Part shown: piece after piece, positions 1 through 41,317 of the stretch
Layout of the letters: each line of letters begins with the position of its first letter
Position numbering within the stretch: position 1 is the first letter of the stretch
Source of the DNA: Escherichia phage vB_EcoS_HSE2
Reading direction: 5' to 3' (one strand)
DNA length: 41,317 nt
Sequence record: MG252615.1
Translations under genes and position numbers: made by a program
The notes under the pieces: model-generated
The model's database searches: none
What the model was told of the DNA's origin: nothing
Seen by the model: only the letters and a program-made list of their open reading frames with translations

Positions 1-71
1 TCAGTTGCGCATGGTGGTAACGGAAATGGCGTACAAGTATCTTGGTAACGGTGTTTTTGACTCCGTAAGAA
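1..71. repeat. Window-end overlap, copy 1 (identical to 41247..41317); indicates a circular or permuted genome, unit length 41,246 bp
   Basis: First 71 nt match the last 71 nt exactly; the repeat lies inside a continuous coding frame. Confidence 0.85.
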
Positions 72-1093
72 CGCCAAACACACAGGCCGTACAGTCTCTG
101 ATTCGCCTTGCCCGCGACCCGGATGTCGGAGCATTAAATCTGACAACAGCAAATATGGATAAGCTGTTGGCTGTGCAAAACGAAATTGAGAGTTATTTTG
201 GTAGCGCATCCGCCGGCGAGTTTTGCTATACGTTTGATGACTACAAAACTACGATGCAGGACATAGTAACTACGATAGCGGAAGCAATTTTCTGCACCCC
301 ATATCGGAGAGGCGCTGACATTCTTCTTGACTTTGAACGCCCGCGGATTGGTCCCGAGATGGTATTTACCCACCGCAGCAAAACTACCGCTACGGAGAAG
401 TGGACACGCACGTTTAACGACGCTCAGGTATACGATAGTCTCAAGTTCTCTTACATCGACCCAGATACTAACGTCAAAGAGACAATCAGCATCCCAGCCG
501 AAGGTGGGGTTAATACTGAAACGTACGATTCTAAAGGTATCCGTAACTATCGACAGGCATACTGGGCTGCATACCGCCGCTATCAGAAAAACCTGTTGAA
601 GAAGGTGACAGTATCATTCACGGCGACAGAAGAAGGGATTTTTGCAATGCCTGGACGAGCAGTAAGTGTGGTTAAAGGGTCGCGTATGGCCCCACAGGAT
701 GGTTATGTTATCGCCGTTAATGGCCTTACTCTGACGTTATCACAACCGGTTAAGTTCACACCAGGAGACGACCATTCACTCATCCTTAAGAAGCGTGATG
801 GCGGAGTTCAGAGTGTTGCAGTTGTGCCGGGAAGTCACGACCGTGAAGTGATTATGTTATCTGCGCCGCAAGAGGCAATTTACACAGGGAATAGCGCGCT
901 AAAAACTGAGTTTTCATTCGGCAACGAAGCAAGGCATAATGCTCAGATGATTCTTGTTTCTACAGTTGACCCCGGGGATGACAGAACAGTTAAGATTACC
1001 GGTATTAACTACGAAGCGGATTTCTACAAATACGACGGCGTCGCGCCTTTCGGCAGCGGTTTCTCCGACGGATTCAGCAATGGTTTTAGTTAA
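2..1093 (+). CDS. Tail tip / host-specificity protein (lambda J-like), C-terminal part; same ORF as 39775..41317 across the junction
   Basis: Frame open from window start to stop at 1091-1093 and in phase with the ORF that runs off the window end; position after the K-like tail assembly gene. Confidence 0.6.
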   Translation, partial: QLRMVVTEMAYKYLGNGVFDSVRTPNTQAVQSLIRLARDPDVGALNLTTANMDKLLAVQNEIESYFGSASAGEFCYTFDDYKTTMQDIVTTIAEAIFCTPYRRGADILLDFERPRIGPEMVFTHRSKTTATEKWTRTFNDAQVYDSLKFSYIDPDTNVKETISIPAEGGVNTETYDSKGIRNYRQAYWAAYRRYQKNLLKKVTVSFTATEEGIFAMPGRAVSVVKGSRMAPQDGYVIAVNGLTLTLSQPVKFTPGDDHSLILKKRDGGVQSVAVVPGSHDREVIMLSAPQEAIYTGNSALKTEFSFGNEARHNAQMILVSTVDPGDDRTVKITGINYEADFYKYDGVAPFGSGFSDGFSNGFS

Positions 1094-1105
1094 AGAGGAC
1101 TCTAT

Positions 1106-3313
1106 ATGTCAAGCGGATGCGGTGACGTTTTAAGCCTGGCGGATTTACAGACCGCCAAGAAACACCAGATTTTCGAAGCTGAGGTTATCACCGGTAAATC
1201 CGGCGGCGTTGCTGGTGGCGCTAATATTGATTACGCGACAAATCAGGTTACCGGACAGGCACAAAAGACGCTACCGGCTGTTATTGCGGACGCCAACGCG
1301 GATTTCGACGCCCAGATTCTGAACATGGGGTTTACTCGCGTCGGAACCTTTGCAGCAGGCGCAACACTTACCAATCCGCGCCAGACTCTGCTGTGGGACG
1401 TTGCCGATGGGGGCGACGGCCAGGAATACGGATGGAGCGGCGCGTTCCCGAAAGTCGTACCCGCGGCCAGCACCCCGGCATCAACTGGTGGAATTTCTGT
1501 TGGAGCTTGGATTAGCCGATTCGACCCTGAATTACGCATTGCTGTGCGCGAAGTCTTGCGCCGCTCCTACGCCGAGACTGGATATAATCTGGTTGCTGGC
1601 AGCTTCGAGGCTGGTGGCACGGTAACGACCGCCACCGATGTGCTGCTATATGAATCGAAAGGCAAAGCCTACTCCTACTCCGGCACTCTGCCGCACACTG
1701 TTGCGGCTGGCTCCACCCCCAGCGCAGAGCCGGAGGTGTGGCTTGATAGGAGCGATGAGTTAAACGCCGTCAAACAAGTTGGGGCTGTATCTATCGCAAC
1801 AATTAACACTTCCATCGCTGGAATGGCGGATGGCGAGCTAACAATACCCCCCGGTGAATACGCAATCAACGGCGATGTGATAATCCAGTTGAAGAACAAC
1901 GAAAGCACTACCGGGCCTTTTGGGTCGTTTCGCTTAAATGCCGAAGGGGTCCGGTTTACAGGTAGCGGAAATATTATTGTCGATAGCTGCAAGAGACTGA
2001 CTATTGTCGGTATCGATGCGCCAAATCACAATCTTATTTTGCGCGGTTGCTGGTGGAGCAACTTCGAAGGGATGCGATTTAAATACCTAATGCTCGCTGA
2101 TGTGGCGGGAACTGCATTTACAAGCAACTACTGGTGTCAGTGGACAAACTGCCAATTCCAATCCATTAAAACTGGCGCGGCTTCAACGTTCAATAATAAG
2201 TTTGATTGGTATTCATGCTCAATGCGGGGTAACGCAAACCAAGGTTTTTCTGGCCCAGCAGACTATGCATTCGAGTTCAACGCTAACGCAAACGCACAAG
2301 CATGGGTTTTCTGGGGAGGGGATATTAGTTATCACAATATTGCTGTTTACAATGTTGGCGCTGGAAACACAAATGGAGACATTGAGTTGACGTTAGACGG
2401 GACGTATTTCGACACGCTGACCCCCGCTCCAATCAATCGCGCTAGAAGCAGAGTTCAAACAAAGAAGTGTCACTACTCAAACAGTACAACAAGCCTTCCG
2501 AACTCTGCAAAAATGCAGGCTGTTGCTCGCGGCGGGCAGGATATGTTTCGCCAAGACCGCTCCGCCGGTTGGGCGCAATTCTCAGCCATCAACTTCATCC
2601 CTGATGGGGATTTCCGCGTAGGTCTTCCGACTTATGCCGGAGCTGGACGTCCTATCGGAGCATCTGGTGGCGCGGTGATCACCGAAGCGTCCGGTGCAAT
2701 ATCCGGCAGATATCTGAACATCAATCAAGCTGGAACAAGTGGCACCACTCGATTTAGGCCGGTGCCGCTCCCGTTCACAGGCAGATACACCGCAGCAATA
2801 ATCATCCGCAATGCCGACCCTGGAGCTAGAACAATCCGCCTTGGTTTTAACAATCTTTACGAAGTCGCAGAGATTAGCAACACGGACTGGACTTTCTGGA
2901 CTCTGACGGTGGGTGCAGACATTGCAGCAGGGCAGCAGCCAGACATCCAAATCCTGACAAATGACGCAACCCCGTTCAACGTTGATGTTTGCTATGCCGC
3001 AGTAACATTTGGTGAGGGTGGGCAGCCCATGGTGGCGGCCCCAGCAGTTAGTGAGCTACTTGGGTCTGTGTCGTACAATCCGCCGAGTATGGCGACTGGG
3101 ACGGGTGCTAGCACGACAATTACAGTAAACGGTGCGGAGCTTGGTGATTTCGCTATCCCCAGTTTCGGGATAGACCTGCAAGGCATTCAAATGTGGGCTC
3201 AGGTAACCAGCGCAAATACCGTTACTGTGTTTTTCAGAAATGAAACAGGGGCGACGATAGATTCGTTGTCATCAACATTGCGAGTACGTGTAGTGAAGGC
3301 CACGTATGTCTAA
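1106..3313 (+). CDS. Tailspike / tail fiber receptor-binding protein (735 aa)
   Basis: Large ORF after the J-like gene; AGAGGA Shine-Dalgarno; Gly/Asn/Thr-rich repetitive middle typical of beta-helix spikes; followed by a strong terminator. Confidence 0.6.
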   Translation: MSSGCGDVLSLADLQTAKKHQIFEAEVITGKSGGVAGGANIDYATNQVTGQAQKTLPAVIADANADFDAQILNMGFTRVGTFAAGATLTNPRQTLLWDVADGGDGQEYGWSGAFPKVVPAASTPASTGGISVGAWISRFDPELRIAVREVLRRSYAETGYNLVAGSFEAGGTVTTATDVLLYESKGKAYSYSGTLPHTVAAGSTPSAEPEVWLDRSDELNAVKQVGAVSIATINTSIAGMADGELTIPPGEYAINGDVIIQLKNNESTTGPFGSFRLNAEGVRFTGSGNIIVDSCKRLTIVGIDAPNHNLILRGCWWSNFEGMRFKYLMLADVAGTAFTSNYWCQWTNCQFQSIKTGAASTFNNKFDWYSCSMRGNANQGFSGPADYAFEFNANANAQAWVFWGGDISYHNIAVYNVGAGNTNGDIELTLDGTYFDTLTPAPINRARSRVQTKKCHYSNSTTSLPNSAKMQAVARGGQDMFRQDRSAGWAQFSAINFIPDGDFRVGLPTYAGAGRPIGASGGAVITEASGAISGRYLNINQAGTSGTTRFRPVPLPFTGRYTAAIIIRNADPGARTIRLGFNNLYEVAEISNTDWTFWTLTVGADIAAGQQPDIQILTNDATPFNVDVCYAAVTFGEGGQPMVAAPAVSELLGSVSYNPPSMATGTGASTTITVNGAELGDFAIPSFGIDLQGIQMWAQVTSANTVTVFFRNETGATIDSLSSTLRVRVVKATYV

Positions 3314-3360
3314 TTTAGCTCAAGCGGAATGGCATCAAGTTGCTGGATAAGAACTATTTA

Positions 3361-3387
3361 AAACTAAGGCCCCGAACGGGGCCTTTT
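3361..3387. terminator. Bidirectional rho-independent terminator at the convergent junction of tailspike and early operon
   Basis: Stem AAGGCCCC/GGGGCCTT with 4-nt loop, T-run after and A-run before. Confidence 0.7.
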
Positions 3388-3526
3388 CTCTACTCTTCGG
3401 ATAACTTCTCCAGTACAAACGCCAGTTGCGCATTAGCGGCATCTCTCTGTTGCCGTAGTCGTAGAACCTCCTCCTCAAGTTCCTTGATACGTTTTTGCAA
3501 TGCCGGAATCGGGGCTATGATGTTCA

Positions 3527-3718
3527 TCATTCGAACTCCATAAAATCACCATTTACCGACTCTGTGTAAATTAGTCCTGTTCTATCATCGTAACACGCGC
3601 CCCAACGATTGGCGGTGTTATCCATCACCACGAATTGCCCGCCACCCTTGTACTCCGCGACGTAATAATTACCTTCATCGAAAACACCTATAGTAGAACT
3701 TACGCAAAACAGTTTCAT
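3527..3718 (-). CDS. Hypothetical protein (63 aa), last gene of leftward early operon
   Basis: ORF with ATGA overlap to the upstream helicase gene. Confidence 0.4.
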   Translation of the reverse strand: MKLFCVSSTIGVFDEGNYYVAEYKGGGQFVVMDNTANRWGACYDDRTGLIYTESVNGDFMEFE

Positions 3719-5145
3719 TTCTTACCTCGTCTCTTCATGTAATTAAGCAACTCTTCTTGGACAGATTTCTTCTCGTCTGTACGCGCGGCAACAACCTCGT
3801 CCAGCGTGTCTTTAGCAACGATATGATACAGGAACACCGGGCGCTCGTGGCCCGCCTGTTTCTGGCGTACCGGGCCTATACGCTCGACAACCTGCAAATA
3901 GTGCTCAAGGTTCCAGCCTTGCGAAATAAACGCCAGATGATGTCCGCCGTCCTGTAAATTCAAACCATGGCCGGCTGACGCGGGGTGCACGCATAGGATT
4001 TCGATTTCGCCACGGTTCCACGCTTCCATCTGCTTATTGCCCTTCGCGCCTTTTGCAAAAGCCTGTGCCTGAGGGAATCGCTTAAGGATGCGCTCCAGTT
4101 CGTGCTTAAACTGATAGGCTACCAGTAACGGCGCACCCTGCAACTCCTCGGCAATGGACTCCAGCGCGTCCAGTTTCGTGTCGTGCACTTTCTCCCAGTC
4201 TTTGGTTGCCTCACCGTCTGGCCCCGACACATATACGGCACCGGAGGCAATCTGCAAACACTTTGACGTCTTCGCCGCCGCGTTAGCCGCTTCAACTTCT
4301 CCGCTCTCCAGTTCCGCGAATAACTTCTCCTCCATATCGATGTACGCCTGACGCGCCTTCTTCGGCAGGTCGATTTCAACCTGCACTATAATAGGCGCTT
4401 CACATCCGAACCACTCAGCGGCGTCAATCGTGAGACTAATGTCCTTCATCTTCTGGTGGATCTCATTATCTGCACCAGGACGCGCATGATACTCCCGCGC
4501 CATCGCCGACTTACCTTTTTGCACAGAGTTGAACCAGCGGTCGGTGAACGCAGTGTACGATGAACCGAGGCGCTCGCCAGCGTCGATAAACCAGTTCTGG
4601 CCCCACAGGTCTTTGAGGCCGTTAGGCGACGGTGTACCAGTCAGGTTGATAAAACGCTTAACCTTTCCGAACGCCACTTTACTTAGCGCCTTCGCCCTCT
4701 TGCTACCGCCAGACCGGCTACGGAATGATTTAAGCTTCGTGCTTTCATCGGCAACAATAACAGTAAAAGGCCAGTCGTCTTTGCCATAGTAGTCAATCAG
4801 CCACTCGATAACTTCGTAGTTCGTGCATACCACGTTAGCGTCCGACTCCAGCGCCGCGATGCGGCGCTTCTCCGAACCAGTTGCGTCTACGACACTCAGA
4901 CAAGGGAAATTCCAACGTGCCTGTTCCGCGGGCCATGTGCCAGACGCAACTCGCAGCGGGGCGAGGATTAACACTCGGTCGTCGTCATTAAGTTGCCCAT
5001 TACGGAACAGTCGATTGAGAACCCACATTGTCGACGAGGTCTTGCCGCCGCCCATACCGCACCAGATATTGCAACGTGGGTGCTGTAGCATAAACGACGT
5101 CATGAGCTTCTGGTACTCTCGACGGATAAATTTAGACATAATCAA
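3715..5145 (-). CDS. Superfamily 2 (SNF2/DEAD-like) DNA helicase
   Basis: Walker A GMGGGKT near N-terminus, DExx box (IVADEST), helicase C-terminal region. Confidence 0.7.
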   Translation of the reverse strand: MIMSKFIRREYQKLMTSFMLQHPRCNIWCGMGGGKTSSTMWVLNRLFRNGQLNDDDRVLILAPLRVASGTWPAEQARWNFPCLSVVDATGSEKRRIAALESDANVVCTNYEVIEWLIDYYGKDDWPFTVIVADESTKLKSFRSRSGGSKRAKALSKVAFGKVKRFINLTGTPSPNGLKDLWGQNWFIDAGERLGSSYTAFTDRWFNSVQKGKSAMAREYHARPGADNEIHQKMKDISLTIDAAEWFGCEAPIIVQVEIDLPKKARQAYIDMEEKLFAELESGEVEAANAAAKTSKCLQIASGAVYVSGPDGEATKDWEKVHDTKLDALESIAEELQGAPLLVAYQFKHELERILKRFPQAQAFAKGAKGNKQMEAWNRGEIEILCVHPASAGHGLNLQDGGHHLAFISQGWNLEHYLQVVERIGPVRQKQAGHERPVFLYHIVAKDTLDEVVAARTDEKKSVQEELLNYMKRRGKK

Positions 5146-5336
5146 CCCTTAACGTAGAGCACCAGCTCTTTACGCCCAAACGCCGTAACGTTGCCGGTTA
5201 CATCTTCAATAACCAGTTTACCGTTCGACTCTACGTACACCGTATCAACGGCAACAGGGCGACGGGTCTTAACGTTGAAAATCATGTCGCCCGGTACGAT
5301 GTCGCGTGCTGGTTTGCGGTCATATTCGTGTTTCAT
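5142..5336 (-). CDS. Hypothetical protein (64 aa)
   Basis: ORF directly downstream of the early promoter at 5370..5398; overlaps helicase start. Confidence 0.4.
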   Translation of the reverse strand: MKHEYDRKPARDIVPGDMIFNVKTRRPVAVDTVYVESNGKLVIEDVTGNVTAFGRKELVLYVKG

Positions 5337-5366
5337 TTCTCAATTCCTTATATTGTTGGTGTGTGA

Positions 5367-5651
5367 CTAACTATAATAGCTCGCTATTAGGGTGTCAACC
5401 TGTTTAAACGAACCGACGACAAAAACATTCGCACCACGTTTACGCATCCGCTCGTGCTCGCGTAACTGGTGCGGGTCAGGCTTCGTGTTTTCGTCTTTCT
5501 TAACCTCGACGAACCAGACGATGCCGCCTGGGAGAATTGCCAGCAGGTCGGGGGCGCCGGAACGTCCTTCGTAGGAGAGCTTACGAACGAGGCCGCCAAT
5601 GGCCTCGAATCGCTCTTTTGCGTATTTCTGAATCTTGCCTTCCGGGGTCAT
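5367..5651 (-). CDS. VRR-NUC domain nuclease (PD-(D/E)XK fold)
   Basis: GAPDLL...VWFVEVKK motif pattern, about 94 aa. Confidence 0.6.
   Translation of the reverse strand: MTPEGKIQKYAKERFEAIGGLVRKLSYEGRSGAPDLLAILPGGIVWFVEVKKDENTKPDPHQLREHERMRKRGANVFVVGSFKQVDTLIASYYS
5370..5398 (-). promoter_or_regulatory. Sigma70-type early promoter with palindromic operator in spacer
   Basis: Minus strand TTGACA, 17-nt spacer, TATAGT; spacer carries AATAGC-TC-GCTATT (plus-strand 5375..5388). Confidence 0.6.
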
Positions 5652-5810
5652 CAGTCCGTTACCTTACACAAAACGGCGACACCTAAAAACACGGCTACGA
5701 TTACCATAATAACGGTAAGCATTGTCATAATATGCACCCCTCACGTTTCGTATGCTCAATCCCGCAGCGCGGACAGATTCGGTAGTCTTCTTCGTAGAAC
5801 CAGTAAATTT

Positions 5811-5942
5811 TCATTCCATCACCCACAGATAAATTGCGATGAACATGCCCAATACGGCTGCCATCATGCCGTATTGGCCCTCGTGACAGTAGACACCGGC
5901 AGCAAATCCCGCCAGTACCGCGATAATCAGTTTACTTGGCAT
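5811..5942 (-). CDS. Small hydrophobic membrane protein (43 aa)
   Basis: Hand-translated MPSKLIIAVLAGFAAGVYCHEGQYGMMAAVLGMFIAIYLWVME; GGAGA Shine-Dalgarno; below ORF-track size cutoff. Confidence 0.3.
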   Translation of the reverse strand: MPSKLIIAVLAGFAAGVYCHEGQYGMMAAVLGMFIAIYLWVME

Positions 5943-8136
5943 AACGCTTCATCTCCGCGCCTTCTGCTACAAGAGGGAACCCATCGGCCCACTCCGGCAA
6001 TGCGCACATTAATTTTTCCAGTTCAGCCACCGTATACTCAGGGGTGTCTGGAGTTTCACATACCAGTTCATCGTGTACCGAAAGCACGATTGGATACCCG
6101 CCGCCCTCAACATTAATCATCGCATACGCAAGTAAATCACGGCACAGCGCCTGAACAATGTTTTCGCAGGCTTTGCCGCCGTGTGTGTACAGGGTAGTCC
6201 ATTGGCGGGTTAACTGGTTTTCGCCTTGGTACTTGATTCGCACATTCGTGTTTACCCGTCCGTCTTCGTCTGTTTCCTTTGTCACACTAACACCGATTCC
6301 AGGATACGAGAGGACGCGACCTGACGGCAACTCCATGCATAACCACCAACCAGGAACCTTCCTGCCGGATGAATCAAATTCTACCGTACGCCATATGCGG
6401 ATAGCCCTTCCCCCCTTCCTGCGCAAGTGTGCTCCCGCCCAAAATTCACGACCAGGATTACGAACAGCGGCTAAAATTCCGTCTTTAAGGTCGCGCCAGA
6501 ACGCTACTGTTTCGGGGTGTGACTCGCGCCACATACGCTTGATTGCGTCACATGTGCGCCACACTTTCTTATCAAGAATATACGATGGTCTGTCATCCTT
6601 TTCACCCGGATGCGGCGGTCGCTTTGCTTCCTGAATACGCGCCCACTCATACCCACGTGCGGTAGCGGCCCAGATGTGGTCGGGGAATGTACCGTCCATT
6701 GTTTTTGCCATCTCAATAAGGTCAAGACCTAAGTTTTTAGCGAACGTAACGAACGCTCCGACGCCCCCCTCATAGCCGAGGCCAAGCTCGCAGGCCTTGC
6801 CTATCTGTCTGATTTCCTTGAAGTTTTTCTTAATATCGTCGGGGTCCATGCCGAACATCTTACCTGCGGTTACGCAGTAAATATCCAGCCCTGCACGGAA
6901 CGTATCGAGCGCAGTTTCTTCTCCCGCCAGCCACGCTAAACCACGGCCTTCGACGTTAGAGTAATCGGCGACGACAAACTTATGTCCGGCTTCCGGGATA
7001 ATGCAGCTACGAACCGTAGATGCCGTTAGCTTGGCTACATCAAAACGGCGATGCGCTCGGCCCTTAAGTAACGCTGAAATGCCTTTATCCAGTTCATCAT
7101 CGTGATAGTAACCGCGCGCCAGGTTCTGCGGCTGGAAGCCTTTACCCGCCCATCGCAGAGTACGTTTTGCCCCGCCGTACTGCAAGCAACCGCGGCGTCG
7201 GTCGTCCGATGAGCGGCCTAACAGTAGCGGGTTATATTTCGTTGATGCTGTGGATGCCGCCCCGAGGCGCATTTCGATAATCGTGCGCGCGTCGTCCGGT
7301 AAATCATCGTCGGCCAGCAGGTCATTCAGCGTTGACTTCTGTGCGTTGTGGATTCGGTGCGCAGGAGCCAGTTCACGCAGAATTGGCAGGAAGTCTTTAC
7401 CGGTAAGCGAGCCGCCGTATTTGCGTTGGGCTTCTTCCTGTAACTGCGCTTTGTGTTTCTCCACGGCTTCAATCGCGGCTTCCGCCAGTGCAACGTCAAC
7501 CTTAAACCCGCGGTCATTGATTAACTGGTCCAGTTCCAGTACACGGTCCTCGAACTCAGAGTTACCCCAACGCGGCAGCTTATGGAATACTTCACGCATC
7601 GCAGTGATGTCGCTCACGGCGTACTTGATGAACAGCGCCCACTCGTCCGGGTGTGTTTCAGCGGTGTAGCGGCGGATTTTGTAGTTCTTCGGTGTTGGTT
7701 TAGAGAAACGCTGAATCAGCGCCTTGCCGCGTTTGTCTTTCGCGTTGTCTGCGGACACGCCCAGCACTTCGCACAAGGCATCAAGAGAACCCGGCAGCGC
7801 GTGGCGAAACGCCCAAATCATCGTATCAATAGTGTTGCTTACCGGTATATCGAAGCCCCAGCAGTGTTTCATGATTAGGCGATCGAACATTGAACCGTTG
7901 TGCCACGCCATCTTAATACGGCTGTTTGGCTTCACCAGGCGGCGTAACGCGCGGTGCAAATCTCCAGGCATGTCGCTGCCGTCGGTGCAATCCCATACCT
8001 GCACAGGTTCGTCGTCAAAAGCGTATGTGCAGATAAGCACTTCGGTTGACGGGTGTTCAGCGTAAGCGTAGGAACCGACTTTCTTTAAATCTATGCCGCT
8101 GTAGGTTTCAAAGTCTAAGTAAAGCAATGTGTTCAT
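5932..8136 (-). CDS. DNA polymerase, family A, with N-terminal 3'-5' exonuclease domain
   Basis: Exo motif LDFETYS; polymerase motifs DYSNVEGR (A), KxxxKxxNFGxxYG-like (B), VHDEL (C); ATG at 8136 overlaps upstream stop (ATGA). Confidence 0.85.
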   Translation of the reverse strand: MNTLLYLDFETYSGIDLKKVGSYAYAEHPSTEVLICTYAFDDEPVQVWDCTDGSDMPGDLHRALRRLVKPNSRIKMAWHNGSMFDRLIMKHCWGFDIPVSNTIDTMIWAFRHALPGSLDALCEVLGVSADNAKDKRGKALIQRFSKPTPKNYKIRRYTAETHPDEWALFIKYAVSDITAMREVFHKLPRWGNSEFEDRVLELDQLINDRGFKVDVALAEAAIEAVEKHKAQLQEEAQRKYGGSLTGKDFLPILRELAPAHRIHNAQKSTLNDLLADDDLPDDARTIIEMRLGAASTASTKYNPLLLGRSSDDRRRGCLQYGGAKRTLRWAGKGFQPQNLARGYYHDDELDKGISALLKGRAHRRFDVAKLTASTVRSCIIPEAGHKFVVADYSNVEGRGLAWLAGEETALDTFRAGLDIYCVTAGKMFGMDPDDIKKNFKEIRQIGKACELGLGYEGGVGAFVTFAKNLGLDLIEMAKTMDGTFPDHIWAATARGYEWARIQEAKRPPHPGEKDDRPSYILDKKVWRTCDAIKRMWRESHPETVAFWRDLKDGILAAVRNPGREFWAGAHLRRKGGRAIRIWRTVEFDSSGRKVPGWWLCMELPSGRVLSYPGIGVSVTKETDEDGRVNTNVRIKYQGENQLTRQWTTLYTHGGKACENIVQALCRDLLAYAMINVEGGGYPIVLSVHDELVCETPDTPEYTVAELEKLMCALPEWADGFPLVAEGAEMKRYAK

Positions 8137-8411
8137 AGTCCGTACCACGTCTGATAGTCTGCTTCTGTTAGATGGTCGTCGCGTTCTGGTTTCTTGTTTT
8201 TACCACGTTCTATTATTTCCGCCCGAGTCCGGTCTGGGTCTGTGTCCTCTATTAAGTGTTTATGTTCCTCGCATGCATAGTGTTTATACCAGTCTCGTAC
8301 CTTGTAAGCGGGAGGGTATTTAGTCATCCAAATTGCTCTAACTTTTTTACCTTCTGCCTTGCAAAATTTGCAGTAGGTGACGTGTCTGTATCTCTTAAGT
8401 TCCGCTGCCAT
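8133..8411 (-). CDS. Hypothetical Cys/His-rich protein (92 aa)
   Basis: CKFC and CEEH pairs suggest a zinc-binding fold. Confidence 0.45.
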   Translation of the reverse strand: MAAELKRYRHVTYCKFCKAEGKKVRAIWMTKYPPAYKVRDWYKHYACEEHKHLIEDTDPDRTRAEIIERGKNKKPERDDHLTEADYQTWYGL

Positions 8412-8427
8412 TATTTTCGACCCTTAG

Positions 8428-8450
8428 TAAAAAGGCCCTTCATTGGGCCT
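8428..8450 (-). terminator. Intrinsic terminator/attenuator after the SSB-like gene
   Basis: Stem AGGCCC/GGGCCT with 6-nt loop, then T-run on the minus strand. Confidence 0.5.
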
Positions 8451-8470
8451 TAGTTAAATTGATTCAGATA

Positions 8471-9097
8471 TTAGCGGCGGCGACGTTCGCGGCGCGGTGC
8501 TTCATCTTCTTCGTCGTCTTCCAGGTCATTGACGCTTGCAGCGACTTTAGAACCCCCGAACGCTTTACCCTCACCAACGTATTTAATTGCCAGCAGGTTA
8601 ACCCCGAGGACTTTGTATTTCTGGCTGAACCAGATTTCGACGCTTACGTTAGCAACGCAGCCGCTGTAAACCTGTTCGCCTTCAATCTGTTCGCCGTCTA
8701 CGTTGAAGTCCTGTTCTACCTGAGTCTCACCTTTTTTAGAGGTTACAATCAGTGGCTGTTTCTGTGCCTTTGCTTTGAAGTAGAAGCCTTCCGGGAAGTC
8801 TTCAAACGGATTGTCGCGCTCGGCGATGTCTTTAATCGCGCATTTATCCATGTGCTTACCTTCGCCGTAGTTGGACTTCATCCACTTCTCGGCGGCGGCT
8901 GCACCTAATGCTTCTTCAACTACAGCGTAGACTGTGTCGTAGAGCGCATCGATTTGCGCGTGGTCAGACGGCAGGATGATAGTTGCGCTATACTGACCTT
9001 TAGTGATTGAGCCATCATCGTTTTCACGGTCTTTTTCGCGTTCGAATACGTTAACCCAAGCAGTGTTTACTTTACGCAGATTTAATTTCAGTCCCAT
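8471..9097 (-). CDS. Putative ssDNA-binding protein (phage SSB-like, acidic C-terminal region)
   Basis: About 208 aa, acidic stretch DLEDDEEDE near C-terminus, placed inside the replication module; fold not verified. Confidence 0.4.
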   Translation of the reverse strand: MGLKLNLRKVNTAWVNVFEREKDRENDDGSITKGQYSATIILPSDHAQIDALYDTVYAVVEEALGAAAAEKWMKSNYGEGKHMDKCAIKDIAERDNPFEDFPEGFYFKAKAQKQPLIVTSKKGETQVEQDFNVDGEQIEGEQVYSGCVANVSVEIWFSQKYKVLGVNLLAIKYVGEGKAFGGSKVAASVNDLEDDEEDEAPRRERRRR

Positions 9098-9150
9098 CTT
9101 GATTTCTCGCTTTTAAGTTTACTCCGGGAACCGCCCGGCCAGTGATTAGA

Positions 9151-9179
9151 ACTATAATAGCTTACTATTCAGGTGTCAA
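9151..9179 (-). promoter_or_regulatory. Sigma70-type early promoter with palindromic operator in spacer
   Basis: TTGACA, 17-nt spacer, TATAGT on minus strand; spacer has AATAGC-TT-ACTATT (9156..9169). Confidence 0.6.
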
Positions 9180-9183
9180 CACT

Positions 9184-9675
9184 TTATTTGCCGTGGTTTT
9201 CGTGGAAACCGTACTTAACTTCTGCAGCCTTTCTCGCGGCTATTGCGTCGTCGATAGTTTCGAAACGTCCGAGATGAATTACTCGCTTCTTAACTTTTAT
9301 CTCAGCTCGCCATTTTCCGCGGCTTTTATCAAACCTAACACCCGTCACACCGGACGTGTTGTTGCGAGCTAAAGATAAATTACGGCTGTTCTCTTTTCGG
9401 GTTGTTTTCCTCAAATTAGAAAGAAGATTATTTTCTCGATTATGGTCGATATGGTCTATCTCCTCTCCGGGTTGAAGTTTATTTTCAGGCTTCATCATAT
9501 CCCATATAATTCTATGCGCCTGAAATGTCCTTCCGTGTAAACGGACGCACACATAACCCCAATTACGAACAGCAGCAACTTCGCTCCCGGCGGGCGCGCG
9601 ATTGCTGTTAGTTACGCGCCAATATAACTTACCAGTGTTGGTGTCATACCTAAAATAATCTCCCCATTTAATCAT
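9184..9675 (-). CDS. HNH homing endonuclease with C-terminal AP2 DNA-binding domain
   Basis: HNH motif IDHIDHNRENN...N; AP2-like GVTGVRFDKSRGKWRAEIKV...HLGRFETIDDAIAARKAAEVKYG; ATGA overlap with upstream gene. Confidence 0.75.
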   Translation of the reverse strand: MIKWGDYFRYDTNTGKLYWRVTNSNRAPAGSEVAAVRNWGYVCVRLHGRTFQAHRIIWDMMKPENKLQPGEEIDHIDHNRENNLLSNLRKTTRKENSRNLSLARNNTSGVTGVRFDKSRGKWRAEIKVKKRVIHLGRFETIDDAIAARKAAEVKYGFHENHGK

Positions 9676-10928
9676 TCCAAATCCTCCTCTGTTACCCCTT
9701 TCCACTCAGGTCGTTTGTCGTCTGCTGCGGCGATTGTCGGTCGACCAGGATTACGGATAATGAATTCCGTCAGTTCTTCTTCTGGGATAACTTTCACGGC
9801 TGCTGTAGGGGTAATGATTGACTTAGCCATAACTTTATCTCCAAATTTAGCAATAACTGCCTCTGGGTCCGCCCAGGAGCGATTGCCACCCCGCCCTTCA
9901 ACCAGTTTGTACCCCGGCACTTTCTTACCGGAATGCAACGCAGTAGCCATAGCTTTTTCAACCTTGTCGATGTGCTGGCGCAACAACGGCAACTTCTCAT
10001 ACTCAGCTACTAGTTGCTCCGGCGTAAGCTCAAGTGCAAAGTCGTCCTCCAGTTCTTCCGCCAGCACAGAATTAACCGTCTTTGTACGCGCGGCGCATTG
10101 TTCTGAGAACCGACACCACTGACAACCATCGACCGACGGTTTGAAATCCGACGCTTTAAGGTTCTTCTTACCGCGGAAATAAGCATCAAGCGCTAACAGC
10201 GCGCGTTTCTGTGCGAACTTAGCGAACAGTTCCAGACCTTCAACCGAGATGTCCCACTCCGACGCACCGCCCGCGTATGGCTGGAAGATGACCAGACGAA
10301 CCACGGTGATGTTATAACGTCTCTTGAGTCGGCGATAAACACCAAGAGCGTAAAGCATGAGCTGCTTGTTTTCTTTCGCTTCGACACGATGCCGTCCAGT
10401 TTTCAGGTCGCCGATAATGAGCATGTGCTCGTCGGAGTTAGCCAGTTCCCGCACGGCAACAAGGTCAGCCGTTCCGAACGTCTCAACGCCTTCGTACCCT
10501 GGGTGCAATACCTCAGTAAGATTGACGCGCATTTCCAGCTTGGCGTATGTCGCTACATCGATAATCGCTTTGCAGTAGTCGGTGTACTTTCGCACCTGTT
10601 CAATCATGTCCGCCGTAATCAGTACCGCACCTTTCATCGGGCTGATAAGCGCCTTAATCTGGCCTTTACCCTCATCCAGCACGTAAGTACCGACTTCGCG
10701 CTCTAACGGCAACGCAGTTCCGCGAATATAAGCGTTGAGGTGGACCTCCGCTATTGTGTGGCACGCGGTCCCTGTAACGGCGGATTTACCAGACGTGTTG
10801 GGGATATCTTTTTCGCATGCCAGTGATGCAGCACAACTCAGCCACTTTTTAGCACCTGACGGCGACAGTAAGGCGTGCACGTCATTATTGCCGCCGCGTT
10901 CTTTTAAAATCATGCCCTGTTCTCCCAC
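9672..10928 (-). CDS. PD-(D/E)XK nuclease, Cas4/RecB-like, with 4-Cys cluster
   Basis: DLKTGRH...E.K...QLMLYALG nuclease motifs; N-terminal Cys plus C-terminal CQWCRFSEQC. Confidence 0.6.
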   Translation of the reverse strand: MGEQGMILKERGGNNDVHALLSPSGAKKWLSCAASLACEKDIPNTSGKSAVTGTACHTIAEVHLNAYIRGTALPLEREVGTYVLDEGKGQIKALISPMKGAVLITADMIEQVRKYTDYCKAIIDVATYAKLEMRVNLTEVLHPGYEGVETFGTADLVAVRELANSDEHMLIIGDLKTGRHRVEAKENKQLMLYALGVYRRLKRRYNITVVRLVIFQPYAGGASEWDISVEGLELFAKFAQKRALLALDAYFRGKKNLKASDFKPSVDGCQWCRFSEQCAARTKTVNSVLAEELEDDFALELTPEQLVAEYEKLPLLRQHIDKVEKAMATALHSGKKVPGYKLVEGRGGNRSWADPEAVIAKFGDKVMAKSIITPTAAVKVIPEEELTEFIIRNPGRPTIAAADDKRPEWKGVTEEDLE

Positions 10929-11182
10929 TGGTCAATTAGATGTCTGGTCTGGTGCTGGCAATGCATAGCCCAGCTATACATCGACTCGAAGACATAAAAG
11001 TCAGGTTTTGCGAAAGTCGTGCGCTTAATCTGCGACACGTGACGGCCTATATCTTTAGGCCGCGGTACTTTGCCTAAGTACGCCATCTCTTCCATCTGGT
11101 GCGCACCGGACGGCGCACGCAATAGCCATAGCGCCTCTGTGTTATCCCGCCTGTCTACGGCGCGATAGAGTTGGTAAATCAT
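10910..11182 (-). CDS. Hypothetical protein (90 aa)
   Basis: ORF in early operon. Confidence 0.4.
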   Translation of the reverse strand: MIYQLYRAVDRRDNTEALWLLRAPSGAHQMEEMAYLGKVPRPKDIGRHVSQIKRTTFAKPDFYVFESMYSWAMHCQHQTRHLIDQWENRA

Positions 11183-11225
11183 ATTTCCGACCCTCAGTTA
11201 AAGCGGCCCGAAGGCCGCCAGATAG

Positions 11226-11726
11226 TTATTCTTCTTCGAAATACTTGTTCTTGATCGCCGTCAGGCGTTCCAGGTACTCTGCCAGGTCTTCATCTTTAAT
11301 CGCGGCAATCTTCATCTTCTTACCGGTGAACTCTTCCAGCAGTTCGTCAGAATCGTCGCACGCGGCATCGCTTGGACCTTCGTTAATCGCATCGTCGATA
11401 GCCTGAATCTGGTCCCGAAGAGACTGGTAATCGACTTCTTCTTTCTCTTCTTCCGGCTCTGGCGTAGGCTCCTCTGCTTTAGCTTTACGCGGCTTGCGTT
11501 TAGGCTTCTCGTCTTCCGCCGGTTTAGTGTCGACGATGTTTTCACCTTCGACCGGGATTTCTTTTGTTGCTTCTTCGGTGCACTCGGCTACCGCTTCTTT
11601 GGCATACACTACCGTCTCTACTTCCAGCGGCGCGGCAACCTGAACAACCTGTTTCACACTGTTCGCAGCAATCAGTTCATGCGCAACTACGAAACGTTCC
11701 AGTAATTTCAGAAATTGTTCTAACAT
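11226..11726 (-). CDS. Highly acidic, low-complexity early protein (166 aa), first gene after the early promoter
   Basis: Glu/Asp-rich with PEPEEEKEE and C-terminal FEEE; promoter-proximal position. Confidence 0.5.
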   Translation of the reverse strand: MLEQFLKLLERFVVAHELIAANSVKQVVQVAAPLEVETVVYAKEAVAECTEEATKEIPVEGENIVDTKPAEDEKPKRKPRKAKAEEPTPEPEEEKEEVDYQSLRDQIQAIDDAINEGPSDAACDDSDELLEEFTGKKMKIAAIKDEDLAEYLERLTAIKNKYFEEE

Positions 11727-11757
11727 TTGTTTCTCTCCTCTCGTTTGGTATGGGCTA

Positions 11758-11786
11758 ACTATAATAGCGAACTATTCACATGTCAA
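11758..11786 (-). promoter_or_regulatory. Sigma70-type early promoter with palindromic operator in spacer
   Basis: TTGACA, 17-nt spacer, TATAGT; spacer has AATAGC-GA-ACTATT (11763..11776). Confidence 0.6.
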
Positions 11787-11790
11787 TGGG

Positions 11791-11819
11791 TTTTTCTAAA
11801 ATAATTAATATGGTACTAT
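11791..11819 (+). promoter_or_regulatory. Putative promoter of the XRE regulator gene with operator-like palindrome
   Basis: -10 TACTAT at 11814..11819, weak A/T-rich -35; AATATG-GT-ACTATT at 11807..11820; divergent from the early promoter. Confidence 0.4.
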
Positions 11820-11850
11820 TCGCATATCAACTAACTAAGGAGTAATTGAT

Positions 11851-12066
11851 ATGCAACCCTCTGAACTAGGCATCCGTGTAGAACAACGCCGCAAAGAACT
11901 CGGCATCTCCCAGCGCCGTCTGGCTGTCCTGACCGGCGTTTCCCAGGGCGCAATTAACCAGCTGGCACTTGGGGTAACTCAGGATGTCCGCCCGGCGACG
12001 CTGTTTAAACTGGCGGAAGTGCTGCAAGTAGACGCTAAGTGGCTGGCGTTGGGTGAAGGGGCTTAA
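11851..12066 (+). CDS. XRE-family helix-turn-helix transcriptional regulator (Cro-like, 71 aa)
   Basis: HTH signature ELGISQRRLAVLTGVSQGAINQL; AAGGAG Shine-Dalgarno; lone plus-strand gene inside minus-strand block. Confidence 0.75.
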   Translation: MQPSELGIRVEQRRKELGISQRRLAVLTGVSQGAINQLALGVTQDVRPATLFKLAEVLQVDAKWLALGEGA

Positions 12067-12081
12067 CGCCCCCTTTCTTTT
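12056..12081 (+). terminator. Intrinsic terminator overlapping the XRE stop codon
   Basis: Stem GGGGC/GCCCC with loop TTAAC, followed by TTTCTTTTT. Confidence 0.6.
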
Positions 12082-12084
12082 TAC

Positions 12085-14322
12085 CTATTCCAAATCCTCC
12101 TCTGTCACCACCAGCATTTCATTCGGTTCGTATATTGTCTTCGGCCTTAATCTATCCCCTATTCTTTCGGGTATACGATATGTTCTCGGTACTACTTCGC
12201 CGTTAGCATCGCAACCAAGCATTAGTTCTCCGTCTTTCAGCATTTTATCAAGATGGGTGTTAGTCACAGAAAAGTCACCGGAACGAGCCACTATCTGCTG
12301 CTGAGTAAAACCGCGACCTGTATCATCCGACTGTTGCAGGTCTTCCAGTGCCGAAAGTATTGACTCCTTCCTTACTTCATCCCTGCCGCGTTTAACTTCT
12401 TCCTTTACTTTTTCTTTACCTTTATCAGATAGCCCTTCTTCCCGCTCTTTCTCCTCGTCGGTCTTGAACGGTTCGAAACCCCACGGCATCAGCACAAGTG
12501 CCTTATGCGGCTCAGGAAGGTCCAGGTTTACGATTGTACCGTATTCCTCCGTGCTGCCCAGGAACTCAACCGCGCGGTATTCTTTCGGCGGCGGGGCTTC
12601 ACGGAACTGTACAGACTCAAGCACCATGCCGACGGTTTTCTGTTGAGGCCCGTGCTTAAATTTCGAGTGGTATACGTTTATCTGGCGGTCGGTAGCGCGT
12701 TCGATTGTCAGCTCGACGTCGACACCTGCATACAGTGCCCCGCTGCCACGGGCTTTCTTTCCACCCTTCGGCGTATGGTGGACAACGCCCACCGCGGCTT
12801 TAGTCGCATCACGTACTTCTTTCAGGATGGCGATAACTTTACCCATACCGATTGCCGTGGACGAACTGTTCTCGTCGAACTTATCAATCGTCAGGGCTAG
12901 CGTCTGGTTAAGGGTATCAAACGCGACCACCCCAATTGGCTCATCGCCAGCAGTTTCACGCATTAACTTAATCAGGCTTTTCAGTTTTCCGACTTCGCCC
13001 ATATCGATAACATGTACATAATCTTTACCTTCCTCGCCATATTTAGCCGCTAGCGCATCAATACGTGTACGTGTAGCTGCACCGCCTTCGCCATCGATAT
13101 AGAAATGGTGGCAACGCTGGGTATCCGCCCCTGCAAACCGGTATCCGGCGGCGCTCAGGTACATCATCCCCAGCGTATAGAATGATTTGTACGTACCAGA
13201 TTCACCGACAATATCCCATATGCAATCTGACGGCATGTAACCTTCTACTACGAAATCAGCCTTTACCGGTTCCGGTAGCTCGTCCTCTTCTGAGCCCTCG
13301 TCTTCCAGGTCGTCGAGGCTGCATGAAACAGATTCACGCGCACCCCATCCGATAGCCTCGGCGACTTCACTGAACGGCAGTCCGGTCGCATCACACGCGT
13401 ATTTCCACACTTCTTTCGGGGGCATTCCTTCGGTCGCGGCAATGTCGGTGTCGTGAATCATGGTTACGTTCGGCGCTTCGTATCCCTCGCGCGGGAAACA
13501 TAACAGGAAGTCGTCCGGGCGTGGTGTCGGGTCGCTGTAGTTTTCTGCGTGTTCTGGCGTAGCTGGCATCTTAAGGCCACGCGGCGTCATGATGCCGCCG
13601 TACTCGAATGCCAGTGCTTCAAACGCATCTGTAAACGCGGTGCGCAGTTCTTCCGGTATCTGGTAATCAGATGCGCTGCTGATGTCAACGGCTGGGACGC
13701 CTTCCAGTAACTCATCAGGGTCAATCAGGTCGTTGCGGCGCGACCAGATAACGGTAGCGCCGACAGGAGGCAAGTACATCGGCTGCGAAAGAGTGAACCC
13801 GCTGCGGTCGGCACCCATGCCTTTGAAGAAGTGCTCCAGTAATCCATGGCGAACACGGATGATGTTGCCGCCTTCGACCGGGCGGGCCAGCGGCATGACG
13901 ACGCGAAAGCGCGGGGCTTCGTCTGTGTGTGATGCCGTGGTATAGAGGCACATCGCCCGCCGGCTGCGCTTAACCAGGCGCACAGCTTCCTGATACTCTT
14001 CCAGGGTTGCACTGTCAAAGTCCAGGTACGCCAGCGACGATTTGCTTACAGACGCGTCGCAGCGATAGAAAAAGCCTTTACGCGCTTGCTTAAAGTCACC
14101 TGTTTCCGGGTCTTTTACGGTGCTGTGCGTAGAGTCGCACGCAGCGGTGATGTAACCAGGTGCGGTCTTCGGGTTAATTCCGTCACGGACAGCATCAAGC
14201 GGCTGGATTAAATCTTTCAGGTCGTCCAGCGTTGCCGTGTGTGTGGTTCTGACGTTTATATCCTTTTTCTCGGCCCGCGCGTTGCGACGAGACCACGAGT
14301 AGGATAAAATTACATCGGACAT
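12085..14322 (-). CDS. Primase-helicase (N-terminal primase-like region, C-terminal RecA-like ATPase)
   Basis: 745 aa; Walker A-like GESGTYKS and RecA/DnaB-like core in C-terminal half; replication-module position. Confidence 0.65.
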   Translation of the reverse strand: MSDVILSYSWSRRNARAEKKDINVRTTHTATLDDLKDLIQPLDAVRDGINPKTAPGYITAACDSTHSTVKDPETGDFKQARKGFFYRCDASVSKSSLAYLDFDSATLEEYQEAVRLVKRSRRAMCLYTTASHTDEAPRFRVVMPLARPVEGGNIIRVRHGLLEHFFKGMGADRSGFTLSQPMYLPPVGATVIWSRRNDLIDPDELLEGVPAVDISSASDYQIPEELRTAFTDAFEALAFEYGGIMTPRGLKMPATPEHAENYSDPTPRPDDFLLCFPREGYEAPNVTMIHDTDIAATEGMPPKEVWKYACDATGLPFSEVAEAIGWGARESVSCSLDDLEDEGSEEDELPEPVKADFVVEGYMPSDCIWDIVGESGTYKSFYTLGMMYLSAAGYRFAGADTQRCHHFYIDGEGGAATRTRIDALAAKYGEEGKDYVHVIDMGEVGKLKSLIKLMRETAGDEPIGVVAFDTLNQTLALTIDKFDENSSSTAIGMGKVIAILKEVRDATKAAVGVVHHTPKGGKKARGSGALYAGVDVELTIERATDRQINVYHSKFKHGPQQKTVGMVLESVQFREAPPPKEYRAVEFLGSTEEYGTIVNLDLPEPHKALVLMPWGFEPFKTDEEKEREEGLSDKGKEKVKEEVKRGRDEVRKESILSALEDLQQSDDTGRGFTQQQIVARSGDFSVTNTHLDKMLKDGELMLGCDANGEVVPRTYRIPERIGDRLRPKTIYEPNEMLVVTEEDLE

Positions 14323-14380
14323 GTTGTATTTCCTTCAGCAAGTAATTTGGCCTCGGCGTTCACCGCGTCGGGGCTTTCTT

Positions 14381-14614
14381 TTATTCCAGGTCTTCTAAAG
14401 TGGCTGCCATTCCGCGAACTTCTGCAACGGCGCTATATTTCCCGCCAACGTTTTTCACGACACCGGATTTAACCAGCACCTTTAACGACCCCTCAATAAT
14501 GGCGGAACTATAGTACTTAAAATAACTACGACGCAAGTCGATAACGCTGCACGACCCTTTTTTACGCGTCAACGAAACGACCGCCGTAAATACGCGTAAC
14601 TGGAACTCGGTCAT
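14381..14614 (-). CDS. Small winged-helix-like protein (77 aa) ending in TLEDLE
   Basis: ORF between HTH gene and primase; C-terminal motif shared with two other replication proteins. Confidence 0.45.
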   Translation of the reverse strand: MTEFQLRVFTAVVSLTRKKGSCSVIDLRRSYFKYYSSAIIEGSLKVLVKSGVVKNVGGKYSAVAEVRGMAATLEDLE

Positions 14615-14781
14615 TTTACATTCTCCTTAATCCACGCCTCTACTTTCTCCGGGTCAAATGTACCTGGCTGCCGGCGCCCCATAATGCGGATACAACAATC
14701 CGGGAACTTACCGCTCTTTAACCAGTTATTCAGCGTGCGACGAGTAACCCCGATACGCTCTGCTACCTCGTTCTGTGTCAT
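14611..14781 (-). CDS. Small HTH DNA-binding protein (AlpA/excisionase-like fold), first gene of the primase operon
   Basis: MTQNEVAERIGVTRRTLNNWLKSGKFP; GAGG Shine-Dalgarno 8 nt before ATG at 14781. Confidence 0.55.
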   Translation of the reverse strand: MTQNEVAERIGVTRRTLNNWLKSGKFPDCCIRIMGRRQPGTFDPEKVEAWIKENVK

Positions 14782-14813
14782 TCTCAAACCCTCATTATCA
14801 GTTAACGAAACCA

Positions 14814-14842
14814 AGTATACATTGCGAATAATGGGAAATCAA
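14814..14842 (-). promoter_or_regulatory. Sigma70-type promoter for the primase operon
   Basis: Minus strand TTGATT, 17 nt, TATACT. Confidence 0.5.
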
Positions 14843-14857
14843 ACATAATTGCACCTA

Positions 14858-14886
14858 TTGACATTATGAAAATCTTCGTTTAAGAT
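14858..14886 (+). promoter_or_regulatory. Sigma70-type promoter pointing into the noncoding region
   Basis: TTGACA, 17 nt, TAAGAT; divergent from the 14814..14842 promoter. Confidence 0.45.
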
Positions 14887-15129
14887 GCTTCTATATCTTA
14901 GTTACTTTGATTCCTGTTCACCTTGTAAGAATGTTTAACCCGTGCGTCAAGCAAAGGGTTAAACACAGGCTTACTGAACATGAGAATTATCGTAACTTTC
15001 CTTCCTAAGTATCTCCGGTTGCCCTGGGCAAGCTCTATTCTCATCGGCGGCATATCTCTTAAGTATCTGATTTTCTTAATGTGCCGTAGATTCGCAACCG
15101 TAAAAATGTAACGATTATTGGGCAGGCTT

Positions 15130-15153
15130 AAGGCCTGCCCTTTAGTTACCAAG
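15130..15153 (+). terminator. Hairpin terminator-like element in noncoding region
   Basis: Stem GGGCAGGC/GCCTGCCC, loop TTAAG, then TTTAGTT. Confidence 0.4.
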
Positions 15154-15222
15154 TAATAAGAATAAAGGCACAACACTACCTGAAGAATCACAACGGCAAC
15201 GTAACCATTTTCAATGAATCTC

Positions 15223-15251
15223 TTGCACACCCCAACATAATAGGTTACTAT
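15223..15251 (+). promoter_or_regulatory. Middle-class promoter (conserved 30-nt family) with operator palindrome
   Basis: TTGCAC-ACCCCAACATAATAGGT-TACTAT; palindrome AATAGG-TT-ACTATT (15239..15252). Confidence 0.6.
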
Positions 15252-15370
15252 TCACTTATCGAGGCGAGGCAGGGAGCCAACCTTTAATAAGGTCAGTAGC
15301 GGCGACGAGCATACGAAGAGTCGATAAGCCCGGTAAGCAGAACCTAAATTAACTAAGAGAGAAAAGCTGG

Positions 15371-15688
15371 ATGAAAAAGTTAATCGCAGCAGTAGCAATT
15401 TTATTTTCAGTAAACGCAACGGCAGTGGATATGGATGCATGTGAAGCATTCGCGGATATTACTAAATGGGTTGGAGTGCAGCGTGATATGGGGATTAGTC
15501 AGTCTACTATTTATATGGAACTGCTGGATATTACCTCGAAGAAGAACACAAGCAAAGAAGTTAAAAAACTTCTTAATACAACCGCTTTTAGCGCGACAAA
15601 AATAGCATTTGCGTTGAGCGATAAGTCGCCAGGGGAACTTTATACATGGACATACAACGAATGTGTAAAACACAACGGCAGCGAATAA
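15371..15688 (+). CDS. Secreted/periplasmic protein with signal peptide (105 aa)
   Basis: N-terminal MKKLIAAVAILFSVNATA signal-like sequence; first gene after the middle promoter. Confidence 0.5.
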   Translation: MKKLIAAVAILFSVNATAVDMDACEAFADITKWVGVQRDMGISQSTIYMELLDITSKKNTSKEVKKLLNTTAFSATKIAFALSDKSPGELYTWTYNECVKHNGSE

Positions 15689-15727
15689 TGATGCTCGTGC
15701 CGACGACTCTGAGGGAGGTTGCCGTGA

Positions 15728-15919
15728 ATGAGAATTCGAATAACTGATGTCGATTATATGCGCCTGCGCGATGGCGACTATTTGTCGCTTAGTTACTGGG
15801 GCGTTGCCGTAGGGGATGAATTTAATGTCACCCGCGCCTATCCAGATATGTTCATTATCAAATGCAACGCTGGGTATGTAGTTGTGTACCCAAGTGAATG
15901 CGAAGTTCTGGAGGACTAA
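15728..15919 (+). CDS. Hypothetical protein (63 aa)
   Basis: ORF with GGGAGG upstream. Confidence 0.4.
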   Translation: MRIRITDVDYMRLRDGDYLSLSYWGVAVGDEFNVTRAYPDMFIIKCNAGYVVVYPSECEVLED

Positions 15920-15922
15920 GTT

Positions 15923-16066
15923 ATGAGAGAAGCATTCGAACGGTGGGCTGTCGTCGAGGGTCTGCCGGTTAACAAAGGTTCAAAGAAAGAGTACCTGAAC
16001 GTTAAGACGCGTCTGGCGTGGCGGGCGTGGAAAGCTGGTGTGCAAGCTGTGATGAATACGAGGTGA
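15923..16066 (+). CDS. Hypothetical protein (47 aa)
   Basis: Hand-translated ORF in the same operon. Confidence 0.3.
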   Translation: MREAFERWAVVEGLPVNKGSKKEYLNVKTRLAWRAWKAGVQAVMNTR

Positions 16067-16069
16067 TTT

Positions 16070-16270
16070 ATGAGTAAGTGGATTAAGTGTAGTGAGCGGA
16101 TGCCCGCTCCTTTCTCTCATGTACTTGTGACTGATGGGGGAGAGGTTGAGATTAAATGGTTCGATGATGATTCGGATGAGTGGGATAGTTGGGATGAATT
16201 CAACTCTGTCATAGACAACGAGGATATAACGCACTGGAGGAAATTGCCTAAACCGCCGAAACTGGTGTAA
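16070..16270 (+). CDS. Hypothetical protein, possibly DUF551-like (66 aa)
   Basis: Acidic Trp-rich C-terminal region with THWRKLP. Confidence 0.4.
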   Translation: MSKWIKCSERMPAPFSHVLVTDGGEVEIKWFDDDSDEWDSWDEFNSVIDNEDITHWRKLPKPPKLV

Positions 16271-16405
16271 CAGGTCAATAGGTTACTATTTGACTGAGTG
16301 ACTTACGCTGCTACACAGCAGCGTACAACTTTAGATTAGTGTCGTCAAAAAGCGACACTTTCACCGAACGCAACAATAGAAGCGATTATTGCAGGAGATG
16401 CAACA

Positions 16406-16576
16406 ATGAAACTGAATGACATCGTGACCTGGGCCGGTAGAAACGGAGAAAAGCGATTCGGGCTTATTGTTGCGTCAGACGGCAACAAGTACCGTGTTAT
16501 GCGATGGCGTCAGTGGGCGCGACGCCCGAGGTACTACTGGATTCGCAGTGAACGATTATCTTTAAAACACCAATAA
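16406..16576 (+). CDS. Hypothetical basic protein (56 aa)
   Basis: Hand-translated ORF preceded by GGAGA. Confidence 0.35.
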   Translation: MKLNDIVTWAGRNGEKRFGLIVASDGNKYRVMRWRQWARRPRYYWIRSERLSLKHQ

Positions 16577-16583
16577 AATTTAC

Positions 16584-16612
16584 TTGCACACTAAGATAGA
16601 ATAGGCTACTAT
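16584..16612 (+). promoter_or_regulatory. Middle-class promoter with operator palindrome
   Basis: TTGCAC, 17-nt spacer, TACTAT; AATAGG-CT-ACTATT (16600..16613). Confidence 0.6.
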
Positions 16613-16643
16613 TCATTTACACAAACGAGAAGAGAGACAGAAG

Positions 16644-16811
16644 ATGAAAGCAGTAACTAAAGATGAGTTTTTCAGCACAGTAGAAGGTCTTATGTATCAC
16701 ATGGTTATTAATGCGGGTACGCCAGAGTCTATCTACATAGATAGCGGTAATAATCTTGTCGCTAAAGCAACATGGGGTTACCCGGAAACTTTGTATGAGG
16801 TTGCGCAATGA
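16644..16811 (+). CDS. Hypothetical protein (55 aa)
   Basis: Hand-translated ORF; ATGA overlap to next gene. Confidence 0.35.
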   Translation: MKAVTKDEFFSTVEGLMYHMVINAGTPESIYIDSGNNLVAKATWGYPETLYEVAQ

Positions 16812-17035
16812 CCCCCGCAAAAGCACGTGCGCTGTTACGCCGCAAGGGGATTCTCGATGAGGTGGACATCCTTGTAGAGAGATACGGCATCCACATGATA
16901 GGTCGCCAGTCGAAAGGTGATATGCGTTGGATGGCGGGTATCCCTGGTACGCCAGGCGTGTCATACGGCGACACATTAACCCATGCGGTCCATACTTACA
17001 TTATTGAGTCGGTGTTAGGAGAAACCAATGAGTAA
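16808..17035 (+). CDS. Hypothetical protein (75 aa)
   Basis: ORF track. Confidence 0.4.
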   Translation: MTPAKARALLRRKGILDEVDILVERYGIHMIGRQSKGDMRWMAGIPGTPGVSYGDTLTHAVHTYIIESVLGETNE

Positions 17036-17384
17036 CAAAAACGAAGTATTCAAGTACCTGATTGACCGGCTACGGCAGCAGGTAATTAACAACCCATACA
17101 AACAACAGTGTGAAGACCTGGCGCATGAGGTGCAGTCACTTAAGAATCAGTTACGTGATGCTTCGGTGCAGATTAAGGAGCTACATCTGGCGCTGGTTAA
17201 GGCTGCCGGTGATGTAGAGGCTTACAAACTTATCCGCAAGGGTGGGTACGTCAATGGCGGTCGGCGATATGTAGTAGGTGAGCACGGGCTGGAGCAATCC
17301 GGTTGCCAAATAGGTGAGCATGATTGGGTGTTAGACGCCGACGAGGATTATTTTGTGTGCCGCAGATGTGGGGAAACGACATGA
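17028..17384 (+). CDS. Hypothetical coiled-coil protein with C-terminal CxxC zinc ribbon (118 aa)
   Basis: Heptad-like region and CRRCGE. Confidence 0.4.
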   Translation: MSNKNEVFKYLIDRLRQQVINNPYKQQCEDLAHEVQSLKNQLRDASVQIKELHLALVKAAGDVEAYKLIRKGGYVNGGRRYVVGEHGLEQSGCQIGEHDWVLDADEDYFVCRRCGETT

Positions 17385-17584
17385 CCAGCATCTTATTTAT
17401 ATGGGTACTGTCCGCGGGCCAGATGCAACTCGCGGCAGCAGAAACGTTTTACTCGATGGAGGCGTGCCAGTCAGCGGCACGTGCCGCAGAGAACGCGCAC
17501 TTTCTGTTTCAGGGTGATAAGCCCAACGATTCAGAGGTACGCGCTATCTGCTCACTTAAGCGACTTGGTAAACAGGAGAAGTGA
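17381..17584 (+). CDS. Hypothetical small protein with hydrophobic N-terminus (67 aa)
   Basis: ATG at 17381 overlaps upstream stop (ATGA). Confidence 0.35.
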   Translation: MTSILFIWVLSAGQMQLAAAETFYSMEACQSAARAAENAHFLFQGDKPNDSEVRAICSLKRLGKQEK

Positions 17585-17586
17585 TT

Positions 17587-17841
17587 ATGGTACAGAGATA
17601 TAACGCTTCATATAACGACTATTATGAAAACGATGCCGGTGAGTTTGTAAGTTATGAAGACTATGCGAAACTCGAAGCAGATTTTAAGGCGTACAAAGCC
17701 TCTGCTTACATGGTTGCAGAGCAGTATGCGGGGGTGATTAAGGAACTCGAAGCCGAGTTACAGAAATACAAAGACCAGTTCCCGGATTACGTCGAGTGCG
17801 CGAACTGTGGGTCAGTTACACATGTGGAAGAGGTGGAGTGA
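17587..17841 (+). CDS. Small Zn-ribbon protein, paralog A (MVQRY...YEDYAKLEA)
   Basis: AGGAGAA Shine-Dalgarno; shares N-terminal motif and a 15-nt start-region repeat with the next gene. Confidence 0.45.
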   Translation: MVQRYNASYNDYYENDAGEFVSYEDYAKLEADFKAYKASAYMVAEQYAGVIKELEAELQKYKDQFPDYVECANCGSVTHVEEVE

Positions 17842-18044
17842 TGGTACAGAGATATGAAAACGACCACGGCGATATGTTTCAGGCCACGGAAGGTGATTTT
17901 GTCCGCTATGAAGATTACGCAAAACTTGAGGCCGCCGTTATCGCATTACTCGTGGATATAAATCGACGCTACCCGGGTGAAGGATTTAAGTGCCCGTTAA
18001 TACTTAAACTTGCGGAGATTGTGGAACATGAGCCTCGCAACTGA
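17841..18044 (+). CDS. Small protein, paralog B (MVQRY...YEDYAKLEA)
   Basis: Starts with the same ATGGTACAGAGATAT as paralog A. Confidence 0.45.
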   Translation: MVQRYENDHGDMFQATEGDFVRYEDYAKLEAAVIALLVDINRRYPGEGFKCPLILKLAEIVEHEPRN

Positions 18045-18309
18045 CATCCTGAAACGAAGCGGCCTTGCGCCGCTGTCGCCTAAAGTTAAGACGCGAGCGC
18101 GTAACGCAACTTACAATGAACTGGCAGAACGGCGTAAAGCTGTCCGCGCCTGTGGATTCCAGAACGGGAAGGCCGTGAATCTCGGTGAGTTTAAAACACA
18201 GGAACGCGCAGCTATCGCTAATCGGCTATTTAATTACTGGAAATCGCTGGGGTACGATGATATTCCAACGAAACCGCAGAGACGACAATACATCTGGAGA
18301 CATAAATAA
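18028..18309 (+). CDS. Hypothetical basic protein
   Basis: ORF track; start site uncertain (18010 or 18028). Confidence 0.35.
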   Translation: MSLATDILKRSGLAPLSPKVKTRARNATYNELAERRKAVRACGFQNGKAVNLGEFKTQERAAIANRLFNYWKSLGYDDIPTKPQRRQYIWRHK

Positions 18310-18384
18310 ACCGTTATTAAGATAATTCTTACACGTGGTATCCTCCAGTTACCGCATACTTAATACGCACCTGGAGGATTCATC

Positions 18385-18693
18385 TTGGATAAATTTACTG
18401 AAACAGTGACAGGCTGGCTTCTCGCTGCCGCACTCGCCGGTGGGGTAATAGGACTAAGGCAACATAAGTCCGTTATTTCTGGCCCCATCGACGGCTTCTG
18501 CTTTATCGCAACTGGCTTCACCTGCGCCGTGTTTGGCGCACCTCTTGCCGCCCAATGGTTCGGCATTACGGGTGAGCGTGAGATAGCCGGCCTCGGATTT
18601 ATCATCGCTATTCTCTGGATGCCTATCTATTCCCGCCTCTCTGGTATCGTTGCCGGAGAATACATCGCACGCCGAGGGGGTACAGATGAATGA
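18385..18693 (+). CDS. Putative holin (three hydrophobic segments, TTG start)
   Basis: GGAGGA then 6 nt then TTG; three predicted TM-like stretches; just upstream of endolysin. Confidence 0.45.
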   Translation: MDKFTETVTGWLLAAALAGGVIGLRQHKSVISGPIDGFCFIATGFTCAVFGAPLAAQWFGITGEREIAGLGFIIAILWMPIYSRLSGIVAGEYIARRGGTDE

Positions 18694-18958
18694 GTTATTC
18701 TGGTTCGGCGGTATGCTGGCAATCGGAGGCACATCGCTGTTTAATGTGTACCACCCCAGCGTGGACGACGGGCTGTTTGGTCGGGTGCTCTATATCCTGA
18801 CCGCTATCGTCTGCGTCGCCGGATGCATCCACCTGTTACAGGGCAGCATGTCCCCGACGTTGCCTGAGACATTAATCACATTAGTTGCGCTGCGTCAGAT
18901 TCGCCAGGCGTGGCTGTCGTATGGAGGACATAAGCGTGTCTCGAAATATTTCAGATAA
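18686..18958 (+). CDS. Putative holin/antiholin membrane protein (two hydrophobic segments)
   Basis: GAGGGGG Shine-Dalgarno; hydrophobic; overlaps both neighbours. Confidence 0.45.
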   Translation: MNELFWFGGMLAIGGTSLFNVYHPSVDDGLFGRVLYILTAIVCVAGCIHLLQGSMSPTLPETLITLVALRQIRQAWLSYGGHKRVSKYFR

Positions 18959-19421
18959 TGGATTGCATTTTACCGCTGCGTTCGAGGGGTTCCGTGGAAC
19001 CGCGTATCGCGCGACACCGAACGAGAAGTACCTGACTATAGGCTATGGTCACTACGGACCTGACGTAACGCCCGGCAAGACCATCACCCCAGGGCAGGGT
19101 CTCCTGCTACTGAATCGCGATATGGCTAAGGCTGTAGCTGCGGTTGACGCTGCGGCGCACCATTCACTGACACAGGCGCAGTTCGACGCTGTTTGCGACC
19201 TGGTGTATAACGCGGGCGCCGGTGTGATTGCAGCTACCACCGGCACGGGTAAGGCACTGCGTTCTGGTGATACTGCAACACTGCGGGCTAAGCTGGCACT
19301 GTTCATCAACCAGAACGGCAAACCACTACTTGGCCTACGTCGCCGTACAGCCGGGCGGCTGGCATTGTTCAACGGTAAACCGTGGCAAGAGGCGGAGGCT
19401 ATTGGGAGGGCCGTTAAATGA
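18936..19421 (+). CDS. Endolysin, T4-lysozyme-like (glycoside hydrolase family 24)
   Basis: Catalytic region FEGFRG..Y...T.GYGH characteristic of phage lysozymes; GGAGGA before GTG 18936. Confidence 0.8.
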   Translation: MSRNISDNGLHFTAAFEGFRGTAYRATPNEKYLTIGYGHYGPDVTPGKTITPGQGLLLLNRDMAKAVAAVDAAAHHSLTQAQFDAVCDLVYNAGAGVIAATTGTGKALRSGDTATLRAKLALFINQNGKPLLGLRRRTAGRLALFNGKPWQEAEAIGRAVK

Positions 19422-19498
19422 CAGAGTTTGACTTCATTTTCCTGGCTATTGGAGCTGGTGCGATTTGGGGTGTGATTGACGCTCTCCGTAAAGGTTGA
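19418..19498 (+). CDS. Tiny hydrophobic peptide (26 aa) overlapping endolysin stop
   Basis: Verified by hand: MTEFDFIFLAIGAGAIWGVIDALRKG; ATGA overlap. Confidence 0.3.
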   Translation: MTEFDFIFLAIGAGAIWGVIDALRKG

Positions 19499-19562
19499 CA
19501 CCTAAGACTAATCCGACGATACTTAAATCACCTCCTGTTCCATCCCTCTGCTCTCCAGTTTT

Positions 19563-19594
19563 ATCCCGGCCCTGACCCAGCCGGGATTTTTTTT
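19563..19594 (+). terminator. Rho-independent terminator after the lysis genes
   Basis: Stem ATCCCGGC/GCCGGGAT followed by an 8-T run. Confidence 0.75.
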
Positions 19595-19616
19595 ATCTAT
19601 TTTCTGTAATGACTAG

Positions 19617-19645
19617 TTGACTATTACCTACGACCCTACTATATT
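19617..19645 (+). promoter_or_regulatory. Sigma70-type promoter for the small-gene chain
   Basis: TTGACT, 17 nt, TATATT. Confidence 0.55.
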
Positions 19646-19678
19646 TACTTCATAGACAACGAGAACGGAGTAGAGAAG

Positions 19679-19828
19679 ATGAAAATCACAGATATCGAAG
19701 CATTCAAAGACGCACAACTGATGGCTCGCATCGCCGTTAGTAACCTGAGCAACAGTATTCCAGCGGACGCGTTCTGGTTCGCTGCGATGCAGACACTAAA
19801 AGCAGCTTATGCAGGAGAGAAGAAATGA
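19679..19828 (+). CDS. Hypothetical small protein (49 aa)
   Basis: Codon-by-codon check; ATGA coupling to next ORF. Confidence 0.4.
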   Translation: MKITDIEAFKDAQLMARIAVSNLSNSIPADAFWFAAMQTLKAAYAGEKK

Positions 19829-19977
19829 CAGTCTATGTCGTAGAAGGGCGTAACGAATATGAAGACCCCGAGGTATTGGGTGTGTTCGGTGCCGAGAAAT
19901 CGGCGAAGCACTTTGTTGACATGGAACAGGGCACTTACGACTTTTTCTCAGTTACAGAATGGGAGGTACAACAATGA
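19825..19977 (+). CDS. Hypothetical small protein (50 aa)
   Basis: Codon-by-codon check; ATGA coupling. Confidence 0.4.
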   Translation: MTVYVVEGRNEYEDPEVLGVFGAEKSAKHFVDMEQGTYDFFSVTEWEVQQ

Positions 19978-20132
19978 GTGAACACGGTGAAGTAAGTCAA
20001 CCATTACGAGTAGGGCGTAAAGTCAGTCACACCCCGTTCCCGACACGCGAGGAACTGATGAAACGTAACAGTTTCCCCGGGCCGGACAAGAACAAGTATC
20101 TCAATCGCATGTGGGGAGAGCGTAAAGAATGA
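19974..20132 (+). CDS. Hypothetical small protein (52 aa)
   Basis: ATGA coupling. Confidence 0.4.
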   Translation: MSEHGEVSQPLRVGRKVSHTPFPTREELMKRNSFPGPDKNKYLNRMWGERKE

Positions 20133-20302
20133 CTAACAACGAATATGAGAAAGCATGCGTCGAATCCGCGACCGGTGAATCTGAAATAGCGTGGATTGAC
20201 GCCAACATCGAGCACTACCTACGGCAAGTAGACATCCTTATGGAACGACGCCGTGAACTGATTAACCGCATCAACCTGAACAAAGGTGATACTAATGCCT
20301 AA
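20129..20302 (+). CDS. Hypothetical small protein (57 aa)
   Basis: ATGA coupling. Confidence 0.4.
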   Translation: MTNNEYEKACVESATGESEIAWIDANIEHYLRQVDILMERRRELINRINLNKGDTNA

Positions 20303-20534
20303 AATCACAATCGCGTCACTCGAGCGCCGTATTATGGTGCTTGAGTCAGAGAAACAGACGTTAGGCGGGCAACTGTCAATTAACGGTGAGTTTCAACTGG
20401 AGGCGTTTAAGTTGTTGCTTGAGCGCATGAAAGCGGACGAAAAGCCTTGCGTACATGACTACTACCTACATGTGGTTGGTGGACTACGTAGAGCAACGTG
20501 CATTAAGTGCGGTGAAACGTATGGGGTCGCCTGA
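20295..20534 (+). CDS. Hypothetical coiled-coil protein with CxxC...C.KC zinc ribbon (79 aa)
   Basis: ORF track; overlapping start. Confidence 0.4.
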   Translation: MPKITIASLERRIMVLESEKQTLGGQLSINGEFQLEAFKLLLERMKADEKPCVHDYYLHVVGGLRRATCIKCGETYGVA

Positions 20535-20703
20535 GCCAGTAGTTATCGATGGCGTCCTGTGGAAACCTTACTCGGTTAACCACATCGACGCCGACGGGAA
20601 GAAGTTCAGCTTCTACATTTTTGCAATTAGCCGTGAGCACGCCGCCTGTGTGGTAGATGATATACGAGAAACGGCGTGGCTTGGTGATGAGATAGTGGGG
20701 TGA
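20521..20703 (+). CDS. Hypothetical small protein (60 aa)
   Basis: ORF track; start chosen at internal ATG. Confidence 0.35.
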   Translation: MGSPEPVVIDGVLWKPYSVNHIDADGKKFSFYIFAISREHAACVVDDIRETAWLGDEIVG

Positions 20704-20705
20704 GT

Positions 20706-20876
20706 ATGTTCAGTGACATTAACGCAGCAATCGAAGAAGCAATCTGGCGTCGCTACAACGGCGAGCAGCAACGGCACTTTTGCCTTGTGCAACGTGGGAA
20801 CATGATTGCCGTAGTGCAGGACCGCGATAACAAATATCCGAATGCGATGTGGACAACGAGGAATTTCTTAGGATGA
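20706..20876 (+). CDS. Hypothetical small protein (56 aa)
   Basis: Hand-translated; ATGA coupling to next. Confidence 0.35.
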   Translation: MFSDINAAIEEAIWRRYNGEQQRHFCLVQRGNMIAVVQDRDNKYPNAMWTTRNFLG

Positions 20877-21109
20877 TTACCAGCATTCCGAACCTGATTA
20901 AAGAATTTGGCACGATGGCGGAGACATGCCGACAAACCGGCATCAACGAAATGACGATTGCGAAGTACAGCAAAGACGTTGACTGCGAGCGCCACGTAAT
21001 TTATAACAACCGTCTTATGACGCACGTTAAGACAAGCCCGGTGTTATTCACGCGCCGGGGCATCACTAAAACTGAGCAACGTATTGCTAAAGAGGAGAGT
21101 GGGGAATGA
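20873..21109 (+). CDS. Hypothetical protein with HTH-like segment (78 aa)
   Basis: AETCRQTGINEMTIAKYSKD resembles a helix-turn-helix. Confidence 0.4.
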   Translation: MITSIPNLIKEFGTMAETCRQTGINEMTIAKYSKDVDCERHVIYNNRLMTHVKTSPVLFTRRGITKTEQRIAKEESGE

Positions 21110-21255
21110 TTGAATTTGATGATGTTTTATTTGAGGAATACCGCGGAACGGTGTTTTTGACTGTGATGTACGGTGTTTACTCAAAGTCCTTTAACGGGTT
21201 TTCGAAAGCAGATTGCATAAATCAATTACTGCAATGGGTGGTAAGCCGAAAATAG
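21106..21255 (+). CDS. Hypothetical small protein (49 aa)
   Basis: Hand-translated; ATGA coupling; followed by terminator. Confidence 0.35.
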   Translation: MIEFDDVLFEEYRGTVFLTVMYGVYSKSFNGFSKADCINQLLQWVVSRK

Positions 21256-21264
21256 CCACACCAC

Positions 21265-21287
21265 AAGCCCTCTACGGAGGGCTTTTC
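21265..21287 (+). terminator. Rho-independent terminator
   Basis: Stem AAGCCCTC/GAGGGCTT, loop TACG, then TTTT. Confidence 0.65.
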
Positions 21288-21382
21288 TGTACATCCCGCC
21301 CAATTCCCTTATATAATCCCTTTAGACGCGTAGGGCGCGTCTGGTGCGCTCTGATGGTCAGACGCATATGCAAGGGGATTCT

Positions 21383-21928
21383 ATGAAGCTGAAACTTAAG
21401 CAGCCATCGCCAGAGGTGGTGCAAGCTGCACATGAAGAAGCTGTTAGCGCAAACCGTCGCCGTAAACGACCGCGCGGCAAACAGAGTCTTTATCAATCAT
21501 CCCGTAATTCCGCCGCGTTGTGGGACCCGGGCTATTGCGATGCATTAATCAAGTTCTTCGACCGCACGTCATGGGAACTTGTGCCTACATCTAAGGGTGA
21601 CGAACGTCCGCTGATTCAGGATAAACCGCCGTCACTGGCCCGCTTCGCCTTGCACATCGGCGTCACTATCCCGATTATTAAGCTGTGGCTGCGTGAGATT
21701 CCCGCATTTGCCGAAGCCTATGAAACAGCGCAGGCACTTGAAGAGGCATACTTCACCGAGACAGGCGCGGCGGGTATCTCTGCTACGTTTGCCGCAGCTA
21801 AGCTAGGCCTTAGCAAAGAGAAACCAGTTGAATCCACCGAAGAAACAGCACCGACTGAGATTGTTTTCAGTGTTGCAGAGCCTGTAGGTAAAATCGTAAC
21901 AACGAATATGGGCGAGGTAGAGGAATGA
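21383..21928 (+). CDS. Putative terminase small subunit
   Basis: Immediately upstream of, and overlapping, the large terminase; AAGGGGA Shine-Dalgarno; basic N-terminal region. Confidence 0.5.
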   Translation: MKLKLKQPSPEVVQAAHEEAVSANRRRKRPRGKQSLYQSSRNSAALWDPGYCDALIKFFDRTSWELVPTSKGDERPLIQDKPPSLARFALHIGVTIPIIKLWLREIPAFAEAYETAQALEEAYFTETGAAGISATFAAAKLGLSKEKPVESTEETAPTEIVFSVAEPVGKIVTTNMGEVEE

Positions 21929-23175
21929 GTATTCAGCTATCGGCCCCGCAGGCATTGTTCCTGAATTGTGATAACAAGTACAAGGCCTACGTCGGCGGCT
22001 TCGGAAGTGGCAAGACATTTGTTGGCTGCCTTGACCTGCTTACGTTTATGCTCAAGCACCCAAGTACGCGCCTGGGCTACTTCGGCCCGACCTATCCCGC
22101 CATCCGTGACATCTTCTACCCAACATTCGAGGAAGCGGCTAACCTGCTCGGCCTTGATGTGCTGGTTAAATCCGGCGACAAAGAGGTTGTGGTTACGCGC
22201 GGTAAGACTGTGCTCGGGACCGTTATCTGCCGTTCGATGGATAACCCGGGGTCTATCGTTGGTTTCAAAATCGCTGCGGCAGTCGTCGATGAGCTGGACG
22301 TATTGAGCCGTGAAAAAGCTGAACTGGCGTGGAACAAAATTGTGGCCCGTATGCGTCTGGTTATCCCCGGCGTAACTAACCACATCTCTGTCACCACGAC
22401 ACCGGAAGGGTTCAAGTTCGTCTATGCCAAGTTCAAAGAGAACCCGACGCCGAGTTACTCGATGGTGCAGGCTTCTACACACGAGAACGCGCGATTCCTG
22501 CCGCCTGACTACATTAGCTCACTGACCGAGACTTACCCCGCGCAACTGATTAACGCGTACCTGAACGGTGAGTTCGTTAACCTGACATCCGGCAGCGTGT
22601 ATTATGCGTATGACCGTCGCAAGCACCGCAGCAAAGAGACAATTCAACCGGGCGATACACTGTACATCGGGCAGGACTTCAACGTTACGAAGAACGCCAG
22701 CGCCGTGTATGTGCAACGTAAAGACGGCTGGCACGCGGTGGCAGAACTGAAAGGCCTGTTCGATACGCCGGACACCGTGCGCGTAATTACAGAGAAGTGG
22801 AAGTCACAAGGCCACCGCATCGTCGTTTACCCGGATGCCAGCGGCAAGAACCGCAAGACTAACTCGGCGTCAATCTCTGATATTGCGTTACTACAGCAGG
22901 CAGGGTTTGATGTTCGCGCTAAATCTGCCAACCCCCCGGTTAAAGACCGTGTTTTAGCGGTGAATACCGCGCTGGAAAAAGGTAAGCTGTGGATTAACGA
23001 CCACTTATGCCCTGAGATAGCGAAGACGCTGGAACAGCAGGCATACGACGATAACGGAGAGCCAGCTAAAGACGGCGTCATTGACCATATGGCGGATGCT
23101 CTCGGCTATCCTGTAGTTTACGAGATGCCGGTGGTTAAACCAGTAATCAACATCCCGGTGACTTTCGCACTTTAA
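21925..23175 (+). CDS. terL: Terminase large subunit
   Basis: Walker A GGFGSGKT, Walker B VVDELD, C-terminal nuclease-like acidic residues. Confidence 0.85.
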   Translation: MSIQLSAPQALFLNCDNKYKAYVGGFGSGKTFVGCLDLLTFMLKHPSTRLGYFGPTYPAIRDIFYPTFEEAANLLGLDVLVKSGDKEVVVTRGKTVLGTVICRSMDNPGSIVGFKIAAAVVDELDVLSREKAELAWNKIVARMRLVIPGVTNHISVTTTPEGFKFVYAKFKENPTPSYSMVQASTHENARFLPPDYISSLTETYPAQLINAYLNGEFVNLTSGSVYYAYDRRKHRSKETIQPGDTLYIGQDFNVTKNASAVYVQRKDGWHAVAELKGLFDTPDTVRVITEKWKSQGHRIVVYPDASGKNRKTNSASISDIALLQQAGFDVRAKSANPPVKDRVLAVNTALEKGKLWINDHLCPEIAKTLEQQAYDDNGEPAKDGVIDHMADALGYPVVYEMPVVKPVINIPVTFAL

Positions 23176-23186
23176 GAGGACAACAA

Positions 23187-24680
23187 ATGGTTTCCGCAAA
23201 CATTAACGCAGGGCAAGGGCAGAACGTTAAAACCCGCCACCGCCAGTACGAAGAGTATTTCCCTAAGTGGCAGAAGGTGCGACATGCGCTTTCTGGCGAC
23301 CTGACATCGTATCTACGTGACGTCGGTAAGAATGAGCCGGACCCGGTTTACGGTCGCCAGCGTCAGGCTGAATACGAAGCGGGGGCAATTTGCTACAACT
23401 TCACCAAGCGAACGCTTTCAGGCATGGTCGGCAGCGTAATGCGCAAAGACCCCGAGATGATTATTCCGTCTCAGATGGAATACCTGACCACTAACTGTGA
23501 CGGGTCGGGCGTTGGCCTGTGGCAGCACGCACAGGATACTCTGTATGAGATTGATGCTGTTGGTCGCGGTGGTTTGCTGGTTGACGCCCCCGCGGTAGAA
23601 GTAGCTACCATGGCAGAGCAAAACGAGGGTTTACTAAACCCAACAATCGCTTTCTACACCGCAGAGAACATCATCAACTGGCGTCTCCAGCGCGTCGGGT
23701 CTGTTAATCGTGTGGTTATGGTTGTATTGCGTGAGGAATACGAGTACACCGATGGCGCGGATGAGTTCAGCCCCAACTACGGCGAGCAATACCGAGTCCT
23801 TGATATTTTCGAAGGCCAGTATCGCCAGCGTCTGTACCGCTTTAACCAGAAAGGTGCACTGATGGAAGGTGGCTATATCGAAATATTCCCGAAACTCGGT
23901 AATATTCCGGTCGGGGTGATTCCGTTCACATTCATTGGTGCAGGGAATAACGACTCAACCCCTGACGATGCACCTTTGCTGCCGTTGGCTGAACTAAACA
24001 TAGGACATTTCCGCAACAGCGCAGACAATGAGGAGTCCAGTTTCGTTGTAGGTCAGCCAACTCTGTTCATCGCCCCGGGTGAGAACATGAGCATGGAACA
24101 GTGGAAAGAAGCCAACCCACACGGCGTGCGCATGGGGTCGCGTTCAGGCCATAACATTGGTTACGGCGGCAATGCGTTTCTGGTCCAGGCCGGTGAGAAC
24201 AACCTAGCCAAGCAGAACATGTTGGATAAAGAGAACCAGGCAATCCAGATTGGTGCACAGCTTATTACCCCGACGCAGCAAATCACCGCGGAATCGGCAC
24301 GCCTGCAACGTGGTGCCGACACGTCCGTTATGGCGACAATTGCACGTAACGTAAGCATGGCGTATACCGATGCGCTGAAGTGGGTTGCTGGTATGCTTGG
24401 GCTTAGTGACGGCACTGAAATTGAGTTCAAACTGAACATGGAGTTCTTCCTGCAACCAATGACCGCCCAGGACCGCGCTCAGTGGATGGCGGACATTAAC
24501 GCCGGCTTGCTACCCGCCACCGCTTATTATGCTGCGTTGCGTAAGGCCGGTGTAACTGACTGGACCGACGAGGATATTCAGAACGCTATCGAAGACGCGC
24601 CGCTGCCGTTAGGTGCAAATACTCAGGTAGCGGGGGAGATTCCGCCGTCGGCGCAGCAACAAGATACCATTCAGCGGTAA
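23187..24680 (+). CDS. Portal protein
   Basis: About 497 aa directly after terL; conserved gene order. Confidence 0.7.
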   Translation: MVSANINAGQGQNVKTRHRQYEEYFPKWQKVRHALSGDLTSYLRDVGKNEPDPVYGRQRQAEYEAGAICYNFTKRTLSGMVGSVMRKDPEMIIPSQMEYLTTNCDGSGVGLWQHAQDTLYEIDAVGRGGLLVDAPAVEVATMAEQNEGLLNPTIAFYTAENIINWRLQRVGSVNRVVMVVLREEYEYTDGADEFSPNYGEQYRVLDIFEGQYRQRLYRFNQKGALMEGGYIEIFPKLGNIPVGVIPFTFIGAGNNDSTPDDAPLLPLAELNIGHFRNSADNEESSFVVGQPTLFIAPGENMSMEQWKEANPHGVRMGSRSGHNIGYGGNAFLVQAGENNLAKQNMLDKENQAIQIGAQLITPTQQITAESARLQRGADTSVMATIARNVSMAYTDALKWVAGMLGLSDGTEIEFKLNMEFFLQPMTAQDRAQWMADINAGLLPATAYYAALRKAGVTDWTDEDIQNAIEDAPLPLGANTQVAGEIPPSAQQQDTIQR

Positions 24681-24688
24681 GTTCACAT

Positions 24689-24712
24689 ATAGCCCCGAAA
24701 GGGGCTTTCTTA
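24689..24712 (+). terminator. Hairpin terminator/attenuator after portal
   Basis: Stem AGCCCC/GGGGCT with GAAA loop, then TTCTT. Confidence 0.5.
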
Positions 24713-24716
24713 TAGT

Positions 24717-25793
24717 ATGCTATTAACTTTAGCGCCACAGGGTTTATCTATGAGCTTACTTACATCCCTAATCAGCCACCAGATTTGGCTGCAACGCACC
24801 GCATCCGGCGAAGTGAAAGACCTCGCACCGTTCGTCCAGGAGATGCGGGACGAAATAAAACGGCAGGTGCTGTTATTTGGCGACGACGGGCGAAGCACCG
24901 CGCGACTGAATAAACTGTTACGCGACCTCGAAGAAGCACTGGCAGGACTTACCGGTGACTGGCAAACAAAACTGACAGAAGACCTTAAGGAACTGGTGGC
25001 ATATGAGGCTGAGTGGAACGTAAAGACGCTGACGGCTAACGTTAACGCGGAATTTGTTACGCCTACCGCAGAACAGGTGTGGGCCGCTGCCGAGTTTCAA
25101 CCCTTATCGTTAAGCGACAAACCTGTCGACTTCACCAAGCTGATGTCTGGCTGGGGTGAAACCGAAGTCGCGCGCCTTGTAACCGGCGTTAAGATGGGCT
25201 TCGTACAAGGCCAAACCACACGGCAGATTGTTAAGAATGTCGTAGGCGCTGGTGGGCTGGCGGACATTTCAGAACGCAACGCGGCTACAGTAATCCGCAC
25301 TGCGCTGTCCCACGTATCCAACGAAGCCCGCAACGAGACGTACCGCCAGAACGACGACATCATCGAGAAATACGAATGGGTGTCAACTCTGGACAGCCGT
25401 ACAAGCACGATTTGCAGAGCCAGGGACGGGATGACGTGGGAAATTGGTAAAGGGCCAATGCCCCCCGCCCATCCGAATTGTCGAAGTACCACTGCACCAG
25501 TAATCAGTTCCGAGTTCGACTTCCTCGATAAAGGCGCAAAACGCGCGGCTAAGGGCGCAGAAGGCGGTACTCAGGTAAGCGCAGACACCACTTACTACGA
25601 GTTCCTGAAACAACAACCAGCATGGTTTCAGGATGAAGCACTCGGCCCTGTTCGCGGTAAGATTTTCCGTAACAGCGGTATATCGCCGGAAGAGTTTCGC
25701 GTAATATCTGTAGATGGTTTCGGGAATCCACTGACACTTAAGCAGATGGCGGAACTCGATAAACGTGTTGCTGAATATCTGAAAGGGGATTAA
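24717..25793 (+). CDS. Head morphogenesis protein (Mu F / SPP1 gp7-like)
   Basis: Conserved DSRTS..C...HPNCR segment typical of this family; start may be the internal ATG at 24750. Confidence 0.65.
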   Translation: MLLTLAPQGLSMSLLTSLISHQIWLQRTASGEVKDLAPFVQEMRDEIKRQVLLFGDDGRSTARLNKLLRDLEEALAGLTGDWQTKLTEDLKELVAYEAEWNVKTLTANVNAEFVTPTAEQVWAAAEFQPLSLSDKPVDFTKLMSGWGETEVARLVTGVKMGFVQGQTTRQIVKNVVGAGGLADISERNAATVIRTALSHVSNEARNETYRQNDDIIEKYEWVSTLDSRTSTICRARDGMTWEIGKGPMPPAHPNCRSTTAPVISSEFDFLDKGAKRAAKGAEGGTQVSADTTYYEFLKQQPAWFQDEALGPVRGKIFRNSGISPEEFRVISVDGFGNPLTLKQMAELDKRVAEYLKGD

Positions 25794-26254
25794 TGATGGG
25801 CTTTTTCAAAGTAACTGATGTACCGTCACGCCGCGTAGTCCAGTACGCCCGCGTGTCTGGTTCTGGCGAGAACGTGGTGTTTATTGAAGATGAAAGTGTA
25901 CTGGGATCACCTGTAGACGATATGCCGTTTGCAGACAAGACCGGTATCGCGCTACCAGCGGCGGGTATGCTTTATGAGATTCCGTATCTGGCGGACGCTG
26001 GCGACGTGTATTTCTCTGTGCAGCCGCAGGGCGCTGAACTGGCGGACGGCAGCGCAACCATCACTGTAGACGTTAAGGCTGGCAAAGCACCATATGCGTT
26101 GACCTGGTACAAAGACGGGAAGGAAGTGGTAAACGCCCCGGAAGAGGCTCTGTCTCTGACGGTTAACGCGGTGGGTGAATACTTCGTTAAAGTCACCGAT
26201 GCCGATGGGGTAGAGGCCGTCAGTAAAGCGGCGAAGGTTACTAAGCCGGAATGA
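25793..26254 (+). CDS. Structural protein with C-terminal Ig-like domain
   Basis: C-terminal YALTWYKDGKEV...EYFVKVTDADG resembles bacterial Ig-like folds. Confidence 0.45.
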   Translation: MMGFFKVTDVPSRRVVQYARVSGSGENVVFIEDESVLGSPVDDMPFADKTGIALPAAGMLYEIPYLADAGDVYFSVQPQGAELADGSATITVDVKAGKAPYALTWYKDGKEVVNAPEEALSLTVNAVGEYFVKVTDADGVEAVSKAAKVTKPE

Positions 26255-26255
26255 T

Positions 26256-26285
26256 AAAAAGCCCCGCTATGGGGCTTTATTTTTA
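26256..26285. terminator. Bidirectional intrinsic terminator
   Basis: Stem AAAAGCCCC/GGGGCTTTT, loop GCTAT, A-run before and T-run after. Confidence 0.7.
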
Positions 26286-26354
26286 TATGAACATCGCGGT
26301 GATAGCCGCAGCCGATACCCACAAAACAAAATAAAACATCACACTATTTGTCAT
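26283..26354 (-). CDS. Hydrophobic peptide (23 aa), third gene of lipoprotein cassette
   Basis: Verified by hand: MTNSVMFYFVLWVSAAAITAMFI; ATGA overlap with lipoprotein stop. Confidence 0.25.
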   Translation of the reverse strand: MTNSVMFYFVLWVSAAAITAMFI

Positions 26355-26695
26355 TTGCATTTCTCGTCGTATGTTTGTTGTAACTGCGACAGACGATTAC
26401 CGGCTGTCATCTCGTCCATAGAAGGCCCGGCGCCCGTGTCCATAAAGAACAGCGGAACAATCAGGAATGCGCCTGTAACACCGAGTACAACGTTAGTACC
26501 TATTTGCTTATTAACACGGTGCGTAGCGTTGGCTTGAGCTTGTTTTGTCGTGGCGATTCTCGATAGTAACTGATTACATGTTGCCGTTGTATCCCCTGCC
26601 TGATAAACCTGTAAAGCCGGGTCTGGCAACGACCTTACGCAACCACTCAAACAAACGGCTACAACACCCGCTACTGCTAATTTAATATATTTCAT
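26351..26695 (-). CDS. Lipoprotein (114 aa) in a moron cassette; candidate superinfection-exclusion / receptor-masking factor
   Basis: Signal peptide with lipobox L-S-G-C; opposite strand to flanking head genes; own promoter and terminator. Confidence 0.55.
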   Translation of the reverse strand: MKYIKLAVAGVVAVCLSGCVRSLPDPALQVYQAGDTTATCNQLLSRIATTKQAQANATHRVNKQIGTNVVLGVTGAFLIVPLFFMDTGAGPSMDEMTAGNRLSQLQQTYDEKCK

Positions 26696-26793
26696 AGTTC
26701 ACCATTACCCGTGTCAATTTCACCAATACCACTACAAGCCCAAAGAAACATCACCGCATCAACTGCAATTACTACTGAAATAACGACTAACAT
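26692..26793 (-). CDS. Small transmembrane peptide (33 aa), first gene of lipoprotein cassette
   Basis: Verified by hand: MLVVISVVIAVDAVMFLWACSGIGEIDTGNGEL; GAGGAGG Shine-Dalgarno; ATGA overlap. Confidence 0.3.
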   Translation of the reverse strand: MLVVISVVIAVDAVMFLWACSGIGEIDTGNGEL

Positions 26794-26820
26794 GACGGCC
26801 TCCTCGGTTCGATAGAATGA

Positions 26821-26849
26821 ATAGTACCCTATTATATTGGGGTGCGCAA
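26821..26849 (-). promoter_or_regulatory. Middle-class promoter driving the lipoprotein cassette
   Basis: Minus strand TTGCGC-ACCCCAATATAATAGGG-TACTAT; 30-nt core identical to the promoter at 35165..35193. Confidence 0.6.
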
Positions 26850-26915
26850 ACTATTTGTTTATGTATTCCAGTTATTCCACCAAATTGTAAATATTGGAAT
26901 AAACTATTCGAATAG

Positions 26916-26944
26916 TTGACTTTTCACCAAAAATGTGCTAAGCT
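26916..26944 (+). promoter_or_regulatory. Sigma70-type promoter preceded by 16-bp palindrome AACTATTCGAATAGTT
   Basis: TTGACT, 17 nt, TAAGCT; palindrome at 26902..26917. Confidence 0.45.
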
Positions 26945-27150
26945 CCACCTGAGCTTGTGAAGTATGAACAAGCGACCGCGGCGTGGCAGGTAACGGAGCC
27001 GGACGTTAAGTCCGAGTGTAGTTACGCTGACGCGTTCGGAAGGGCCATACTCTATTGCTTGTGTAAAAAGTAACTGGTTTACTGAGATTACGCCGTTTCT
27101 ATGTTTAAATGATAAGGACTAGCGCCCCGCTTTATGGCGGGGCTTTACTT
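26945..27150 (+). ncRNA. Candidate small RNA or structured leader (about 200 nt) between promoter and terminator-like hairpin
   Basis: No ORF longer than 9 codons; starts after the 26916..26944 promoter and ends at hairpin 27124..27143 plus U-rich tail. Confidence 0.3.
27121..27150 (+). terminator. Terminator-like hairpin just upstream of the spanin RBS
   Basis: Stem GCCCCGC/GCGGGGC, loop TTTATG, then TTTACTTAT. Confidence 0.45.
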
Positions 27151-27167
27151 ATCGAGAAAGGAGAAAC

Positions 27168-27554
27168 ATGAATCTTAAAGCAACTGTCGTAGCGGGAGCA
27201 TGTTTCATCATCCTGGCTTACGCACACGGCATCTACCAGTACCGCAGCGGCTGGAACGAAGGCCGGGCGAATCTCGTTTCGCAGCAACAGCAGGAAGCAC
27301 AGGCTGAGTTAGCGAAGAAAACACAACGGCAGCAGCAGGACGAATCAAAGGCCGCAGCCGCTGGCAACGAAGGCAAGACGAAATCAGAGGTGATTACCCG
27401 TGAAGTCGTTAAGTACATTAAAACACCTGGCCGTAGCGTGTGCACTTTTGACGATGCTCGCGTCCTGCTCAAGTCCCGCGCCGTCGCAAACGCCAATTCC
27501 ATCCCCGGATACGACGATGATGCAGCCGCCGTGCAAACTGGCGCCGCCAAGTAG
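27168..27554 (+). CDS. i-spanin (Rz-like)
   Basis: N-terminal TM segment followed by Gln/Ala-rich coiled-coil periplasmic region; embedded lipoprotein ORF in +1 frame. Confidence 0.6.
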   Translation: MNLKATVVAGACFIILAYAHGIYQYRSGWNEGRANLVSQQQQEAQAELAKKTQRQQQDESKAAAAGNEGKTKSEVITREVVKYIKTPGRSVCTFDDARVLLKSRAVANANSIPGYDDDAAAVQTGAAK

Positions 27555-27663
27555 CGACGCGGACGAGGATTTGGCTATCGACGTTCAGAACGCCGAATGT
27601 GTGCGGCAACTGAGGCTGAAAGTGTTCATGCTGCAGGATTACGTGAGGAATATTCTGGAATAG
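27400..27663 (+). CDS. o-spanin (Rz1-like outer-membrane lipoprotein), overlapping Rz
   Basis: Lipobox L-A-S-C followed by Pro-rich mature region; starts inside Rz in another frame and extends beyond its stop. Confidence 0.55.
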   Translation: MKSLSTLKHLAVACALLTMLASCSSPAPSQTPIPSPDTTMMQPPCKLAPPSSDADEDLAIDVQNAECVRQLRLKVFMLQDYVRNILE

Positions 27664-27742
27664 TTGCCTTGCATGTTGGAATAATTTATTCTTGACATGT
27701 AAATCCGGGTGGCCCGGGTTCCAACGTCCAGGGGACATACTG

Positions 27743-28369
27743 ATGAGCGAAGAAGTGAAAGACGAAACTATCGAACAACAAGAGACTAAGACCACGTTTA
27801 CCAAAGAAGAAGTTGACGCGCTGGTATCCGGTCTTAAAGCTAACAACGAGAAACTCTTGTCTGAAAAGAAAGCTGCTGCCGCTGCCGCTAAAGAAGCCGC
27901 AGATGCGAAGCTGAAAGCCGAACAGGAACGCGCAAAACAGAACGGCGAACTTGAGGCATTCGAGAAAACGTTGCGCAGTCAGTATGAGCCAGTACTCGCC
28001 GAGAAAGACGGTAAGATTAGCAAAATGGCTGAGCGTATCCTCGGCGCAGAACGTAAATCAGTTATCAGCCAGTTGTCTGGCATGTTGATTGATGAGAGCG
28101 CAGCAGATATCATCGCTATGATGGTCAAGACCGAATTTGACGGCGATGACGTTGTGACCAAGTTCACAGGTGCAGACGGTAATGTCATCACCACCGACGC
28201 AGAGCAATTTAAAAAGTATCTGCGTGAGCACAAAGCATTTTCGCATCTGATTAAAGCAGATGCAGCAACCGGCGGCGGGGCTTCCGGTAACAAGAATTCT
28301 ACTGGCGGGGCCGGTGGTGCGGACGTAATCCAGCAAAAACTTAACGCCAAATACGGCAAACGAGGATAA
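27743..28369 (+). CDS. Scaffolding protein
   Basis: Ala/Lys/Glu-rich helical protein immediately upstream of major capsid gene; AGGGGA Shine-Dalgarno. Confidence 0.55.
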   Translation: MSEEVKDETIEQQETKTTFTKEEVDALVSGLKANNEKLLSEKKAAAAAAKEAADAKLKAEQERAKQNGELEAFEKTLRSQYEPVLAEKDGKISKMAERILGAERKSVISQLSGMLIDESAADIIAMMVKTEFDGDDVVTKFTGADGNVITTDAEQFKKYLREHKAFSHLIKADAATGGGASGNKNSTGGAGGADVIQQKLNAKYGKRG

Positions 28370-28375
28370 CAGAAT

Positions 28376-29344
28376 ATGTCTCTGTCAGATATGAAGGTTT
28401 ATAACGACGACATCGTCGGTACTACTATCGAACTTCTTGGCCAGAAAACTGACCAGTTTAACGCAGCCTCCGGTGGTGCAATTGTACTGTCTACCGCTTC
28501 ATGGCGCGGTGACTTCTCCCGTGAGTCTTTCTTTAACCAGATTGCCTCCGCTAAACGCCGCGTCGACCGTTACGCCGCTATCGCGTCTCAGGCAGCTACC
28601 GCGCTGACTCAGGGCGAGCATGTAGGCGTTAAAGTCGCTGGCGGCTTCGGACCGGTACTGTTCGAGCCTGCGCAAATGACCTGGCTTAACGAAGACCCGG
28701 CAAGCGCGATTCGTGCTATTTCCGAAGGCTTCTCTGACGCGCTGTTAGCTGACCAGCTTAACACTGCTGTTGGTGCCGCTGTTGCCGCGGTCTCCGGTCA
28801 GACAGCACTGGTTAACGATGTATCTGCATCCGCAGGCCTGTCTCTGAACGTGTTGAACAACAGCCACGCTAAATTCGGCGACCAGTCTCAGTTGCTGATT
28901 ACCGACATCATGACCGGCGCTGCTTACCACACTCTGGTGGACAAAGCGCTGACCAACGCAAACCAGTTGTTCGTTGCCGGTAACGTTATGGTTGTTGATG
29001 TCCTCGGTAAGCGTTATGTAATCTCCGACATCCCTGCACTATACGAAGCTGGTACCCCGAACAAGACTAAGGTCCTGTCCGTAGTTGCAAACGGAATCAT
29101 CGTAGATAATGCTTCTGACATTATCAGCAACATTGACACCAGCAACGGTAACACCCGCATCCAGACCACCTGGCAGGCGGACTACAGCTTCGGCCTGAAA
29201 CTGAAAGGCTATAGCTGGGATGTTACCAACGGCGGTAAATCTCCGCTGGATGCAGAACTGTTCACTGCGTCCAACTGGGACAAAGCTGTTGCCGAGAACA
29301 AGCACACCCTCGGTACTCTGGCAATCGCCGACGCAGACCTGTAA
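28376..29344 (+). CDS. Major capsid protein
   Basis: 322-aa ORF between scaffold and a strong terminator; position and size fit an HK97-fold capsid. Confidence 0.7.
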   Translation: MSLSDMKVYNDDIVGTTIELLGQKTDQFNAASGGAIVLSTASWRGDFSRESFFNQIASAKRRVDRYAAIASQAATALTQGEHVGVKVAGGFGPVLFEPAQMTWLNEDPASAIRAISEGFSDALLADQLNTAVGAAVAAVSGQTALVNDVSASAGLSLNVLNNSHAKFGDQSQLLITDIMTGAAYHTLVDKALTNANQLFVAGNVMVVDVLGKRYVISDIPALYEAGTPNKTKVLSVVANGIIVDNASDIISNIDTSNGNTRIQTTWQADYSFGLKLKGYSWDVTNGGKSPLDAELFTASNWDKAVAENKHTLGTLAIADADL

Positions 29345-29363
29345 CACGGTTAGTAGTAAAAAC

Positions 29364-29386
29364 AAAGGGGCTTCGGCCCCTTTTTA
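29364..29386 (+). terminator. Rho-independent terminator (UUCG tetraloop hairpin)
   Basis: GGGGC-TTCG-GCCCC flanked by AAA/TTTTT. Confidence 0.7.
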
Positions 29387-29401
29387 CTAGGAGAAATTAA
29401 A

Positions 29402-29569
29402 GTGGAAATTAAATACGTACCAATGCCGATTACCGTTGAGCAGAAGCGAGAATATAACCGTCAGGGGTTCCGTGTGGTAGATGCTCGTTTCGCGCCAGAA
29501 GGTGCCGTGGTAGAATCGACTAAAGAAGAGACACCACGCCGCCAGCGCCGGGTTAAATCAGAGGAATAA
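29402..29569 (+). CDS. Hypothetical protein (55 aa, GTG start)
   Basis: AGGAGA 7 nt upstream of GTG; basic C-terminus. Confidence 0.35.
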   Translation: MEIKYVPMPITVEQKREYNRQGFRVVDARFAPEGAVVESTKEETPRRQRRVKSEE

Positions 29570-29572
29570 TTT

Positions 29573-30085
29573 ATGCCGCTAATCGTGGAAACGGGGGCAA
29601 TCGTCCCGAATGCCGACAGTTACGTTAGTCTGGCTGACGCCCGCGCGTTAGCGGCTAATTATGGCCTTGAGCTACCTGCGGATGGTACCGCCGCCGAAGT
29701 CGCCTTGCGCAACGGCGCAACTTATGTCGGGCTTGCGGAACCGCAGATGTGTGGTCGTCGTGTATCCGCCGAACAGTCTCTGGCATATCCTCGCACCGGG
29801 GTAACGTTAAACGGATTCCCGGTAGCGGATAATGTTATCCCGAAACAGGTAATTCTTGCGCAGGTAATCGCCTCCGCCACATATGGCGCGGGCACGGAAG
29901 TGCGGGCCAACTCTGACGGGCGTTCCGTGCAGACTGAGCGTGTTGAGGGCGCAGTAACAGTGACATACTTCAACAACGGCAGCAGTGGCGCTACAACCGC
30001 GATTACCGCTGCGGACGACGCCTTACGCCCGTTACTGTGTGGTGGTCTTAACAATGGCTTCTCATTTAATGTGTACCGGGGTTAA
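29573..30085 (+). CDS. Putative head-tail connector/adaptor protein
   Basis: Gene order after capsid; size 170 aa. Confidence 0.45.
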   Translation: MPLIVETGAIVPNADSYVSLADARALAANYGLELPADGTAAEVALRNGATYVGLAEPQMCGRRVSAEQSLAYPRTGVTLNGFPVADNVIPKQVILAQVIASATYGAGTEVRANSDGRSVQTERVEGAVTVTYFNNGSSGATTAITAADDALRPLLCGGLNNGFSFNVYRG

Positions 30086-30087
30086 AA

Positions 30088-30702
30088 ATGGCGAAGACTA
30101 AATCAGAGATGTTCACCCTCATCGGCGCGAATCTCCCCGATAACACCAACGGTGCCATCACACCCGCGAAGCTACGCGAGGTAATGACGCAGATGGCGGA
30201 CTCACCTATTTACGCCACTCCCGGTGTTAAAGAGGTTGAAGTTCTCCGCGCAGCGTCGACCGTGATACAAGTGCCCACCGCAACGAACACGGCGTTGCAG
30301 TTAACTTTTGGCTCCGCTCAGGGCAGCGCGTCTGACCCGGTAATGATTAATGCCGCGGGGCTGGTCACATTCAACGCCGCAGGTAACTACGCCGTTCGCA
30401 TCAAGTTACAGGCTGGTCGTACAGGGGCAAGTGGCACGTCCATACTGTTATCGCGCATTCTCCTTAACGGTGCTCAGTACGGCTCGCCCGCCGCCACGAA
30501 ACTGGTAAGCGCGGACACCACAATCCCGATTGAGTCCCGCGTAGTTATTAACCCCACCGCGGGCCAGACGTTTGCCGTTCAGATTATGCGAGATAGCGCC
30601 GGAAGCAACTTCGGAGGCGTATACCCGCAAGCGGCTACCGTAACCGCATGGGGTACAGCGCCGTCCGCATTACTGGTTATCTCTAGACTGGAGGCCGCCT
30701 GA
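30088..30702 (+). CDS. Hypothetical structural protein (204 aa)
   Basis: Gene order in head/neck module. Confidence 0.4.
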   Translation: MAKTKSEMFTLIGANLPDNTNGAITPAKLREVMTQMADSPIYATPGVKEVEVLRAASTVIQVPTATNTALQLTFGSAQGSASDPVMINAAGLVTFNAAGNYAVRIKLQAGRTGASGTSILLSRILLNGAQYGSPAATKLVSADTTIPIESRVVINPTAGQTFAVQIMRDSAGSNFGGVYPQAATVTAWGTAPSALLVISRLEAA

Positions 30703-31061
30703 TGAGCACCGCTTTCAGTAAACGTATGCAGGGCGTTGGTACACGCCTGTTAACCAAATTCGGTAGCACAGTATCTCTTGTTCGTGCTGGCTCTAAAGTG
30801 TGGGATGAAGTTCTCGGTGAGTACGTCTGGTCCGACGATGAAGTGCTGCCGTTGAAGGCCGTTCCGGTTCCGGTAAACGCTGGGCTGGTGAACGGTACGA
30901 CGATTCAGGCTGGTGACATGATTGTTAAAGCGGATTACAGCGTCGTTCCGAAGATGGAAGACAAGGTGCAATTCGGCGGCGAGCAATGGTCTGTTGTCGC
31001 CATTGAGAAGAAGATGGTTAACGATGATGTCGTGGCCTACTTTATCCAGGTGAGAAAATGA
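30702..31061 (+). CDS. Putative head-tail joining (head closure) protein
   Basis: Gene order and size (119 aa). Confidence 0.4.
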   Translation: MSTAFSKRMQGVGTRLLTKFGSTVSLVRAGSKVWDEVLGEYVWSDDEVLPLKAVPVPVNAGLVNGTTIQAGDMIVKADYSVVPKMEDKVQFGGEQWSVVAIEKKMVNDDVVAYFIQVRK

Positions 31062-31453
31062 GTTTCGCGCTTGATGTCTCTAAGTTCGTGGAAAAGGCGA
31101 AGAAGAATCCCGAGAAGGTGATGCGTCAGGTGTCTATCAAGCTGTTTTCCGCTATCATAAAGGCGAGTCCGGTGGATACAGGCCGCTTTCGTATGAACTG
31201 GATGGCATCTGGCGGTACTCCTGCTTCCTGGATTACGGACGCCACCGATAAATCAGGAAATACGGCAGCCGGAAACGCTACAAGTTTCGTGCTGAAAGCC
31301 GCTGACTGGCACGAGTTCACGCTGACAAATAATCTACCGTATGCGCAACGGCTGGAGTATGGTTGGTCGCAACAGGCCCCCGCCGGGGTTGTCAGGACTA
31401 ACGTGTCCCGCTTCCAGCAACTCATTAACGAAGAAGCCAACAAGGTGAAATGA
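31058..31453 (+). CDS. Neck/tail-completion protein (HK97 gp10-like)
   Basis: Motif PVDTGRFRMNW typical of this family. Confidence 0.5.
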   Translation: MSFALDVSKFVEKAKKNPEKVMRQVSIKLFSAIIKASPVDTGRFRMNWMASGGTPASWITDATDKSGNTAAGNATSFVLKAADWHEFTLTNNLPYAQRLEYGWSQQAPAGVVRTNVSRFQQLINEEANKVK

Positions 31454-31866
31454 TGGGCTACTTTGAGGACTTAACAAAAGCGTTCGATGTGCCGCTGGTA
31501 GCATTCGGGGCTGCAAACAGCATCAAGGTTGCGCTTGAAAACATCGACGCGCCGACGTCAACCGATACGCCGTATCTGGCAAGTTACATGTTGCTGGCAG
31601 ATACCGAGCAGGCGGATTTGTTCTTCACGGAACAACGCTCAGGTGTTTATCAGGTCGACATTAACTACGCATCGGTGAAAGGTAGCGCGCCAATCAATAA
31701 AATGGCAGACTTACTTAACACGGCGTTTAAAGCAGGTAAGTCATTTTCGCGTAACGACATCTGCGCCGAGGTTCAATCGGTTAGCCTGGGGCCGCTGATT
31801 GTAGAAAACGGATGGGCCAAACGACCATTGTCAATTAACTTTATTGCATTCACCAAGAGGCTGTGA
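31450..31866 (+). CDS. Putative tail terminator protein
   Basis: Gene order immediately upstream of major tail protein. Confidence 0.4.
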   Translation: MMGYFEDLTKAFDVPLVAFGAANSIKVALENIDAPTSTDTPYLASYMLLADTEQADLFFTEQRSGVYQVDINYASVKGSAPINKMADLLNTAFKAGKSFSRNDICAEVQSVSLGPLIVENGWAKRPLSINFIAFTKRL

Positions 31867-33035
31867 ATATGGCTACAACTCCTTTTAAGGGCGCGAATAC
31901 CGCGCAATTCTATGTGGCGGAAGTGACCCCCGGCGTAACACCAAGTAACCCGGTATGGTCGCCGCTGCGTAACACAGGCGGCGTTCCTGCCATCACCCGT
32001 GACACGCTGACCTCCAACGAACTGGACGGCAGCCGCGAAACTACATCCATCCGCACCGGTAACAAGCAGGTTAGCGGTGAATATGCTATTGAGCTTAGCT
32101 CGAAAAGCCAGGATGACTGGCTAGCCGGGGCTTTAGGCTCTACGTGGCAGGCTGGCGTATCTCTGTCAGGGCTATCGATTACCGTCGCACCGGCTGGCAA
32201 GACGTTCACACGCGCTACCGGCAGTTTTATCACTGACGGAGTTGGGGTAGGCGACCTGATTGCGTTTACCGACTTAACAGGCGATAACGCAAAACCATTT
32301 ATTGTTACTGCAGTAACGGATACGGTTGTTACTGGTGCAGGCATCCAACACACCCTGACCACCGGGACAAAAACTAGTAAGGCTAAAACTGGCGACACGT
32401 TGGAAACCGGTAACGCGTGTAAGACGTTCTCTATCCTTACCTGGTACAAAGGCCAGTGCGGCGGTACTGATGCGTACACGTTAACCAAAGGCGTGGAAGT
32501 TTCTGGTTTTACCATCGAACAGGCTGTTAACGCGATGGTAACTGGCAGCTTCCCATTCATCGGTCGCAGTCAGGAGATTCTCACCACGCCGCCGACCGGT
32601 TCCAACTTCTCATCTGTTACTTTTGGTGATGAGCCGTTCTCTTCGGTTGACGTTTCCGTATTCGATGGTTCTACACCGTTGCGTTGCGACAGCCTAACCA
32701 TCACCAACGACAACAGCGCGTCCGCACAGTTCGAACTCGGCAACACTAACGTTGCGTTTGTGGAGCGTAGCCGCGCAGCTAACACCTTTTCCATCTCCGG
32801 TAAGTTGTACGACATGGCGATGATTCAGAAGTTTATCAACGAGCAACAGGTTGAGATTAACTCTATTCTGGCGGGGGTAAACGGGGCTATGTCTTTCAGC
32901 CTGAAACGCGCAGAGCTTACGGCGGTTACGCCAGAAATATCTGGCCCGGAATCAATTACCCAAAGTATAGAAGGGCAGTCCACAGGCAACCAGTATCAGT
33001 CGTCTATCGTAATTCAACGTATTAGTTACGTATAA
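31863..33035 (+). CDS. Major tail (tube) protein
   Basis: 390-aa Thr/Gly/Ser-rich ORF followed by strong terminator; upstream of chaperone and tape-measure genes. Confidence 0.6.
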   Translation: MNMATTPFKGANTAQFYVAEVTPGVTPSNPVWSPLRNTGGVPAITRDTLTSNELDGSRETTSIRTGNKQVSGEYAIELSSKSQDDWLAGALGSTWQAGVSLSGLSITVAPAGKTFTRATGSFITDGVGVGDLIAFTDLTGDNAKPFIVTAVTDTVVTGAGIQHTLTTGTKTSKAKTGDTLETGNACKTFSILTWYKGQCGGTDAYTLTKGVEVSGFTIEQAVNAMVTGSFPFIGRSQEILTTPPTGSNFSSVTFGDEPFSSVDVSVFDGSTPLRCDSLTITNDNSASAQFELGNTNVAFVERSRAANTFSISGKLYDMAMIQKFINEQQVEINSILAGVNGAMSFSLKRAELTAVTPEISGPESITQSIEGQSTGNQYQSSIVIQRISYV

Positions 33036-33062
33036 AACTAAGGCCCCGAAAGGGGCCTTTTC
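33036..33062. terminator. Bidirectional terminator, near-identical to the one at 3361..3387
   Basis: AAGGCCCC-GAAA-GGGGCCTT plus T-run; A-rich upstream. Confidence 0.7.
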
Positions 33063-33293
33063 TCACTCATCAATGTTACTCCTGTATTCTCGTAACTTCT
33101 CCAGGCTTTCAATTGCTTCTGCTAAGTCGGTTCCAGTGTCCTTGTGCCCTCGAAGGCCCATACACAATAGCTTCTTCAATGCGTGCTGTAACGCAGGGTC
33201 GCGGATGTCGAAAGCACGTAGCACATCGTAAACGTCTACAGTCATAGTGCTGCCGTGAGTGTTTGTCATTGTGCGGTTGTATTTTGAAGTCAT
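33063..33293 (-). CDS. Hypothetical protein (76 aa), last gene of leftward cassette
   Basis: ORF track. Confidence 0.4.
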   Translation of the reverse strand: MTSKYNRTMTNTHGSTMTVDVYDVLRAFDIRDPALQHALKKLLCMGLRGHKDTGTDLAEAIESLEKLREYRSNIDE

Positions 33294-33306
33294 AAATCAC
33301 TTTTCC

Positions 33307-33777
33307 CTACTCATGGTTTTCATGGAAACCGTATTTACTCTCGGCGGCTTTACGCGCAGCAACCGCTACATCAAAATCGTCGTAAAGCCCTAAATGCACT
33401 TGTTTGTAGTTAACTTTTATAAACGCGCGCCACTTACCCGCGGCTTTGTGGAAACTTACGCCTGTAGCCCCGGATTTATTTATCTTTCGCATAGTTTTAT
33501 TTTTACTGTTCCCTGTATTGTCGGTGGCGCGTAGATTTTCTATTCTATTGTCTAGCCTGTTATGGTTTATGTGGTCTATTTGAGTTTTCCTGTCTAAGTT
33601 GCATTTATTATAAAGACACCATGCTATGCGGTGGACATACACTGTTTTACCACCCATACCGCAGCACAGATAACCTCTTACACCAACCGTACCAACCTCA
33701 GCACCAGTAGATAACCTGGTAACCCTCCCAGTCTCAGGGCAGTATTTAAATTGTTTTGAAACATCAAGATATTTCAT
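33307..33777 (-). CDS. HNH homing endonuclease with AP2 domain (paralog of 9184..9675)
   Basis: HNH motif IDHINHNRLDNRIEN; AP2-like GATGVSFHKAAGKWRAFIKV...AARKAAESKYGFHENHE. Confidence 0.75.
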   Translation of the reverse strand: MKYLDVSKQFKYCPETGRVTRLSTGAEVGTVGVRGYLCCGMGGKTVYVHRIAWCLYNKCNLDRKTQIDHINHNRLDNRIENLRATDNTGNSKNKTMRKINKSGATGVSFHKAAGKWRAFIKVNYKQVHLGLYDDFDVAVAARKAAESKYGFHENHE

Positions 33778-34904
33778 CTTAGCATCTCCGGTGAGATTGA
33801 AAGCCTACCTACTTCCCCGAACTCTGAACTATAGGTTATGACATTAGCGGACCTCTTAGACATCCACCCGCCGCGAGAAGCATATGCATCTTTCGCCGCG
33901 AGAGTGCGATGCTGCTCCACTACCATATTCCTACTTTCTACGATCTTTTGGTGGTGGAGATGCCCAACATGTGCATAACTGTACTCGCTTTCGCCGAATG
34001 CTTTTCTGAACTTAGCTATCATAATGGGTTCGACCACCTCAAACCGGCATTTATGCCCGTGTGTAAAGAACAGAGTCGTTTTGCCGTGTTGCACCATCTT
34101 GTAAACATCCGGCGACGTATCGACGAACACACGCGGCTCATTGTCATATAGCGTGCTGAACATCTCAGCTAACCAAATCATTCCGCTTTCGTCGTGGTTA
34201 CCTTGAACGATTAAAAGTTTTACTGTGTGATGCTTAACCAGCGCCATATCGACAACACGACGCACCATACGAATCATGTAGCGAACTAGTTTCTGATAGC
34301 GAGTATCGGCGTCTAACACATGACGCGACTCAGGGGTAACGGCATCAAGACTATCGAAGTGCGCGAAGTCTCCTAGCAGATTAATAACTCCTGTTCCCGC
34401 GTCCGGTGCTTTCTGAAACGCCGCGTCGAACCATCGAGAGAACAGGTCTTCTGCAATCTTCATGTCCCAGTCGTCGCCGCTCTCGTCTGCCCATGCAAGC
34501 ATACCGAGATGGAAATCAGACACAGTGTAAAGATTGAGAAGTTTATCGTCGCGTTTGGCGCGAGTCGCTTTAACAGGCGCAACAGGTGTAATCTCTGACT
34601 TCATGCCTTCAATTACGGCTTTCATCAACTCGACCTGACGTTCAGCATCGGTGTCAGTCTTAACCCATTGCAACTTAGTGTTGCCGAACTCGTCCACCAG
34701 GGACGACGTGCCTTTAATCTTGTAGCCGTCCGGCACAAGGTGACTAACGTCGCGCCCGTGGCCTACACCTTTCTTAGCCAGCTTCGCTTTACGGATACGA
34801 ATAACGCGGTCTGAGATGCCGTATTTACGGGCGATATCAATAATCTTCATCCCGGCGTTCAATTCTTCCTGTAACTGTTCGTCGGTTATTTTCTTCTGGG
34901 CCAT
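33774..34904 (-). CDS. Calcineurin-like metallophosphoesterase with N-terminal HTH domain
   Basis: Phosphoesterase motifs DFHLG, GDFAHFD, GNHDE, THGH, GHLHH in canonical order; N-terminal IIDIARKYGISDRVIRIRKAKL helix-turn-helix; GAGGAAG Shine-Dalgarno. Confidence 0.65.
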   Translation of the reverse strand: MAQKKITDEQLQEELNAGMKIIDIARKYGISDRVIRIRKAKLAKKGVGHGRDVSHLVPDGYKIKGTSSLVDEFGNTKLQWVKTDTDAERQVELMKAVIEGMKSEITPVAPVKATRAKRDDKLLNLYTVSDFHLGMLAWADESGDDWDMKIAEDLFSRWFDAAFQKAPDAGTGVINLLGDFAHFDSLDAVTPESRHVLDADTRYQKLVRYMIRMVRRVVDMALVKHHTVKLLIVQGNHDESGMIWLAEMFSTLYDNEPRVFVDTSPDVYKMVQHGKTTLFFTHGHKCRFEVVEPIMIAKFRKAFGESEYSYAHVGHLHHQKIVESRNMVVEQHRTLAAKDAYASRGGWMSKRSANVITYSSEFGEVGRLSISPEMLR

Positions 34905-34942
34905 GCTTACTTCCTCGTGTTTAGGATTTGTCTTATAGTAGC

Positions 34943-35149
34943 CTACTTCTCTTTCACGTTCGAGTTGCAAGCCCAGATTAAAATAAATACCCACGGCAGC
35001 AGAACCCAGCCAAGAAACAGGTTAGCCATGAATATAGCTAACTTCGCTTTATGGTTACGGAAGTACGCAACCAGGAAAGGTGCGAAATAAGCGAGCAGTG
35101 CAAACAGAATTAAGGAAACTGGTAAACTGGACATTTTAAACCCCTTCAT
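34943..35149 (-). CDS. Superinfection-immunity-like small membrane protein (Imm family-like)
   Basis: Two TM segments with R.H..KLAIF..NLFLGW...PW...LIWA, matching my recollection of the Imm-superinfection family consensus. Confidence 0.55.
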   Translation of the reverse strand: MKGFKMSSLPVSLILFALLAYFAPFLVAYFRNHKAKLAIFMANLFLGWVLLPWVFILIWACNSNVKEK

Positions 35150-35164
35150 TGTTGGTGTAAGTGA

Positions 35165-35193
35165 ATAGTACCCTATTATATTGGGGTGTGCAA
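35165..35193 (-). promoter_or_regulatory. Middle-class promoter driving the Imm/phosphoesterase/HNH cassette
   Basis: Minus strand TTGCAC-ACCCCAATATAATAGGG-TACTAT; transcription start only about 9 nt before the Imm ATG. Confidence 0.6.
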
Positions 35194-35301
35194 GTAATGT
35201 GATAGAATAATTTTGCGCCTAGTGTCGCACATGAAAAGCGGGTGGTTCCCGTCTGGCGCATTTACCATTAACCTGTAACCTCTTAACCAAAGGATTAAAG
35301 A

Positions 35302-35718
35302 ATGAAACTTTCTGATTTTTATTACGAAGCTGAGGCAGAAAAAGGCGCCCGTATGCCGATCCCACTGAAAGACGGCACCGATTCAGGGGAGTGGCTGAAC
35401 GTTGTTTCACCGGAGGCAGACGTTGCGGTTAAAGCCATGCGTGCATTTACCCTGGCGTACCGCGCGTCGTTAGGTAAACTGAAGCCGCTTCGTGATAAAT
35501 GCGAGGAACTGAAAGATTTCTCGGAATATAACATTAAGATGGAAGACGCCGCGACGGACCTTAACCGCCAGTTAGCACTTGAACTGGTTAACGGTTGGAG
35601 TCTCGACGATGAATTTAATAAAGAGAACCTGAATACTCTTTTTTCACAATATAAACGCCTCGCTGAACACGTTGTTGTTTTCCACAACGAACAGCTTCAC
35701 CAATTGCAGGAAAAGTAG
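35302..35718 (+). CDS. Tail assembly chaperone (G-like)
   Basis: Acidic 138-aa protein upstream of tape measure with overlapping downstream ORF in -1 frame. Confidence 0.5.
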   Translation: MKLSDFYYEAEAEKGARMPIPLKDGTDSGEWLNVVSPEADVAVKAMRAFTLAYRASLGKLKPLRDKCEELKDFSEYNIKMEDAATDLNRQLALELVNGWSLDDEFNKENLNTLFSQYKRLAEHVVVFHNEQLHQLQEK

Positions 35719-36083
35719 ACGCGTTGCTCCAGTTTGCCCGTTGGAACTTCATAGCCCGCCACAAACGGCGGGAGTTTGACAGTATTGCCGACGGGCATAA
35801 AGCCGCGCTAATTGCTATGGGGGTTATGCAAGATGCGCCGGAAGCAACGCAGGACACCGGGCCGGAATGCCCCCCTGAACTATTAACCACCTTCGAGAAG
35901 TACCGGGAAATCAAATTTACCCGCCGAGTGGATGACGATGGCATCAAGATGTACCCGCGCGAACAGTTAAGATGGTCGGATTTAGTGGCATACAGCACCG
36001 TTTCAGGCCAGAATATAGGCATGTTTGAATCTGACATCATCATGAGCTTAGACGCTATTTTCGAGGGTAGAAACGATGGCTGA
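35667..36083 (+). CDS. T-like extension reached by probable -1 frameshift from the chaperone (GT product)
   Basis: -1 frame open from 35667, overlapping the last 17 codons of the G-like ORF and ending at the tape-measure start. Confidence 0.4.
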   Translation, partial: TRCCFPQRTASPIAGKVDALLQFARWNFIARHKRREFDSIADGHKAALIAMGVMQDAPEATQDTGPECPPELLTTFEKYREIKFTRRVDDDGIKMYPREQLRWSDLVAYSTVSGQNIGMFESDIIMSLDAIFEGRNDG

Positions 36084-38412
36084 TGTAGCTAGTTTAGTTG
36101 TAAAAGTATCAGAGCAAGGCGCGAAAGCTACATCAGACCGTCTTGATAACCTTTCCAAGTCTGCAAAGGTAGCCGGAGCTGCGGTAGCGGGCCTCGCTTC
36201 CATCGTCGCCGCTACCGCTTACAAGGCCGCACAGGAACTGGTAGAATCCCAACGGCAACTGGACAAGATGTCCGCCAGCCTGAAAACACTAACCGGAAGC
36301 ACGCAGGGTGCAAGACAGGCGTTAAGCATCCTGCAAGACTTCGCGCGCGACACTCCGTATGGCCTTGAACAGGCGGTAGAGGGATTCCGTAAACTTGTGG
36401 CGCTTGGTCTTACACCGTCAGAAGAAGCGTTGCGTTCCTACGGAAACACCGCCGCTGCTATGGGTAAAGACCTGAATCAGATGATTGAGGCGGTTGCAGA
36501 CGCTAGTACTTTTGAATTTGAGCGCCTTAAAGAATTTGGTATCAAGGCCAAACAGAACAAAAACGATGTTGAATTTACATTCCAGGGTACTACTACGGTA
36601 GTTAAGAAGAGCGCTGCCGACATCGAGCAATACCTGCTCAACATCGGTAACGTAAACTTCGCGGGGGCTATGGCGGACCAGGCCAACACACTTAACGGGG
36701 CCATCGCCAGTGCCAGCGACTCATGGTCGCAGTTAAAAATGACACTGGCTACCAGTCTTGATGTTGGTGCGCTCGCCGAACCTATCCGATACATCGATGA
36801 TTTAATCCAGGAACTTAACGCACAGGTTGCATCCGGTGAACTTGCCGCAGAGATGCGTATGTGGGGTGACATCGCGTCGGAAGTAGGAAGCGCAATAGAG
36901 ATGTCATTCGACGCGGCATTTGGTTTCGTGGGTGATGCGATAAACGGGCTAAATGAGCTTTGGGATTTTAGCAGCAAAAGTATCACGGATAGCGGCGAAC
37001 AAACGGCGACAACCATAGCGGAATCAGCCGCCGATGCGCTCGATTTCATCGCGGAAGAATTTACCGCGATGGAGCGCTTCTTTGAGGATATGGTTAAAGG
37101 GGCGCAGGATGCCGGTCGGCTGGTTAAGGCCGCCTTCACACCAGGGGAATCCGTAGACGTAGCAAAAAATATTAACTTCCAGCTGGGGATGGCACTGGAT
37201 ACTCAGCGCGACGTTGCGGACCTGACACGTAAAAGTTTCCGCGAACAGGTGGAGGCTCAGCAAAATATCGTCGCGCTTAAACGCGCAGCGTATGACATCG
37301 ACAAAGAAGCCGCTAAGGAAGAAGGGCTTAGTAAATTTAAGGTAACTGGTACCGGCGGCGGATCTGAAGATGATAGCGCGGGTGCAAAAGCCGCTAAGAA
37401 AGCAGCGGATGCGTTCGAGCGCCAGAAGAAAGCCGCGGAGGATTTCTACTATCAGTCAATTCATCTCAATGATGACGTATTCCAGAAAATAGAAGCCAAC
37501 CAGGAACAGCAGTTAACCAAGCTACAGGAGTTTTACGGCAATCAGCTTCTTAGCGACCAGCAGTACGAAAACGCCAAGACGCAGATTATGCTGGAAGCGG
37601 ACACTGCTCGCCAGGAGGAACTCGCTAAACGAGAGAAAGAACGGCAGGAAAAGAACCAGAAAGGTGACGACTTCATGGCTCAGATTATGGGCCAGAACGC
37701 TACTGAGCTTGAGCTTCTCGACATCCAGGAACAGCAGAAACTGGCTGTAGCAGATAAATACCGCGAACAGGGTCTGATTAACGAGGAACAGTATCAGGCG
37801 GCGCTTAACGCCATCAACGAGCAGTACGCCACGAAACGTGCGGATGCTTTAGGTAGTTCTTTCGGTGACATGGCGGCTAACGCTAAAACAGCATTTGGCG
37901 AGGCGTCCACCGCGTATAAAGCGTTCGCTATTGCTCAGGCCACAATCGCCACGTACACATCGGCTATTGAGGCGTATAAGTCAACGGCTGCTATCCCTGT
38001 TGTCGGCCCATTCCTGGCTCCGGTTGCCGCGGCTACCGCCGTTGCTGCGGGGCTGGCTAATATCGCCAAAATCCGCTCGGCGCGTGAACAGGGCGGTCAG
38101 TTATCCGCGGGTCAGATGTCAACTATAGCGGAACGTGGTAAGCCAGAAGTTATCATGCCCGCGGGTGCATCGCGTGTGCGCACCGCGCAGCAGATGAAAG
38201 AAATCATGGGGCAAAACGGCGGCCAGTCCGGCGGTGATAACGTGACAATCGTCAACAACACCACCGGACGCGTTGATTCTGCCGTAACAGAACGTGACGA
38301 CGAAGGGCGGTTACGTATTATAATCAGTGAAACAGTAGCGTCGCAGTTACAGGATAACAACTCACCGATTTCTAAAGCTCGCCGCTCTACTCGCGGTCAG
38401 CCGGGGTACTAA
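36076..38412 (+). CDS. Tail tape measure protein
   Basis: 778 aa, Ala/Gln/Glu-rich helical repeats; canonical position. Confidence 0.85.
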   Translation: MADVASLVVKVSEQGAKATSDRLDNLSKSAKVAGAAVAGLASIVAATAYKAAQELVESQRQLDKMSASLKTLTGSTQGARQALSILQDFARDTPYGLEQAVEGFRKLVALGLTPSEEALRSYGNTAAAMGKDLNQMIEAVADASTFEFERLKEFGIKAKQNKNDVEFTFQGTTTVVKKSAADIEQYLLNIGNVNFAGAMADQANTLNGAIASASDSWSQLKMTLATSLDVGALAEPIRYIDDLIQELNAQVASGELAAEMRMWGDIASEVGSAIEMSFDAAFGFVGDAINGLNELWDFSSKSITDSGEQTATTIAESAADALDFIAEEFTAMERFFEDMVKGAQDAGRLVKAAFTPGESVDVAKNINFQLGMALDTQRDVADLTRKSFREQVEAQQNIVALKRAAYDIDKEAAKEEGLSKFKVTGTGGGSEDDSAGAKAAKKAADAFERQKKAAEDFYYQSIHLNDDVFQKIEANQEQQLTKLQEFYGNQLLSDQQYENAKTQIMLEADTARQEELAKREKERQEKNQKGDDFMAQIMGQNATELELLDIQEQQKLAVADKYREQGLINEEQYQAALNAINEQYATKRADALGSSFGDMAANAKTAFGEASTAYKAFAIAQATIATYTSAIEAYKSTAAIPVVGPFLAPVAAATAVAAGLANIAKIRSAREQGGQLSAGQMSTIAERGKPEVIMPAGASRVRTAQQMKEIMGQNGGQSGGDNVTIVNNTTGRVDSAVTERDDEGRLRIIISETVASQLQDNNSPISKARRSTRGQPGY

Positions 38413-38415
38413 TTA

Positions 38416-38910
38416 ATGAGCGATTTGAGATTCCCTATGTCCCTTCGCCCGATAGTGTCGAAGGGGTACTCCCAGACAAGGGGGAGTAATATCTGGCGCA
38501 CCGAGGTTCAGGGTGGCTTACCCCGGCAGGGGCGAGACACGTACTTTGAACCAGTGCCTATTAGTGTAACGCTTGTCGTGTCTTCTCTCGGGCGCCAGGC
38601 GTTTTATAGCTTCCTGAATCACATAGATGGCGGCGCATCGTCTTTCATAATGCCGCATGATACAGGTATGGGCATCGAGGACCACCAGGTACTCATCACA
38701 TCGACTATTAGTGACAGCACCGACGACGGCAAGAACTGGGTAATCTCGTTCACCGCAACAGCAGAACGCACAGCGATTCAGGAAGACACATGTCTTACGA
38801 AGAATCTGCCGGATTTGTTCGGCTGCTATGGGGATTGCTTAGGCGGATTCCTTAAAGCATACGGAACCGCGCAATCAACGTTTCCACGTATTTGGGACCC
38901 AATGCAATGA
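38416..38910 (+). CDS. Minor tail protein (lambda M-like)
   Basis: Gene order after tape measure. Confidence 0.55.
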   Translation: MSDLRFPMSLRPIVSKGYSQTRGSNIWRTEVQGGLPRQGRDTYFEPVPISVTLVVSSLGRQAFYSFLNHIDGGASSFIMPHDTGMGIEDHQVLITSTISDSTDDGKNWVISFTATAERTAIQEDTCLTKNLPDLFGCYGDCLGGFLKAYGTAQSTFPRIWDPMQ

Positions 38911-39422
38911 GCCAGGAATCAGTAGAAGCCGCATATCGTCGTAAACTGGCGTCTAACCCAGACGGCGAACTGGATTACATTACTCTTGAAATAACGCACC
39001 CGCTTCTCTCAAAGCGGTGGTTGCTCGTGCGCGGGACGTCTGACCTTACCGCTACGCTTGAGACTGGCGAAACCGTTACGTTCGAAGCAACCCCTATGGA
39101 CGCCAAGAACGCCGCGAACAATAATGACATGGACCAGACAGCTTCATTCTCACTGCCGGATGTTCTTAACATTCTCGATGAAGAGATGGACCGCATCCCC
39201 TACAGCAATACCGAGCTGCCTAAATTCATATTCCGCCGTTATGTAAGCACAGACCTGTCGTACCCGTGCGACGGCCCGGTGGTGTACGAGTTGCAGACGT
39301 TGACGCAAGAAAAAGGAGTGTTCACCGCAGAGACCGGAACGCCTATGCTCAACCAACGGCAGACAGGAATCCTGATGACGCCAGAAGAAATTCCGCTGCT
39401 GCGCGGGGTACTTTTGTCATGA
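38907..39422 (+). CDS. Minor tail protein (lambda L-like)
   Basis: Gene order; ATGA coupling. Confidence 0.55.
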   Translation: MSQESVEAAYRRKLASNPDGELDYITLEITHPLLSKRWLLVRGTSDLTATLETGETVTFEATPMDAKNAANNNDMDQTASFSLPDVLNILDEEMDRIPYSNTELPKFIFRRYVSTDLSYPCDGPVVYELQTLTQEKGVFTAETGTPMLNQRQTGILMTPEEIPLLRGVLLS

Positions 39423-39784
39423 GTATCACGGACTATACGGGTATCCCTTATGACTTCCGTCGTTACAATTGTTGGCATCACGTGCGCAGGGTACGCGGCG
39501 ATGTTGGCCTGCCTACGCCAACCTTCGATGTAACATCACCAACTGCGATAGCCTCGGCGTTTGACGCAGGGCACTCCGACCCGAAAGGTCTGGAACGCGC
39601 CACCAGTCCGCAGAATTATGACGCCGTGTTGCTGGGCACTTATCACAGATGGCGTGTAGTGTGGCACGCTGGCGTGTATTATGACGGTATGGTAAGCCAC
39701 TGCGAGTTGGCGTCCAGACAAGTGCGCCTTGACCGACTGGACGATTTACGTGACACATATCAGGAGATTGAATTTTGGCGATAG
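39419..39784 (+). CDS. Tail assembly protein (lambda K-like, NlpC/P60-type)
   Basis: Cys-His segment YNCWHHV; gene order between L-like and J-like. Confidence 0.5.
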   Translation: MSITDYTGIPYDFRRYNCWHHVRRVRGDVGLPTPTFDVTSPTAIASAFDAGHSDPKGLERATSPQNYDAVLLGTYHRWRVVWHAGVYYDGMVSHCELASRQVRLDRLDDLRDTYQEIEFWR

Positions 39785-41317
39785 TCATCCACTACACCCG
39801 CAACGAAGACGGGACATTCACACAAAAACGGCATAACGACTCGCCGCTGAATTTCGTCGTAAACCATATCCCTGATGGTGTGCCGTTCCGCGTTTTCCTC
39901 GAAGAGATAGGGGAGGATAACGACGTAACAGAAGATTTTGACGCATTAAAACAGGACGCCGTTTTTCACGTCCTGGAAGGTGCCGGCGGCGGTGTTATCA
40001 AAGGTGTGATGAAAGTGTTCAGCATAATCCTTAAACCGCTGGCTAAATTACTTACACCGTCAACGAAGGGTGCGTCTAACAATCTCGCTAACCAGCAAGC
40101 AGACTCCCCGAACAACAGTCTGACAGACAGGAATAACAAAGCTCGCCCATACGAGCGAACTTATGACATCTGCGGCCGCGTGCAGACGATACCCAATAAC
40201 CTTATGACCACTTATAAGGTTTTCGATAACGCAGGTCGTATCATCGAGTACGGCTACTATGATGCCGGTCGCGGGTATCTGGATGTTAAAGCAGAAGACA
40301 TCACCGACGGCGACACCAAAGTCCAGGAGATAACCGGAACTTCTGTTGCCGTGTATGCCCCGTACACATCACCCAATAACACAAGCTCCCCGCAAATTCT
40401 TGTCGGCGAACCTATCGGACAAGGGTTGTATATAACAATAGCGTCCAATGAAGTAGATGGTGTGGTTCTAAAAGCACCTAATGACCTGGCTAATAATGTT
40501 GGTAATTCTTCGCGTGCCAGACTTGTGGGGGCAACAGGGACCGTAACGGACCCTACAGGCGACTCGGCTTTTAATACATACATATCCCCGGGGGACCAGG
40601 CCACTTTTACGTGGATACGTCCGGAAGGTGGGGGTAACCTTGACGGAGTCTACACAGTATTAAGTGTGGACGAGTTCCAGATAACGGTAGATGCTTCACC
40701 AAAACTATCTGAGTGGCAGACCTTACCGGACCGCGGCGGCGGAATCCGCGAAGGGTACGTTACGGCAGATAAAGCGGCGACTATTGGCCCGACTGATACA
40801 TATAGCGCTAGCCTGACGGATTGGGTATCCCTTAACCGAATCCCGGTGGAACGTGTAGTTGCTAATTTCGCCGCCGCGAATGGGATGTTTAAGGATGACG
40901 GCAACAAACAAAGCGCATCGGCAACGATAGAAGTTCAGTACCAGCTAATTGGCGACGGCGGGGGTGCTTACGGCCCAATCTACACCAAACAGGGAACTAT
41001 TTCCGGCAGAAGCAGCGATTACACTGGGGTTACTGTCTACGCTGACCTTCCTGTTAAATCTAAGGTACGTGTTCGCTGCCGTCGTGTATCTGGCACTGAC
41101 CGCGACTTCTCCGGAACAGTGTCAGATGAAGTTTCGTACATAAATCTGTACGGGCAGTCTGTTGACCGAACCCCTCATTATGGCAACCGAACGACCGTGC
41201 ATTCCGCGCGCAAGCAGACGCCACGAGCCGCAGAGGTTAAGCAACCTCAGTTGCGCATGGTGGTAACGGAAATGGCGTACAAGTATCTTGGTAACGGTGT
41301 TTTTGACTCCGTAAGAA
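39775..41317 (+). CDS. Tail tip / host-specificity protein (J-like), N-terminal part; continues at 2..1093
   Basis: AGGAG 8 nt before TTG 39775; frame checked codon by codon to the window end with no stop. Confidence 0.6.
   Translation, partial: MAIVIHYTRNEDGTFTQKRHNDSPLNFVVNHIPDGVPFRVFLEEIGEDNDVTEDFDALKQDAVFHVLEGAGGGVIKGVMKVFSIILKPLAKLLTPSTKGASNNLANQQADSPNNSLTDRNNKARPYERTYDICGRVQTIPNNLMTTYKVFDNAGRIIEYGYYDAGRGYLDVKAEDITDGDTKVQEITGTSVAVYAPYTSPNNTSSPQILVGEPIGQGLYITIASNEVDGVVLKAPNDLANNVGNSSRARLVGATGTVTDPTGDSAFNTYISPGDQATFTWIRPEGGGNLDGVYTVLSVDEFQITVDASPKLSEWQTLPDRGGGIREGYVTADKAATIGPTDTYSASLTDWVSLNRIPVERVVANFAAANGMFKDDGNKQSASATIEVQYQLIGDGGGAYGPIYTKQGTISGRSSDYTGVTVYADLPVKSKVRVRCRRVSGTDRDFSGTVSDEVSYINLYGQSVDRTPHYGNRTTVHSARKQTPRAAEVKQPQLRMVVTEMAYKYLGNGVFDSVR
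41247..41317. repeat. Window-end overlap, copy 2 (identical to 1..71)
   Basis: Exact 71-nt identity with window start. Confidence 0.85.

Follow-up and report, generated by a model that had tools for sequence, protein, structure and literature searches.

Probable host-type promoters overlapped by a 14-base candidate operator recur across a Kagunavirus genome

A 30-base sequence that recurs in the genome of a Kagunavirus is real, and its copies are very probably ordinary promoters of the host type; a 14-base candidate site overlaps each of them, and the most likely binder of this site is the phage's own small Cro-like repressor. The circuit is phage control of a well-known kind. We analysed a 41,317-nt stretch of DNA (the window), which is essentially the whole genome of this virulent siphophage of Escherichia coli (Guernseyvirinae), together with roughly 170 related loci, and here establish the sequence anatomy and conservation of the sites and set out how their dyads differ between lineages. 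The motif already appears in two genome papers, and its novelty is therefore lower than the first-pass annotation assumed.

That annotation had placed four promoter copies at 15223 (+), 16584 (+), 26849 (−) and 35193 (−), and a renewed search of the window returned exactly these coordinates. We denote the copies B1–B4 (Table 1). Each matches the sigma-70 consensus at 7 of 12 positions, including the key −10 positions A2 and T6. The 29-mer occurs three times in the window with at most one mismatch, against 0.00 expected; B2 falls beyond three mismatches because its upstream spacer differs, leaving the −35, the dyad described below and the −10 alone in common. To call the two minus-strand copies identical over about 30 nt was slightly generous, as 31 of 32 positions match, 27 of them uninterrupted. 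B1 lies in the divergent gap between a leftward helicase–primase operon and a rightward small-gene operon, and about 35 relatives have a syntenic copy followed by the leader cacttATCGAAACGAGAcagAGGAG and an ATG. B2, whose neighbouring genes are all on the plus strand, is followed by the leader acaAACGAGAAGAGAGA and an ATG at 16644; it is kept in relatives, and the first gene behind it varies. At B2, B3 and B4, and likewise in the relatives' B1 copies, the dyad is followed after 26–40 nt by a ribosome-binding site and start codon. The sites head transcription units and face the gene that they precede, and both spacing and hexamer positions are kept in 127 distinct sequences. This placement, the constant 17-bp −35/−10 spacing, the downstream ribosome-binding sites and starts, the position at the head of terminator-bounded units and the syntenic conservation across genera bear out the promoter reading and argue strongly that the B sites, like the A sites below, act as promoters. 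The B promoters are also overlapped by further −10-like hexamers, yATAAT in the sense direction and TATrTT in antisense, and some copies might therefore start elsewhere or even fire the other way. The sole RNA-seq study of a Kagunavirus is coarse and includes no promoter mapping (PMC12645636).

Table 1 Promoters, candidate operators and associated genes, in window positions
Feature	Position	Strand	Description
A1 promoter	5370–5398	−	TTGACA-N17-TATAGT; dyad 5375–5388 in spacer; ahead of DNA-helicase operon
A2 promoter	9151–9179	−	TTGACA-N17-TATAGT; dyad 9156–9169 in spacer; ahead of ssDNA-binding protein and DNA polymerase I operon
A3 promoter	11758–11786	−	TTGACA-N17-TATAGT; dyad 11763–11776 (O1) in spacer; ahead of nuclease operon
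XRE gene promoter	11775–11802	+	TTCACA-N16-TAAAAT
O2	11807–11820		One-mismatch dyad AATATGGTACTATT over predicted start site of XRE promoter
XRE gene	11851–12066	+	71-aa HTH_3 (XRE/Cro-type) protein; proposed dyad-binding repressor
Terminator	12058–12072		At XRE gene end
HTH_17 protein	14611–14781		Second HTH protein
B1 promoter and candidate operator	15223–15252	+	TTGCAC ACCCCAACATAATAGGT TACTAT (15223–15251); −35 15223–15228, 17-bp spacer, −10 15246–15251; dyad 15239–15252
Orphan dyad and hairpin	16277–16325	+	Dyad 16277–16290; hairpin TACGCTGCT-ACAC-AGCAGCGTA at 16304–16325, 13 nt on
B2 promoter and candidate operator	16584–16613	+	TTGCAC ACTAAGATAGAATAGGC TACTAT (16584–16612), N17 spacer; dyad 16600–16613
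B3 cargo	26258–26793	−	33-aa peptide, 114-aa protein, possible 23-aa peptide, terminator
Two-way terminator	26258–26278		End of B3 cassette
114-aa protein	26695–26351	−	Lipobox LSGC; B3 cargo
33-aa peptide	26793–26695	−	Hydrophobic small membrane peptide; first gene behind B3
B3 promoter and candidate operator	26820–26849	−	TTGCGC ACCCCAATATAATAGGG TACTAT (26821–26849), N17 spacer; dyad 26820–26833
B4 cargo	33040–35149	−	Imm, phosphoesterase, HNH-AP2 endonuclease, 76-aa protein, terminator
Terminator	33040–33059		End of B4 cassette
76-aa protein	33063–33293	−	B4 cargo
HNH-AP2 endonuclease	33307–33777	−	B4 cargo
Phosphoesterase	33774–34904	−	Calcineurin-like; B4 cargo
Imm	34943–35149	−	Superinfection-immunity protein; Pfam PF14373, E = 9e-13
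B4 promoter and candidate operator	35164–35193	−	TTGCAC ACCCCAATATAATAGGG TACTAT (35165–35193), N17 spacer; dyad 35164–35177

The dyad AATAG-N4-CTATT overlaps the −10 of each B promoter as first noted, TACTAT forming its positions 8–13. Exact copies occur eight times in the window (5375, 9156, 11763, 15239, 16277, 16600, 26820 and 35164; 0.02 expected), and 13 copies are found when one mismatch is allowed (0.95 expected). An earlier count of at least eight promoters carrying the dyad has to be adjusted: seven exact copies lie in promoter context (three A-type and four B-type) and one is an orphan, to which the conserved one-mismatch dyad O2 can be added. The A promoters match the sigma-70 consensus at 11 of 12 positions.

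A3 is back-to-back with the promoter of the XRE gene, so named for its 71-aa product, which matches Pfam HTH_3 above the curated cut-off (E = 1.1e-12), falls into PHROG families for transcriptional repressors and has 434 Cro and 434 repressor as its best matches among solved chains (E = 6e-6 to 1e-5). The dyads O1 and O2 stand around the XRE promoter, a self-regulation layout, and O2 is kept in all Kagunavirus loci. In Jerseyvirus the XRE gene has a B-type promoter instead (TTGCAC-N17-TACTAT), and dyads adjoin the XRE gene in Jerseyvirus and in the L168 and L172 lineages too.

The dyad spans −25 to −12 at the A sites and −19 to −6 at the B sites; a third register, −22 to −9, is found at the Jerseyvirus counterpart of B4, at the Cornellvirus sites and in the L168 lineage. 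In every promoter copy it lies within the core promoter, over the −35/−10 region. From this variable register we infer that the dyad is a protein operator, and three registers that never leave the core promoter would fit an occluding repressor, as neither an activator nor an RNA polymerase contact would be expected to behave in this way. A point against a dimer operator is that the motif, once extended, loses its symmetry (TG-AATAG...CTATT-AT), as the site of a symmetric dimer seldom does. The same motif, in the same syntenic places, was listed among the PHIRE 'conserved promoters' of two other Kagunavirus genomes: the VB_EcoS-Golestan paper gives TAATAGGGTACTATTCATTA and five similar 20-mers in its Table S4, two of them ahead of the Cro gene, and for fBC-Eco01 a consensus of seven sites, tgAATAGTa-ccTATTat-T, was published. 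Both papers list the motif only, with no tie to −35/−10 hexamers, an operator or the Cro-like protein. In the fBC-Eco01 paper it goes under the label 'Phage RNAP promoter', and PHIRE is a tool for finding such promoters, yet we regard it as extremely improbable that an RNA polymerase encoded or modified by the phage uses the 20-mer as its promoter and the dyad as its recognition sequence. These phages do not encode such a polymerase: all large open reading frames of the window match annotated non-polymerase proteins of BUCT789, in which no RNA polymerase is annotated. Moreover, the motif takes three registers, its orientation to the downstream genes flips between the A and B layouts, and it always sits inside a TTGnnn-N17-TAnnnT frame typical of sigma-70.

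Across the roughly 170 related loci the dyad sites are syntenic. We gathered 237 distinct dyad sites, 127 in the B layout and 91 in the A layout. TACTAT is present in all 127 distinct B sequences, and the −35 is TTGCAC, TTGCGC or TTGCAG in 106 of them. Where syntenic A2 sites were located independently of the dyad, 33 of 38 had it exactly and the other 5 with one mismatch. B1, B3 and B4 have 27–32 nt in common, including the spacer ACCCCAAyAT, which suggests duplication; promoter cassettes copied round the genome, kept by descent alone and carrying a dyad without function beyond the hexamers, nevertheless make a highly improbable account of the repeats. The dyad arms are constant across genera whose proteins are 48–65% identical, whereas the central 4 bp, the flanks and the spacers have diverged; the dyad is the sole part that the A and B layouts share; and other lineages have altered both arms symmetrically.

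These alterations follow the phage lineage. Kagunavirus, Jerseyvirus and Tsm2 have AATAG-N4-CTATT, Cornellvirus (SP-031 and TS6) has ATTA(G/C)-N4-(G/C)TAAT, the L168/L109 lineage has AATAC-N4-GTATT and L172/L173 have TTAGC-N2-GCTAA. Three of the six lineages thus combine a different dyad with the same promoter architecture, their dyads lying at syntenic promoters, one of which adjoins the XRE gene. Of the two HTH proteins that we followed, the XRE protein alone is present in all six lineages examined, and its recognition helix differs in each. Four dyad types are spread over the six XRE lineages, each variant dyad being confined to a single lineage and one type being shared by Jerseyvirus and Kagunavirus. 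No simple residue-to-base code emerged across the XRE lineages compared.

The shared type bears on whether the binder is another protein, which might be the HTH_17 protein, another small phage protein or a host transcription factor. The XRE proteins of Jerseyvirus and Kagunavirus are 48% identical and differ at four of seven recognition-helix positions (SQSLITH versus SQGAINQ) despite the same AATAG half-site, while HTH_17 is 80–88% identical there. HTH_17 is, however, absent from four dyad-bearing lineages (Tsm2, Cornellvirus, L168 and L172), of which Tsm2 even retains AATAG-N4-CTATT; a dyad bound by a host factor should stay the same among phage lineages that share their enterobacterial hosts; and in every lineage examined it is the XRE gene that has dyads on its flanks. 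A binder other than the XRE protein therefore seems unlikely. Operator-like placement, the layout of the XRE gene and the lineage-specific dyads instead lend support to the initial proposal of a regulon under the XRE protein, with repression as its probable effect.

The B sites could also be two-way promoters that use TACTAT in one direction and TATrTT in the opposite one, their overlapping −10 elements giving rise to the dyad as a by-product. B1, B3 and B4 do occupy divergent gaps, whereas B2, all of whose neighbours run one way, has no reverse −10; at B1 and B3 the reverse reading TCGATA-N17/18-TATGTT/TATATT reaches 8–9 of 12, and the leftward gene at 14898–15152 has no other obvious promoter. 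As an explanation of the dyad this is nonetheless very unlikely, given that the dyad arms themselves make no reverse-strand −10, that A1 and A2 carry the same dyad in one-way contexts, that the reverse −35 is not kept in Jerseyvirus or at B4 and that the GC-containing arms of other lineages (TTAGC-N2-GCTAA) are unable to serve as a −10.

We consider it fairly probable that host promoters, dyad operators and a 71-aa 434-Cro-like repressor together form the explanation. On this view the host RNA polymerase, unmodified, reads the four B sites as sigma-70 promoters whose −35 (TTGCAC) is moderate and stands 17 bp from the −10 TACTAT; they head the non-structural operons that run rightward and the two antisense slots for cargo (morons). 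A 14-bp operator would lie across −19 to −6 of each, and the same operator would occupy −25 to −12 in three near-consensus leftward replication promoters and flank the regulator's own promoter. A dimer of the HTH protein on these operators would block RNA polymerase, and rising repressor would turn down all non-structural transcription together with its own synthesis.

The closest parallel is phage 434. Its operators are 14-bp dyads, and like the phage here it has a single-domain HTH_3 protein of about 70 aa. In both phages the operators, candidates in the present case, lie over core promoters, and the gene for the regulator stands back-to-back with a promoter under its control, actual or proposed, operators lying in the region between them that both share. 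Phage 434 has two clusters of three operators (ACAA-N6-TTGT) and is temperate, with a CI partner, whereas here single candidate operators lie over at least eight promoters of a virulent phage and sequence identity is low; no CI-type repressor or integrase was found in this phage. Dispersed networks of phage repressors are known from the P1 C1 operators, the 'stoperators' of mycobacteriophage L5 gp71 and the phiC31 inverted repeats. In these, as proposed here, a single phage regulator has numerous sites spread through the genome, often on promoters, which together make up a genome-wide regulon. Their repressors maintain lysogeny in temperate phages; P1 and L5 have asymmetric sites, and the L5 sites work within transcription units as well. 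The present phage is virulent, and its sites are dyads confined to core promoters save for the orphan at 16277.

The minus-strand promoters stand ahead of a lipoprotein cassette (B3) and an Imm cassette (B4), as the first reading of the sequence had it. The B3 cassette lies on the minus strand inside plus-strand structural genes; its cargo matches phrog_13472, of unknown function. In relatives the B3 promoter is constant and the downstream cargo genes differ, the slot being empty in BUCT789. B4 is kept in about 40 relatives with at least four different first genes behind it, and together the two promoters precede at least eight. The Imm start is likely the second ATG, at 35134, which has a Shine–Dalgarno sequence. 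Variable cargo behind both promoters identifies them as moron slots: each is a promoter–gene–terminator unit between backbone genes whose content varies among relatives.

Morons of temperate phages are genes with their own promoter and terminator between late genes, and the B3 and B4 cassettes, antisense and terminator-bounded within the structural operon and with variable cargo including Imm and a lipoprotein, are similar. Here, by contrast, the promoter with its candidate operator is part of the phage's conserved backbone, and the cargo alone changes. The cargo would accordingly be predicted to be expressed with the phage early programme, not autonomously or from a prophage. A bolder version, in which one 71-aa Cro-like protein is the genome-wide timer of a strictly virulent phage, B1, B3 and B4 are two-way promoter–operator units and the promoters are 'sockets' for swapped genes, we judge quite unlikely. 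Were it true, one bound dimer would shut off an early or cargo transcript and the opposing one (the helicase–primase operon, or an ORF-less RNA at 26915–27143), and backbone-owned, repressor-gated promoters would be standard sockets taking diverse defence or exclusion genes.

The orphan dyad corresponds to a partial promoter copy proposed at 16261–16289. The dyad and TACTAT are present there, but no −35-like hexamer was found and a productive promoter is not credible; the site probably serves as an additional operator or is a relic. Its dyad-plus-hairpin module recurs in eight distinct sequences from relatives, some with a tandem GGTGTAACAGGT repeat ahead.

Our comparison with related phages largely supports the proposal, made in the first-pass annotation, that promoters sharing one dyad form a regulon. 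By its mechanism, we infer that the feature is a Cro-type repressor–operator regulon. The window, 41.3 kb long, is essentially the whole genome of a virulent E. coli siphophage, a Kagunavirus (subfamily Guernseyvirinae); the nearest record is Escherichia phage BUCT823, at 96–98% identity. Its gene map, transferred from the annotation of phage BUCT789 (Table), contains neither an RNA polymerase gene nor an integrase gene, and an Rfam scan of the whole window matched no family.

The dyad AATAG-N4-CTATT occurs in the window as eight exact copies against 0.02 expected, or 13 against 0.95 when one mismatch is allowed. The three A-type sites read TTGACA-N17-TATAGT, with the dyad within the spacer. 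The four B-type sites lie exactly where they had been placed and consist of TTGCAC (or TTGCGC), 17 nt and TACTAT; B1, B3 and B4 are one 29-mer with at most one mismatch, and B2 resembles them in its −35, dyad and −10 only. The minus-strand copies B3 and B4, described as identical over about 30 nt, match at 31 of 32 positions, and the partial copy reported near 16261 retains the dyad (at 16277) and lacks a −35. A 9-bp hairpin, TACGCTGCT-ACAC-AGCAGCGTA, stands 13 nt beyond this orphan dyad in every case, both here and in five related loci (L002, L006, L015, L019 and L036); some relatives also have a tandem repeat, GGTGTAACAGGT-GGTGTAACAGGT, ahead of the pair, which resembles a small conserved module. 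A one-mismatch dyad, TATAGTATGCTATT, lies directly past the portal-gene terminator, overlaps an ATG at 24717 and has no −35 upstream.

The motif itself is already known from two genome papers. The VB_EcoS-Golestan paper gives six of these 20-mers as PHIRE 'conserved promoters', two of them in front of a gene annotated Cro, and its list includes the 20-mer at TATAGTATGCTATT, 'before ORF3' (Supplementary Table S4, PMC7203180). The fBC-Eco01 paper names seven sites, with the consensus tgAATAGTa-ccTATTat-T, as phage-RNA-polymerase promoters (PMC9825357). Our literature search found no paper tying the motif to −35/−10 hexamers, to an operator or to a Cro-like protein. The published temporal RNA-seq study of phage K1B4 is too coarse to be related to the promoters described here.

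Coordinates of promoter sites, dyads and genes in the window (gene blocks by annotation transfer from BUCT789)
Feature	Position	Strand or direction	Remark
A1	5370-5398	−	A-type site
A2	9151-9179	−	A-type site
A3	11758-11786	−	A-type site
O1	11763		exact dyad
O2	11807		one-mismatch dyad
B1	15223	+	B-type site
B2	16584	+	B-type site
B3	26821-26849	−	B-type site
B4	35165-35193	−	B-type site
Orphan dyad and hairpin	16277-16325
One-mismatch dyad TATAGTATGCTATT	24711-24724
(T)ATCGAAACGAGAGGAG leader	16617-16640
(T)ATCGAAACGAGAGGAG leader	11726-11757	−
(T)ATCGAAACGAGAGGAG leader	26795-26815	−
(T)ATCGAAACGAGAGGAG leader	19646-19678
TTGACT-N17-TATATT	19617		dyad-less promoter ahead of small genes, terminase genes and structural genes
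TTGATT-N17-TATACT	14814-14842	−	dyad-less promoter-like site
TTGACT-N17-TAAGCT	26915-26943	+	promoter-like site
Strong terminator	27124-27143
Candidate late-gene control region	27655-27745
Replication and recombination operons	3.4-11.7 kb and 12.1-15.2 kb	leftward	BUCT789 transfer
XRE gene (small)	11851-12066	rightward	BUCT789 transfer
Small genes and lysis genes	15.3-19.4 kb	rightward	BUCT789 transfer
Structural genes	19.7-41.3 kb	rightward	BUCT789 transfer
Two cassettes interrupting structural genes	26.3-26.8 kb, 33.0-35.15 kb	minus	BUCT789 transfer
HTH_17 gene	14611-14781
First leftward ORF	14898-15230	−
HNH_3 + AP2 genes	9184-9705, 33307-33777	−
Imm ORF	34943-35149	−

Searches with the helicase-primase, phosphoesterase and XRE proteins gave about 170 related-phage loci, which together with whole genomes that we fetched contain 237 distinct dyad sites, 127 of them in the B layout. 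TACTAT is kept in all 127, and the −35 is TTGCAC in 81, TTGCGC in 14 and TTGCAG in 11. Nearly all B-layout sites are followed, in matching orientation, by a ATCGAAACGAGAGGAG-type leader and an ATG; at B2 and B3 of the window, 26–30 nt separate the dyad from the start codon. Loci L083–L095, from the phosphoesterase query, are Dhillonvirus loci without the dyad and are uninformative. This comparison argues strongly for promoter function at the B-type sites. Another possible −10 hexamer, yATAAT, lies close before TACTAT; its −35 is acceptable only at B4 (ATCACA) and is not conserved at B1 or B3, and we therefore retained the TTGCAC/TACTAT pairing. Sigma-32 promoters need a spacing of 13–15 nt, and a sigma-32-like reading of CTTGCAC...CCCCAA was rejected at the 1 nt present here. 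Reverse −10-like hexamers (TATrTT) at B1, B3 and B4, all in divergent gaps, suggest two-way promoters, a reading that leaves unexplained both the dyad at one-way sites and the GC-containing arms of other lineages. In more than one genus, most dyad promoters have the (T)ATCGAAACGAGAGGAG leader between predicted start and ATG, as does the dyad-less promoter at 19617; the leader may be a common translation or RNA-level signal, or merely co-inherited with the promoter.

Within these promoters, the dyad occupies −25 to −12 in the A layout, −19 to −6 in the B layout, and −22 to −9 in the Jerseyvirus counterpart of B4, in Cornellvirus and in one further lineage. Because its register changes, the dyad is not in a fixed polymerase-recognition sequence; given this variation and a window that holds no polymerase gene, the phage-RNA-polymerase promoter, the sole published interpretation, appears wrong. 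At every promoter copy compared, the dyad lies inside the core promoter. Its four central bases and its flanks diverge between genera with protein identities of only 48–65%, whereas its arms are conserved. Pure descent by duplication would leave this conservation of the arms only unexplained. A2 sites found independently of the dyad carry it exactly in 33 of 38 cases and with one mismatch in the other five; locating syntenic sites by landmarks in this way succeeded at A2 and in part at A3 only, as the landmarks for B1 and A1 were unspecific or too strict. Varying register, core-promoter placement and kept arms are together the appearance expected of an occluding-repressor operator, which is how we read the dyad.

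Two small helix-turn-helix proteins are encoded in the window, the 71-aa HTH_3 (XRE) protein and a 56-aa HTH_17 protein. The best solved relatives of the XRE protein are 434 Cro and 434 repressor. Its gene is divergent from A3, with the perfect dyad O1 in the shared region, and the conserved dyad O2 covers the start predicted for the XRE promoter (TTCACA-N16-TAAAAT), the classic layout of a putatively self-regulating gene. The XRE protein is present in all six lineages compared, a dyad adjoins its gene in each, and every lineage has dyads at syntenic promoters of the same architecture. The HTH_17 protein, 80–88% conserved between Kagunavirus and Jerseyvirus, was an attractive candidate binder but was rejected because it is absent from four dyad-bearing lineages, being found only in those two genera and one intermediate lineage. 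The dyad AATAG-N4-CTATT goes with the XRE recognition helix SQGAINQ in Kagunavirus, SQSLITH in Jerseyvirus and SQGMLNH in Serratia phage Tsm2; AATAC-N4-GTATT goes with TQGGIGH (loci L168/L109), ATTA(G/C)-N4-(G/C)TAAT with TQSAISH (Cornellvirus SP-031 and TS6) and TTAGC-N2-GCTAA with SQGYISH (L172/L173). Such co-variation speaks for the XRE protein as candidate binder, though not cleanly: Jerseyvirus and Kagunavirus have one dyad in common despite differing helices, and each variant dyad represents a single lineage. It is possible that another protein binds the dyad; the XRE protein is our candidate, and its likely effect is repression. Dyads specific to a lineage make up a small natural series in which the evolution of helix-turn-helix specificity could be followed.

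In the proposed mechanism, host sigma-70 RNA polymerase would initiate, on infection, from every A and B promoter as well as from that of XRE. As it accumulated, the Cro-like protein would bind the 14-bp operators as a dimer and thereby shut off new transcripts from every non-structural operon, from both cargo slots and from its own gene; promoters that lack the dyad, such as that at 19617, would escape it. For the protein and for the size of the operator, the closest analogue is 434 Cro with OR/OL, and for genome-wide spread the closest are P1 C1, L5 gp71 and phiC31, whose operators are dispersed. Phages of the Kagunavirus and Jerseyvirus groups are isolated widely for use in therapy and food safety. 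If the sites are read as sigma-70 promoters under a Cro-type operator, a testable map of 8–9 transcription units follows, with the XRE protein as candidate master regulator; the general understanding of phage regulation is unchanged by these results.

Among relatives, the first gene after the B3 and B4 promoters varies, with at least eight different N-termini, the promoter is constant, and BUCT789 carries nothing in the B3 slot; these positions are therefore moron-type cargo slots, with the promoter part of the phage backbone. The lipoprotein and Imm cassettes had been recognized correctly: behind B3 lie a 33-aa membrane peptide and a lipobox protein, and behind B4 the superinfection-immunity protein Imm (PF14373), a phosphoesterase, an HNH-AP2 endonuclease and a small protein. 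A sigma-70 promoter with a Cro-type operator would explain the constant promoter before exclusion genes such as Imm in variable slots. Of two in-frame ATGs in the Imm ORF, only the second, at 35134, has a Shine–Dalgarno sequence (GAAGGGG) and sufficient distance from the predicted start, so that Imm is probably 63 aa rather than 68 aa long. Two HNH_3 + AP2 homing-endonuclease-like genes lie within putatively dyad-controlled operons, and their carriage differs among relatives.

The dyad-less TTGATT-N17-TATACT site immediately precedes the HTH_17 gene and the helicase-primase operon; if it is a real promoter, this essential operon would escape the dyad regulon. The first leftward ORF starts either at a GTG overlapping the B1 −35 (110 aa) or at a TTG at 15152 (84 aa, the BUCT789 annotation). 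The DNA between these starts is unusually conserved, even in one Jerseyvirus locus (L028), and we found no convincing separate promoter for this ORF.

Divergent from B3, the TTGACT-N17-TAAGCT site, a sequence given as host promoter HP1 in the fBC-Eco01 paper (PMC9825357), is followed by about 180 nt without an ORF of at least 50 aa, up to the strong terminator just before the spanin gene. The stretch 26915-27143(+) could encode a small RNA, one that matches no Rfam family. Upstream of the scaffold and capsid genes, GGAATAGTTGCC...GGAATAATTTATTC-TTGACA is followed by the hairpin CCGGGTGGCCCGG; a very similar sequence is present in Cornellvirus SP-031 and TS6, and the region may control late genes. 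Its GGAATA(A/G)-type motif is not enriched across the window; the same is true of GGAATAAYTGGAATA / GAATAATTT, a second motif besides the dyad and of local note only. Similar GGAATA(A/G) words adjoin B3 (26864-26909).

Follow-up and report, generated by a model that had tools for sequence, protein, structure and literature searches.

In the Staphylococcus aureus lpl cluster, which consists of tandem paralogues, the conserved 3′ end of one gene, the junction and the conserved 5′ start of the next make up the evolving unit, with variable centres around it (PMC2568036). The esaG immunity genes likewise evolve by recombination between tandem paralogues (PMC9484751). Phage accessory regions hold variable gene sets between conserved flanks, and many of these genes serve in counter-defence (bioRxiv 10.1101/2023.04.06.535777). 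In T4-type phages, modules are shuffled via short conserved motifs (PMC2839356, PMC4122927), and the internal proteins of T-even phages have only a capsid targeting sequence in common (PMC3012670).

Here we analyze two adjacent small genes, ORF A and ORF B, of Escherichia phage vB_EcoS_HSE2 (sequence record MG252615.1, one strand; the window is the whole stretch of 41,317 nucleotides), which resemble each of these systems in part. Like lpl and esaG, they are adjacent paralogues with a variable middle between conserved ends, joined by a conserved two-gene unit (17744–17857), and their relatives display the chimeras and copy-number changes that inter-copy recombination produces. As in a tandem-paralogue cluster, the neighbouring genes are homologous, over residues 1–31 only, and the conserved inter-gene unit has variable segments beside it. 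Unlike lpl and esaG, these genes are tiny (59–110 codons), belong to a lytic phage and occur in only 0–2 copies; the varying segment is a cassette of 12–25 codons within a single small domain, and the tails are not diverged copies but modules without homology. With phage accessory regions the locus shares two conserved bounding genes and a dispensable content that varies in close relatives, but no counter-defence or cell-death phenotype is known here, in contrast to the screened accessory genes, and variation occurs within as well as between genes. The short conserved sequences beside variable segments recall the exchange points of T4-type shuffling, and the conserved N-terminus on diverse small proteins recalls the T-even internal proteins. 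However, T4-type motifs are promoter-terminator sequences and the T-even sequence is a cleaved leader, whereas the conserved sequences described here encode framework residues of a predicted folded domain.

Locus and gene organization

ORF A and ORF B belong to a rightward block of small genes located between the replication module and the lysis genes. To one side lies the leftward replication module (helicase-primase, exonuclease, Gp2.5-like single-strand annealing protein, DNA polymerase and helicase) and to the other a holin/endolysin cassette. The DNA around the two genes is 85–92% identical to that of Kagunavirus coliphages (Guernseyvirinae). Both genes that a previous sequence-only reading had reported are present in the list of open reading frames, with ATG codons at 17587 and 17841; the list itself opens both frames further upstream at a GTG (17581..17841 for ORF A and 17796..18044 for ORF B, with the stop codon of the latter at 18042–18044). 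The TGA of ORF A (17839–17841) and the ATG of ORF B (17841–17843) overlap by one base, TGATG, and a Shine-Dalgarno-like purine-rich site is found 5′ of each start (AGGAGA, 17574–17579, for ORF A; GAGGTGGAG, 17830–17838, for ORF B). The product of ORF B matches HSE2_gp021 of Escherichia phage vB_EcoS_HSE2 at 100% identity. In 47 of 50 viral contigs, the gene bounding the slot upstream is 66–98% identical to that of the window, and the gene bounding it downstream is conserved as well. Comparison with PHROG profiles matched ORF A to phrog_29624 (E=1.7e-25) and ORF B to phrog_23941 (E=1.3e-15) and phrog_23083 (E=4.3e-14), all families of unknown function; the first 32 residues of ORF B also matched phrog_29624, the family of ORF A (E=2e-5). 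Coordinates of all features are collected in Table 1.

Table 1. Features of the ORF A/ORF B slot, in window coordinates.
Feature	Position	Strand	Description
Upstream slot flank	17381..17584	+	67 aa, conserved, PHROG 3766
ORF A	17587..17841	+	84 aa, pI 4.3, net charge -11; head, then heptad helix, then C-x2-C-x4-H hairpin
Conserved start of ORF A	17587..17601	+	MVQRY, first beta strand; 5′ limit of cassette exchange; homology to many relatives ends at about 17600-17602
ORF A hypervariable cassette	17602..17637	+	Codons 6-17, NASYNDYYENDA; same type in second gene of L034
ORF A framework and hinge	17638..17679	+	G-E-F-V-S-Y-E-D-Y-A-K-L-E-A; 3′ limit of cassette exchange; synonymous sites free, amino acids kept
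ORF A helix insert	17669..17743	+	75 nt, 25 codons; absent from BUCT823; exact placement ambiguous within repeat
Inter-gene conserved unit	17744..17857	+	ORF A tail (ELEAELQKYKDQFPDYVECANCGSVTHVEEVE), TGATG junction, ORF B MVQRY start
ORF A C71-x2-C74-G-x3-H79	17797..17823	+	Turn of predicted beta hairpin
ORF B	17841..18044	+	67 aa, pI 4.8; ORF A-type head, then helix-loop-helix tail
Conserved start of ORF B	17841..17855	+	MVQRY; exact 15-mer; part of conserved inter-gene unit
ORF B hypervariable cassette	17856..17891	+	Codons 6-17, ENDHGDMFQATE; type joined to six tail families
ORF B framework and hinge	17892..17933	+	G-D-F-V-R-Y-E-D-Y-A-K-L-E-A; break versus fTaEco01 inside AAACTKGAG
ORF B tail module	17934..18041	+	AVIALLVDINRRYPGEGFKCPLILKLAEIVEHEPRN
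Downstream slot flank	18028..18309	+	93 aa, MSLATDILK..., conserved, PHROG 9632; 17-nt overlap with ORF B end

The two genes share an N-terminal mini-domain

MVQRY opens both proteins, as had been noticed, and the underlying 15-mer, ATGGTACAGAGATAT, has exactly two copies in the 41,317-nt window, starting at 17587 and 17841. Allowing up to two mismatches, 0.06 matches are expected by chance, and two or more were found in none of 100 shuffles. The second motif that the two proteins had been said to have in common, G(E/D)FVxYEDYAKLEA, was also confirmed, as GEFVSYEDYAKLEA in ORF A and GDFVRYEDYAKLEA in ORF B; at the nucleotide level it coincides with a 41-nt direct repeat (17638–17678 and 17892–17932) that is 78% identical and in register, with a spacing of 254 nt. 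BLASTP aligned ORF A and ORF B over residues 1–31 with 18/31 identities (E=3e-11) and found no similarity past residue 31, the remainder of the two proteins being unalignable. A hidden Markov model built from distant family members only (alignment A4, with no sequence from the window) detected both genes (E=2.5e-13 and 6.9e-12). When run against all open reading frames of the window, this model matched exactly these two (next best E=1.4). The proposal that the genes are tandem paralogues therefore holds for their first 31 codons, on the evidence of BLASTP, the 41-nt repeat and the model, and fails after codon 31, where the tails are different: similarity does extend beyond the first few residues, up to residue 31, and is absent from everything that follows.

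ORF A and ORF B thus share an N-terminal mini-domain of about 30 residues, the head, whose framework (V2, R4, Y5 ... G18, an aromatic residue at 20, V21, Y23, E24, D25, Y26 and L29) is conserved as protein. Inside this framework, codons 6–17 of the two genes have 1/12 residues in common. The C-terminal CxxC that the first copy was thought to have kept is present in ORF A as C71-A-N-C74. Its implied loss from ORF B, which has a single Cys, finds no support, as the ORF B tail is unrelated to that of ORF A.

Age of the duplication and level of selection

Over codons 18–31, ORF A and ORF B show 8.0 synonymous differences on 8.3 synonymous sites and 2.0 nonsynonymous differences on 33.7 sites. Synonymous divergence in the shared framework is therefore saturated, and the duplication that produced the pair is old. 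Among 60 distinct gene sequences, the conserved motifs display free synonymous variation (TAC/TAT, GAC/GAT, all four CTN codons, GTA/GTG/GTT and AGA/CGA/CGC/AGG). Nei-Gojobori estimates were obtained for the hinge over all pairs (pS=0.71, pN=0.25, dN/dS ~0.13), for the cassette within one type (pS 0.29, pN 0.063, dN/dS 0.18) and for the tail of the ORF A type (pS 0.235, pN 0.058, dN/dS 0.21). Together with the free synonymous variation, these values indicate that the framework is kept by selection at the protein level, and the within-type ratio of 0.18 indicates that each head type is itself constrained by purifying selection. The identical 15-mer at both starts is explained by a conserved pentapeptide written in strongly preferred codons (GTA in 38/60 and AGA in 47/60 sequences for MVQRY); from the codon frequencies, we estimate a chance of about 15% that two family members agree over the full 15-mer.

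A search of the whole window against Rfam returned no match. A DNA-level element, a diversity-generating retroelement and a non-coding artefact were rejected on the behaviour of synonymous sites and on the length variation of the cassettes. A target of a diversity-generating retroelement would have a near-identical template repeat with adenine-specific differences, and a reverse transcriptase. The sole repeat partner of each cassette region is instead the other gene, and differences between cassettes affect every base as well as their length. The large open reading frames of the window that were scanned were replication and nuclease genes.

Copy number and mosaic structure of the family

We compared 12 annotated relatives and 50 viral contigs, for which the conserved 67-aa gene upstream of the slot served as anchor, and scored the 46 loci in which both flanks (this gene and the downstream MSLATDILK gene) were recognisable. 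Two family genes were found in 20/46 loci, one in 14/46 and none in 12/46, with the slot filled by other genes in some loci. Kagunavirus relatives have the ORF A/ORF B pair in this position too, and in Jerseyvirus-like Salmonella phages the slot mostly holds zero family genes. The slot is dispensable, some relatives carrying no copy, and it has the properties of an accessory region, that is, conserved flanking genes around a content that is variable and dispensable among close relatives.

Family genes follow a common plan: M-V-Q-R-Y, a type-specific segment of 15–29 residues that is wholly different between types, G-x-(W/Y/F)-V-x-Y-E-D-Y-A-K-L-E, and a tail. Database searches matched 417 clusters with ORF A and 132 with ORF B, nearly all from contigs of at most ~46 kb. 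When 302 proteins were split at the hinge, they fell into ~33 head clusters and ~10 tail families, and 18 of the 33 heads occurred with at least two tail families, in a head-by-tail table that is biased because the sequences were gathered by searching with ORF A and ORF B. The ORF B head (ENDHGDMFQATEG...) occurs with six different tails, among them that of ORF A. Conversely, the ORF B tail (AVIALL...HEPRN) is almost invariant across ~100 clusters (90% identity) among the matches listed and is carried by at least 20 heads. The ORF A tail, too, is joined to numerous other heads in other phages. Between the hinge and ELQKYK, ORF A-type proteins differ in their helix insert, which adds 0, 7, 17, 25, 28, 32 or 57 residues, and some of them bear fused C-terminal extensions. 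Old neutral divergence followed by recombination, instead of target-driven selection, could also give rise to discrete cassette types.

The position of a head within the pair is not fixed. The ORF A head type recurs in the second gene of L034, on an ORF B-type tail; the ORF B head type sits in the first gene of RP180 and, at 100% protein identity, in the second gene of fTaEco01 with a different tail; and the EVRGTELGG head is found in the second gene of hz69 and the first gene of EC3-1. Each head is closer to heads in other phages than to that of its neighbour gene. The two heads of a genome differ in type in all ~20 pairs, which by our estimate is not significant given ~30 types. Single-copy chimeras joining a head to an ORF B-type tail occur in five loci (L021, L036, L045, L046 and L048), in-frame ORF A/ORF B fusions in L026 and P0266, and ORF B-type tails ending in the last codons of ORF A in L040 and P0060. 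Related phages thus combine heads, helix inserts and tails in many ways, and some of their genes are chimeric or fused.

Breakpoints coincide with conserved coding motifs

Comparison of gene pairs at the DNA level revealed abrupt transitions. ORF B and the second gene of fTaEco01 are ~98% identical from 5′ of the start to AAACTKGAG in the hinge and unrelated thereafter. Against the second gene of L034, ORF B keeps its similarity up to ATGGTRCAGAGATATG, loses it in the cassette and regains 93–95% identity once the hinge ends. The first gene of BUCT823 departs from ORF A only in a small number of 3′-proximal substitutions and a precise indel of 75 nt corresponding to the helix insert, which is bracketed in ORF A by a 10-nt direct repeat, AACTCGAAGC (17669–17678 and 17744–17753). 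In many relatives homology breaks off at ~17600 and returns at 17744, and the inter-gene unit that begins there is 93–98% identical in loci with different cassettes on both sides (L006, L011 and L012). Breakpoints are located in the framework codons on both sides of the cassette (MVQRY and YEDYAKLE), in the inter-gene unit and in the 10-nt repeat of ORF A. The single-copy and fused chimeras are consistent with crossing-over at these conserved motifs.

Predicted structure of the proteins

The AlphaFold2 model of ORF A, computed with the family alignment, has a mean pLDDT of 86.5 and comprises strands 4–8, 11–14 and 20–21, a helix at 23–64, and strands 68–70 and 77–79. That of ORF B is of medium confidence (mean pLDDT 69.8) and displays an ORF A-type head followed by helices 23–43 and 52–62. 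The head is predicted to form a small beta-meander. Along the helix of ORF A, a 3-4 hydrophobic spacing, judged by eye, is unbroken (Y26-L29-F33-Y36-A40-V43-Y47-V50-L54-L58-Y61), which points to a coiled-coil oligomer. Family proteins have a median pI of 4.5, and the heads are rich in Gly, Asp, Glu, Val and Tyr.

The retroviral-type CCHC zinc knuckle has the pattern C-x2-C-x4-H-x4-C. The tail of ORF A, C-A-N-C-G-S-V-T-H-V-E-G-V-E, agrees with it in the C-x2-C-G-x3-H spacing, which lies on what is predicted to be a beta hairpin, and C71, C74 and H79 are invariant in 52 sequences, but the fourth ligand position is occupied by Glu84, the C-terminal residue, and not by Cys. The Pfam zf-CCHC profile gave no match to ORF A at E<=1, and on these two grounds, the glutamate at the fourth position and the missing profile match, ORF A was not assigned to the zf-CCHC family. 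The Lar restriction alleviation protein (PF14354) was likewise discarded as a candidate for ORF A, with 13.4 bits against a gathering threshold of 28.6 (E=0.095) over residues 57–80 only.

Distribution of the head domain

A profile search of 1.84 billion representative proteins returned 52 representatives at E<=1e-3, some of which resemble ORF A in the head and hinge only. A distant-head profile (alignment A4) added 253 further clusters with dozens more tails and the same combinatorial pattern. The head domain was found in Wifcevirus myophages, sometimes twice per protein, and in siphophage ASO78B. A P22/lambda-like prophage also carries it, between erf/ssb and int in the early-left operon (N ... 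erf, ssb ... int). In the myophages, ASO78B and the prophage, the genes next to it are small and unannotated. The domain is internal or duplicated in P0261, P0264 and P0287, and in distant relatives V(K/Q)RY lies 2–5 residues inside the protein.

Head-domain proteins are named only “hypothetical” in all sources. Pfam, NCBIfam and PDB-sequence searches with ORF A, ORF B, the flanking genes and distant relatives yielded only sub-threshold coiled-coil noise, a fold search found no match for the family, and the phage collection, searched by tblastn with the double-domain protein P0261, returned nothing. The family is not described in the HSE2 paper, the Kagunavirus BASEL paper, the sources on virion proteomics of the genus or the literature on Guernseyvirinae variable regions, and no virion proteomics for the Kagunavirus group was found in the literature. 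Family motifs are also absent from the available parts of the supplements of the accessory-gene screen (bioRxiv 10.1101/2023.04.06.535777) and of its follow-up.

Discussion

Our results support, with high confidence, an evolutionary description in which ORF A and ORF B belong to a modular family with an old duplication and recombining parts. The reading as a whole, in which they are real, translationally coupled genes of a modular family of small acidic accessory proteins, with the mechanism and function proposed below, is one that we consider probable, with some reservation. Exchange would take place in co-infection, by homologous or microhomology annealing, with the conserved framework, junction and repeat sequences acting as recombination sites of either kind; the phage’s own Gp2.5-like annealing protein and exonuclease, both encoded in the window, could conceivably catalyse it. 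The proteins may be cytoplasmic coiled-coil oligomers in which the surface of the head would bind a variable host or competitor target and determine specificity, with the tail supplying oligomerisation or a second activity, and they may act as early factors for host takeover or counter-defence. Their place in the genome, their acidity and dispensability and the diversity of types are in keeping with early factors of host interaction or counter-defence such as those of phage accessory regions, and we infer that a role as early accessory binder in host interaction is likely; as a functional description, the host-interaction or counter-defence binder is nonetheless put forward tentatively, as a possibility. 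Sensitivity to Old has been reported to be variable among Bas70–76, seven Kagunavirus phages with many other differences.

The sequence-only reading had interpreted the pair as a recent tandem duplication with divergence and a CxxC kept by the first copy, which is taken here to mean that one small gene was copied, the copies diverged by point mutation and the first retained an ancestral CxxC. Although the identical 15-mer at the starts, the in-register 41-nt repeat and the adjacency of the genes are compatible with such an event, it is very improbable given the saturated synonymous sites of codons 18–31, the unrelated cassettes, and tails that are different modules defying alignment. Moreover, heads and tails each have much closer relatives in other phages, and a comparison of copy number across relatives, which had been suggested as a check, revealed that the pair arrangement is widespread in the genus, contrary to a recent origin. 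The same exact 15-mer, the biased codons 2–5 and the coincidence of breakpoints with motifs could also be taken to mean that the repeats act as DNA or RNA, for instance as signals for translation initiation or recombination, with an incidental similarity between the proteins. This explanation is barely credible: synonymous positions vary while amino acids are kept (hinge dN/dS ~0.13), V(K/Q)RY has moved inside the protein in distant relatives, and Rfam holds no match. As a sole explanation it is contradicted by these data, but the motifs can still serve as recombination substrates.

A shared N-terminus could alternatively be a targeting signal by which small proteins of otherwise diverse kinds enter the virion, to be injected together with the DNA. 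The precedent of the T-even internal proteins, diverse defence inhibitors with only a targeting sequence in common (PMC3012670), the conserved N-terminus on otherwise diverse small proteins and the location of the genes just upstream of the lysis and morphogenesis genes all speak for this idea, which we regard as distinctly unlikely. The same domain is found in myophages, siphophages and the early-left operon of a P22/lambda-like prophage, a range that makes the signal of one capsid system unlikely; in P0261, P0264 and P0287 it is internal or duplicated; and instead of a short leader, the model predicts a folded domain of 30 residues that contains a hypervariable insert. The proteins could also be ordinary small regulators or assembly helpers whose loops tolerate change, so that head diversity would reflect old neutral divergence and recombination, with neither a role in specificity nor an arms race. 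Mosaicism is general in phage accessory regions, the family has no known function, phages with zero copies are viable, and the within-type dN/dS of 0.18 reflects constraint and not positive selection. Against this account, which we judge unlikely, stand the ~33 discrete, length-variable head types on a rigid framework, each conserved within its type, the free reassortment of heads with tails and the enrichment of heads in acidic, Gly and aromatic residues. To these may be added, as an argument and not a test, that the genes are dispensable, so the persistence of many types would be easier through a type-specific benefit.

We retain the modular accessory family as our preferred reading. A bolder extension of it, which we hold to be rather doubtful, is that the MVQRY...YEDYxxL mini-domain is a natural binder scaffold whose loop cassette, with more than 30 types, recognises polymorphic host immunity or competitor proteins. 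Recombination at framework codons would then let phages assort heads, helix lengths and dozens of tails, and the family would constitute a combinatorial head-stalk-tail counter-defence toolkit of several enterobacterial phage groups.

Phage mosaicism as such is expected, which limits the interest of the ORF A/ORF B case; the difference from known shuffling is one of scale and boundary, with a cassette inside a mini-domain and framework codons as its limits. The case also carries a warning for annotation, as an identical start alone is poor ground for calling such pairs “recent duplicates”. Kagunaviruses are small and already serve as a synthetic-biology chassis (PMC11990801), so swaps of heads and tails could directly test the host or defence specificity of the cassette. 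The ~30-residue domain is unannotated and absent from Pfam and NCBIfam; coliphages, Salmonella phages and at least one prophage together account for the several hundred clusters (90% identity) in which it occurs. What is visible in ORF A and ORF B is a small section of this larger combinatorial family. If our reading is right, their slot would be a compact example, defined by sequence, in which recombination acts on units smaller than a gene: a cassette of 12–25 codons, a helix insert and a tail, each exchangeable on its own between conserved coding motifs.

Internal repeat and C-terminal end of ORF A

ORF A, an 84-aa product whose N-terminal head and hinge are followed by a tail, contains a direct repeat (see table) of which the two arms read KLEADFKAYK and ELEAELQKYK at the protein level. 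Because the two arms are 77% identical and lie 75 nt apart, the 25-codon helix insert of ORF A looks, from the sequence, like a diverged internal duplication whose source would be the start of the tail. BUCT823, a relative whose first gene otherwise matches ORF A, lacks exactly this insert. The tail ends in a Cys/His arrangement spaced as in a CCHC zinc knuckle, the C-terminal Glu standing in place of the last Cys; comparison with Pfam gave no match.

Features and their coordinates (in the window unless a locus is named)
Feature	Position	Strand	Remarks
HNH endonuclease gene 1	9187-9705	-	PHROG 99; inside replication module
Sigma-70-like site	14858-14886	+	TTGACA-17-TAAGAT, 10/12; best-scoring in region
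118-aa gene upstream of ORF A	17028-17384	+	coiled coil; C-terminal end GCQIGEHDWVLDADEDYFVCRRCGETT
Direct repeat inside ORF A	17669-17698, 17744-17773		77% identical, 75-nt spacing
Tail of ORF A	17797-17838	+	C-A-N-C-G-S-V-T-H-V-E-G-V-E(end)
Palindrome	17816-17829		TTACACATGTGGAA, core CACATGTG; end of ORF A, within conserved inter-gene unit
9-bp stem	18340-18379	+	AUCCUCCAG ... CUGGAGGAU; directly upstream of first lysis gene (TTG at 18385)
HNH endonuclease gene 2	33310-33777	-	PHROG 99; adjoins DNA repair exonuclease gene
P0354, head-domain protein, 85 aa	L065:4001-4258		P22/lambda-like prophage, early-left operon

Elements around the small-gene block

The putative promoter stands at the head of the rightward small-gene block, opposite the leftward replication module; in total count, sigma-70-like sites show no excess over shuffled sequence. 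The stem preceding the lysis genes, with a folding z-score of −2.3, carries a GGAGGA Shine-Dalgarno sequence within its 3′ arm and lies in a segment (18315-18400) that is 93-95% conserved, also where the flanks differ. It may control holin translation. The two HNH endonuclease genes are a paralogous pair.

Modules shared with other phages

The head-hinge domain can be present twice within a single polypeptide in Wifcevirus phages (Mansfield_104, L064:2001-2429) and in some metagenomic proteins (P0261, P0264 and P0287), with a coiled coil after each copy. A W..W.GGENPVPG...DIIAYRV domain forms the C-terminus of some of these double proteins and recurs as a fusion on some A-type proteins of Kagunavirus (P0164, P0241 and P0259). 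P0354, whose operon contains, in order, genes for the N peptide, Erf, SSB and the integrase, is found on at least 24 contigs, some longer than 1 Mb.

The 118-aa gene is labelled “cell division protein” in some relatives. Its Cys/His module is also a C-terminal fusion on A-type proteins of other phages (P0122, P0142, P0148, P0153 and P0173); AV104 (P0121) and two further loci (L014 and L015) have a fused CxH...CxxCG peptide that is related to it. The Cys/His module appears to be a further mobile module of the region around the slot held by ORFs A and B.

Follow-up and report, generated by a model that had tools for sequence, protein, structure and literature searches.

Lysis genes of the window

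The DNA analysed here, referred to as the window, is the whole 41,317-nucleotide stretch of Escherichia phage vB_EcoS_HSE2 (MG252615.1), which is a Kagunavirus (Guernseyvirinae). Its five lysis proteins, all covered by PHROG and/or Pfam matches, are encoded in two places (Table 1). At the first, the class I-like product contains hydrophobic segments, and its homologue in phage Shashou is annotated as "holin/antiholin class I, three TMDs". A hairpin at 18335-18383 (-15.3 kcal/mol) holds the SD of this gene in its 3' arm. The class II-like product has a hydrophobic segment at 30-48, and its homologues in phiSD1 and Shashou are annotated as holin. Its ORF opens at TTG 18650 and that of the endolysin at TTG 18885, with ATG 18686 and ATG 18921 as the likely starts. 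Hydropathy revealed no TM-like segment in the endolysin, indicating a soluble enzyme. A near-consensus promoter-like site (TTGACT-17-TATATT, 19617-19645) lies 3' of the terminator that follows. These matches bear out the preliminary description, which had placed holin-like genes and a GH24 endolysin at 18385-19421.

Table 1. Coordinates of the lysis genes and neighbouring features in the window.
Feature	Position	Strand	Evidence
Holin/antiholin, class I-like, 102 aa, TTG start	18385-18693	+	phrog_2359, E 3e-29
Second holin/antiholin, class II-like, 90 aa from ATG 18686	18686-18958	+	phrog_2508, E 6e-34
Soluble GH24 endolysin, 166 aa from ATG 18921	18921-19421	+	Pfam PF00959 Phage_lysozyme, E 1e-26; phrog_33703/phrog_7
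Intrinsic terminator after endolysin	19563-19594	+	8-bp stem, 9-nt loop, U8; -13.8 kcal/mol, z -3.8
Hoc-like/Ig-like head decoration protein, last of terminase-portal-MuF block	25793-26254	+	phrog_3945, E 1.6e-85
Bidirectional terminator-like hairpin between Hoc-like gene and minus-strand cassette	26258-26278	.	Terminator scan and fold
Accessory two-gene cassette (moron)	26351-26793	-	ORFs, lipobox, hydropathy; phrog_13472, function unknown
114-aa lipoprotein of cassette	26351-26695	-	Lipobox LSGC; second hydrophobic segment, residues 67-85
33-aa membrane peptide of cassette	26692-26793	-	ORF
Repeated promoter-like element TTGCRC-17-TACTAT, aimed at lipoprotein cassette	26818-26849	-	Repeat families D4/I1/I2/I4
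TTATTCC/GGAATAA direct and inverted repeats, upstream of spanin promoter	26864-26915	.	Kept in both sequence types
Promoter-like site TTGACT-17-TAAGCT with upstream TG (extended -10)	26917-26945	+	Sequence; invariant in type 1
Predicted structured leader, ~220 nt, upstream of i-spanin	26946-27167	+	MFE -78.8 kcal/mol, z -3.7
Extended 17-bp hairpin of leader	27111-27153	+	-23 kcal/mol, z -4.25
i-Spanin, 128 aa	27168-27554	+	Rz-like spanin phrog_2536, E 1.5e-54
o-Spanin, 87 aa, GTG start, +1 frame	27400-27663	+	phrog_5672, E 4.5e-30; phrog_1267, E 2e-18
Head scaffolding protein, downstream of spanins	27743-28369	+	phrog_206, E 1.4e-42; synteny with phiSD1, skrot, Shashou
Major capsid protein, after scaffold gene	28376-29344		Synteny with phiSD1, skrot, Shashou

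The second place lies 7,746 bp away, measured from the endolysin stop to the i-spanin start, with the Hoc-like gene (plus the minus-strand lipoprotein cassette) on one side and the scaffold gene on the other, as had been described. The i-spanin has an N-terminal TMD (KD hydropathy segment 1-19), two polyQ stretches and a single periplasmic Cys, and its AF2 model shows a helix at 3-64 with pLDDT 75-88 and low confidence in the C-terminal half. The homologue in Shashou carries an i-spanin annotation. The o-spanin gene has an SD, GAGGTG, 7 nt before its GTG start and overlaps the i-spanin gene by 155 nt, and its Pro-rich product carries the lipobox LASC (Cys23) together with Cys45 and Cys67. The i-spanin TMD, the three o-spanin cysteines and the overlap are common to nearly all of about 30 related contigs. 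Curated libraries other than PHROGs gave nothing significant for either protein; the Pfam match to DUF2514 had E 0.07, and in NCBIfam the i-spanin had no match and the o-spanin a sub-threshold one to LppU. The Pfam and PHROG scans yielded no significant match to lambda-type spanin families. In a lipoprotein-signal scan of the whole window, just two hits were credible, namely the o-spanin and the lipoprotein of the minus-strand cassette, and therefore a second spanin beside the endolysin, against which the earlier identification was to be checked, is absent.

An overlapped two-component spanin family named "Jersey" has been defined with Jersey, SETP3, SE2, K1G, K1H and K1ind1-3 as members and HK578/EP23 as more distant ones (Kongari et al. 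2018, PMC6139136). As in HSE2, the i-spanin of this family has an N-terminal TMD and two polyQ stretches, and the o-spanin starts within the i-spanin gene with the same 155-nt overlap, lipobox, Pro-rich linker, Cys45 and Cys67, under PHROG 2536/5672. We found no substantive difference between the HSE2 pair and this family. Judging from these sequence features, 27168-27663 is an overlapped i-spanin/o-spanin pair and one more member of the Jersey family, in agreement with the Rz/Rz1-type pair proposed earlier. We found no record in the literature of complementation tests of Jersey-family spanins.

Accessory slot, promoter-like site and predicted leader upstream of the spanins

The slot directly upstream of the spanins differs in content among related genomes. 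HSE2 and Golestan carry the lipoprotein cassette, Shashou has no moron, and in skrot the slot is filled by a 179-aa minus-strand ORF. The cassette is at least 99% alike in 10 phage records (nine Escherichia and one Shigella), and Aeromonas phages encode distant homologues. In Shashou, a terminator is annotated at the position equivalent to 26258-26278. The promoter-like repeat aimed at the cassette, with copies at 15222, 16584, 26818 and 35158, can be read as an early-type promoter.

Between this repeat and the i-spanin gene lie further putative control elements. The TTATTCC/GGAATAA repeats form a candidate regulator-binding site, and the arrangement TTGGAATAA-N3-ATTC occurs twice in the window against 0 expected. 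The promoter-like site that follows has a weak -10 hexamer (3/6) and fell under the threshold of our consensus scanner, which left it uncalled. However, its geometry is retained in two diverged sequence types (TAGAYT-17-TGnTACGCT in type 2), and on this ground we keep the proposed spanin promoter as a promoter-like site.

The leader is probably non-coding; a small ORF within it has a frame-shifting indel and lacks third-position bias. It matched no Rfam family, and a tRNA search gave none. Its consensus helices are present in both sequence types, some with compensatory changes. The hairpin that had been described in the leader is well supported by covariation, with 100% of cells paired, three double-change pairs and 0/500 shuffles reaching its score. 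It has a GC-rich top (27124-27143) and ends 5 nt short of the i-spanin SD. We rejected a classic terminator at this hairpin, since its potential U-tract is taken up in base pairing and type 2 lacks a U-tract.

By our estimate from the alignment, the two types of promoter and leader are about 65-70% alike. Kagunavirus and 65 Salmonella phage records carry type 1; records with type 2 number 264 from Salmonella and 3 from Escherichia. In comparison with Jerseyvirus skrot, no stretch of the genome is better conserved than the type-1 leader (0.95-0.965; median 0.74), whereas in type-2 phages the conservation of the leader is not above that of its flanks.

A functional analogy can be drawn with the lambda late unit pR' - 6S RNA - tR', in which a promoter with -35 TTGACT is followed by a leader of roughly 200 nt with a GC-rich hairpin at its end, and then by the lysis genes heading the late structural genes. 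The HSE2 arrangement resembles it in promoter, leader length, GC-rich hairpin and the placing of lysis genes before late structural genes. On the other hand, a conserved U-tract is absent, the hairpin tail is base-paired and there is no sequence similarity, and we did not assign the leader to the lambda class for these reasons. Among the annotated genes of the inspected relatives, no antiterminator is annotated.

Distribution of the split layout

The preliminary description treated the separation of the lysis genes as an unusual layout. This view does not hold for the lineage, in which the split is the norm already published for the phage group. The genome announcement of Escherichia phage Schulenberg states that the spanins are separate from the holin and endolysin genes (PMC6763661), and the same split is seen in Escherichia phage VB_EcoS-Golestan (ORF66-68 and ORF7/8; PMC7203180), in Salmonella phage SeF1 (Gp_009/010 and Gp_063-065; PMC9409062), and in the GenBank annotations of phiSD1, skrot and Shashou (MK931440). 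As in HSE2, Schulenberg, Golestan, Shashou and SeF1 have the holin pair and endolysin among small genes upstream of the terminase, and the spanins several kb off, flanked by the Ig-like head gene and the gene for the scaffold. The spanins lie between a head-morphogenesis/decoration gene and the scaffold gene in 10/10 inspected genomes, which include Klebsiella phage VLCpiS11a, Salmonella phage TS6 and Dhillonvirus Oekolampad. A homologue of the HSE2 i-spanin is encoded in 634 phage records; the i-spanins of other Kagunavirus-like records are 91-99% identical to it. HSE2 shares this placement as an inherited trait with the inspected Guernseyvirinae and a Dhillonvirus, and it is not special to HSE2.

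Among better-known phages, lambda Rz/Rz1 and P2 LysB/LysC share the two-component spanin logic with HSE2, and P2 also shares the overlapped gene architecture, whereas Rz1 is wholly embedded in Rz. Unlike in HSE2, a single cassette in lambda and in P2 carries the holin, the endolysin and, right behind them, the spanins. In T7, the 18.5/18.7 pair lies between two terminase genes with the RNase III site R18.5 before it. The T4 spanin genes pseT.3/pseT.2 are likewise away from the holin and endolysin genes (PMC6139136). T4 and T7 thus resemble HSE2 in that the spanins do not adjoin the holin and endolysin, but they have other spanin families and architectures (separated in T4) and are other phage types with their own transcription programmes.

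Lysis in two gene sets and its timing

We consider it very likely that HSE2 has the ordinary three-component lysis system of Kagunavirus/Jersey-like siphophages, with genes in two places and timing set by the holin. The genes for the two holin-type membrane proteins and the endolysin end a rightward small-gene block and are closed as a unit by the strong terminator, and the two-component spanin lies in the head module, right after the promoter-like site and leader and right before the scaffold and major capsid genes. The following steps are inferred from the established spanin model, and HSE2 itself provides the gene identities. Late in infection, the i-spanin would enter the inner membrane, and the o-spanin would receive its lipid and be sorted to the outer membrane. 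The C-termini of the two would meet across the periplasm in complexes that are inert within the peptidoglycan mesh. Fusion of both membranes by the spanins would follow once the holin has triggered and the endolysin has degraded the peptidoglycan. The position of the spanin genes would then decide only the carrying transcript, probably the scaffold/capsid late transcript.

A different view concerns the origin of this arrangement, namely that the spanins, promoter and leader are a mobile, moron-like cassette inserted in the head module and still exchanged horizontally. We regard this as possible but unlikely. Both promoter/leader types cross genus lines, the conservation peak in type 1 and its lack in type 2 fit recombination, a variable moron slot lies directly upstream, and one relative (L030) has a different, non-overlapped o-spanin. 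However, the spanin position is identical in all inspected Guernseyvirinae and a Dhillonvirus, and therefore any insertion must be old and present exchange would concern sequence within a fixed slot. This view explains history and not function, and it is compatible with the ordinary lysis system.

The preliminary description went further and took the separation to imply independent timing of outer-membrane disruption, with a transcript for the spanins that is timed on its own. The holin-endolysin set and the spanin set probably do belong to different transcripts, because a strong terminator follows the endolysin and a bidirectional one precedes the spanins; this transcript structure is based on sequence motifs. 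These terminators, the apparent promoter with possible regulator-binding repeats, and the structured leader whose base adjoins the i-spanin SD all speak for separate timing. Nevertheless, we consider it improbable. According to the published model, spanin complexes build up while caught in the peptidoglycan meshwork and become active only after the endolysin has removed it (PMC6139136), so that the time of synthesis alone schedules no rupture and the holin sets the timing wherever the spanin genes sit. In coarse RNA-seq of a Kagunavirus, the lysozyme gene also shares a single "middle" class with the flanking head genes (PMC12645636). In Dhillonvirus Oekolampad, the homologous i-spanin gene begins inside the last part of the minor capsid gene without an intergenic region, and the pair looks like ordinary co-expressed late genes. 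Strong control by the leader, if imposed, could in principle leave the spanins in limiting supply at some stage.

It is extremely improbable that 27168-27663 encodes proteins for head assembly or another accessory structural role instead of spanins, since the position in the head module and the lack of significant Pfam or NCBIfam matches stand against the TMD, the lipobox, the overlapped +1 frame, the conserved periplasmic cysteines, the strong PHROG spanin matches, the membership in a curated spanin family (PMC6139136) and a genome with no other spanin candidate in the lipoprotein-signal scan. Of the features described here, the conserved promoter-like site and the leader with its covariation-supported hairpin are the sole part with modest novelty.

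Identity of the lysis genes

The holin genes and GH24 endolysin that the preliminary description placed at 18385..19421 are all present, as judged from PHROG and Pfam (PF00959) matches. Small membrane proteins of holin type, recognized by their PHROG families and hydrophobic segments, adjoin the endolysin. Both families occur side by side in this lineage, and their homologues carry annotations of three and two TMDs (class I / class II). The first holin gene has a TTG start, and its SD (GGAGG) lies inside the 3' arm of a hairpin at ~18335-18387 (-15.3 kcal/mol, z -2.1). This combination suggests that translation of the first holin/antiholin may be held down. The endolysin scored 94 bits against the PF00959 profile, for which the curated cut-off is 22.3. 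No signal-anchor-release or TM segment was found at its N-terminus (no hydrophobic 19-mer >= 1.6), and since the N-terminus is not hydrophobic, we consider that the endolysin is a soluble, holin-dependent enzyme. When the translation was read by eye against the canonical E-x8-D/C-x5-T triad, Glu22 and the Thr of TIGYGH were present, whereas the position expected for Asp is occupied by Ala31 and the spacing differs. The strong terminator past the endolysin was overlooked by the scanner because of its 9-nt loop.

Features of the split lysis genes and of the region ahead of the scaffold gene
Feature	Coordinates	Strand	Description
First holin	18385-18693	+	PHROG holin family, E 3e-29
Second holin	18650-18958	+	PHROG holin family, E 6e-34; probable true start ATG 18686
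Endolysin	18885-19421	+	PF00959 lysozyme, E 1e-26; probable true start ATG 18921
Strong terminator	19563-19594		140 nt past endolysin; 8-bp stem, 9-nt loop, U8 tail
Promoter-like site	within 19563-19645		Near-consensus TTGACT-17-TATATT, 3' of the strong terminator
Hoc-like (Ig-like) gene	25793-26254		
Bidirectional terminator	26258-26278		After Hoc-like gene
Accessory cassette	26351-26793	-	33-aa membrane peptide and 114-aa lipoprotein (26351-26695; phrog_13472)
Direct and inverted repeats	26864-26915		TTATTCC/GGAATAA, upstream of the putative spanin promoter
Promoter-like site	26917-26945	+	TTGACT-17-TAAGCT, with upstream TG
Leader			~220 nt, 3' of the promoter-like site, before i-spanin
i-spanin	27168-27554		
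o-spanin	27400-27663		
Scaffold gene	27743-28369		

The i-spanin matches the Rz-like spanin family phrog_2536 from end to end (E 1.5e-54) and has an N-terminal TM anchor (residues 1-19, score 1.65 in a Kyte-Doolittle 19-residue window). Two polyQ stretches, QQQQ (39-42) and QQQ (54-56), were read directly. The o-spanin matches phrog_5672 (E 4.5e-30) and also phrog_1267, and it starts at GTG 27400, 7 nt after the SD GAGGTG. Its lipoprotein signal, MKSLSTLKHLAVACALLTMLAS followed by C23 and SS, contains the lipobox LASC and is without Asp at +2 (outer-membrane sorting). The mature part is short and Pro-rich, and its Cys45 and Cys67 also recur across ~27 related contigs. The two genes overlap by 155 nt (27400-27554), with the o-spanin in another frame and extending beyond the i-spanin end. 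The Jersey overlapped spanin family of Kongari et al. (2018) includes Jersey, SETP3, SE2, K1G, K1H, K1ind1-3 and others (PMC6139136). As described there, the two genes overlap by 155 bp, the i-spanin carries a pair of polyQ stretches, and the o-spanin has Cys45 and Cys67 throughout; each of these published traits is matched by the window. In a tblastn search, i-spanin homologues were found in 634 phage records, including the K1 phages, SETP13 and wksl3.

Accordingly, an Rz/Rz1-type spanin pair at 27168..27663 is borne out by the PHROG matches, TMD, lipobox, 155-nt overlap and Cys45/Cys67. On this sequence evidence the gene identities are secure and the function is predicted. Structure prediction, proposed as a check, covered the i-spanin. 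Its AF2 single-sequence model gave one continuous helix over residues 3-64 at moderate confidence (pLDDT 75-88), but the C-terminal half was unreliable, with residues 72-128 mostly at pLDDT < 50. The preliminary description had also raised the prospect of another spanin adjacent to the endolysin. When every ORF was scanned for lipoprotein signals, at each possible start codon and on both strands of the 41 kb, no spanin or u-spanin candidate came up there; just two lipobox ORFs were credible, the o-spanin and the minus-strand 114-aa lipoprotein. The latter was weighed as a u-spanin. A unimolecular spanin of the T1 gp11 type combines an outer-membrane lipoprotein signal with a C-terminal TMD, whereas the 114-aa protein has a lipobox but its second hydrophobic segment is internal (67-85 of 114). 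It also lies on the opposite strand and has an accessory distribution, and we rejected this assignment.

In several public records, the spanin pair appears with a truncated o-spanin or as 'hypothetical'. Truncated o-spanins of 47-48 aa are annotated in phiSD1 (gp60, 12751-12897 of L001), skrot (gp26, 4704-4847 of L002) and demigod (1270-1413 of L052). They begin at an internal Met, without signal peptide and lipobox. PHROG 5672 is itself only 47 positions long, and the consistent form of the o-spanin is 87 aa with a GTG start. The spanin finding is thus of practical use for annotation. A 'separated' family variant was seen in the related record L030 (IMGVR_UViG_3300045988_013393), where a type-1 leader precedes a 118-aa i-spanin and a different o-spanin overlapping by just 14 nt.

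Split gene order and lysis timing

The split arrangement is already known, published and standard for Guernseyvirinae. In Golestan, the holins and endolysin are ORF66-68 and the spanins are ORF7 and ORF8 (PMC7203180); in SeF1, the two gene sets are Gp_009/010 and Gp_063-065 (PMC9409062). In GenBank, phiSD1, skrot and Shashou are likewise annotated with spanins in the same slot. Ten genomes were inspected, including Salmonella phage TS6, the Dhillonvirus Oekolampad and Klebsiella phage VLCpiS11a, which is divergent (47% identity). In each, the spanins follow a head-morphogenesis (Mu F-like) or Ig-like gene and precede those for the scaffold and major capsid proteins. Oekolampad has no intergenic region at this point, since its i-spanin gene begins within the last bases of the minor capsid gene. 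Endolysin and spanins lie 7.75 kb apart in the window; in the two complete relatives the distance is 8.5 kb (skrot) and ~7.8 kb (Shashou, counted across linear record ends). Gene order is collinear between the window, the Kagunavirus Shashou and the Jerseyvirus skrot. By sequence comparison, the 10.4 kb around the split lysis genes shares 95.6% identity with Escherichia phage BUCT823 and 87-93% with phiSD1, the K1-capsule phages G, L and P AB-2017 and other Kagunavirus-like records. Because the slot is the same in the inspected genomes, we consider the split to be an inherited trait of these siphophages. The finding as posed matters little, since it restates published gene order and leaves the lysis-timing model unchanged. 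Phages of other lineages offer precedents. In T7, the spanin pair is located between terminase genes. The T4 spanins likewise are not near the holin and endolysin (PMC6139136).

The preliminary description took the separation to imply independent timing of outer-membrane disruption. Sequence signals do place the holin/endolysin genes and the spanins on different predicted transcripts: the strong terminator and near-consensus promoter-like site past the endolysin, and the bidirectional terminator past the Hoc-like gene. In the published spanin model, i-/o-spanin complexes build up within the peptidoglycan, and it is only after the endolysin has cleared this mesh that they are free to fuse inner and outer membrane (PMC6139136). 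The moment of outer-membrane rupture would then be dictated by holin triggering, and the spanins would need only to be present in time, which their place in front of the scaffold/capsid genes should secure. In a coarse Kagunavirus RNA-seq time course, the lysozyme, Mu F-like and capsid genes all belong to the 'middle' class (PMC12645636); that study does not name the spanins, and its supplements have no per-gene phage table with them. The claim of independent timing is unsupported because, in the published model, peptidoglycan removal gates the spanins and holin triggering sets the moment, and lysozyme and capsid genes share one RNA-seq class.

Promoter-like site and leader ahead of the spanins

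The promoter and leader are the most interesting item in the region and provide a modest, testable lead. The spanins had been credited with their own upstream promoter and leader hairpin, and this was correct, with a conserved promoter-like site and a covarying hairpin. The ~300 bp before the i-spanin ATG occur as two sequence types. Type 1, carried by the window, is found at 90-99% identity in 180 records of Escherichia and Salmonella phages. Type 2 stands at the corresponding position in 271 records, mostly of Salmonella phages, and we estimate from the alignment that it is ~65-70% like type 1. Its repeats and promoter geometry (TAGAYT-17-TGnTACGCT) are preserved, as are several blocks of sequence and the hairpin ahead of the SD.

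The hairpin at 27111-27153 (17 bp, -23 kcal/mol, z -4.25) abuts the i-spanin SD. In the alignment of both types, 11 of its pairs are retained with every cell paired, three pairs have changed on both sides, and one is found as CG, GC, AU and UA; the covariation score was reached by 0 of 500 shuffles. The closing helix of the leader 5' domain is also kept in both types, with one C-G to U-A change. One full-length fold for both types was rejected: alifold, run on each type separately, gave differing 5' domains, and the confidently shared structure is limited to the closing helix and the 3' hairpin. RNAalifold also proposes pairing of the leader 5' end with the SD region, which competes with the lower hairpin stem; this proposal comes from two lineages only and we distrust it.

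As a tentative and somewhat doubtful reading, the ~300 bp of repeats, extended -10 promoter and structured leader could be an undescribed cis-regulatory unit for the spanin-scaffold-capsid transcript. As a working model, the promoter would be a regulated late promoter, and the leader hairpin may act in processing, stability or translation control of the mRNA; in the wider reading, the promoter would also be factor-controlled, and the two allelic forms would have been exchanged between Kagunavirus and Jerseyvirus. In T7, an RNase III site precedes gene 18.5, which offers an analogy for the role of the hairpin; the lambda pR'-6S-tR' unit is similar to the promoter and leader in layout only. If such a unit exists, the supply of spanins and capsid protein would be controlled apart from holin/endolysin, with lysis timing still dependent on the holin. 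We came across no account of head and tail gene activation in Jersey-like phages, for which the promoter and leader are a concrete candidate as a late control region.

Conservation of the leader could also be read as pure purifying selection. Against skrot, the leader provides the three most conserved 200-nt windows genome-wide (0.95-0.965, median 0.74). Among type-2 phages, however, it is not conserved above its neighbours (0.90 vs 0.85-0.93), which weakens that reading. Therefore, the 95% cross-genus identity is better read as mosaicism, and the leader is likely to be a recombined or exchanged allele rather than a case of extreme constraint. A leader micropeptide is possible, and Shashou has a 36-aa CDS annotated here. 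A small protein gene (38-aa GTG ORF, 26957-27073) was nevertheless rejected on account of a frame-shifting indel between variants and the lack of a consistent start or SD; third-position bias was absent, though substitutions are very few. A classic intrinsic terminator at 27124-27143 has the expected GC-rich stem, which covaries, but was rejected since its U-tract tail UUUACUUAUC pairs with the upstream GAUAAG, and type 2 has UUAGCGUAU in place of the would-be U-tract. With the U-tract not conserved and the tail paired, we also rejected the hairpin as a member of the lambda tR' kind. None of 5,426 E. coli genomes contained a match to the leader, and a host origin was dismissed. The leader had no match in Rfam 15 at E up to 1.

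ARAGORN found no tRNA in the window. Some Jerseyvirus records carry a minus-strand 'tRNA-Ser' (ARAGORN: 'tRNA-SeC'), at 572-649 of demigod (L052) and 1145-1223 of the related record L042; it extends over the last part of the Hoc-like gene and the terminator behind it, and looks like a false positive.

TGGAATA/TTATTCC motifs occur at 26863-26909 and 27656-27697. The pattern TTGGAATAA-N3-ATTC has exactly two copies in the window, where 0 are expected, one ahead of the spanins and one ahead of the scaffold gene, each just upstream of a TTGAC(T/A) hexamer. It was rejected as a general late-promoter mark, given that there are only two copies and that skrot lacks both the second (27676) and the TTGACA beside it. 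The 84-nt spacer between o-spanin and scaffold gene, measured at L042 1997-2080 and given as the equivalent of window 27997-28080, is 100% identical in three type-2 Jerseyviruses. Ahead of the scaffold RBS, it holds a hairpin, CCGGG-NGG-CCCGG, that is conserved (window 27705-27717).

Lipoprotein cassette and repeated elements

The preliminary description set the spanins between a lipoprotein cassette and the scaffold gene, and every element that it named is present. The cassette is directed away from the spanins, with the bidirectional terminator at its end. Near-identical copies are found in just 10 records of related phages (nine Escherichia, one Shigella), its homologues in Aeromonas phages are 27-34% identical, and other relatives have other genes in the slot. 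The cassette is an accessory moron and not part of the lysis system; our guess is that it could act in superinfection exclusion. An element of ~35 nt, which we read as promoter-like (TTGCRC-17-TACTAT), occurs in four copies, at 15222-15258 and 16584-16617 on the plus strand and at 26818-26849 and 35158-35194 on the minus strand. We take each copy to head a putative early or accessory gene block, the cassette included.

A 71-nt direct repeat is identical at both window ends (1-71 and 41247-41317). We read it as an overlap left by the assembly of a whole, circularly permuted or closed phage genome, whose actual length would be about 41,246 bp. A 39-nt repeat has three copies (5367-5405, 9148-9186 and 11755-11793); its minus strand reads TTGACA-17-TATAGT, and it is likely a repeated promoter for the leftward replication genes.

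Follow-up and report, generated by a model that had tools for sequence, protein, structure and literature searches.

The nine small genes that follow the lysis genes of Escherichia phage vB_EcoS_HSE2 (MG252615.1) are suggested to form an autonomous operon, transcribed by the host RNA polymerase, which in the Guernseyvirinae corresponds to the lambdoid 'nin/ea' accessory chains, a reading to which a probability of roughly 55% is assigned. The window, i.e., the whole stretch of DNA that was analysed, comprises 41,317 nucleotides. The source phage is an E. coli siphophage of the genus Kagunavirus (Guernseyvirinae), which possesses no lysogeny genes and is virulent, and its array region is 98.6% identical to that of phage BUCT823. 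A preliminary description of this DNA had placed a chain of nine genes between a promoter at 19617..19645 and a terminator at 21265..21287; the chain was found to be real, on the plus strand and at these coordinates, and both bracketing sequence elements turned out to be conserved across the compared loci. The array as such is conserved in the whole Guernseyvirinae subfamily of virulent enterobacterial phages. For comparison, 39 loci were used (38 relatives and the source phage), and the numbers given below as x/39 refer to these. The elements of the locus are:

19563..19595, plus strand: intrinsic terminator of the lysis operon, 8-bp GC-rich stem, 9-nt loop and U8 (dG -13.8 kcal/mol, z -2.8)
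19617..19645, plus strand: sigma-70-type promoter of the array, TTGACT-N17-TATATT, 10 of 12 consensus positions
19679-19828, plus strand: O1, 49 aa, first gene, backbone, phrog_2180, predicted by eye to be helical; 39/39 loci and 634 phage records; pN/pS 0.12
19825-19977, plus strand: O2, 50 aa, acidic (pI 4.1), DUF7336, rare cassette in the slot between O1 and O3
19974-20132, plus strand: O3, 52 aa, basic, Pro-rich, DUF2737, backbone; 38/39 loci; pN/pS 0.19
20129-20302, plus strand: O4, 57 aa, NinZ-like, pI 4.8, probably helical, backbone; 39/39 loci; pN/pS 0.29
20295-20534, plus strand: O5, 79 aa, conserved N-terminal module of ~47 aa (probably a coiled coil) and swappable C-terminal module, phrog_9023 and phrog_10200; 31/39 loci; pN/pS 0.21
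20521-20703, plus strand: O6, 60 aa, acidic (pI 4.6), predicted beta-beta-beta-alpha fold; pN/pS 0.10
20706-20876, plus strand: O7, 56 aa, predicted to consist of one helix and a beta-hairpin; 30/39 loci; most constrained gene, pN/pS 0.03
20873-21109, plus strand: O8, 78 aa, NinH-like HTH protein of the Fis type, extended by a basic C-terminal stretch, backbone; 39/39 loci; pN/pS 0.08
21106-21255, plus strand: O9, 49 aa, rare cassette in the slot after O8; 4/39 loci and 27 phage records; pN/pS 0.38 (n=3)
21265..21287, plus strand: intrinsic terminator of the array, 8-bp stem (dG -15.2 kcal/mol, z -4.2)

Together, the nine open reading frames, with lengths of 49-79 aa, span positions 19679-21255 at a coding density of 99.9%. 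Start codons of O1-O9 were chosen from the N-termini kept in relatives and from Shine-Dalgarno motifs (GGAG in the case of O1). Of the size range of 49-82 aa proposed beforehand, the lower bound holds true while the upper one does not, as 82 aa corresponds to the longest possible frames (GTG 20286 and ATG 20455), with which the homologues disagree. Altogether five longer starts (ATG 19959, GTG 20286, ATG 20455, GTG 20700 and GTG 20849) were rejected, as relatives keep the shorter N-termini and as the extensions run into the preceding gene; minus-strand frames within the array (e.g., 20719-20973 and 20753-21025) were likewise discarded, as the synonymous-biased substitution pattern sits in the plus-strand frames. 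The junctions O1/O2, O2/O3, O3/O4, O7/O8 and O8/O9 are ATGA overlaps, O4/O5 and O5/O6 overlap by 8 nt and 14 nt, respectively, and O6/O7 are separated by a 2-nt gap (TGAGTATG), while in the relatives 241 of 317 junctions overlap. Comparison with relatives yielded pN/pS values of 0.03-0.38 for eight of the genes, documenting purifying selection, whereby O2 was left out as the comparison set contains no close O2 orthologue. The very short length of the frames and the fact that most of them carry no annotation could be taken to mean that they are chance or decaying frames without function; the substitution pattern, however, effectively refutes the chance origin, synteny and start contexts are kept across dozens of loci, each of the nine ORFs matches a PHROG family (in every case of 'unknown function'), two (O2 and O3) yield above-threshold Pfam matches and AF2 returned confident models for two more (O6 and O7), which leaves this possibility practically negligible.

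The hexamers and the 17-nt spacing of the array promoter are invariant in all 39 loci, while the spacer sequence varies; by sequence, hexamers at 17 +/- 1 nt are thus kept against a variable background, as is characteristic of a sigma-70 promoter, and transcription is predicted to start near 19652. The operator-like palindrome common to three replication-module promoters is absent from the array promoter, which suggests that the array is regulated separately from these. At the opposite end, the terminator reads AAGCCCTC-TACG-GAGGGCTT followed by TTCTGT and borders without a gap on the terS promoter (21288-21317). In Jerseyvirus-like loci its stem carries a compensatory exchange of CCCTC/GAGGG for CCCGC/GCGGG, hence a GC-rich hairpin, a compensatory change and a U tract, albeit a short one (UUUUCUGU), identify it as an intrinsic terminator. 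The lysis-operon terminator at 19563-19595 defines the left boundary of the unit, which consequently lies between the lysis cassette (holin-holin-endolysin) and terS, with no Q-like gene adjacent. A location immediately 3' of the lysis genes, together with membrane-protein-like last-slot cassettes in some relatives, would be in line with the array extending the lysis cassette by genes for lysis timing or superinfection exclusion. This is considered very improbable, as a strong terminator stands between the lysis genes and the array, as homologues of the array genes found elsewhere locate to early and not to lysis operons, and as none of the nine proteins possesses a transmembrane-like segment (the top 17-residue Kyte-Doolittle mean being 1.15).

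Locus comparison revealed a fixed backbone of O1, O3, O4 and O8, which is present in virtually all relatives. O5, O6 and O7 are inserted between O4 and O8 and are largely limited to Kagunavirus-like loci, most of which carry them, while O2 and O9 are rare cassettes residing in swap slots. Four such slots were identified, which among the 38 relatives hold about 30 further small-ORF families; a Pfam scan of 20 accessory cassettes of the relatives recognised only DUF3850/ASCH and a second DUF7336. Sequence inspection showed the last-slot cassettes f10, f16 and f22 of some relatives to be membrane-protein-like. O2 matches DUF7336 (PF24024) above the gathering threshold (E 8e-11, 42 bits, cut-off 25) and occurs in only eight phage records, including Bas70, Bas71 and Bas75 (98% identity), and in one relative (L046) the slot between O1 and O3 is filled by another DUF7336 allele. 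For O9, a GC content of 0.38 was determined as compared to 0.509 for the genome. Searching the array by blastn against 5,426 complete E. coli genomes gave no match, therefore these genomes hold no prophage copy of the array at the DNA level, and scans of the window for Rfam families and tRNAs gave no match either.

Relatives from lambdoid phages were identified for three of the four backbone proteins. O3 matches DUF2737 (PF10930) above the gathering threshold (E 8e-10, 38.9 bits, cut-off 25) and along 31 aa is 58% identical to P22 orf56 (E 2e-12). P22 orf56, HK620 HkaI and the DUF2737 protein of Sf6 are 58-70% identical to the C-terminal 31 residues of O3 and are encoded in PL operons beside abc2 (anti-RecBCD), whereas the N-terminal 20 residues of O3 are unrelated to these proteins and neither abc2 nor a recombinase gene neighbours O3. 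O4 is 37% identical to P22 NinZ over its full length (59 columns, E 2e-9). For O8, 33% identity to lambda NinH over 51 aa was found (BLASTP E 1e-9; E 5e-8 with P22 NinH), and hhalign aligned O8 and NinH over 52 columns comprising the HTH and the first beta strand (probability 95.7%, E 9e-9), with the match to Pfam PF06322 (E 5.5e-5, 23.4 bits) falling short of the gathering cut-off of 29.8. O4 and O8 are moreover fused into one 118-aa ORF in SETP13 (gp67) and in many Jerseyviruses, a Rosetta-stone link which is the reason why both match phrog_268, and in P22 the neighbouring genes ninH and ninZ overlap.

Lambda NinH was described as a nucleoid-associated, Fis-like protein which forms dimers, binds and bends DNA and is toxic when overproduced (PMC7166090). 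At the positions of the lambda NinH contact residues N18, R30, T32, R34 and K35, O8 possesses T14, E26, T28, A30 and K31; of the Fis-type contact set only the threonine and the lysine are therefore kept, and E26 is fixed in 30 of 30 aligned family members. Lambda NinH and O8 hence share the equivalents of T32, K35, H45 and H55, the latter two being the dimerisation histidines, with which the invariant O8 residues H41 and H51 align. They differ in three contact positions, at which the entire Guernseyvirinae family carries E instead of R30, A instead of R34 and T instead of N18, in the basic C-terminal extension of ~25 aa and in the NinZ-like N-terminal fusion of some Jerseyviruses. As a consequence of E, A and T at the R30, R34 and N18 positions, Fis-like DNA binding by O8, which its sequence makes a candidate function, is not assured.

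The same residues bear on the idea of a packaging accessory module, according to which O8, an HTH protein that would bend DNA, assists the small terminase, perhaps jointly with neighbouring proteins, in recognising or bending the pac region immediately downstream. In favour of this idea, terS and terL always follow directly downstream of the array, O8 has a Fis-like DNA bender among its relatives, and conserved inverted repeats occur in the terS leader. Nevertheless, O8 is split from terS by the conserved terminator, the separate terS promoter and variable cassettes, the key DNA-contact arginines are missing from O8, and the NinH and NinZ homologues of lambda and P22 are dispensable and encoded at a great distance from the terminase genes. 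A function in packaging is accordingly judged improbable.

Considering the reading as a counterpart of the lambdoid accessory chains, the array resembles the nin region (lambda ninB-ninI; P22 ninA-ninZ) in being composed of small, non-structural accessory genes on one strand with overlapping stop and start codons, and both contain two homologous members, namely NinH (O8) and NinZ (O4). The nin region is called a 'chain of interlinked genes' by Kroger and Hobom (1982) in their title, as listed in the references of PMC10695390, and in lambda it was described as delayed-early and as deletable with plaque formation being retained (PMC10695390). The true nin region, however, locates between the replication genes and Q/23 inside the N-antiterminated PR operon, while the array possesses its own sigma-70 promoter and terminator, belongs to a virulent phage and includes five genes out of nine without lambdoid counterpart. 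Pfam and PHROG identified no homologues of NinB/Orf, NinG/Rap, NinC or NinI among the nine ORFs, and tblastn against P22 matched only orf56 and NinZ. The differing location, the absence of NinB/Orf and NinG/Rap, the contact-residue losses of O8 and the five proteins without relatives of known function were counted against the nin-like reading.

As to the mechanism, the host polymerase in its unmodified form would transcribe the array from the start of infection into one polycistronic mRNA, on which ribosomes would re-initiate at the ATGA-type junctions, so that the proteins would be co-produced. The products are expected to be small cytoplasmic proteins that act by binding, whereby O8 together with O4 may serve as a diverged NinH/Fis-like DNA-binding module remodelling DNA or host transcription, and the other proteins may bind host or phage proteins. 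By analogy to the lambda nin genes, the phage can probably do without the array on a permissive laboratory host, whereas in nature the array would be of advantage. In the sole RNA-seq study of a Kagunavirus (K1B4), the NinH homologue was assigned to the 'middle' class together with replication and structural genes; the K1B4 classes span 5-120 min as compared to a latent period of 30 min and only one early gene was named, rendering the assignment, which was likewise counted against the nin-like reading, barely informative on timing. For five members of the array, homologues in other phages were found to be located in early operons, which fits an early, host-directed role.

The preliminary description had gone further and had proposed a host-takeover or anti-defence island. 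Its statement that none of the genes has a structural function is borne out, as the ORFs are non-structural small genes, and so is the part concerning a discrete accessory operon, reaching from promoter to terminator, with swap slots and early-operon homologues. The notion that several of the proteins carry CxxC or HTH-like segments was narrowed down to one protein each: the HTH is confined to O8 and the CxxC motif to O5, whose C-terminal module possesses a zinc-ribbon-like C-x-H...C-x2-C arrangement (C51, H53, C69 and C72), with the Cys and His residues being kept in nearly all relatives that have the same C-terminal module in the family alignment. In its full form the proposal implies that most or all of the nine proteins are expressed first and inhibit host immunity (restriction-modification (RM), CRISPR, abortive infection) or host machinery. 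Several properties agree with this: the proteins are of small size, O2, O4 and O6 being acidic, the array's own promoter is close to consensus, the swap slots house numerous further families, the O5 C-terminal modules are swappable, the O9 base composition is foreign and O4 alleles are often just 43-66% identical between neighbours of >90% identity. In addition, an O4 orthologue of phage EcoPhCCP1 received borderline anti-CRISPR machine-learning scores (AcrPred 0.49; PMC12919940).

Further agreement comes from O7 and O9, homologues of which reside in early regions of N4-like and T-even phages beside host-takeover genes. O7 homologues locate to a block of early genes at the left end of N4-like Gamaleyavirus genomes, between RNAP subunit genes, and RB49-like T-even phages encode a distant O9 homologue in the interval from dda to dexA, close to modB and srd. 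Such early clusters (T7 class I, T4 dda-dexA-modB and the N4-like left end) share with the array the tight packing of ORFs of ~50-80 aa, whereas none of the proven host-takeover proteins of the T7, T4 and N4-like clusters is homologous to the nine. Acr operons with their HTH Aca regulator resemble the array in combining small genes, a strong promoter, one HTH protein (here O8) and cassettes that vary between relatives; unlike in these, no known anti-defence family is matched in the array by Pfam, PHROG, PADLOC or NCBIfam, the HTH protein and most of its partners are core genes under purifying selection, and the phage group is restriction-sensitive by report.

Against an anti-defence island stand a conserved, syntenic backbone, with seven of the nine genes conserved in order and under strong purifying selection, and the three homologues of lambdoid accessory genes (P22 orf56, NinZ and NinH), of which NinZ and NinH occur widely among temperate lambdoid phages. 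Anti-defence loci typically have a patchy distribution. Scans of the nine proteins with PADLOC and NCBIfam returned nothing meaningful, the PHROG matches give no function, and the remote homology search, which had been recommended as a check, provided lambdoid relatives for O3, O4 and O8 and, across Pfam, PHROG, PADLOC and NCBIfam, no defence or anti-defence family for any ORF. The Kagunaviruses Bas70-76 of the BASEL collection possess near-identical arrays, and no row for them is apparent in the text copy of the AntiDefenseFinder sheet of the BASEL paper; the BASEL Kagunaviruses, three of which carry O2, were described as highly RM-sensitive and variably Old-sensitive. Taken as a whole, the island is thus regarded as doubtful, and an anti-defence or host shut-off role is a hypothesis, for which O2 and O9, as rare cassettes, are the likeliest candidates.

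A related proposal, which is likewise rated as rather unlikely, holds that at least one array gene is the founding member of a novel family of inhibitors directed at host factors or immunity, and that the operon acts as a counter-defence unit which is expressed first and whose cassettes can be exchanged. Candidates for such a family are O6 (acidic, with a T7 Gp2-like topology class), O3 (basic, Pro-rich, with relatives that always neighbour abc2), the rare cassettes O2 and O9, and O5 with its swappable C-terminal heads. The likeness of O6 to T7 Gp2 concerns size and topology class as predicted by the model. Larger O6 'homologues' (599 aa, 722 aa and others), obtained from a search of 1.84 billion proteins, were dismissed, as they are repetitive and share no credible common domain. 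The structure models of O6 and O7 (pLDDT of 86.9 for the latter) gave no match among solved structures, PDB sequence searches with O5-O8 yielded nothing below E 0.1, and by sequence no relative of known function was found for O1, O2, O5, O6 and O7. The word-indexed homologue search returned nearly only near-identical proteins, hence the alignments available for structure prediction were shallow. If the counter-defence proposal were true, the O4-O8 pair would represent a module composed of an effector and a regulator instead of a nucleoid protein.

Read as a nin-like accessory operon, the array reveals no new kind of system but connects the pool of lambdoid nin and ea genes with a lineage of virulent phages, and the O4::O8 fusion provides a testable partner for NinH-type proteins. 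For therapy and biocontrol of E. coli and Salmonella, Guernseyvirinae (Kagunavirus and Jerseyvirus) are commonly used phages, whose small genomes make them an attractive chassis, and a self-contained transcription unit of 1.6 kb with a four-gene core and defined cassette slots supplies a map for deletion and swapping.

The array of nine small genes (O1 to O9) that lies between the lysis genes and the terminase genes of the phage is best described as a nin-like accessory operon. All nine ORFs of the preliminary description were found, consecutive and on the + strand, with starts chosen by Shine-Dalgarno motifs and the conserved N-termini of relatives and with lengths, in order, of 49, 50, 52, 57, 79, 60, 56, 78 and 49 aa. 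Coding density across 19679-21255 amounts to 99.9%; five of the junctions are ATGA overlaps, two are overlaps of 8 nt and 14 nt, and one is a gap of 2 nt.

Array and flanking features
18885-19421, endolysin gene, with two holin genes upstream of the array
19563-19595, terminator with U8 tail, closing the lysis operon just 5' of the array promoter
19617-19645, + strand, array promoter, TTGACT-17-TATATT
19679-21255, + strand, genes O1 to O9
21265-21287, array terminator
21288-21317, terS promoter, TGTACA-18-TATAAT, beginning one base past the array terminator
21324-21330/21336-21342 and 21337-21343/21359-21365, + strand, inverted repeats of the terS leader
21344/21383-21928, terS, downstream of the array
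21925-23175, terL, downstream of the array, after terS

The array promoter, likewise proposed earlier, was recovered by a promoter scan and agrees with the consensus at 10 of 12 positions. In 39/39 loci the two hexamers and their 17-nt distance are unchanged while the spacer sequence varies, which is the pattern expected for a working promoter, as this one is predicted to be. The array terminator folds at -15.2 kcal/mol (z -4.2), and in Jerseyvirus-like loci its stem is kept via a two-sided change (CCCTC/GAGGG to CCCGC/GCGGG). Given the conserved promoter, the array's own terminator, the lysis-operon terminator upstream and the separate terS promoter, the array represents an insulated transcription unit.

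The region 19400-21500 matches 371 phage records, nearly all of them Kagunavirus or Jerseyvirus (Guernseyvirinae) phages of E. coli and Salmonella, and Escherichia phage BUCT823 is 98.6% identical to it over its full length. Phages of this type were published as small, strictly lytic siphoviruses (PMC11990801, PMC12919940). Orthologues were compared with the window by the Nei-Gojobori method, using 50 IMG/VR loci collected via TerS and five GenBank loci, and pN/pS was 0.12 for O1, 0.19 for O3, 0.29 for O4, 0.21 for O5, 0.10 for O6, 0.03 for O7, 0.08 for O8 and, from three sequences, 0.38 for O9. A close orthologue of O2 is absent from this set; O2 matches Pfam DUF7336 above threshold and recurs at 98% identity in Bas70, Bas71 and Bas75 of the BASEL collection. 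Each of O1-O9 further matches a PHROG family, every one labelled 'unknown function'. That the ORFs arose by chance is excluded by the pN/pS values, by the DUF7336 match and conservation of O2, and by the PHROG matches.

Among the 39 loci possessing both anchors (endolysin gene and terS), O1, O4 and O8 occur in all, O3 in 38, O6 in 33, O5 in 31, O7 in 30 and O9 in four, O2 being confined to the window, and gene order is constant. Four slots, located ahead of O1, at the O1/O3 and O6/O7 boundaries and behind O8, hold about 30 extra families of small ORFs; a scan of 20 such cassettes recognised none but a DUF3850/ASCH protein and another DUF7336 allele. This pattern of occupancy and slots identifies the array as a fixed backbone with exchangeable cassettes and not as a uniformly hypervariable island. 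O4 is often just 43-66% identical where its neighbours exceed 90%, and O5 combines a conserved N-terminal segment of ~47 aa with interchangeable C-terminal modules, the one in the window carrying C51, H53, C69 and C72, residues that nearly all relatives with that module retain. O9 looks recently acquired, as its GC content is 38% (GC3 44%) compared with 50.9% for the genome; outside Guernseyvirinae its distant relatives were seen only in T-even phages of the RB49 type, in keeping with a recent horizontal gain. In some relatives (loci L001, L035, L037) the array starts with tandem O1 paralogues (65 aa and 49 aa) or an N-terminally extended O1 (61-82 aa), hence the first gene of the operon has itself been duplicated or remodelled.

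Comparison of the individual members points, for O3, O4 and O8, to lambdoid accessory genes. O8 shares 33% identity with lambda NinH over 51 residues (E 1e-9) and 31% with P22 NinH and, although under the Pfam gathering score for NinH, reaches an hhalign probability of 95.7%, so that by sequence comparison O8 is a NinH homologue. Lambda NinH was reported as a Fis-like dimer that binds and bends DNA and is toxic on overproduction (PMC7166090). O8 retains the equivalents of its T32, K35, H45 and H55; at the positions of R30, R34 and N18 all members aligned of the O8 family carry E, A and T, and a NinH-type DNA-binding mode cannot be assumed from the alignment. O4 is 37% identical to P22 NinZ over the full length of O4. 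The C-terminal half of O3 is a DUF2737 domain, 58% identical to P22 orf56, with HK620 HkaI and an Sf6 protein as further relatives, and in P22 and HK620 the DUF2737 gene sits in the PL operon, adjoining abc2. Homologues of O7 (45-49% identity) were found in N4-like Gamaleyavirus phages, where the two annotated RNAP1 subunit genes flank them in the left-terminal block, the early region of N4-like phages. The O9 homologue of RB49-like phages (37% identity) lies between dda and dexA, near modB and srd. The O6 family consists of scattered stand-alone proteins of ~60 aa from Cronobacter, Pectobacterium, Serratia and Pseudomonas phages, and O1 is essentially restricted to Guernseyvirinae. AF2 models of O7 (pLDDT 86.9, helix and beta-hairpin) and O6 (pLDDT 80.5, three strands and a helix) were confident and gave no significant match to solved structures.

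O4 and O8 match the first and second half, respectively, of the same PHROG profile, which is explained by their fusion in many Salmonella Jerseyviruses (SETP13, SHWT1, UPWr_S4, SGPC, S104, horsemountain, SE-W109), where a query made of O4 joined to O8 revealed one continuous reading frame.

Fused gene in the SETP13 locus
L063 1501-1857, NinZ-like/NinH-like ORF, 118 aa, window counterparts 20129-20302 and 20873-21109

In this protein, SETP13 gp67, the match to O4 covers residues 1-48 at 54% identity and that to O8 runs from residue 44 on at 62% identity; its gene lies directly 3' of the DUF2737 gene. The junction (...RRELI|TSIP...) resembles the outcome of a deletion that kept the reading frame, joined short similar stretches and removed whatever separated the two genes. 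In most Kagunavirus-like loci O5-O6-O7 sit between O4 and O8; in P22, ninH and ninZ are overlapping neighbours. Such Rosetta-stone evidence suggests that O4 and O8 work together.

As to the time of expression, three further promoters are of relevance.

Minus-strand promoters, each TTGACA-17-TATAGT (11/12)
11758-11786, - strand, near-consensus promoter
9151-9179, - strand, near-consensus promoter
5370-5398, - strand, near-consensus promoter

The gene blocks behind them are taken to be replication modules. Their spacers share the operator-like palindrome AATAG(T/C)nnnGCTATT, suggesting a single regulator for all three, and a similar promoter was seen within the array region of one relative (L030). 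The palindrome common to the three, AATAGnnnGCTATT, is absent from the array promoter. For each of the five members whose homologues in other phages are informative (O3, O4, O7, O8, O9), these lie in early operons. Early, unregulated expression of the array is thus indirectly favoured by its near-consensus promoter, the missing palindrome and the location of the homologues. The one Kagunavirus RNA-seq study names just one early gene and places the NinH homologue in the 'middle' class; with classes spanning 5-120 min as compared with a 30-min latent period, it says little about timing.

The preliminary description, right in its structural part, had labelled the array a candidate host-takeover or anti-defence island, a label that is not proven and, at least where restriction is concerned, disfavoured. 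PADLOC and NCBIfam scans of the array proteins returned nothing. AntiDefenseFinder was applied to the whole BASEL collection by its authors, and in their stored table the Kagunavirus phages Bas70-76 appear in the phage list only and not on the prediction sheet, an absence suggesting that they lack a known anti-defence gene. The BASEL Kagunaviruses have been published as highly RM-sensitive, and effective anti-restriction is therefore unlikely. The O4 orthologue of phage EcoPhCCP1 was proposed as a putative anti-CRISPR, solely on borderline machine-learning scores (AcrPred 0.49), a proposal made less likely by the NinZ homology of O4 and by its being fused to a NinH-like domain. That at least one array gene founds a new inhibitor family is given a low but not negligible probability.

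The surroundings of the array gave further observations. Another series of small ORFs, longer than the array and with about a dozen members on one strand (47-118 aa; about 15370-18310, + strand), extends between the holin genes and a divergent promoter region (about 14810-14890), and qualifies no less than the array as a candidate for the early or host-interaction region of the phage.

Gene adjoining the divergent promoter region
14611-14814, - strand, HTH gene

At 19418-19498 (+ strand), 5' of the lysis-operon terminator, a gene whose start overlaps the endolysin stop as ATGA encodes a hydrophobic peptide of 26 aa (MTEFDFIFLAIGAGAIWGVIDALRKG); two IMG/VR loci have it in a 30-aa form (family f34), and in Bas75 a short ORF is annotated at the equivalent position. 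The annotations of these phages list no spanin genes, and the peptide could be a small membrane lysis factor. The terS leader (21318-21382, + strand) contains nested inverted repeats built on AGACGC/GCGTCT, conserved from Kagunavirus through Jerseyvirus-like loci, and its folding energy is -28.8 kcal/mol (z -3.1). It may serve to control translation or transcription, or else belong to the region recognised for packaging.

Among known arrangements the lambdoid nin region comes closest, which Kroger and Hobom (1982, via PMC10695390) called 'a chain of interlinked genes' in their title and which in lambda is delayed-early and not needed for plaque formation (PMC10695390). The array is not a nin region in the strict sense, since it differs in position, in regulation and in most of its genes. 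The insulated unit would be transcribed by the host polymerase, and its translationally coupled products would be small binding proteins. The best-supported description of its content is that of a core composed of O1, the DUF2737 protein and the NinZ-like/NinH-like pair, around which lineage-specific and cassette genes are placed.

Follow-up and report, generated by a model that had tools for sequence, protein, structure and literature searches.

Stable hairpins at the 5' terminus of an mRNA block 5'-end-dependent decay by RNase E, and in IS10 the translation of transposase from read-through transcripts is subject to fold-back inhibition, an established mechanism. In RNA recognition, an invariant loop carried on a covarying stem is the usual signature of a partner that reads the presented loop in a sequence-specific manner. 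At the DNA level, pac sites are located next to terS in P22, SPP1 and Sf6, and in SPP1 pacL overlaps promoters. A further precedent is the putL RNA of phage HK022, which consists of two stem-loops within a few nucleotides of the +1 of a sigma-70 promoter and whose 5' duplex, A3GACG7:C15GUCU19, has been reported to be essential (PMC9378689).

For Kagunavirus, Jerseyvirus, Cornellvirus and Dhillonvirus, we found no prior study of late or packaging gene control in the literature, and the publications examined on these genera gave nothing specific on promoters, transcription starts, RNA structure probing, expression or pac sites. These virulent groups of coliphages and of Salmonella and Klebsiella phages are very common, and many are used in phage therapy and biocontrol. 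The DNA considered here, referred to as the window, is the whole 41,317-nucleotide stretch of Escherichia phage vB_EcoS_HSE2 (MG252615.1), which is the genome of a Kagunavirus-like siphophage. With considerable confidence, the segment upstream of its terS gene can be described as a promoter and, after it, a conserved RNA leader consisting of two adjacent hairpins, not as the two-state switch of the original prediction. On balance, 21265-21385 probably serves as the transcription and translation control region of the packaging operon, including 5'-end protection, insulation of the ribosome-binding site (RBS) and recognition by a trans-acting factor. The specific stabilizer-plus-insulator function of the leader is put forward tentatively, as a proposal drawn from predicted folds.

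Layout of the region upstream of terS

All elements of the region lie on the plus strand, in the reading order of intrinsic terminator, sigma-70-type promoter, hairpin H1, G21343, hairpin H2, Shine-Dalgarno (SD) sequence and ATG at 21383. The intrinsic terminator (21265-21290), composed of AAGCCCTC-TACG-GAGGGCTT and a T-rich tail, TTTTCTGT, ends the upstream cluster of small, nin-like ORFs. It was detected as an inverted repeat and folds as a stem in a predicted 145-nt structure. Its stem covaries among relatives (CCCTC/GAGGG, CCCGC/GCGGG and GCCCGCC/GGTGGGC), and the homologous site in phage Snoke carries a terminator annotation.

The promoter (21288-21317) combines a -35-like TGTACA (21288-21293; four of six consensus matches) with an 18-nt spacer and the TATAAT at 21312-21317 that had been noted earlier, scoring 10 of 12 matches in a consensus scan. 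All ten clades have TATAAT or TACAAT as the -10, always 6-8 nt before H1, while the spacer differs. phiEap-2 has TTGCCT-17-TATAAT, Cornellvirus and clade E also have TTGCCT-17, clade F has TTGCCA-17 and Dhillonvirus has an extended -10, TGTTATAAT; no clear -35 was seen in clade H. Given the poor -35 in several clades, transcription from this promoter may depend on an activator. A LexA box at CTGTACA was considered and set aside for want of a second half-site.

H1 (21324-21342) pairs AGACGCGU with GCGCGUCU around an AGG triloop, giving 8 bp including a U.G, and begins at the predicted +1, which is the predicted 5' end of the transcript. It contains the AGACGCG-TAGGG-CGCGTCT repeat that had been proposed as a hairpin, and this sequence is indeed capable of forming one. 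After G21343, H2 (21344-21367) is built from an outer stem GUGCG/CGCAU, a bulged C21349, an inner stem UCUGA/UCAGA and a UGG triloop at 21355-21357. The SD AAGGGGA (21372-21378) and the terS start ATG (21383-21385) complete the region. The placement of these hairpins at the 5' end of the terS message, after a promoter-like TATAAT, holds. terS itself (21383-21928, 181 aa) is the first gene of the packaging operon terS-terL-portal-MuF-like-Ig-like, in which terL matches Terminase_6N/6C, the portal gene DUF4055 and the next gene Phage_Mu_F.

In predicted folds of the window's leader, H1 and H2 together score -23.1 kcal/mol, the minimum free energy (MFE) is -24.1 kcal/mol and the pairs of H1 have probabilities of 0.87-1.0; the two hairpins coexist in the predicted structure. 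Among MFE folds of clade representatives, five of eight contain both hairpins, and H1 and H2 are each found in seven of eight. Measured from the putative +1, the leader has an ordinary fold energy (z = -1.26). The window contains many perfect 7-bp hairpins (31 versus 17.3 +/- 4.6 in shuffles), and AGACGC shows no genome-wide enrichment (31 versus 24.5 +/- 5.2). Three AGACGC within 42 nt are locally unusual, with about 0.015 such clusters expected from the genome-wide density; two of these copies are the two arms of H1 and the third is part of the 3' arm of H2. No other copy of the motif or of the AGACGC cluster occurs elsewhere in the window. The direct-inverted-direct arrangement of AGACGC pointed out in the original prediction is present, but it is specific to Kagunavirus sequence and lost in most relatives. 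Judged by sequence statistics, each listed feature taken individually is within chance, and the case for the region rests on what relatives show, namely conservation together with covariation.

Conservation and covariation in relatives

Conservation in relatives had been proposed as a check on this locus, and it was found together with covariation of H1 and H2. The two-hairpin architecture is present upstream of terS in at least ten groups of enterobacterial phages, comprising Kagunavirus, Jerseyvirus, Cornellvirus, phiEap-2-like phages, two Dhillonvirus types, Klebsiella phages and three uncultivated clades, and the terminator-promoter-H1-H2-SD layout is kept, with covariation, in at least ten phage clades. 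Sequence identity to other clades is 59-82% within the element and about 50-55% in flanking DNA, and TerS is only 27-29% identical among four aligned clades. Alignments by blastn to phiEap-2 and Cornellvirus are limited to query positions 55-133 or 55-125. A covariance model gave exactly one plus-strand match per matched locus, each just upstream of terS; the single match in the window spans 21312-21371 (81.9 bits). No prophage or host copy of the motif was found in 5,426 E. coli genomes, and it is absent upstream of terS in more distant TerS homologues (loci L222-L261). A search of Rfam yielded no relevant match at E <= 10 in 21150-21500 and no match at the gathering score anywhere in the window. 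From that perspective, a 44-nt leader that covaries, is better conserved than TerS and is not in Rfam offers a handle on the timing and insulation of terminase expression.

MAFFT and model-based alignments mis-register the divergent clades, so the tool pair counts on the model alignment are conservative, and a loop-anchored hand analysis was added for the same reason. In the hand alignment, the ten loop-proximal pairs are canonical in 140 of 140 cells compared with 72% in shuffles, a value reached by none of 5000, and several positions of H1 and H2 show three to five pair types. RNAalifold recovered 9 pairs, 6 of them with compensatory changes. In the model alignment, H1 and H2 are 86.9% paired versus 79.7% in shuffles, with a covariation score of 0.247 versus 0.161 that is reached in 0 of 500 shuffles and is higher than in every slid control.

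H1 is kept in all clades with compensatory and G.U-preserving changes. Four of the five pairs of the H2 inner stem covary (UCUGA/UCAGA, UAUGA/UCAUA, GCCGA/UCGGC, GCGUA/UACGC, ACCGA/UCGGU), and in clade F the outer stem is wholly replaced by CCAG/CUGG. The NGG triloops and the H2 apex, GA-NGG-UC, are invariant across clades while the stems covary freely. One-sided changes on the plus strand comprise 21 G.U versus 2 A.C, an excess that points to plus-strand RNA as the conserved molecule.

Possible functions of the leader

In the proposed mechanism, the intrinsic terminator would close the upstream early/middle gene cluster, and TGTACA-18-TATAAT would start a new transcript at about A21324. This transcript would open with the conserved 44-nt leader, in which H1 and H2 lie 1 nt apart with NGG triloops (AGG and UGG), followed by an unstructured SD and the AUG at 21383. 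Because H1 is located at the very 5' end, it would shield promoter-initiated packaging mRNA from 5'-end-dependent decay. Moreover, because the -10 hexamer and discriminator, ATATAATCCCTTT (21311-21323, plus strand), are complementary to the SD/AUG region (21372-21384), RNA reading through from upstream would fold into a three-way junction that masks the terS RBS. This anti-SD arm would occur only in such read-through transcripts; RNA from the operon's own promoter would lack it and hence be translatable, a form of fold-back insulation. Finally, recognition by a putative trans-acting factor is implied by the triloops and by the G-C/A-U apex of H2, none of which varies.

The anti-SD arm and the SD/AUG region form a 13-nt inverted repeat with 85% complementarity, which becomes the closing stem of the three-way junction in the 145-nt fold (z = -3.16). 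Across clades, the duplex energy is -7.8 for cognate pairs versus -5.9 +/- 0.6 for permuted, non-cognate ones (P about 0.001). The complementarity significantly exceeds that of shuffles in Kagunavirus, Jerseyvirus, phiEap-2 and clade E, and is weak or absent in four of 11 types (clades F and H3, Cornellvirus and the second Dhillonvirus type). The predicted probability that the RBS is unpaired falls from 0.66 in the short transcript to 0.31 in the long one in Kagunavirus, from 0.77 to 0.38 in phiEap-2, from 0.52 to 0.19 in clade E and from 0.80 to 0.39 in clade G; from this accessibility, lower translation of read-through transcripts is predicted. Read-through RNA could originate from promoter-like sites on the plus strand further upstream, at 19495 and 19617. 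If transcription starts further upstream, every transcript carries the anti-SD arm and the logic of insulation would change. A pure stabilizer or insulator role does not explain the invariant triloops and H2 apex (GA-NGG-UC).

Indeed, the invariance of the NGG triloops suggests a binding factor. There is some chance, if a modest one, that a phage or host RNA-binding protein recognizes the two NGG-triloop hairpins and in this way controls translation or stability of the packaging-operon mRNA, the binder possibly being TerS itself in an autoregulatory loop. Such an operator RNA would account for loops and two apical H2 pairs that stay invariant on stems free to covary, and for a motif that is found only with one TerS subfamily and not upstream of more distant homologues. 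However, no candidate protein was identified, and the gene immediately upstream varies by clade, from a NinH-like gene and a 49-aa ORF in the window to a "transcriptional regulator" in Cornellvirus and a large ORF in Dhillonvirus. The presumed helix-turn-helix recognition region of TerS also appears to differ between clades while the loops do not. CsrA sites have a GGA core, which the loops do not match, and a CsrA site was set aside. If RNA polymerase or a dedicated protein does recognize the invariant loops, the pair would constitute a new small regulatory RNA-protein module directly usable for synthetic phage design.

RNA polymerase is the partner in a second alternative, in which the two-hairpin leader, while still nascent, would bind the E. 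coli enzyme that is transcribing it and make this enzyme resist pausing and termination at hairpins in the operon; we regard it as doubtful. The invariant NGG triloops and the AGACG:CGUCU 5' duplex would then dock on the polymerase, and the packaging/head operon would be antiterminated in a broad set of virulent enterobacterial siphophages. That the leader represents another class of factor-independent, polymerase-binding RNA, far smaller than HK022 put but functioning like it, is rather doubtful, and antitermination is at most a candidate activity. put RNA itself acts through the zinc-binding domain of the RNA polymerase beta' subunit, in which rpoC mutations can block it, and brings about terminator read-through. 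Placement and gross architecture are as in HK022 putL (PMC9378689), and H1 has AGACG and GGCGCGUCU in common with putL nucleotides 3-7 and 11-19. In three clades the portal gene is followed by a GC-rich hairpin that resembles a terminator: in the window it lies inside the operon on the plus strand (24691-24712; AGCCCC-GAAA-GGGGCT and TTCTTAT), and counterparts occur in phiEap-2 and one Jerseyvirus. This hairpin is relevant solely to the antitermination reading.

Against these points, the covariance model has no match in the HK022 immunity region at E <= 1, local alignment to putL gives P of about 0.05 in three clades and is not significant in six, and alignment to putR is significant in no clade. 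Homology to HK022 put, with its conserved A9, U28, G35 and triple helix, was rejected on these grounds. Whereas put RNAs, at about 70 nt, combine long irregular stems with a triple helix and a bulged U28, the leader here is two simple hairpins of 44-48 nt in total. A possible put-like alternative pairing of G10-G14 with C24-C28 in the window is not kept in the aligned Jerseyvirus sequences, and the operon spans only about 5 kb, with one weak internal terminator. The lambda elements boxA and boxB are not conserved here and were likewise set aside.

The inverted repeats can also be read as duplex DNA, either as a pac/terminase site or as a late-regulator operator overlapping the promoter. A position adjacent to terS is typical for pac, a single copy per genome would suit it, and symmetric half-sites can also seem to covary. 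Nevertheless, a terminase or regulator DNA site at H1/H2 is disfavored and improbable: DNA recognition would not favor a plus-strand bias toward G.U (21 versus 2 A.C), the third AGACGC is lost in most clades, the stems change completely among clades while TerS keeps the same fold family, and the loops remain invariant despite a TerS identity of only 27-29%. An N4-type DNA hairpin promoter was considered as well and set aside, the G.U evidence pointing to RNA. Headful packaging without defined termini has been reported for these genera (PMC10783031, PMC9022532, PMC9825357), with no submolar pac fragment in Jerseyvirus and no PhageTerm termini in a Kagunavirus (PMC10783031, PMC9825357).

Several records start inside the element: those of SSL-2009a, EP23 and SO-1 at TATAAT, that of Snoke at the RBS belonging to the GTG start, many at the GTG/ATG itself and three (LM40P1) at GAUGGU|C. 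The records of LM40P1 and of the Kagunavirus LF7074P1 both begin exactly 29 nt before a terminase ATG. All of these starts are deposit conventions rather than physical ends, and they were rejected as evidence for pac or cos.

The original prediction held that H1 and a GCGUCUG:CAGACGC helix are mutually exclusive and could form a translational switch. CAGACGC does lie at 21359-21365 as a perfect complement, over 7 bp, of GCGTCTG at 21337-21343, but the switch is very improbable. CAGACGC pairs inside H2, which is compatible with H1, and during transcription H1 forms first. When the alternative helix is enforced, the best fold reaches only -15.8 kcal/mol against an MFE of -24.1 kcal/mol, which makes it poorer by about 8 kcal/mol than the fold with both hairpins. 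The pairs of the alternative helix have a Boltzmann probability of 0.0. In the comparative check this helix shows no covariation and is 72.5% paired versus 73.0% with shuffled partners, a level that 381 of 500 shuffles reach. CAGACGC turns into CATACGC, CATAAC or CGGCGC among relatives, and changes that preserve H2 by compensation destroy the alternative helix in most clades, including those of Jerseyvirus, Cornellvirus, phiEap-2 and Dhillonvirus.

It is scarcely credible that terS starts at GTG 21344, with the conservation reflecting an N-terminal extension or a leader peptide. That frame does run open and in phase into terS in Kagunavirus, Jerseyvirus, Cornellvirus and also phiEap-2 itself. 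In L061/L068, however, a 1-nt insertion breaks it, in Dhillonvirus the codon is out of frame (43 nt from the terS ATG), in clade E an in-frame TAA interrupts the frame and in clade F neither AUG nor GUG stands there. The clades also differ in the frame in which the invariant GAUGGUC would be read. Substitutions keep the pairing by compensation but are non-synonymous for the putative peptide, and an extension or uORF from 21344 was rejected on the basis of the frame breaks. Of the two starts named originally, GTG 21344 is thus in frame in the window but is not kept as a start in relatives, whereas ATG 21383 stands, preceded by its SD. The SD and ATG are kept in all clades, and TerS N-termini align from ATG 21383. 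In many GenBank records the GTG/ATG inside H2 is taken as the start of terS and even of the genome; for terS it is very probably the wrong start codon.

Comparison with known regulatory elements

Fold-back insulation as proposed here resembles that of IS10/Tn10, in which the sequence that immediately precedes the element's own transcription start is complementary to the RBS and only externally initiated transcripts can mask it. In the phage leader, by contrast, the arms are joined across two conserved hairpins into a three-way junction, the setting is a phage operon behind a terminator, pairing strength is uneven among clades and the masking is a prediction from sequence and folding. With the 5' stabilizer stem-loops of the ompA type, the leader has in common a stable hairpin at or within about 2 nt of the predicted mRNA 5' end. 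In those stabilizers any loop sequence suffices, whereas the loops here are invariant and the 5' end is a predicted one.

Like SPP1 pacL and the pac sites of P22 and P1, the element adjoins terS, contains short repeats and overlaps a promoter. It differs from them in its pattern of plus-strand RNA pairing, with a G.U bias, in a repeat count that is not kept, and in belonging to genera without a known defined packaging start. Lambda nut and PR'-qut are likewise promoter-proximal RNA or DNA signals that open a long phage operon with terminators. Here, however, no boxA is conserved, NGG triloops take the place of the boxB pentaloop, no N-like or Q-like gene was identified and no terminator comes right after the leader. 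As for HK022 putL and putR, which act in cis, both they and the leader are RNAs of E. coli phages that follow immediately on a sigma-70 promoter, with two neighboring stem-loops beginning within 1-3 nt of +1 (a predicted position here), and H1 has the same AGACG:CGUCU duplex and GGCGCGUCU as putL (PMC9378689). They also differ in setting: put follows the early promoters of a temperate phage, whereas the leader described here precedes the packaging operon of virulent phages.

Fold and layout of the terS leader

The region comprises a promoter and the 5' leader of the packaging operon, which forms two hairpins that are conserved and covary and whose function we infer. All sequence elements named in the original prediction are present in the window at the coordinates given, where by themselves they are unremarkable: perfect 7-bp hairpins number 31 where shuffles give 17 +/- 5, AGACGC shows no enrichment (31 vs 24.5 expected) and the folding energy of the leader is ordinary (z = -1.26). 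The minimum-energy structure contains both H1 (21324-21342), best drawn with 8 bp and an AGG triloop, and H2 (21344-21367; GUGCG-C-UCUGA UGG UCAGA-CGCAU), whose 3' arm is the third AGACGC. H1 and an alternative helix had been proposed to be mutually exclusive, GCGTCTG (21337-21343) pairing instead with CAGACGC (21359-21365) as the second state of a switch. This part did not stand, as H1 plus H2 scores -23.1 kcal/mol (MFE -24.1) versus -15.8 for the best fold with the alternative helix, whose pairs have a probability of 0.0. Covariation also rejects that helix (72.5% paired vs 73.0% in shuffles, with no compensatory support), and the substitutions keeping H2 intact are the same ones that break it.

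Conservation in relatives, proposed earlier as a check, was found. Relatives were gathered by scanning viral contigs and GenBank phages with TerS and with patterns, and the same layout lies 5' of terS in Kagunavirus, Jerseyvirus, Cornellvirus, phiEap-2-like phages, two Dhillonvirus types, clade E (matching Klebsiella phages 37P2 and VLCpiS11a) and three more uncultivated clades, F, G and H. The order is a GC-rich terminator with a T-run (missing in clade F), TATAAT or TACAAT, 6-8 nt, H1, 1-3 nt, H2, SD and ATG. TerS of the window shares only 27-29% identity with that of Cornellvirus, phiEap-2 or Dhillonvirus; the element is 59-82% identical between clades while flanking DNA is at the 50-55% background, and blastn alignment is confined to the element. 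A covariance model of 22 sequences gives a single plus-strand match per locus having one, always just 5' of terS, including one in the window. The motif was not found with more distant TerS homologues or in 5,426 complete E. coli genomes, the leader has no Rfam match, and the literature searched held no description of it.

Covariation and the RNA strand

There is good support for the leader existing as structured RNA. The H1 stem ranges from AGACGCGU/GCGCGUCU through AGGUGGU/GCCACCU to GUGGCCC/GGGCCGC. The H2 inner stem takes five forms (UCUGA/UCAGA, UAUGA/UCAUA, GCCGA/UCGGC, GCGUA/UACGC and ACCGA/UCGGU), and the outer-stem forms are AUGCG/CGCAU, AUGU/GCAU, GUGC/GCAU, CAUG/CGUG and CCAG/CUGG. 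When ten loop-proximal pairs are counted from the loops in 14 sequence types, all 140 cells are canonical, compared to 72% with shuffled partners (0/5000 reach the observed value). The loop-proximal stems are also predicted independently by RNAalifold, 6/9 pairs showing compensatory changes, and the pair count in the model alignment, although divergent clades are mis-registered there, is still above that of all shuffles and all slid controls. Non-Watson-Crick cells comprise 21 G.U and 2 A.C, a bias for which pairing in plus-strand RNA is the only explanation.

The invariant parts are the triloops and the two base pairs at the H2 apex. The H1 triloop is AGG or UGG (GGG in one Kagunavirus sequence), and that of H2 is UGG (CGG in clade G, UGA in one Kagunavirus sequence) on A-U and then G-C (U-A in clade E). 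Separately, the H2 5' arm reads TATGAT in Jerseyvirus, Cornellvirus and phiEap-2 (e.g. records L041, L051 and L052), a -10-like hexamer ~25-30 nt past the predicted start which recalls the sigma-dependent pause element considered in the case of putL, an antiterminator RNA of HK022; it is not kept in Kagunavirus (TCTGAT) or Dhillonvirus.

The terS start and the genomic setting

The GTG/ATG codon at 21344, which forms the first pair of H2, is in frame with terS in several clades, but out of frame in relatives L061/L068 (1-nt insertion) and Dhillonvirus (terS ATG 43 nt away). In clade E its frame reaches TAA, and in clade F the codon is absent; the invariant GAUGGUC is thus read in different frames. 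These comparisons indicate ATG 21383, with its conserved SD, as the terS start. Many records in GenBank and IMG/VR (e.g. L026, L035, L043, L046, L047) annotate the longer ORF, probably 13 codons too long, and a share of database entries open the genome record at the upstream GTG/ATG. Record starts within the element were rejected as physical ends and attributed to conventions. For instance, ENA assemblies of Dhillonvirus LM40P1 (L098/L099, three records) and Kagunavirus LF7074P1 (L100) start exactly 29 nt 5' of a terminase ATG, that of terS in LM40P1 and of terL in LF7074P1. Given this shared offset, the LM40P1 break in the GAUGGU|C apex is a pipeline convention, though it resembles a physical end.

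The surrounding 1.4 kb is 96.6% identical to Escherichia phage BUCT823 and 89-95% to many Kagunavirus records (Guernseyvirinae). On one side lie small plus-strand ORFs, including a NinH-like 86-aa protein and a 49-aa ORF ending at 21255, and on the other the packaging genes terS, terL (Terminase_6N/6C), portal (DUF4055), a Mu F-like protein and an Ig-like protein. The predicted sigma-70-type promoter, TGTACA-18-TATAAT (-10 hexamer at 21312-21317), has 10/12 consensus matches, a level whose frequency in a sigma-70 scan is near chance. Between the operon end and a minus-strand ORF of 114 aa (26351-26695), for which Pfam gave no match, lies a bidirectional terminator (26258-26278; AAAGCCCCGCTATGGGGCTTT, T-runs on both sides). 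Downstream, at 26917-27150 (+), a promoter-like TTGACT-17-TAAGCT precedes ~180 nt without an ORF and a strong intrinsic terminator (GCCCCGC-TTTA-TGGCGGGGC plus TTTACTT), directly 5' of an SD and ATG 27169. From its sequence this region, with no Rfam or tRNA match, looks like a non-coding RNA of ~200 nt or a leader of the attenuator type that serves the morphogenesis block after it. Three identical near-consensus minus-strand promoters, TTGACA-17-TATAGT (11786-11758, 9179-9151 and 5398-5370), are probably the early promoters serving the replication and early region.

Candidate functions of the leader

The promoter would start the packaging-operon mRNA at the base of H1, so that H1, and H2 with it, would form a structure at the 5' end of this transcript, protecting and marking it. 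Such a stabilizer and insulator scheme leaves the invariant loops unaccounted for, and they point to a trans-acting partner; the likeliest alternative is an operator RNA bound by protein. A less likely rival is a put-like RNA acting on RNA polymerase to modify it; a read-through function would at least be coherent, given a terminator-like GC-rich hairpin a short gap after the portal gene (window 24691-24712 (+); phiEap-2, L076, 8990-9009; Jerseyvirus L041, 6262-6282), its position kept in Kagunavirus, phiEap-2 and Jerseyvirus. Furthermore, with HK022 putL located (L181:740-813 (-)) and its numbering verified against PMC9378689, its nt 2-7 UAGACG and nt 11-19 GGCGCGUCU recur identically in H1 (comparison over 21322-21342), encompassing the 5' duplex AGACG:CGUCU that is reported to be essential for put function (PMC9378689). 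However, local alignment to putL is marginal (P ~0.05 in three clades) and not significant for other clades or putR, HK022 has no covariance-model match, and the leader and put folds are unlike in size and complexity. The G.U bias and the lost third repeat speak against a pac or operator site at the DNA level, as do published accounts of headful packaging that lacks defined ends (PMC10783031, PMC9022532, PMC9825357).

The stabilizer and insulator scheme extends to long-range pairing. The segment 21311-21323 (ATATAATCCCTTT), which is the -10 hexamer plus discriminator, is complementary to 21372-21384 (SD through AUG), and in the predicted fold of a transcript from upstream H1 and H2 sit in a three-way junction that this pairing closes (z = -3.16). 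Clades carry their own versions (CACCUG:CAGGAG, CCUUAA:UUAAG..GG, AACCUC:GAGGUU, CCUGA:UCAGG and CCCC:GGGG), and cognate duplexes have the greater stability, -7.8 vs -5.9 +/- 0.6 kcal/mol for permuted ones (P ~0.001). In six clades the RBS is predicted to be unpaired in long transcripts with about half the probability that it has in short ones; F, H and the second type of Dhillonvirus show no change. Masking would be confined to read-through RNA, since the 5' arm is upstream of the expected +1. The anti-SD arm may in this manner insulate terS translation from upstream-gene read-through, as in the fold-back inhibition of IS10.

Follow-up and report, generated by a model that had tools for sequence, protein, structure and literature searches.

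A mobile promoter-cargo-terminator unit of a lytic kagunavirus carries a lipoprotein that is a candidate for superinfection exclusion

Comparison of related genomes shows that the lipoprotein cassette of Escherichia phage vB_EcoS_HSE2 is a mobile promoter-cargo-terminator unit. It occupies a conserved slot for accessory genes in this lytic Kagunavirus. The central gene of the cassette encodes a small lipoprotein for which superinfection exclusion is the most likely and best-supported role; the evidence is circumstantial and comes from the genomic positions of its homologs. In the form that we favor, exclusion would be exerted from the periplasmic side, as a block of DNA delivery after adsorption and in parallel to a co-regulated Imm protein. 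We give this reading a probability of about 0.45.

The window, that is, the whole stretch of 41,317 nucleotides analysed here (MG252615.1), is the genome of a Kagunavirus, a siphovirus of the Guernseyvirinae. Kagunaviruses have been described as lytic (PMC9825357). The cassette lies on the minus strand, antisense within the head genes, between a Hoc-like decoration gene on the left and the spanin genes on the right (Rz, phrog_2536, and Rz1, phrog_5672, both adjoining the cassette). Its parts are the following.

26258-26278, both strands: bidirectional intrinsic terminator, a hairpin with T-runs on both strands
26283-26354, minus strand: ORF of a 23-aa uncharged hydrophobic peptide, MTNSVMFYFVLWVSAAAITAMFI, whose start overlaps the lipoprotein stop (ATGA)
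26351-26695, minus strand: ORF of a 114-aa prolipoprotein, phrog_13472
26692-26793, minus strand: ORF of a 33-aa peptide, hydrophobic in its N-terminal half, whose acidic tail has GNGEL at its end
26794-26817, minus strand: 5' leader; its Shine-Dalgarno sequence, GAGGAGG, lies 5 nt upstream of the ATG of the 33-aa gene
26818-26849, minus strand: promoter core TTGCGCACCCCAATATAATAGGGTACTATTCA, upstream of the cassette and conserved in every slot variant
26850-27167, no strand assigned: conserved non-coding slot backbone that precedes the promoter and contains a hairpin at 27124-27143

The three ORFs and the bidirectional terminator named in the preliminary description are all present, and both ORF junctions are 4-nt ATGA overlaps. 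The terminator hairpin folds as RNA with -17.5 kcal/mol (z = -3.05) and is kept in every slot variant. It would terminate transcription of the leftward cassette as well as that of the rightward Hoc-like gene. An Rfam scan of positions 25500-28000 gave no match.

All three ORFs look like real genes. The lipoprotein has a dN/dS of about 0.1 against an 82%-identical allele, which indicates purifying selection. In the 23-aa ORF, 13.7 synonymous changes stand against 8.3 non-synonymous ones with respect to the same allele, that of L011 (binomial p = 2e-5); an alternative ATG at 26360 would extend its product to 25 aa. The 33-aa ORF has a strong Shine-Dalgarno sequence, and a diverged homolog of the same length stands in the slot of phage K1H. 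Since this gene occurs alone in K1H, and the lipoprotein and 23-aa pair occurs without it in L011, the three ORFs form two evolutionary modules and not one, the 33-aa gene on one side and the pair on the other. Of the two, the 33-aa gene seems to have settled in the slot earlier, and the 23-aa peptide occurs only alongside the lipoprotein. We considered whether the 33-aa peptide could be a second lipoprotein (LWAC), and rejected it: in K1H the homolog has Val in place of the Cys, and a basic N-terminus is lacking. No conserved downstream micro-peptide was found at the loci of distant homologs, and searches of Pfam, NCBIfam and PADLOC with the lipoprotein and the two small peptides returned sub-threshold noise only.

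The mobility of the unit is apparent from its variants. The same promoter and terminator enclose six different cargo arrangements among relatives, and one cargo of 173 aa, with the same promoter, leader and terminator, sits in two different slots in two phages. Most kagunaviruses lack the cassette, which is found whole in 10 of 299 related records; at the same junction other relatives carry a different cargo or the 33-aa gene only. The G+C content of the cassette is 44.6%, versus 54-56% in the flanks, and its GC3 is 0.435, versus 0.565-0.594. Its sequence is 99-100% conserved among phages from four continents. That the cargo is selfish or decaying, with no function for the phage, would agree with the foreign base composition and with an occurrence scattered over 10 of about 300 related records. 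However, the lipoprotein and the 23-aa ORF are under strong purifying selection, ribosome-binding sites and translational coupling are intact, and the sequence is conserved across continents, so that this explanation is highly improbable.

The arrangement had been called typical of a moron, and the unit bears this out in its promoter-cargo-terminator order, its presence or absence among relatives and its G+C content below that of the flanks. As far as can be judged from sequence, it resembles lambdoid morons in having its own promoter and terminator and an atypical composition. It departs from them in residing in a lytic phage, to which the moron trait of expression from a repressed prophage does not apply as such. 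Moreover, its promoter and terminator stay in place as a slot while the cargo changes, and the promoter is of a regulatory class that is the phage's own. A parallel in layout is offered by the PeSL cassettes of T4-type phages, in which a conserved early promoter and a stem-loop terminator shuffle ORFs (PMC2839356, PMC4122927). In both cases a conserved promoter and terminator surround variable small ORFs, and cargo is swapped between slots. The phage group and the motif are different, however (the T4-type PeSL motif is absent), and in kagunaviruses the units lie as antisense islands among the late structural genes. The HSE2 cassette is thus an analogue of PeSL and not a member. Conserved promoter-terminator slots of this kind show a route by which small lytic siphoviruses exchange accessory genes. 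They are also natural insulated payload insertion sites in kagunaviruses, a group of which phage engineering already makes use.

The promoter core can be read as a -35 box TTGCGC, a spacer of 17 nt and a -10 box TACTAT, or alternatively with a perfect TATAAT as -10. It contains the quasi-palindrome AATAG-N4-CTATT, which may double as an operator. Related sites elsewhere in the genome, together with the first gene of the operon headed by the closest of them, are the following.

15234-15254, plus strand: related class-2 promoter site, preceded by cTTGCACACCCC, before a rightward run of small function-unassigned genes
16595-16615, plus strand: related class-2 promoter site, before a rightward run of small function-unassigned genes
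34943-35149, minus strand: Imm_superinfect protein of 68 aa, first gene of the co-regulated operon (PF14373, E = 9.3e-13)
35162-35193, minus strand: paralogous promoter core, 31/32 identical, heading the operon of Imm, exonuclease and HNH genes

The second cassette had been named an Imm cassette, and the PF14373 match of its first gene agrees with that name. It had also been claimed that the two promoters share an identical core of 30 nt. The sharing is real, but its extent was slightly overstated, because the exact repeat is 27 nt (26818-26844 = 35162-35188) and reaches 32 nt only with one R position (26818-26849, 35162-35193; 0 expected by chance). Likewise, the cassette does have a promoter core upstream, but this promoter is not private to it. 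Its core is one of at least six related quasi-palindromic sites in the genome, all of them before non-structural operons (replication or small-gene), and none of six related sites precedes the late operon. The cassette promoter belongs to a class that precedes non-structural operons, including the one headed by Imm. From the genes served by this class we infer that the cassette is transcribed in the early or middle period, antisense to the late head genes. A literature search for a kagunavirus transcriptome found none. The motif has been labelled by PHIRE as a phage RNA polymerase promoter (PMC9825357). We do not follow this label, as the motif is also sigma-70-like. No RNA polymerase gene was seen among the genes examined in the window, or in the annotations of related genomes that were read.

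The lipobox L16-S17-G18-C19, given as LSGC in the preliminary description, follows a K-rich N-terminus and a hydrophobic core, with residues 1-18 as signal peptide. The +2 residue is Val and not Asp, so that by the +2 rule the protein would be sorted to the outer membrane. Residues 3-114 match the phrog_13472 profile with E = 1.2e-44. The family to which it belongs comprises 1464 clusters and carries no annotation. Its invariant residues are C19, D35, C40, N68, G72, G75, P81, F84, D86, R101, L105 and C113 (alignments A1 and A3); they are kept across bacterial phyla, and the HSE2 protein carries them along with the full-length profile match. Residues 68-86 form an invariant hydrophobic tip, NVxLGVTGxFLIVPLFFMD.

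An AlphaFold2 model of moderate confidence (pLDDT 68, lowest at the hydrophobic tip) places helices at 40-72 and 93-112. Coevolution points to the same pairing: 14 of the 30 top pairs fall on the anti-diagonal i+j = 148-157 (p = 6e-8), and C40 and C113 add up to 153. Family members are therefore predicted, with the support of coevolution, to be alpha-hairpins whose hydrophobic tip and Cys pair are both invariant. Alternatively, the hydrophobic segment could be a true (stop-transfer) transmembrane helix. This is disfavored, since the tip is followed by an acidic flank, the Cys pair is invariant, coevolution is anti-diagonal, and a crude estimate puts the insertion energy of the tip at +2.4 kcal/mol. 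A profile search of PDB sequences with the lipoprotein gave no match. Foldseek against PDB and BFVD returned only generic alpha-hairpins (the AcrA/EmrA hairpin, WXG100) with E > 1, which we do not count as evidence. We found no paper on the cassette lipoprotein in the literature.

The position beside Rz/Rz1 raises the possibility of a lysis component, either an additional (unimolecular) spanin or a protein that regulates the neighbouring Rz/Rz1 spanins or the timing of the holin. The small transmembrane peptides of the cassette would suit this role, and a lipoprotein with a hydrophobic segment is superficially similar to a u-spanin. A u-spanin, however, is composed of an N-terminal outer-membrane lipoprotein signal, a periplasm-spanning domain and a C-terminal transmembrane domain. 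In the HSE2 protein the hydrophobic segment (67-85) is internal, is followed by a conserved helix and belongs to a coevolving hairpin with the invariant Cys pair, and it lies only about 45 residues from the lipid anchor; we rejected the u-spanin architecture on these grounds. Moreover, the cassette is divergent from the spanins and uses the non-structural promoter class, a complete two-component spanin is already in the phage (Rz/Rz1 are not replaced), no homolog lies in a lysis cassette at the homolog loci examined, and most kagunaviruses do without the cassette. A role in lysis is thus very unlikely.

In P22-like prophages of several genera, homologs of the lipoprotein lie directly after the ejection-protein gene 16 and before mnt/arc/tailspike. 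This is the position of sieA in P22 (between gene 16 and mnt/arc/gene 9), and every SieA-carrying prophage examined in a previous study has sieA at that position (PMC10883804). P22-like prophages with a lipoprotein homolog have no SieA in the slot: P22 SieA matches phrog_7745 at 9e-109, while the neighbours in the lipoprotein-carrying prophages do not. Other homologs are found between N and cI/cro, in the immunity region of a lambdoid prophage, and downstream of TraH-TraG in an integrative element; T7-like Aeromonas phages have homologs in their early regions. What makes a role in exclusion plausible for the HSE2 protein is that its homologs take the place of sieA in P22-like prophages and also sit in further accessory slots of mobile elements.

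Many family members, nevertheless, lie in ordinary chromosomal neighbourhoods, and those of Rhizobiaceae are inside two-partner-secretion operons, between tpsB and tpsA. The ancestral function of the family is consequently one other than phage exclusion. These facts bring up the explanation that the phage captured a bacterial envelope lipoprotein for a benefit unrelated to exclusion, such as protection from colicins, contact-dependent toxins or serum (as with Bor or TraT), or stabilization of the envelope during infection. The family is indeed mostly bacterial, housekeeping contexts and two-partner-secretion operons included, and the invariance of the hydrophobic tip hints at a target that is conserved in the host. 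However, the recurrent placement in sieA slots, in an immunity region and in phage early regions is most simply explained by phage-phage conflict, and resistance to serum or colicins is of little use to a lytic phage whose cycle is short. We regard such a capture as unlikely.

The preliminary description had likened the lipoprotein to Cor and Llp, which mask the receptor. Exclusion as such is a plausible role, but the kinship with Cor and Llp was not supported. The sole Cor signal, from profile phrog_1119, has E = 0.29 and covers residues 1-37, over the signal peptide; the SieA profile phrog_7745 gave no match to the lipoprotein either. T5 Llp and the Cor proteins of phi80 and N15, which inactivate FhuA, are similar to the HSE2 protein in being small phage lipoproteins without a Lol-avoidance residue. 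Like them, the HSE2 protein is probably early, would work on the periplasmic side and would be expected to protect the infected cell and the progeny. It differs from them in having no sequence or fold similarity, in being neither linked to nor co-varying with a receptor-binding gene, and in its helical structure with hydrophobic tip and Cys pair, within a family spread across bacterial phyla.

An outer-membrane lipoprotein inactivating a receptor in the manner of Llp or Cor would bind the periplasmic face of the terminal outer-membrane receptor, or of another beta-barrel, and thereby block adsorption or triggering; progeny would also be spared loss on infected cells and debris. The sorting signal and the co-regulation with Imm would fit, the rhizobial homologs stand beside an Omp85-type TpsB barrel, which hints at an affinity for outer-membrane barrels, and the terminal receptor of kagunaviruses is not yet established (PMC11990801). 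Nonetheless, a near-identical lipoprotein is paired with different tailspikes (the HSE2 tailspike occurs in only two of the seven other distinct phages that carry the lipoprotein), and its gene lies away from the receptor-binding locus. Homologs are also present in phages whose receptors are unrelated, as well as across phyla, and a receptor-specific binder fits poorly because the invariant residues of the family are conserved over that range. Receptor masking is accordingly a doubtful explanation, and quite an unlikely one.

We thus return to exclusion by a block of DNA delivery. The lipoprotein would be exported and lipid-modified at Cys19, and its hydrophobic tip may insert either into one leaflet of a membrane or into a membrane partner that is conserved. 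The 23-aa transmembrane peptide, whose translation is coupled to that of the lipoprotein, could be an accessory partner peculiar to the lineage of the HSE2 cassette. After adsorption, the DNA-delivery path of an incoming phage would be blocked, with the lipoprotein acting alongside Imm, and the regulatory side of this proposal is the 32-nt core common to the cassette and the Imm operon. The pairing can be likened to Imm and Sp of T4, an early pair of a membrane and a periplasmic exclusion protein that work together: here, too, an Imm-family membrane protein and a periplasm-facing protein share a promoter class in a virulent phage. The lipoprotein is, however, not similar to Sp, and there is no sign of tail lysozyme inhibition.

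SieA of P22 is an inner-membrane protein that blocks the gp16/gp20 DNA conduit (PMC10883804). The likeness to it lies in the proposed block after adsorption and in the position of the homologs (not of the HSE2 cassette) in prophages without SieA. The proteins themselves are unrelated: SieA, of 164 aa, passes through the inner membrane several times and carries the motif FxRYPxEAxxFNK on its cytoplasmic side, and the HSE2 lipoprotein has one hydrophobic hairpin. The conjugative exclusion lipoproteins TraT and TrbK and BcpO of Burkholderia two-partner-secretion loci (PMC3415462) are similarly small, predicted outer-membrane lipoproteins beside machinery for DNA or protein translocation. The HSE2 protein has no Pfam match to TraT. 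BcpO is set apart by its length (73-74 aa) and gene order, and kinship with it is unlikely on those two counts. Homology to characterised exclusion proteins was absent for the lipoprotein in PADLOC, Pfam and NCBIfam, which speaks against the exclusion reading. As a member of a large unstudied family that is also found at sites where other phages carry superinfection-exclusion genes, it is a promising candidate for an exclusion protein of a new kind.

It is tempting to go further and to see the whole pan-bacterial family as a disulfide-closed periplasmic alpha-hairpin, a general 'entry-exclusion' device recruited by virulent phages, prophages, conjugative elements and two-partner-secretion loci. 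Such a device would block phage DNA conduits, conjugative DNA and contact-dependent toxins as they cross the periplasm or inner membrane, by way of a conserved host component and not of one receptor. This extension is speculative and, in our judgement, improbable. Should the lipoprotein itself prove to exclude superinfecting phages, a structurally new and very widespread family would join the few known exclusion proteins of Gram-negative hosts, and the content of the sieA slot would be explained in many of the P22-like phages without SieA, which make up roughly two thirds. The invariant hydrophobic tip would then point to a conserved envelope step needed for phage DNA delivery.

We propose that the 114-aa lipoprotein of the minus-strand cassette would exclude superinfecting phages, acting from the periplasmic face of the envelope and being made together with an Imm protein. 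Superinfection exclusion overall is given a probability of about 0.6, on circumstantial grounds. All three cassette genes are labelled "hypothetical" in GenBank. The 1.9 kb around the cassette are 92-98% identical to Kagunavirus (Guernseyvirinae) phages of Escherichia and Shigella, namely phiSD1, BUCT823, SZH-1, fBC-Eco01 and Golestan. Kagunaviruses are described as small lytic siphoviruses with a dependence on surface glycans (PMC11990801; PMC9825357). In the window the order is portal, head morphogenesis, Hoc-like decoration, cassette, Rz/Rz1, scaffold and major capsid protein.

Features of the cassette, its neighbours and the Imm operon:
25793-26254, Hoc-like decoration gene
26258-26278, terminator hairpin with T-runs on both strands (RNA fold -17.5 kcal/mol, z = -3.05)
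26283-26354, minus strand, 23-aa ORF (25 aa from the ATG at 26360)
26351-26695, minus strand, 114-aa lipoprotein ORF
26692-26793, minus strand, 33-aa ORF
26818-26849, minus strand, 32-nt promoter core
27168-27554 and 27400-27663, Rz/Rz1 spanin genes
34943-35149, minus strand, Imm_superinfect protein of 68 aa, first in the second operon (PF14373, E = 9.3e-13)
35162-35193, minus strand, second copy of the 32-nt core

The window sequence bears out several elements of the preliminary description, namely three ORFs (33, 114 and 23 aa) with ATGA overlaps at both junctions, the lipobox LSGC and the bidirectional terminator that ends the cassette. The N-terminus of the 114-aa protein (MKYIKLAVAGVVAVCLSGC) has a basic start, a hydrophobic core and the lipobox L-S-G-C, and the residue after the lipobox Cys is Val, not Asp. 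The lipoprotein allele of a metagenomic kagunavirus contig (L011) shares 82% protein identity, with saturated synonymous sites (pS 0.61) and a dN/dS of 0.11. L011 also keeps the frame, length and stop of the 23-aa ORF, which differs from the window at 22 of 72 nt; 13.7 of these differences are synonymous, against a neutral expectation of 21% (binomial p = 2e-5). The 33-aa ORF is missing from L011, yet in phage K1H a diverged homolog of equal length (MMVAISFVLLVNLGLFVWAVSGVEDADSGNGEL), with a strong ribosome-binding site, is the sole gene of the promoter-to-terminator slot and is directly followed by the terminator (L024:830-960). This suggests that the 33-aa micro-gene is the older slot resident and a real, conserved gene. 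Two modules thus make up the cassette: one is the 33-aa gene, the other the lipoprotein gene together with the 23-aa gene. The latter module (409 nt, 26283-26691 of the window) fits exactly between the 33-aa stop codon and the terminator, and its ribosome-binding region is the end of the 33-aa gene. The 23-aa peptide is seen only with kagunavirus lipoprotein alleles, and we regard it as a membrane partner specific to this lineage.

A promoter common to the cassette and the Imm operon had been described as identical over 30 nt. The common promoter holds, while its length is corrected: the exact repeat upstream of both operons is 27 nt, or 31/32 in a 32-nt core if one purine position is allowed (TTGCRCACCCCAATATAATAGGGTACTATTCA), with none expected by chance. 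The core is not private to these two operons, since six related sites occur in the window at ≤3 mismatches (none expected).

Core sites in the window:
9151-9171, plus strand
11758-11778, plus strand
15234-15254, plus strand, facing a run of small genes without known function
16595-16615, plus strand, facing another such run
26818-26838, minus strand, facing the lipoprotein cassette
35162-35182, minus strand, facing the Imm operon

The last four have an upstream cTTGCRCAC in common and are readable as -35 TTGCAC, 17 nt, and -10 TACTAT or a TATAAT-like -10. The sites at 9151 and 11758 read TTGACA-17-TATAGT on the other strand, facing replication genes. Inside all six, embedded in sigma-70-like promoters, lies the quasi-palindrome AATAG-N4-CTATT, which may be an operator for a phage regulator; PHIRE flagged the same motif at seven sites in the fBC-Eco01 paper (PMC9825357). 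All six sites precede non-structural operons, and none stands in front of the late structural operon of the window. We infer that transcription of the cassette accompanies that of the early or middle genes and runs antisense to the late head transcript. A lysis role for the cassette is unlikely, because its promoter class is another one, Rz/Rz1 are complete, homologs are never found in lysis cassettes and most kagunaviruses lack the cassette.

In the second operon, the Imm gene is followed by genes for an SbcD-like exonuclease and an HNH endonuclease. The longest exonuclease ORF (33774-34994, minus strand, 406 aa from a GTG start) shares 52 nt with the Imm gene; since its PHROG match begins at residue 33, translation probably starts at an internal Met near 34904. 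Two phrog_99 HNH endonuclease genes are present in the window, one in the replication region (9184-9705, minus strand) and the other in the Imm operon within the tail module (33307-33777, minus strand).

The promoter core, the ~320-nt upstream non-coding stretch and the terminator are kept in relatives despite quite different cargo.

Cargo of the slot in these relatives:
Bas70, 67-aa acidic protein
EM1, Dam-like methylase
XY2, 173-aa protein annotated as sliding clamp, phrog_3007
K1H, 33-aa gene only

The XY2 cargo is also found in fBC-Eco01, but in another slot, between portal and head morphogenesis (L002:329-850 in fBC-Eco01 and L039:783-1304 in the Hoc/spanin slot of XY2, both minus strand; best PHROG 'RusA-like'). 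The two 173-aa proteins are 92% identical, with the same core, leader and terminator, and the DNA homology begins at the core and ends at the terminator. In L011, the lipoprotein leader is closer to the Imm-operon leader than to the cassette leader of the window, and the G+C content of the cassette is 44.6% versus 54-56% in flanking genes. Together, these features indicate that promoter-cargo-terminator units are exchanged within and between slots. Among described systems, the PeSL cassettes of T4-type phages come closest (PMC2839356, PMC4122927). The non-coding stretch from promoter to Rz (26850-27167) is nearly invariant among kagunaviruses whatever the cargo. It contains a G+C-rich hairpin (27124-27143), has no match in Rfam, and in some records carries an annotated 37-38-aa ORF (26957-27073, plus strand). 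Beyond the bidirectional terminator, the spanin, scaffold and capsid genes may be served by a promoter within this stretch.

The full-length lipoprotein matches phrog_13472 (function unknown, 1.2e-44) and has no match in Pfam, NCBIfam, PADLOC or PDB. Its relatives numbered 20 in a first search and 1047 in a profile search, and an exhaustive search gave 1464 family clusters at 50% identity, of which 713 scored below 1e-10. None of these relatives has an informative name or Pfam domain, save an occasional C-terminal SHOCT domain. Across 105 diverse members, C19 (lipid attachment), D35, C40, N68, L71, G72, G75, P81, F84, D86, R101, L105 and C113 are invariant, and the hydrophobic motif has the consensus NVALGVTGxFLIVPLFFMD. 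AlphaFold2 with the family alignment (mean pLDDT 68) predicts helices at 40-72 and 93-112 (pLDDT 75-87 there), with low confidence over the hydrophobic stretch between them. MI-APC coevolution over 242 non-redundant members places 14 of its 30 highest-ranking pairs along the anti-diagonal i+j = 148-157 (hypergeometric p = 6e-8), and the residue sums are 153 for the invariant cysteines and 154 for N68/D86. We therefore read the protein as a helical hairpin with antiparallel arms and its centre close to residue 76. A predicted C40-C113 disulfide would close its base, and the tip would consist of about nine hydrophobic residues per arm. Three features favour a topology in which both arms would lie in the periplasm and the tip would dip into one leaflet or a partner protein without spanning the inner membrane: the invariant Cys pair, the acidic flank behind the tip, and a crude tip insertion energy of +2.4 kcal/mol (versus -1.1 for the 23-aa peptide).

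Genomic contexts of the homologs:
P22-like prophages (Citrobacter, Kluyvera, others) and viral contigs, directly after ejection-protein genes 7-20-16, before mnt/arc/ant and tailspike
Second podovirus type, between large virion protein and tailspike
Lambdoid prophage of Alcaligenes, between N antiterminator and cI/cro
Other viral contigs, next to repressor or integrase genes
T7-like phages of Aeromonas, in the stretch of small early genes that lies upstream of primase
Integrative element of Seleniivibrio, following TraH-TraG and adjoining defence-type genes
Nitrosomonadales and two metagenomic contigs (one from a sponge metagenome), ordinary chromosomal surroundings
Replicons of Rhizobium, Sinorhizobium and Agrobacterium, between tpsB (ShlB/FhaC/HecB) and giant hemagglutinin-repeat tpsA

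According to this range of contexts, the family is an old bacterial envelope lipoprotein picked up repeatedly by mobile elements, and in phages its members land where exclusion and host-interaction genes are kept. In P22, sieA occupies the position between gene 16 and mnt/arc/ant. It lies there too in all SieA-carrying prophages that Leavitt et al. examined, and SieA is present in only 22/66 P22-like phages (PMC10883804). None of the lipoprotein-carrying P22-like prophages has SieA at that position. In the Seleniivibrio element, the homolog lies right after TraG and is divergent with a 62-aa single-pass membrane protein (L008:5662-5850, minus strand, and 6001-6405, plus strand), a layout like that of a two-gene entry-exclusion locus. 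The rhizobial members (L045-L047, L049; ~155 aa) sit inside two-partner-secretion operons. Rhizobium and Sinorhizobium have the order IalB-like, TpsB, lipoprotein, 184-aa hypothetical protein and giant hemagglutinin-repeat TpsA; in Agrobacterium, neither the IalB-like nor the 184-aa gene is present. Dozens of Rhizobium plasmids conserve this operon layout, which may hint at what the family originally did.

Joint production, as we propose for the lipoprotein and Imm, is known for Imm and Sp of phage T4. A periplasmic block after adsorption is our tentative choice, at slightly less than even odds. It is favoured over the receptor masking of the Cor/Llp kind put forward in the preliminary description, because ten phage records carry the lipoprotein at 99-100% identity while only two of those phages have the tailspike of this phage, the lipoprotein gene is far from the receptor-binding locus, and homologs serve phages with unrelated receptors. 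Moreover, the residues that never vary, even between Deferribacterota and Pseudomonadota, are those of the hydrophobic tip and the Cys pair. The same observations make Llp-like inactivation of an outer-membrane receptor improbable, although the tie of the rhizobial homologs to an Omp85-type barrel would fit action on an outer-membrane protein.

An accessory phage envelope lipoprotein under its own promoter is of a familiar kind. Our literature search found no paper on this family, and apparently new are the family with its predicted hairpin, the repeated presence of its members in the sieA slot, a system of slots with a common quasi-palindromic promoter, and the movement of cargo from slot to slot.

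An identical lipoprotein, in the same gene order, was seen in the inspected 5.3 kb of 'plasmid' pC16EC0033-2 (CP088689.1), a 44,086-bp circular record from an E. coli isolate of human blood that looks like a full-length kagunavirus genome. Its listing as a plasmid could reflect a carrier state, pseudolysogeny or contamination.
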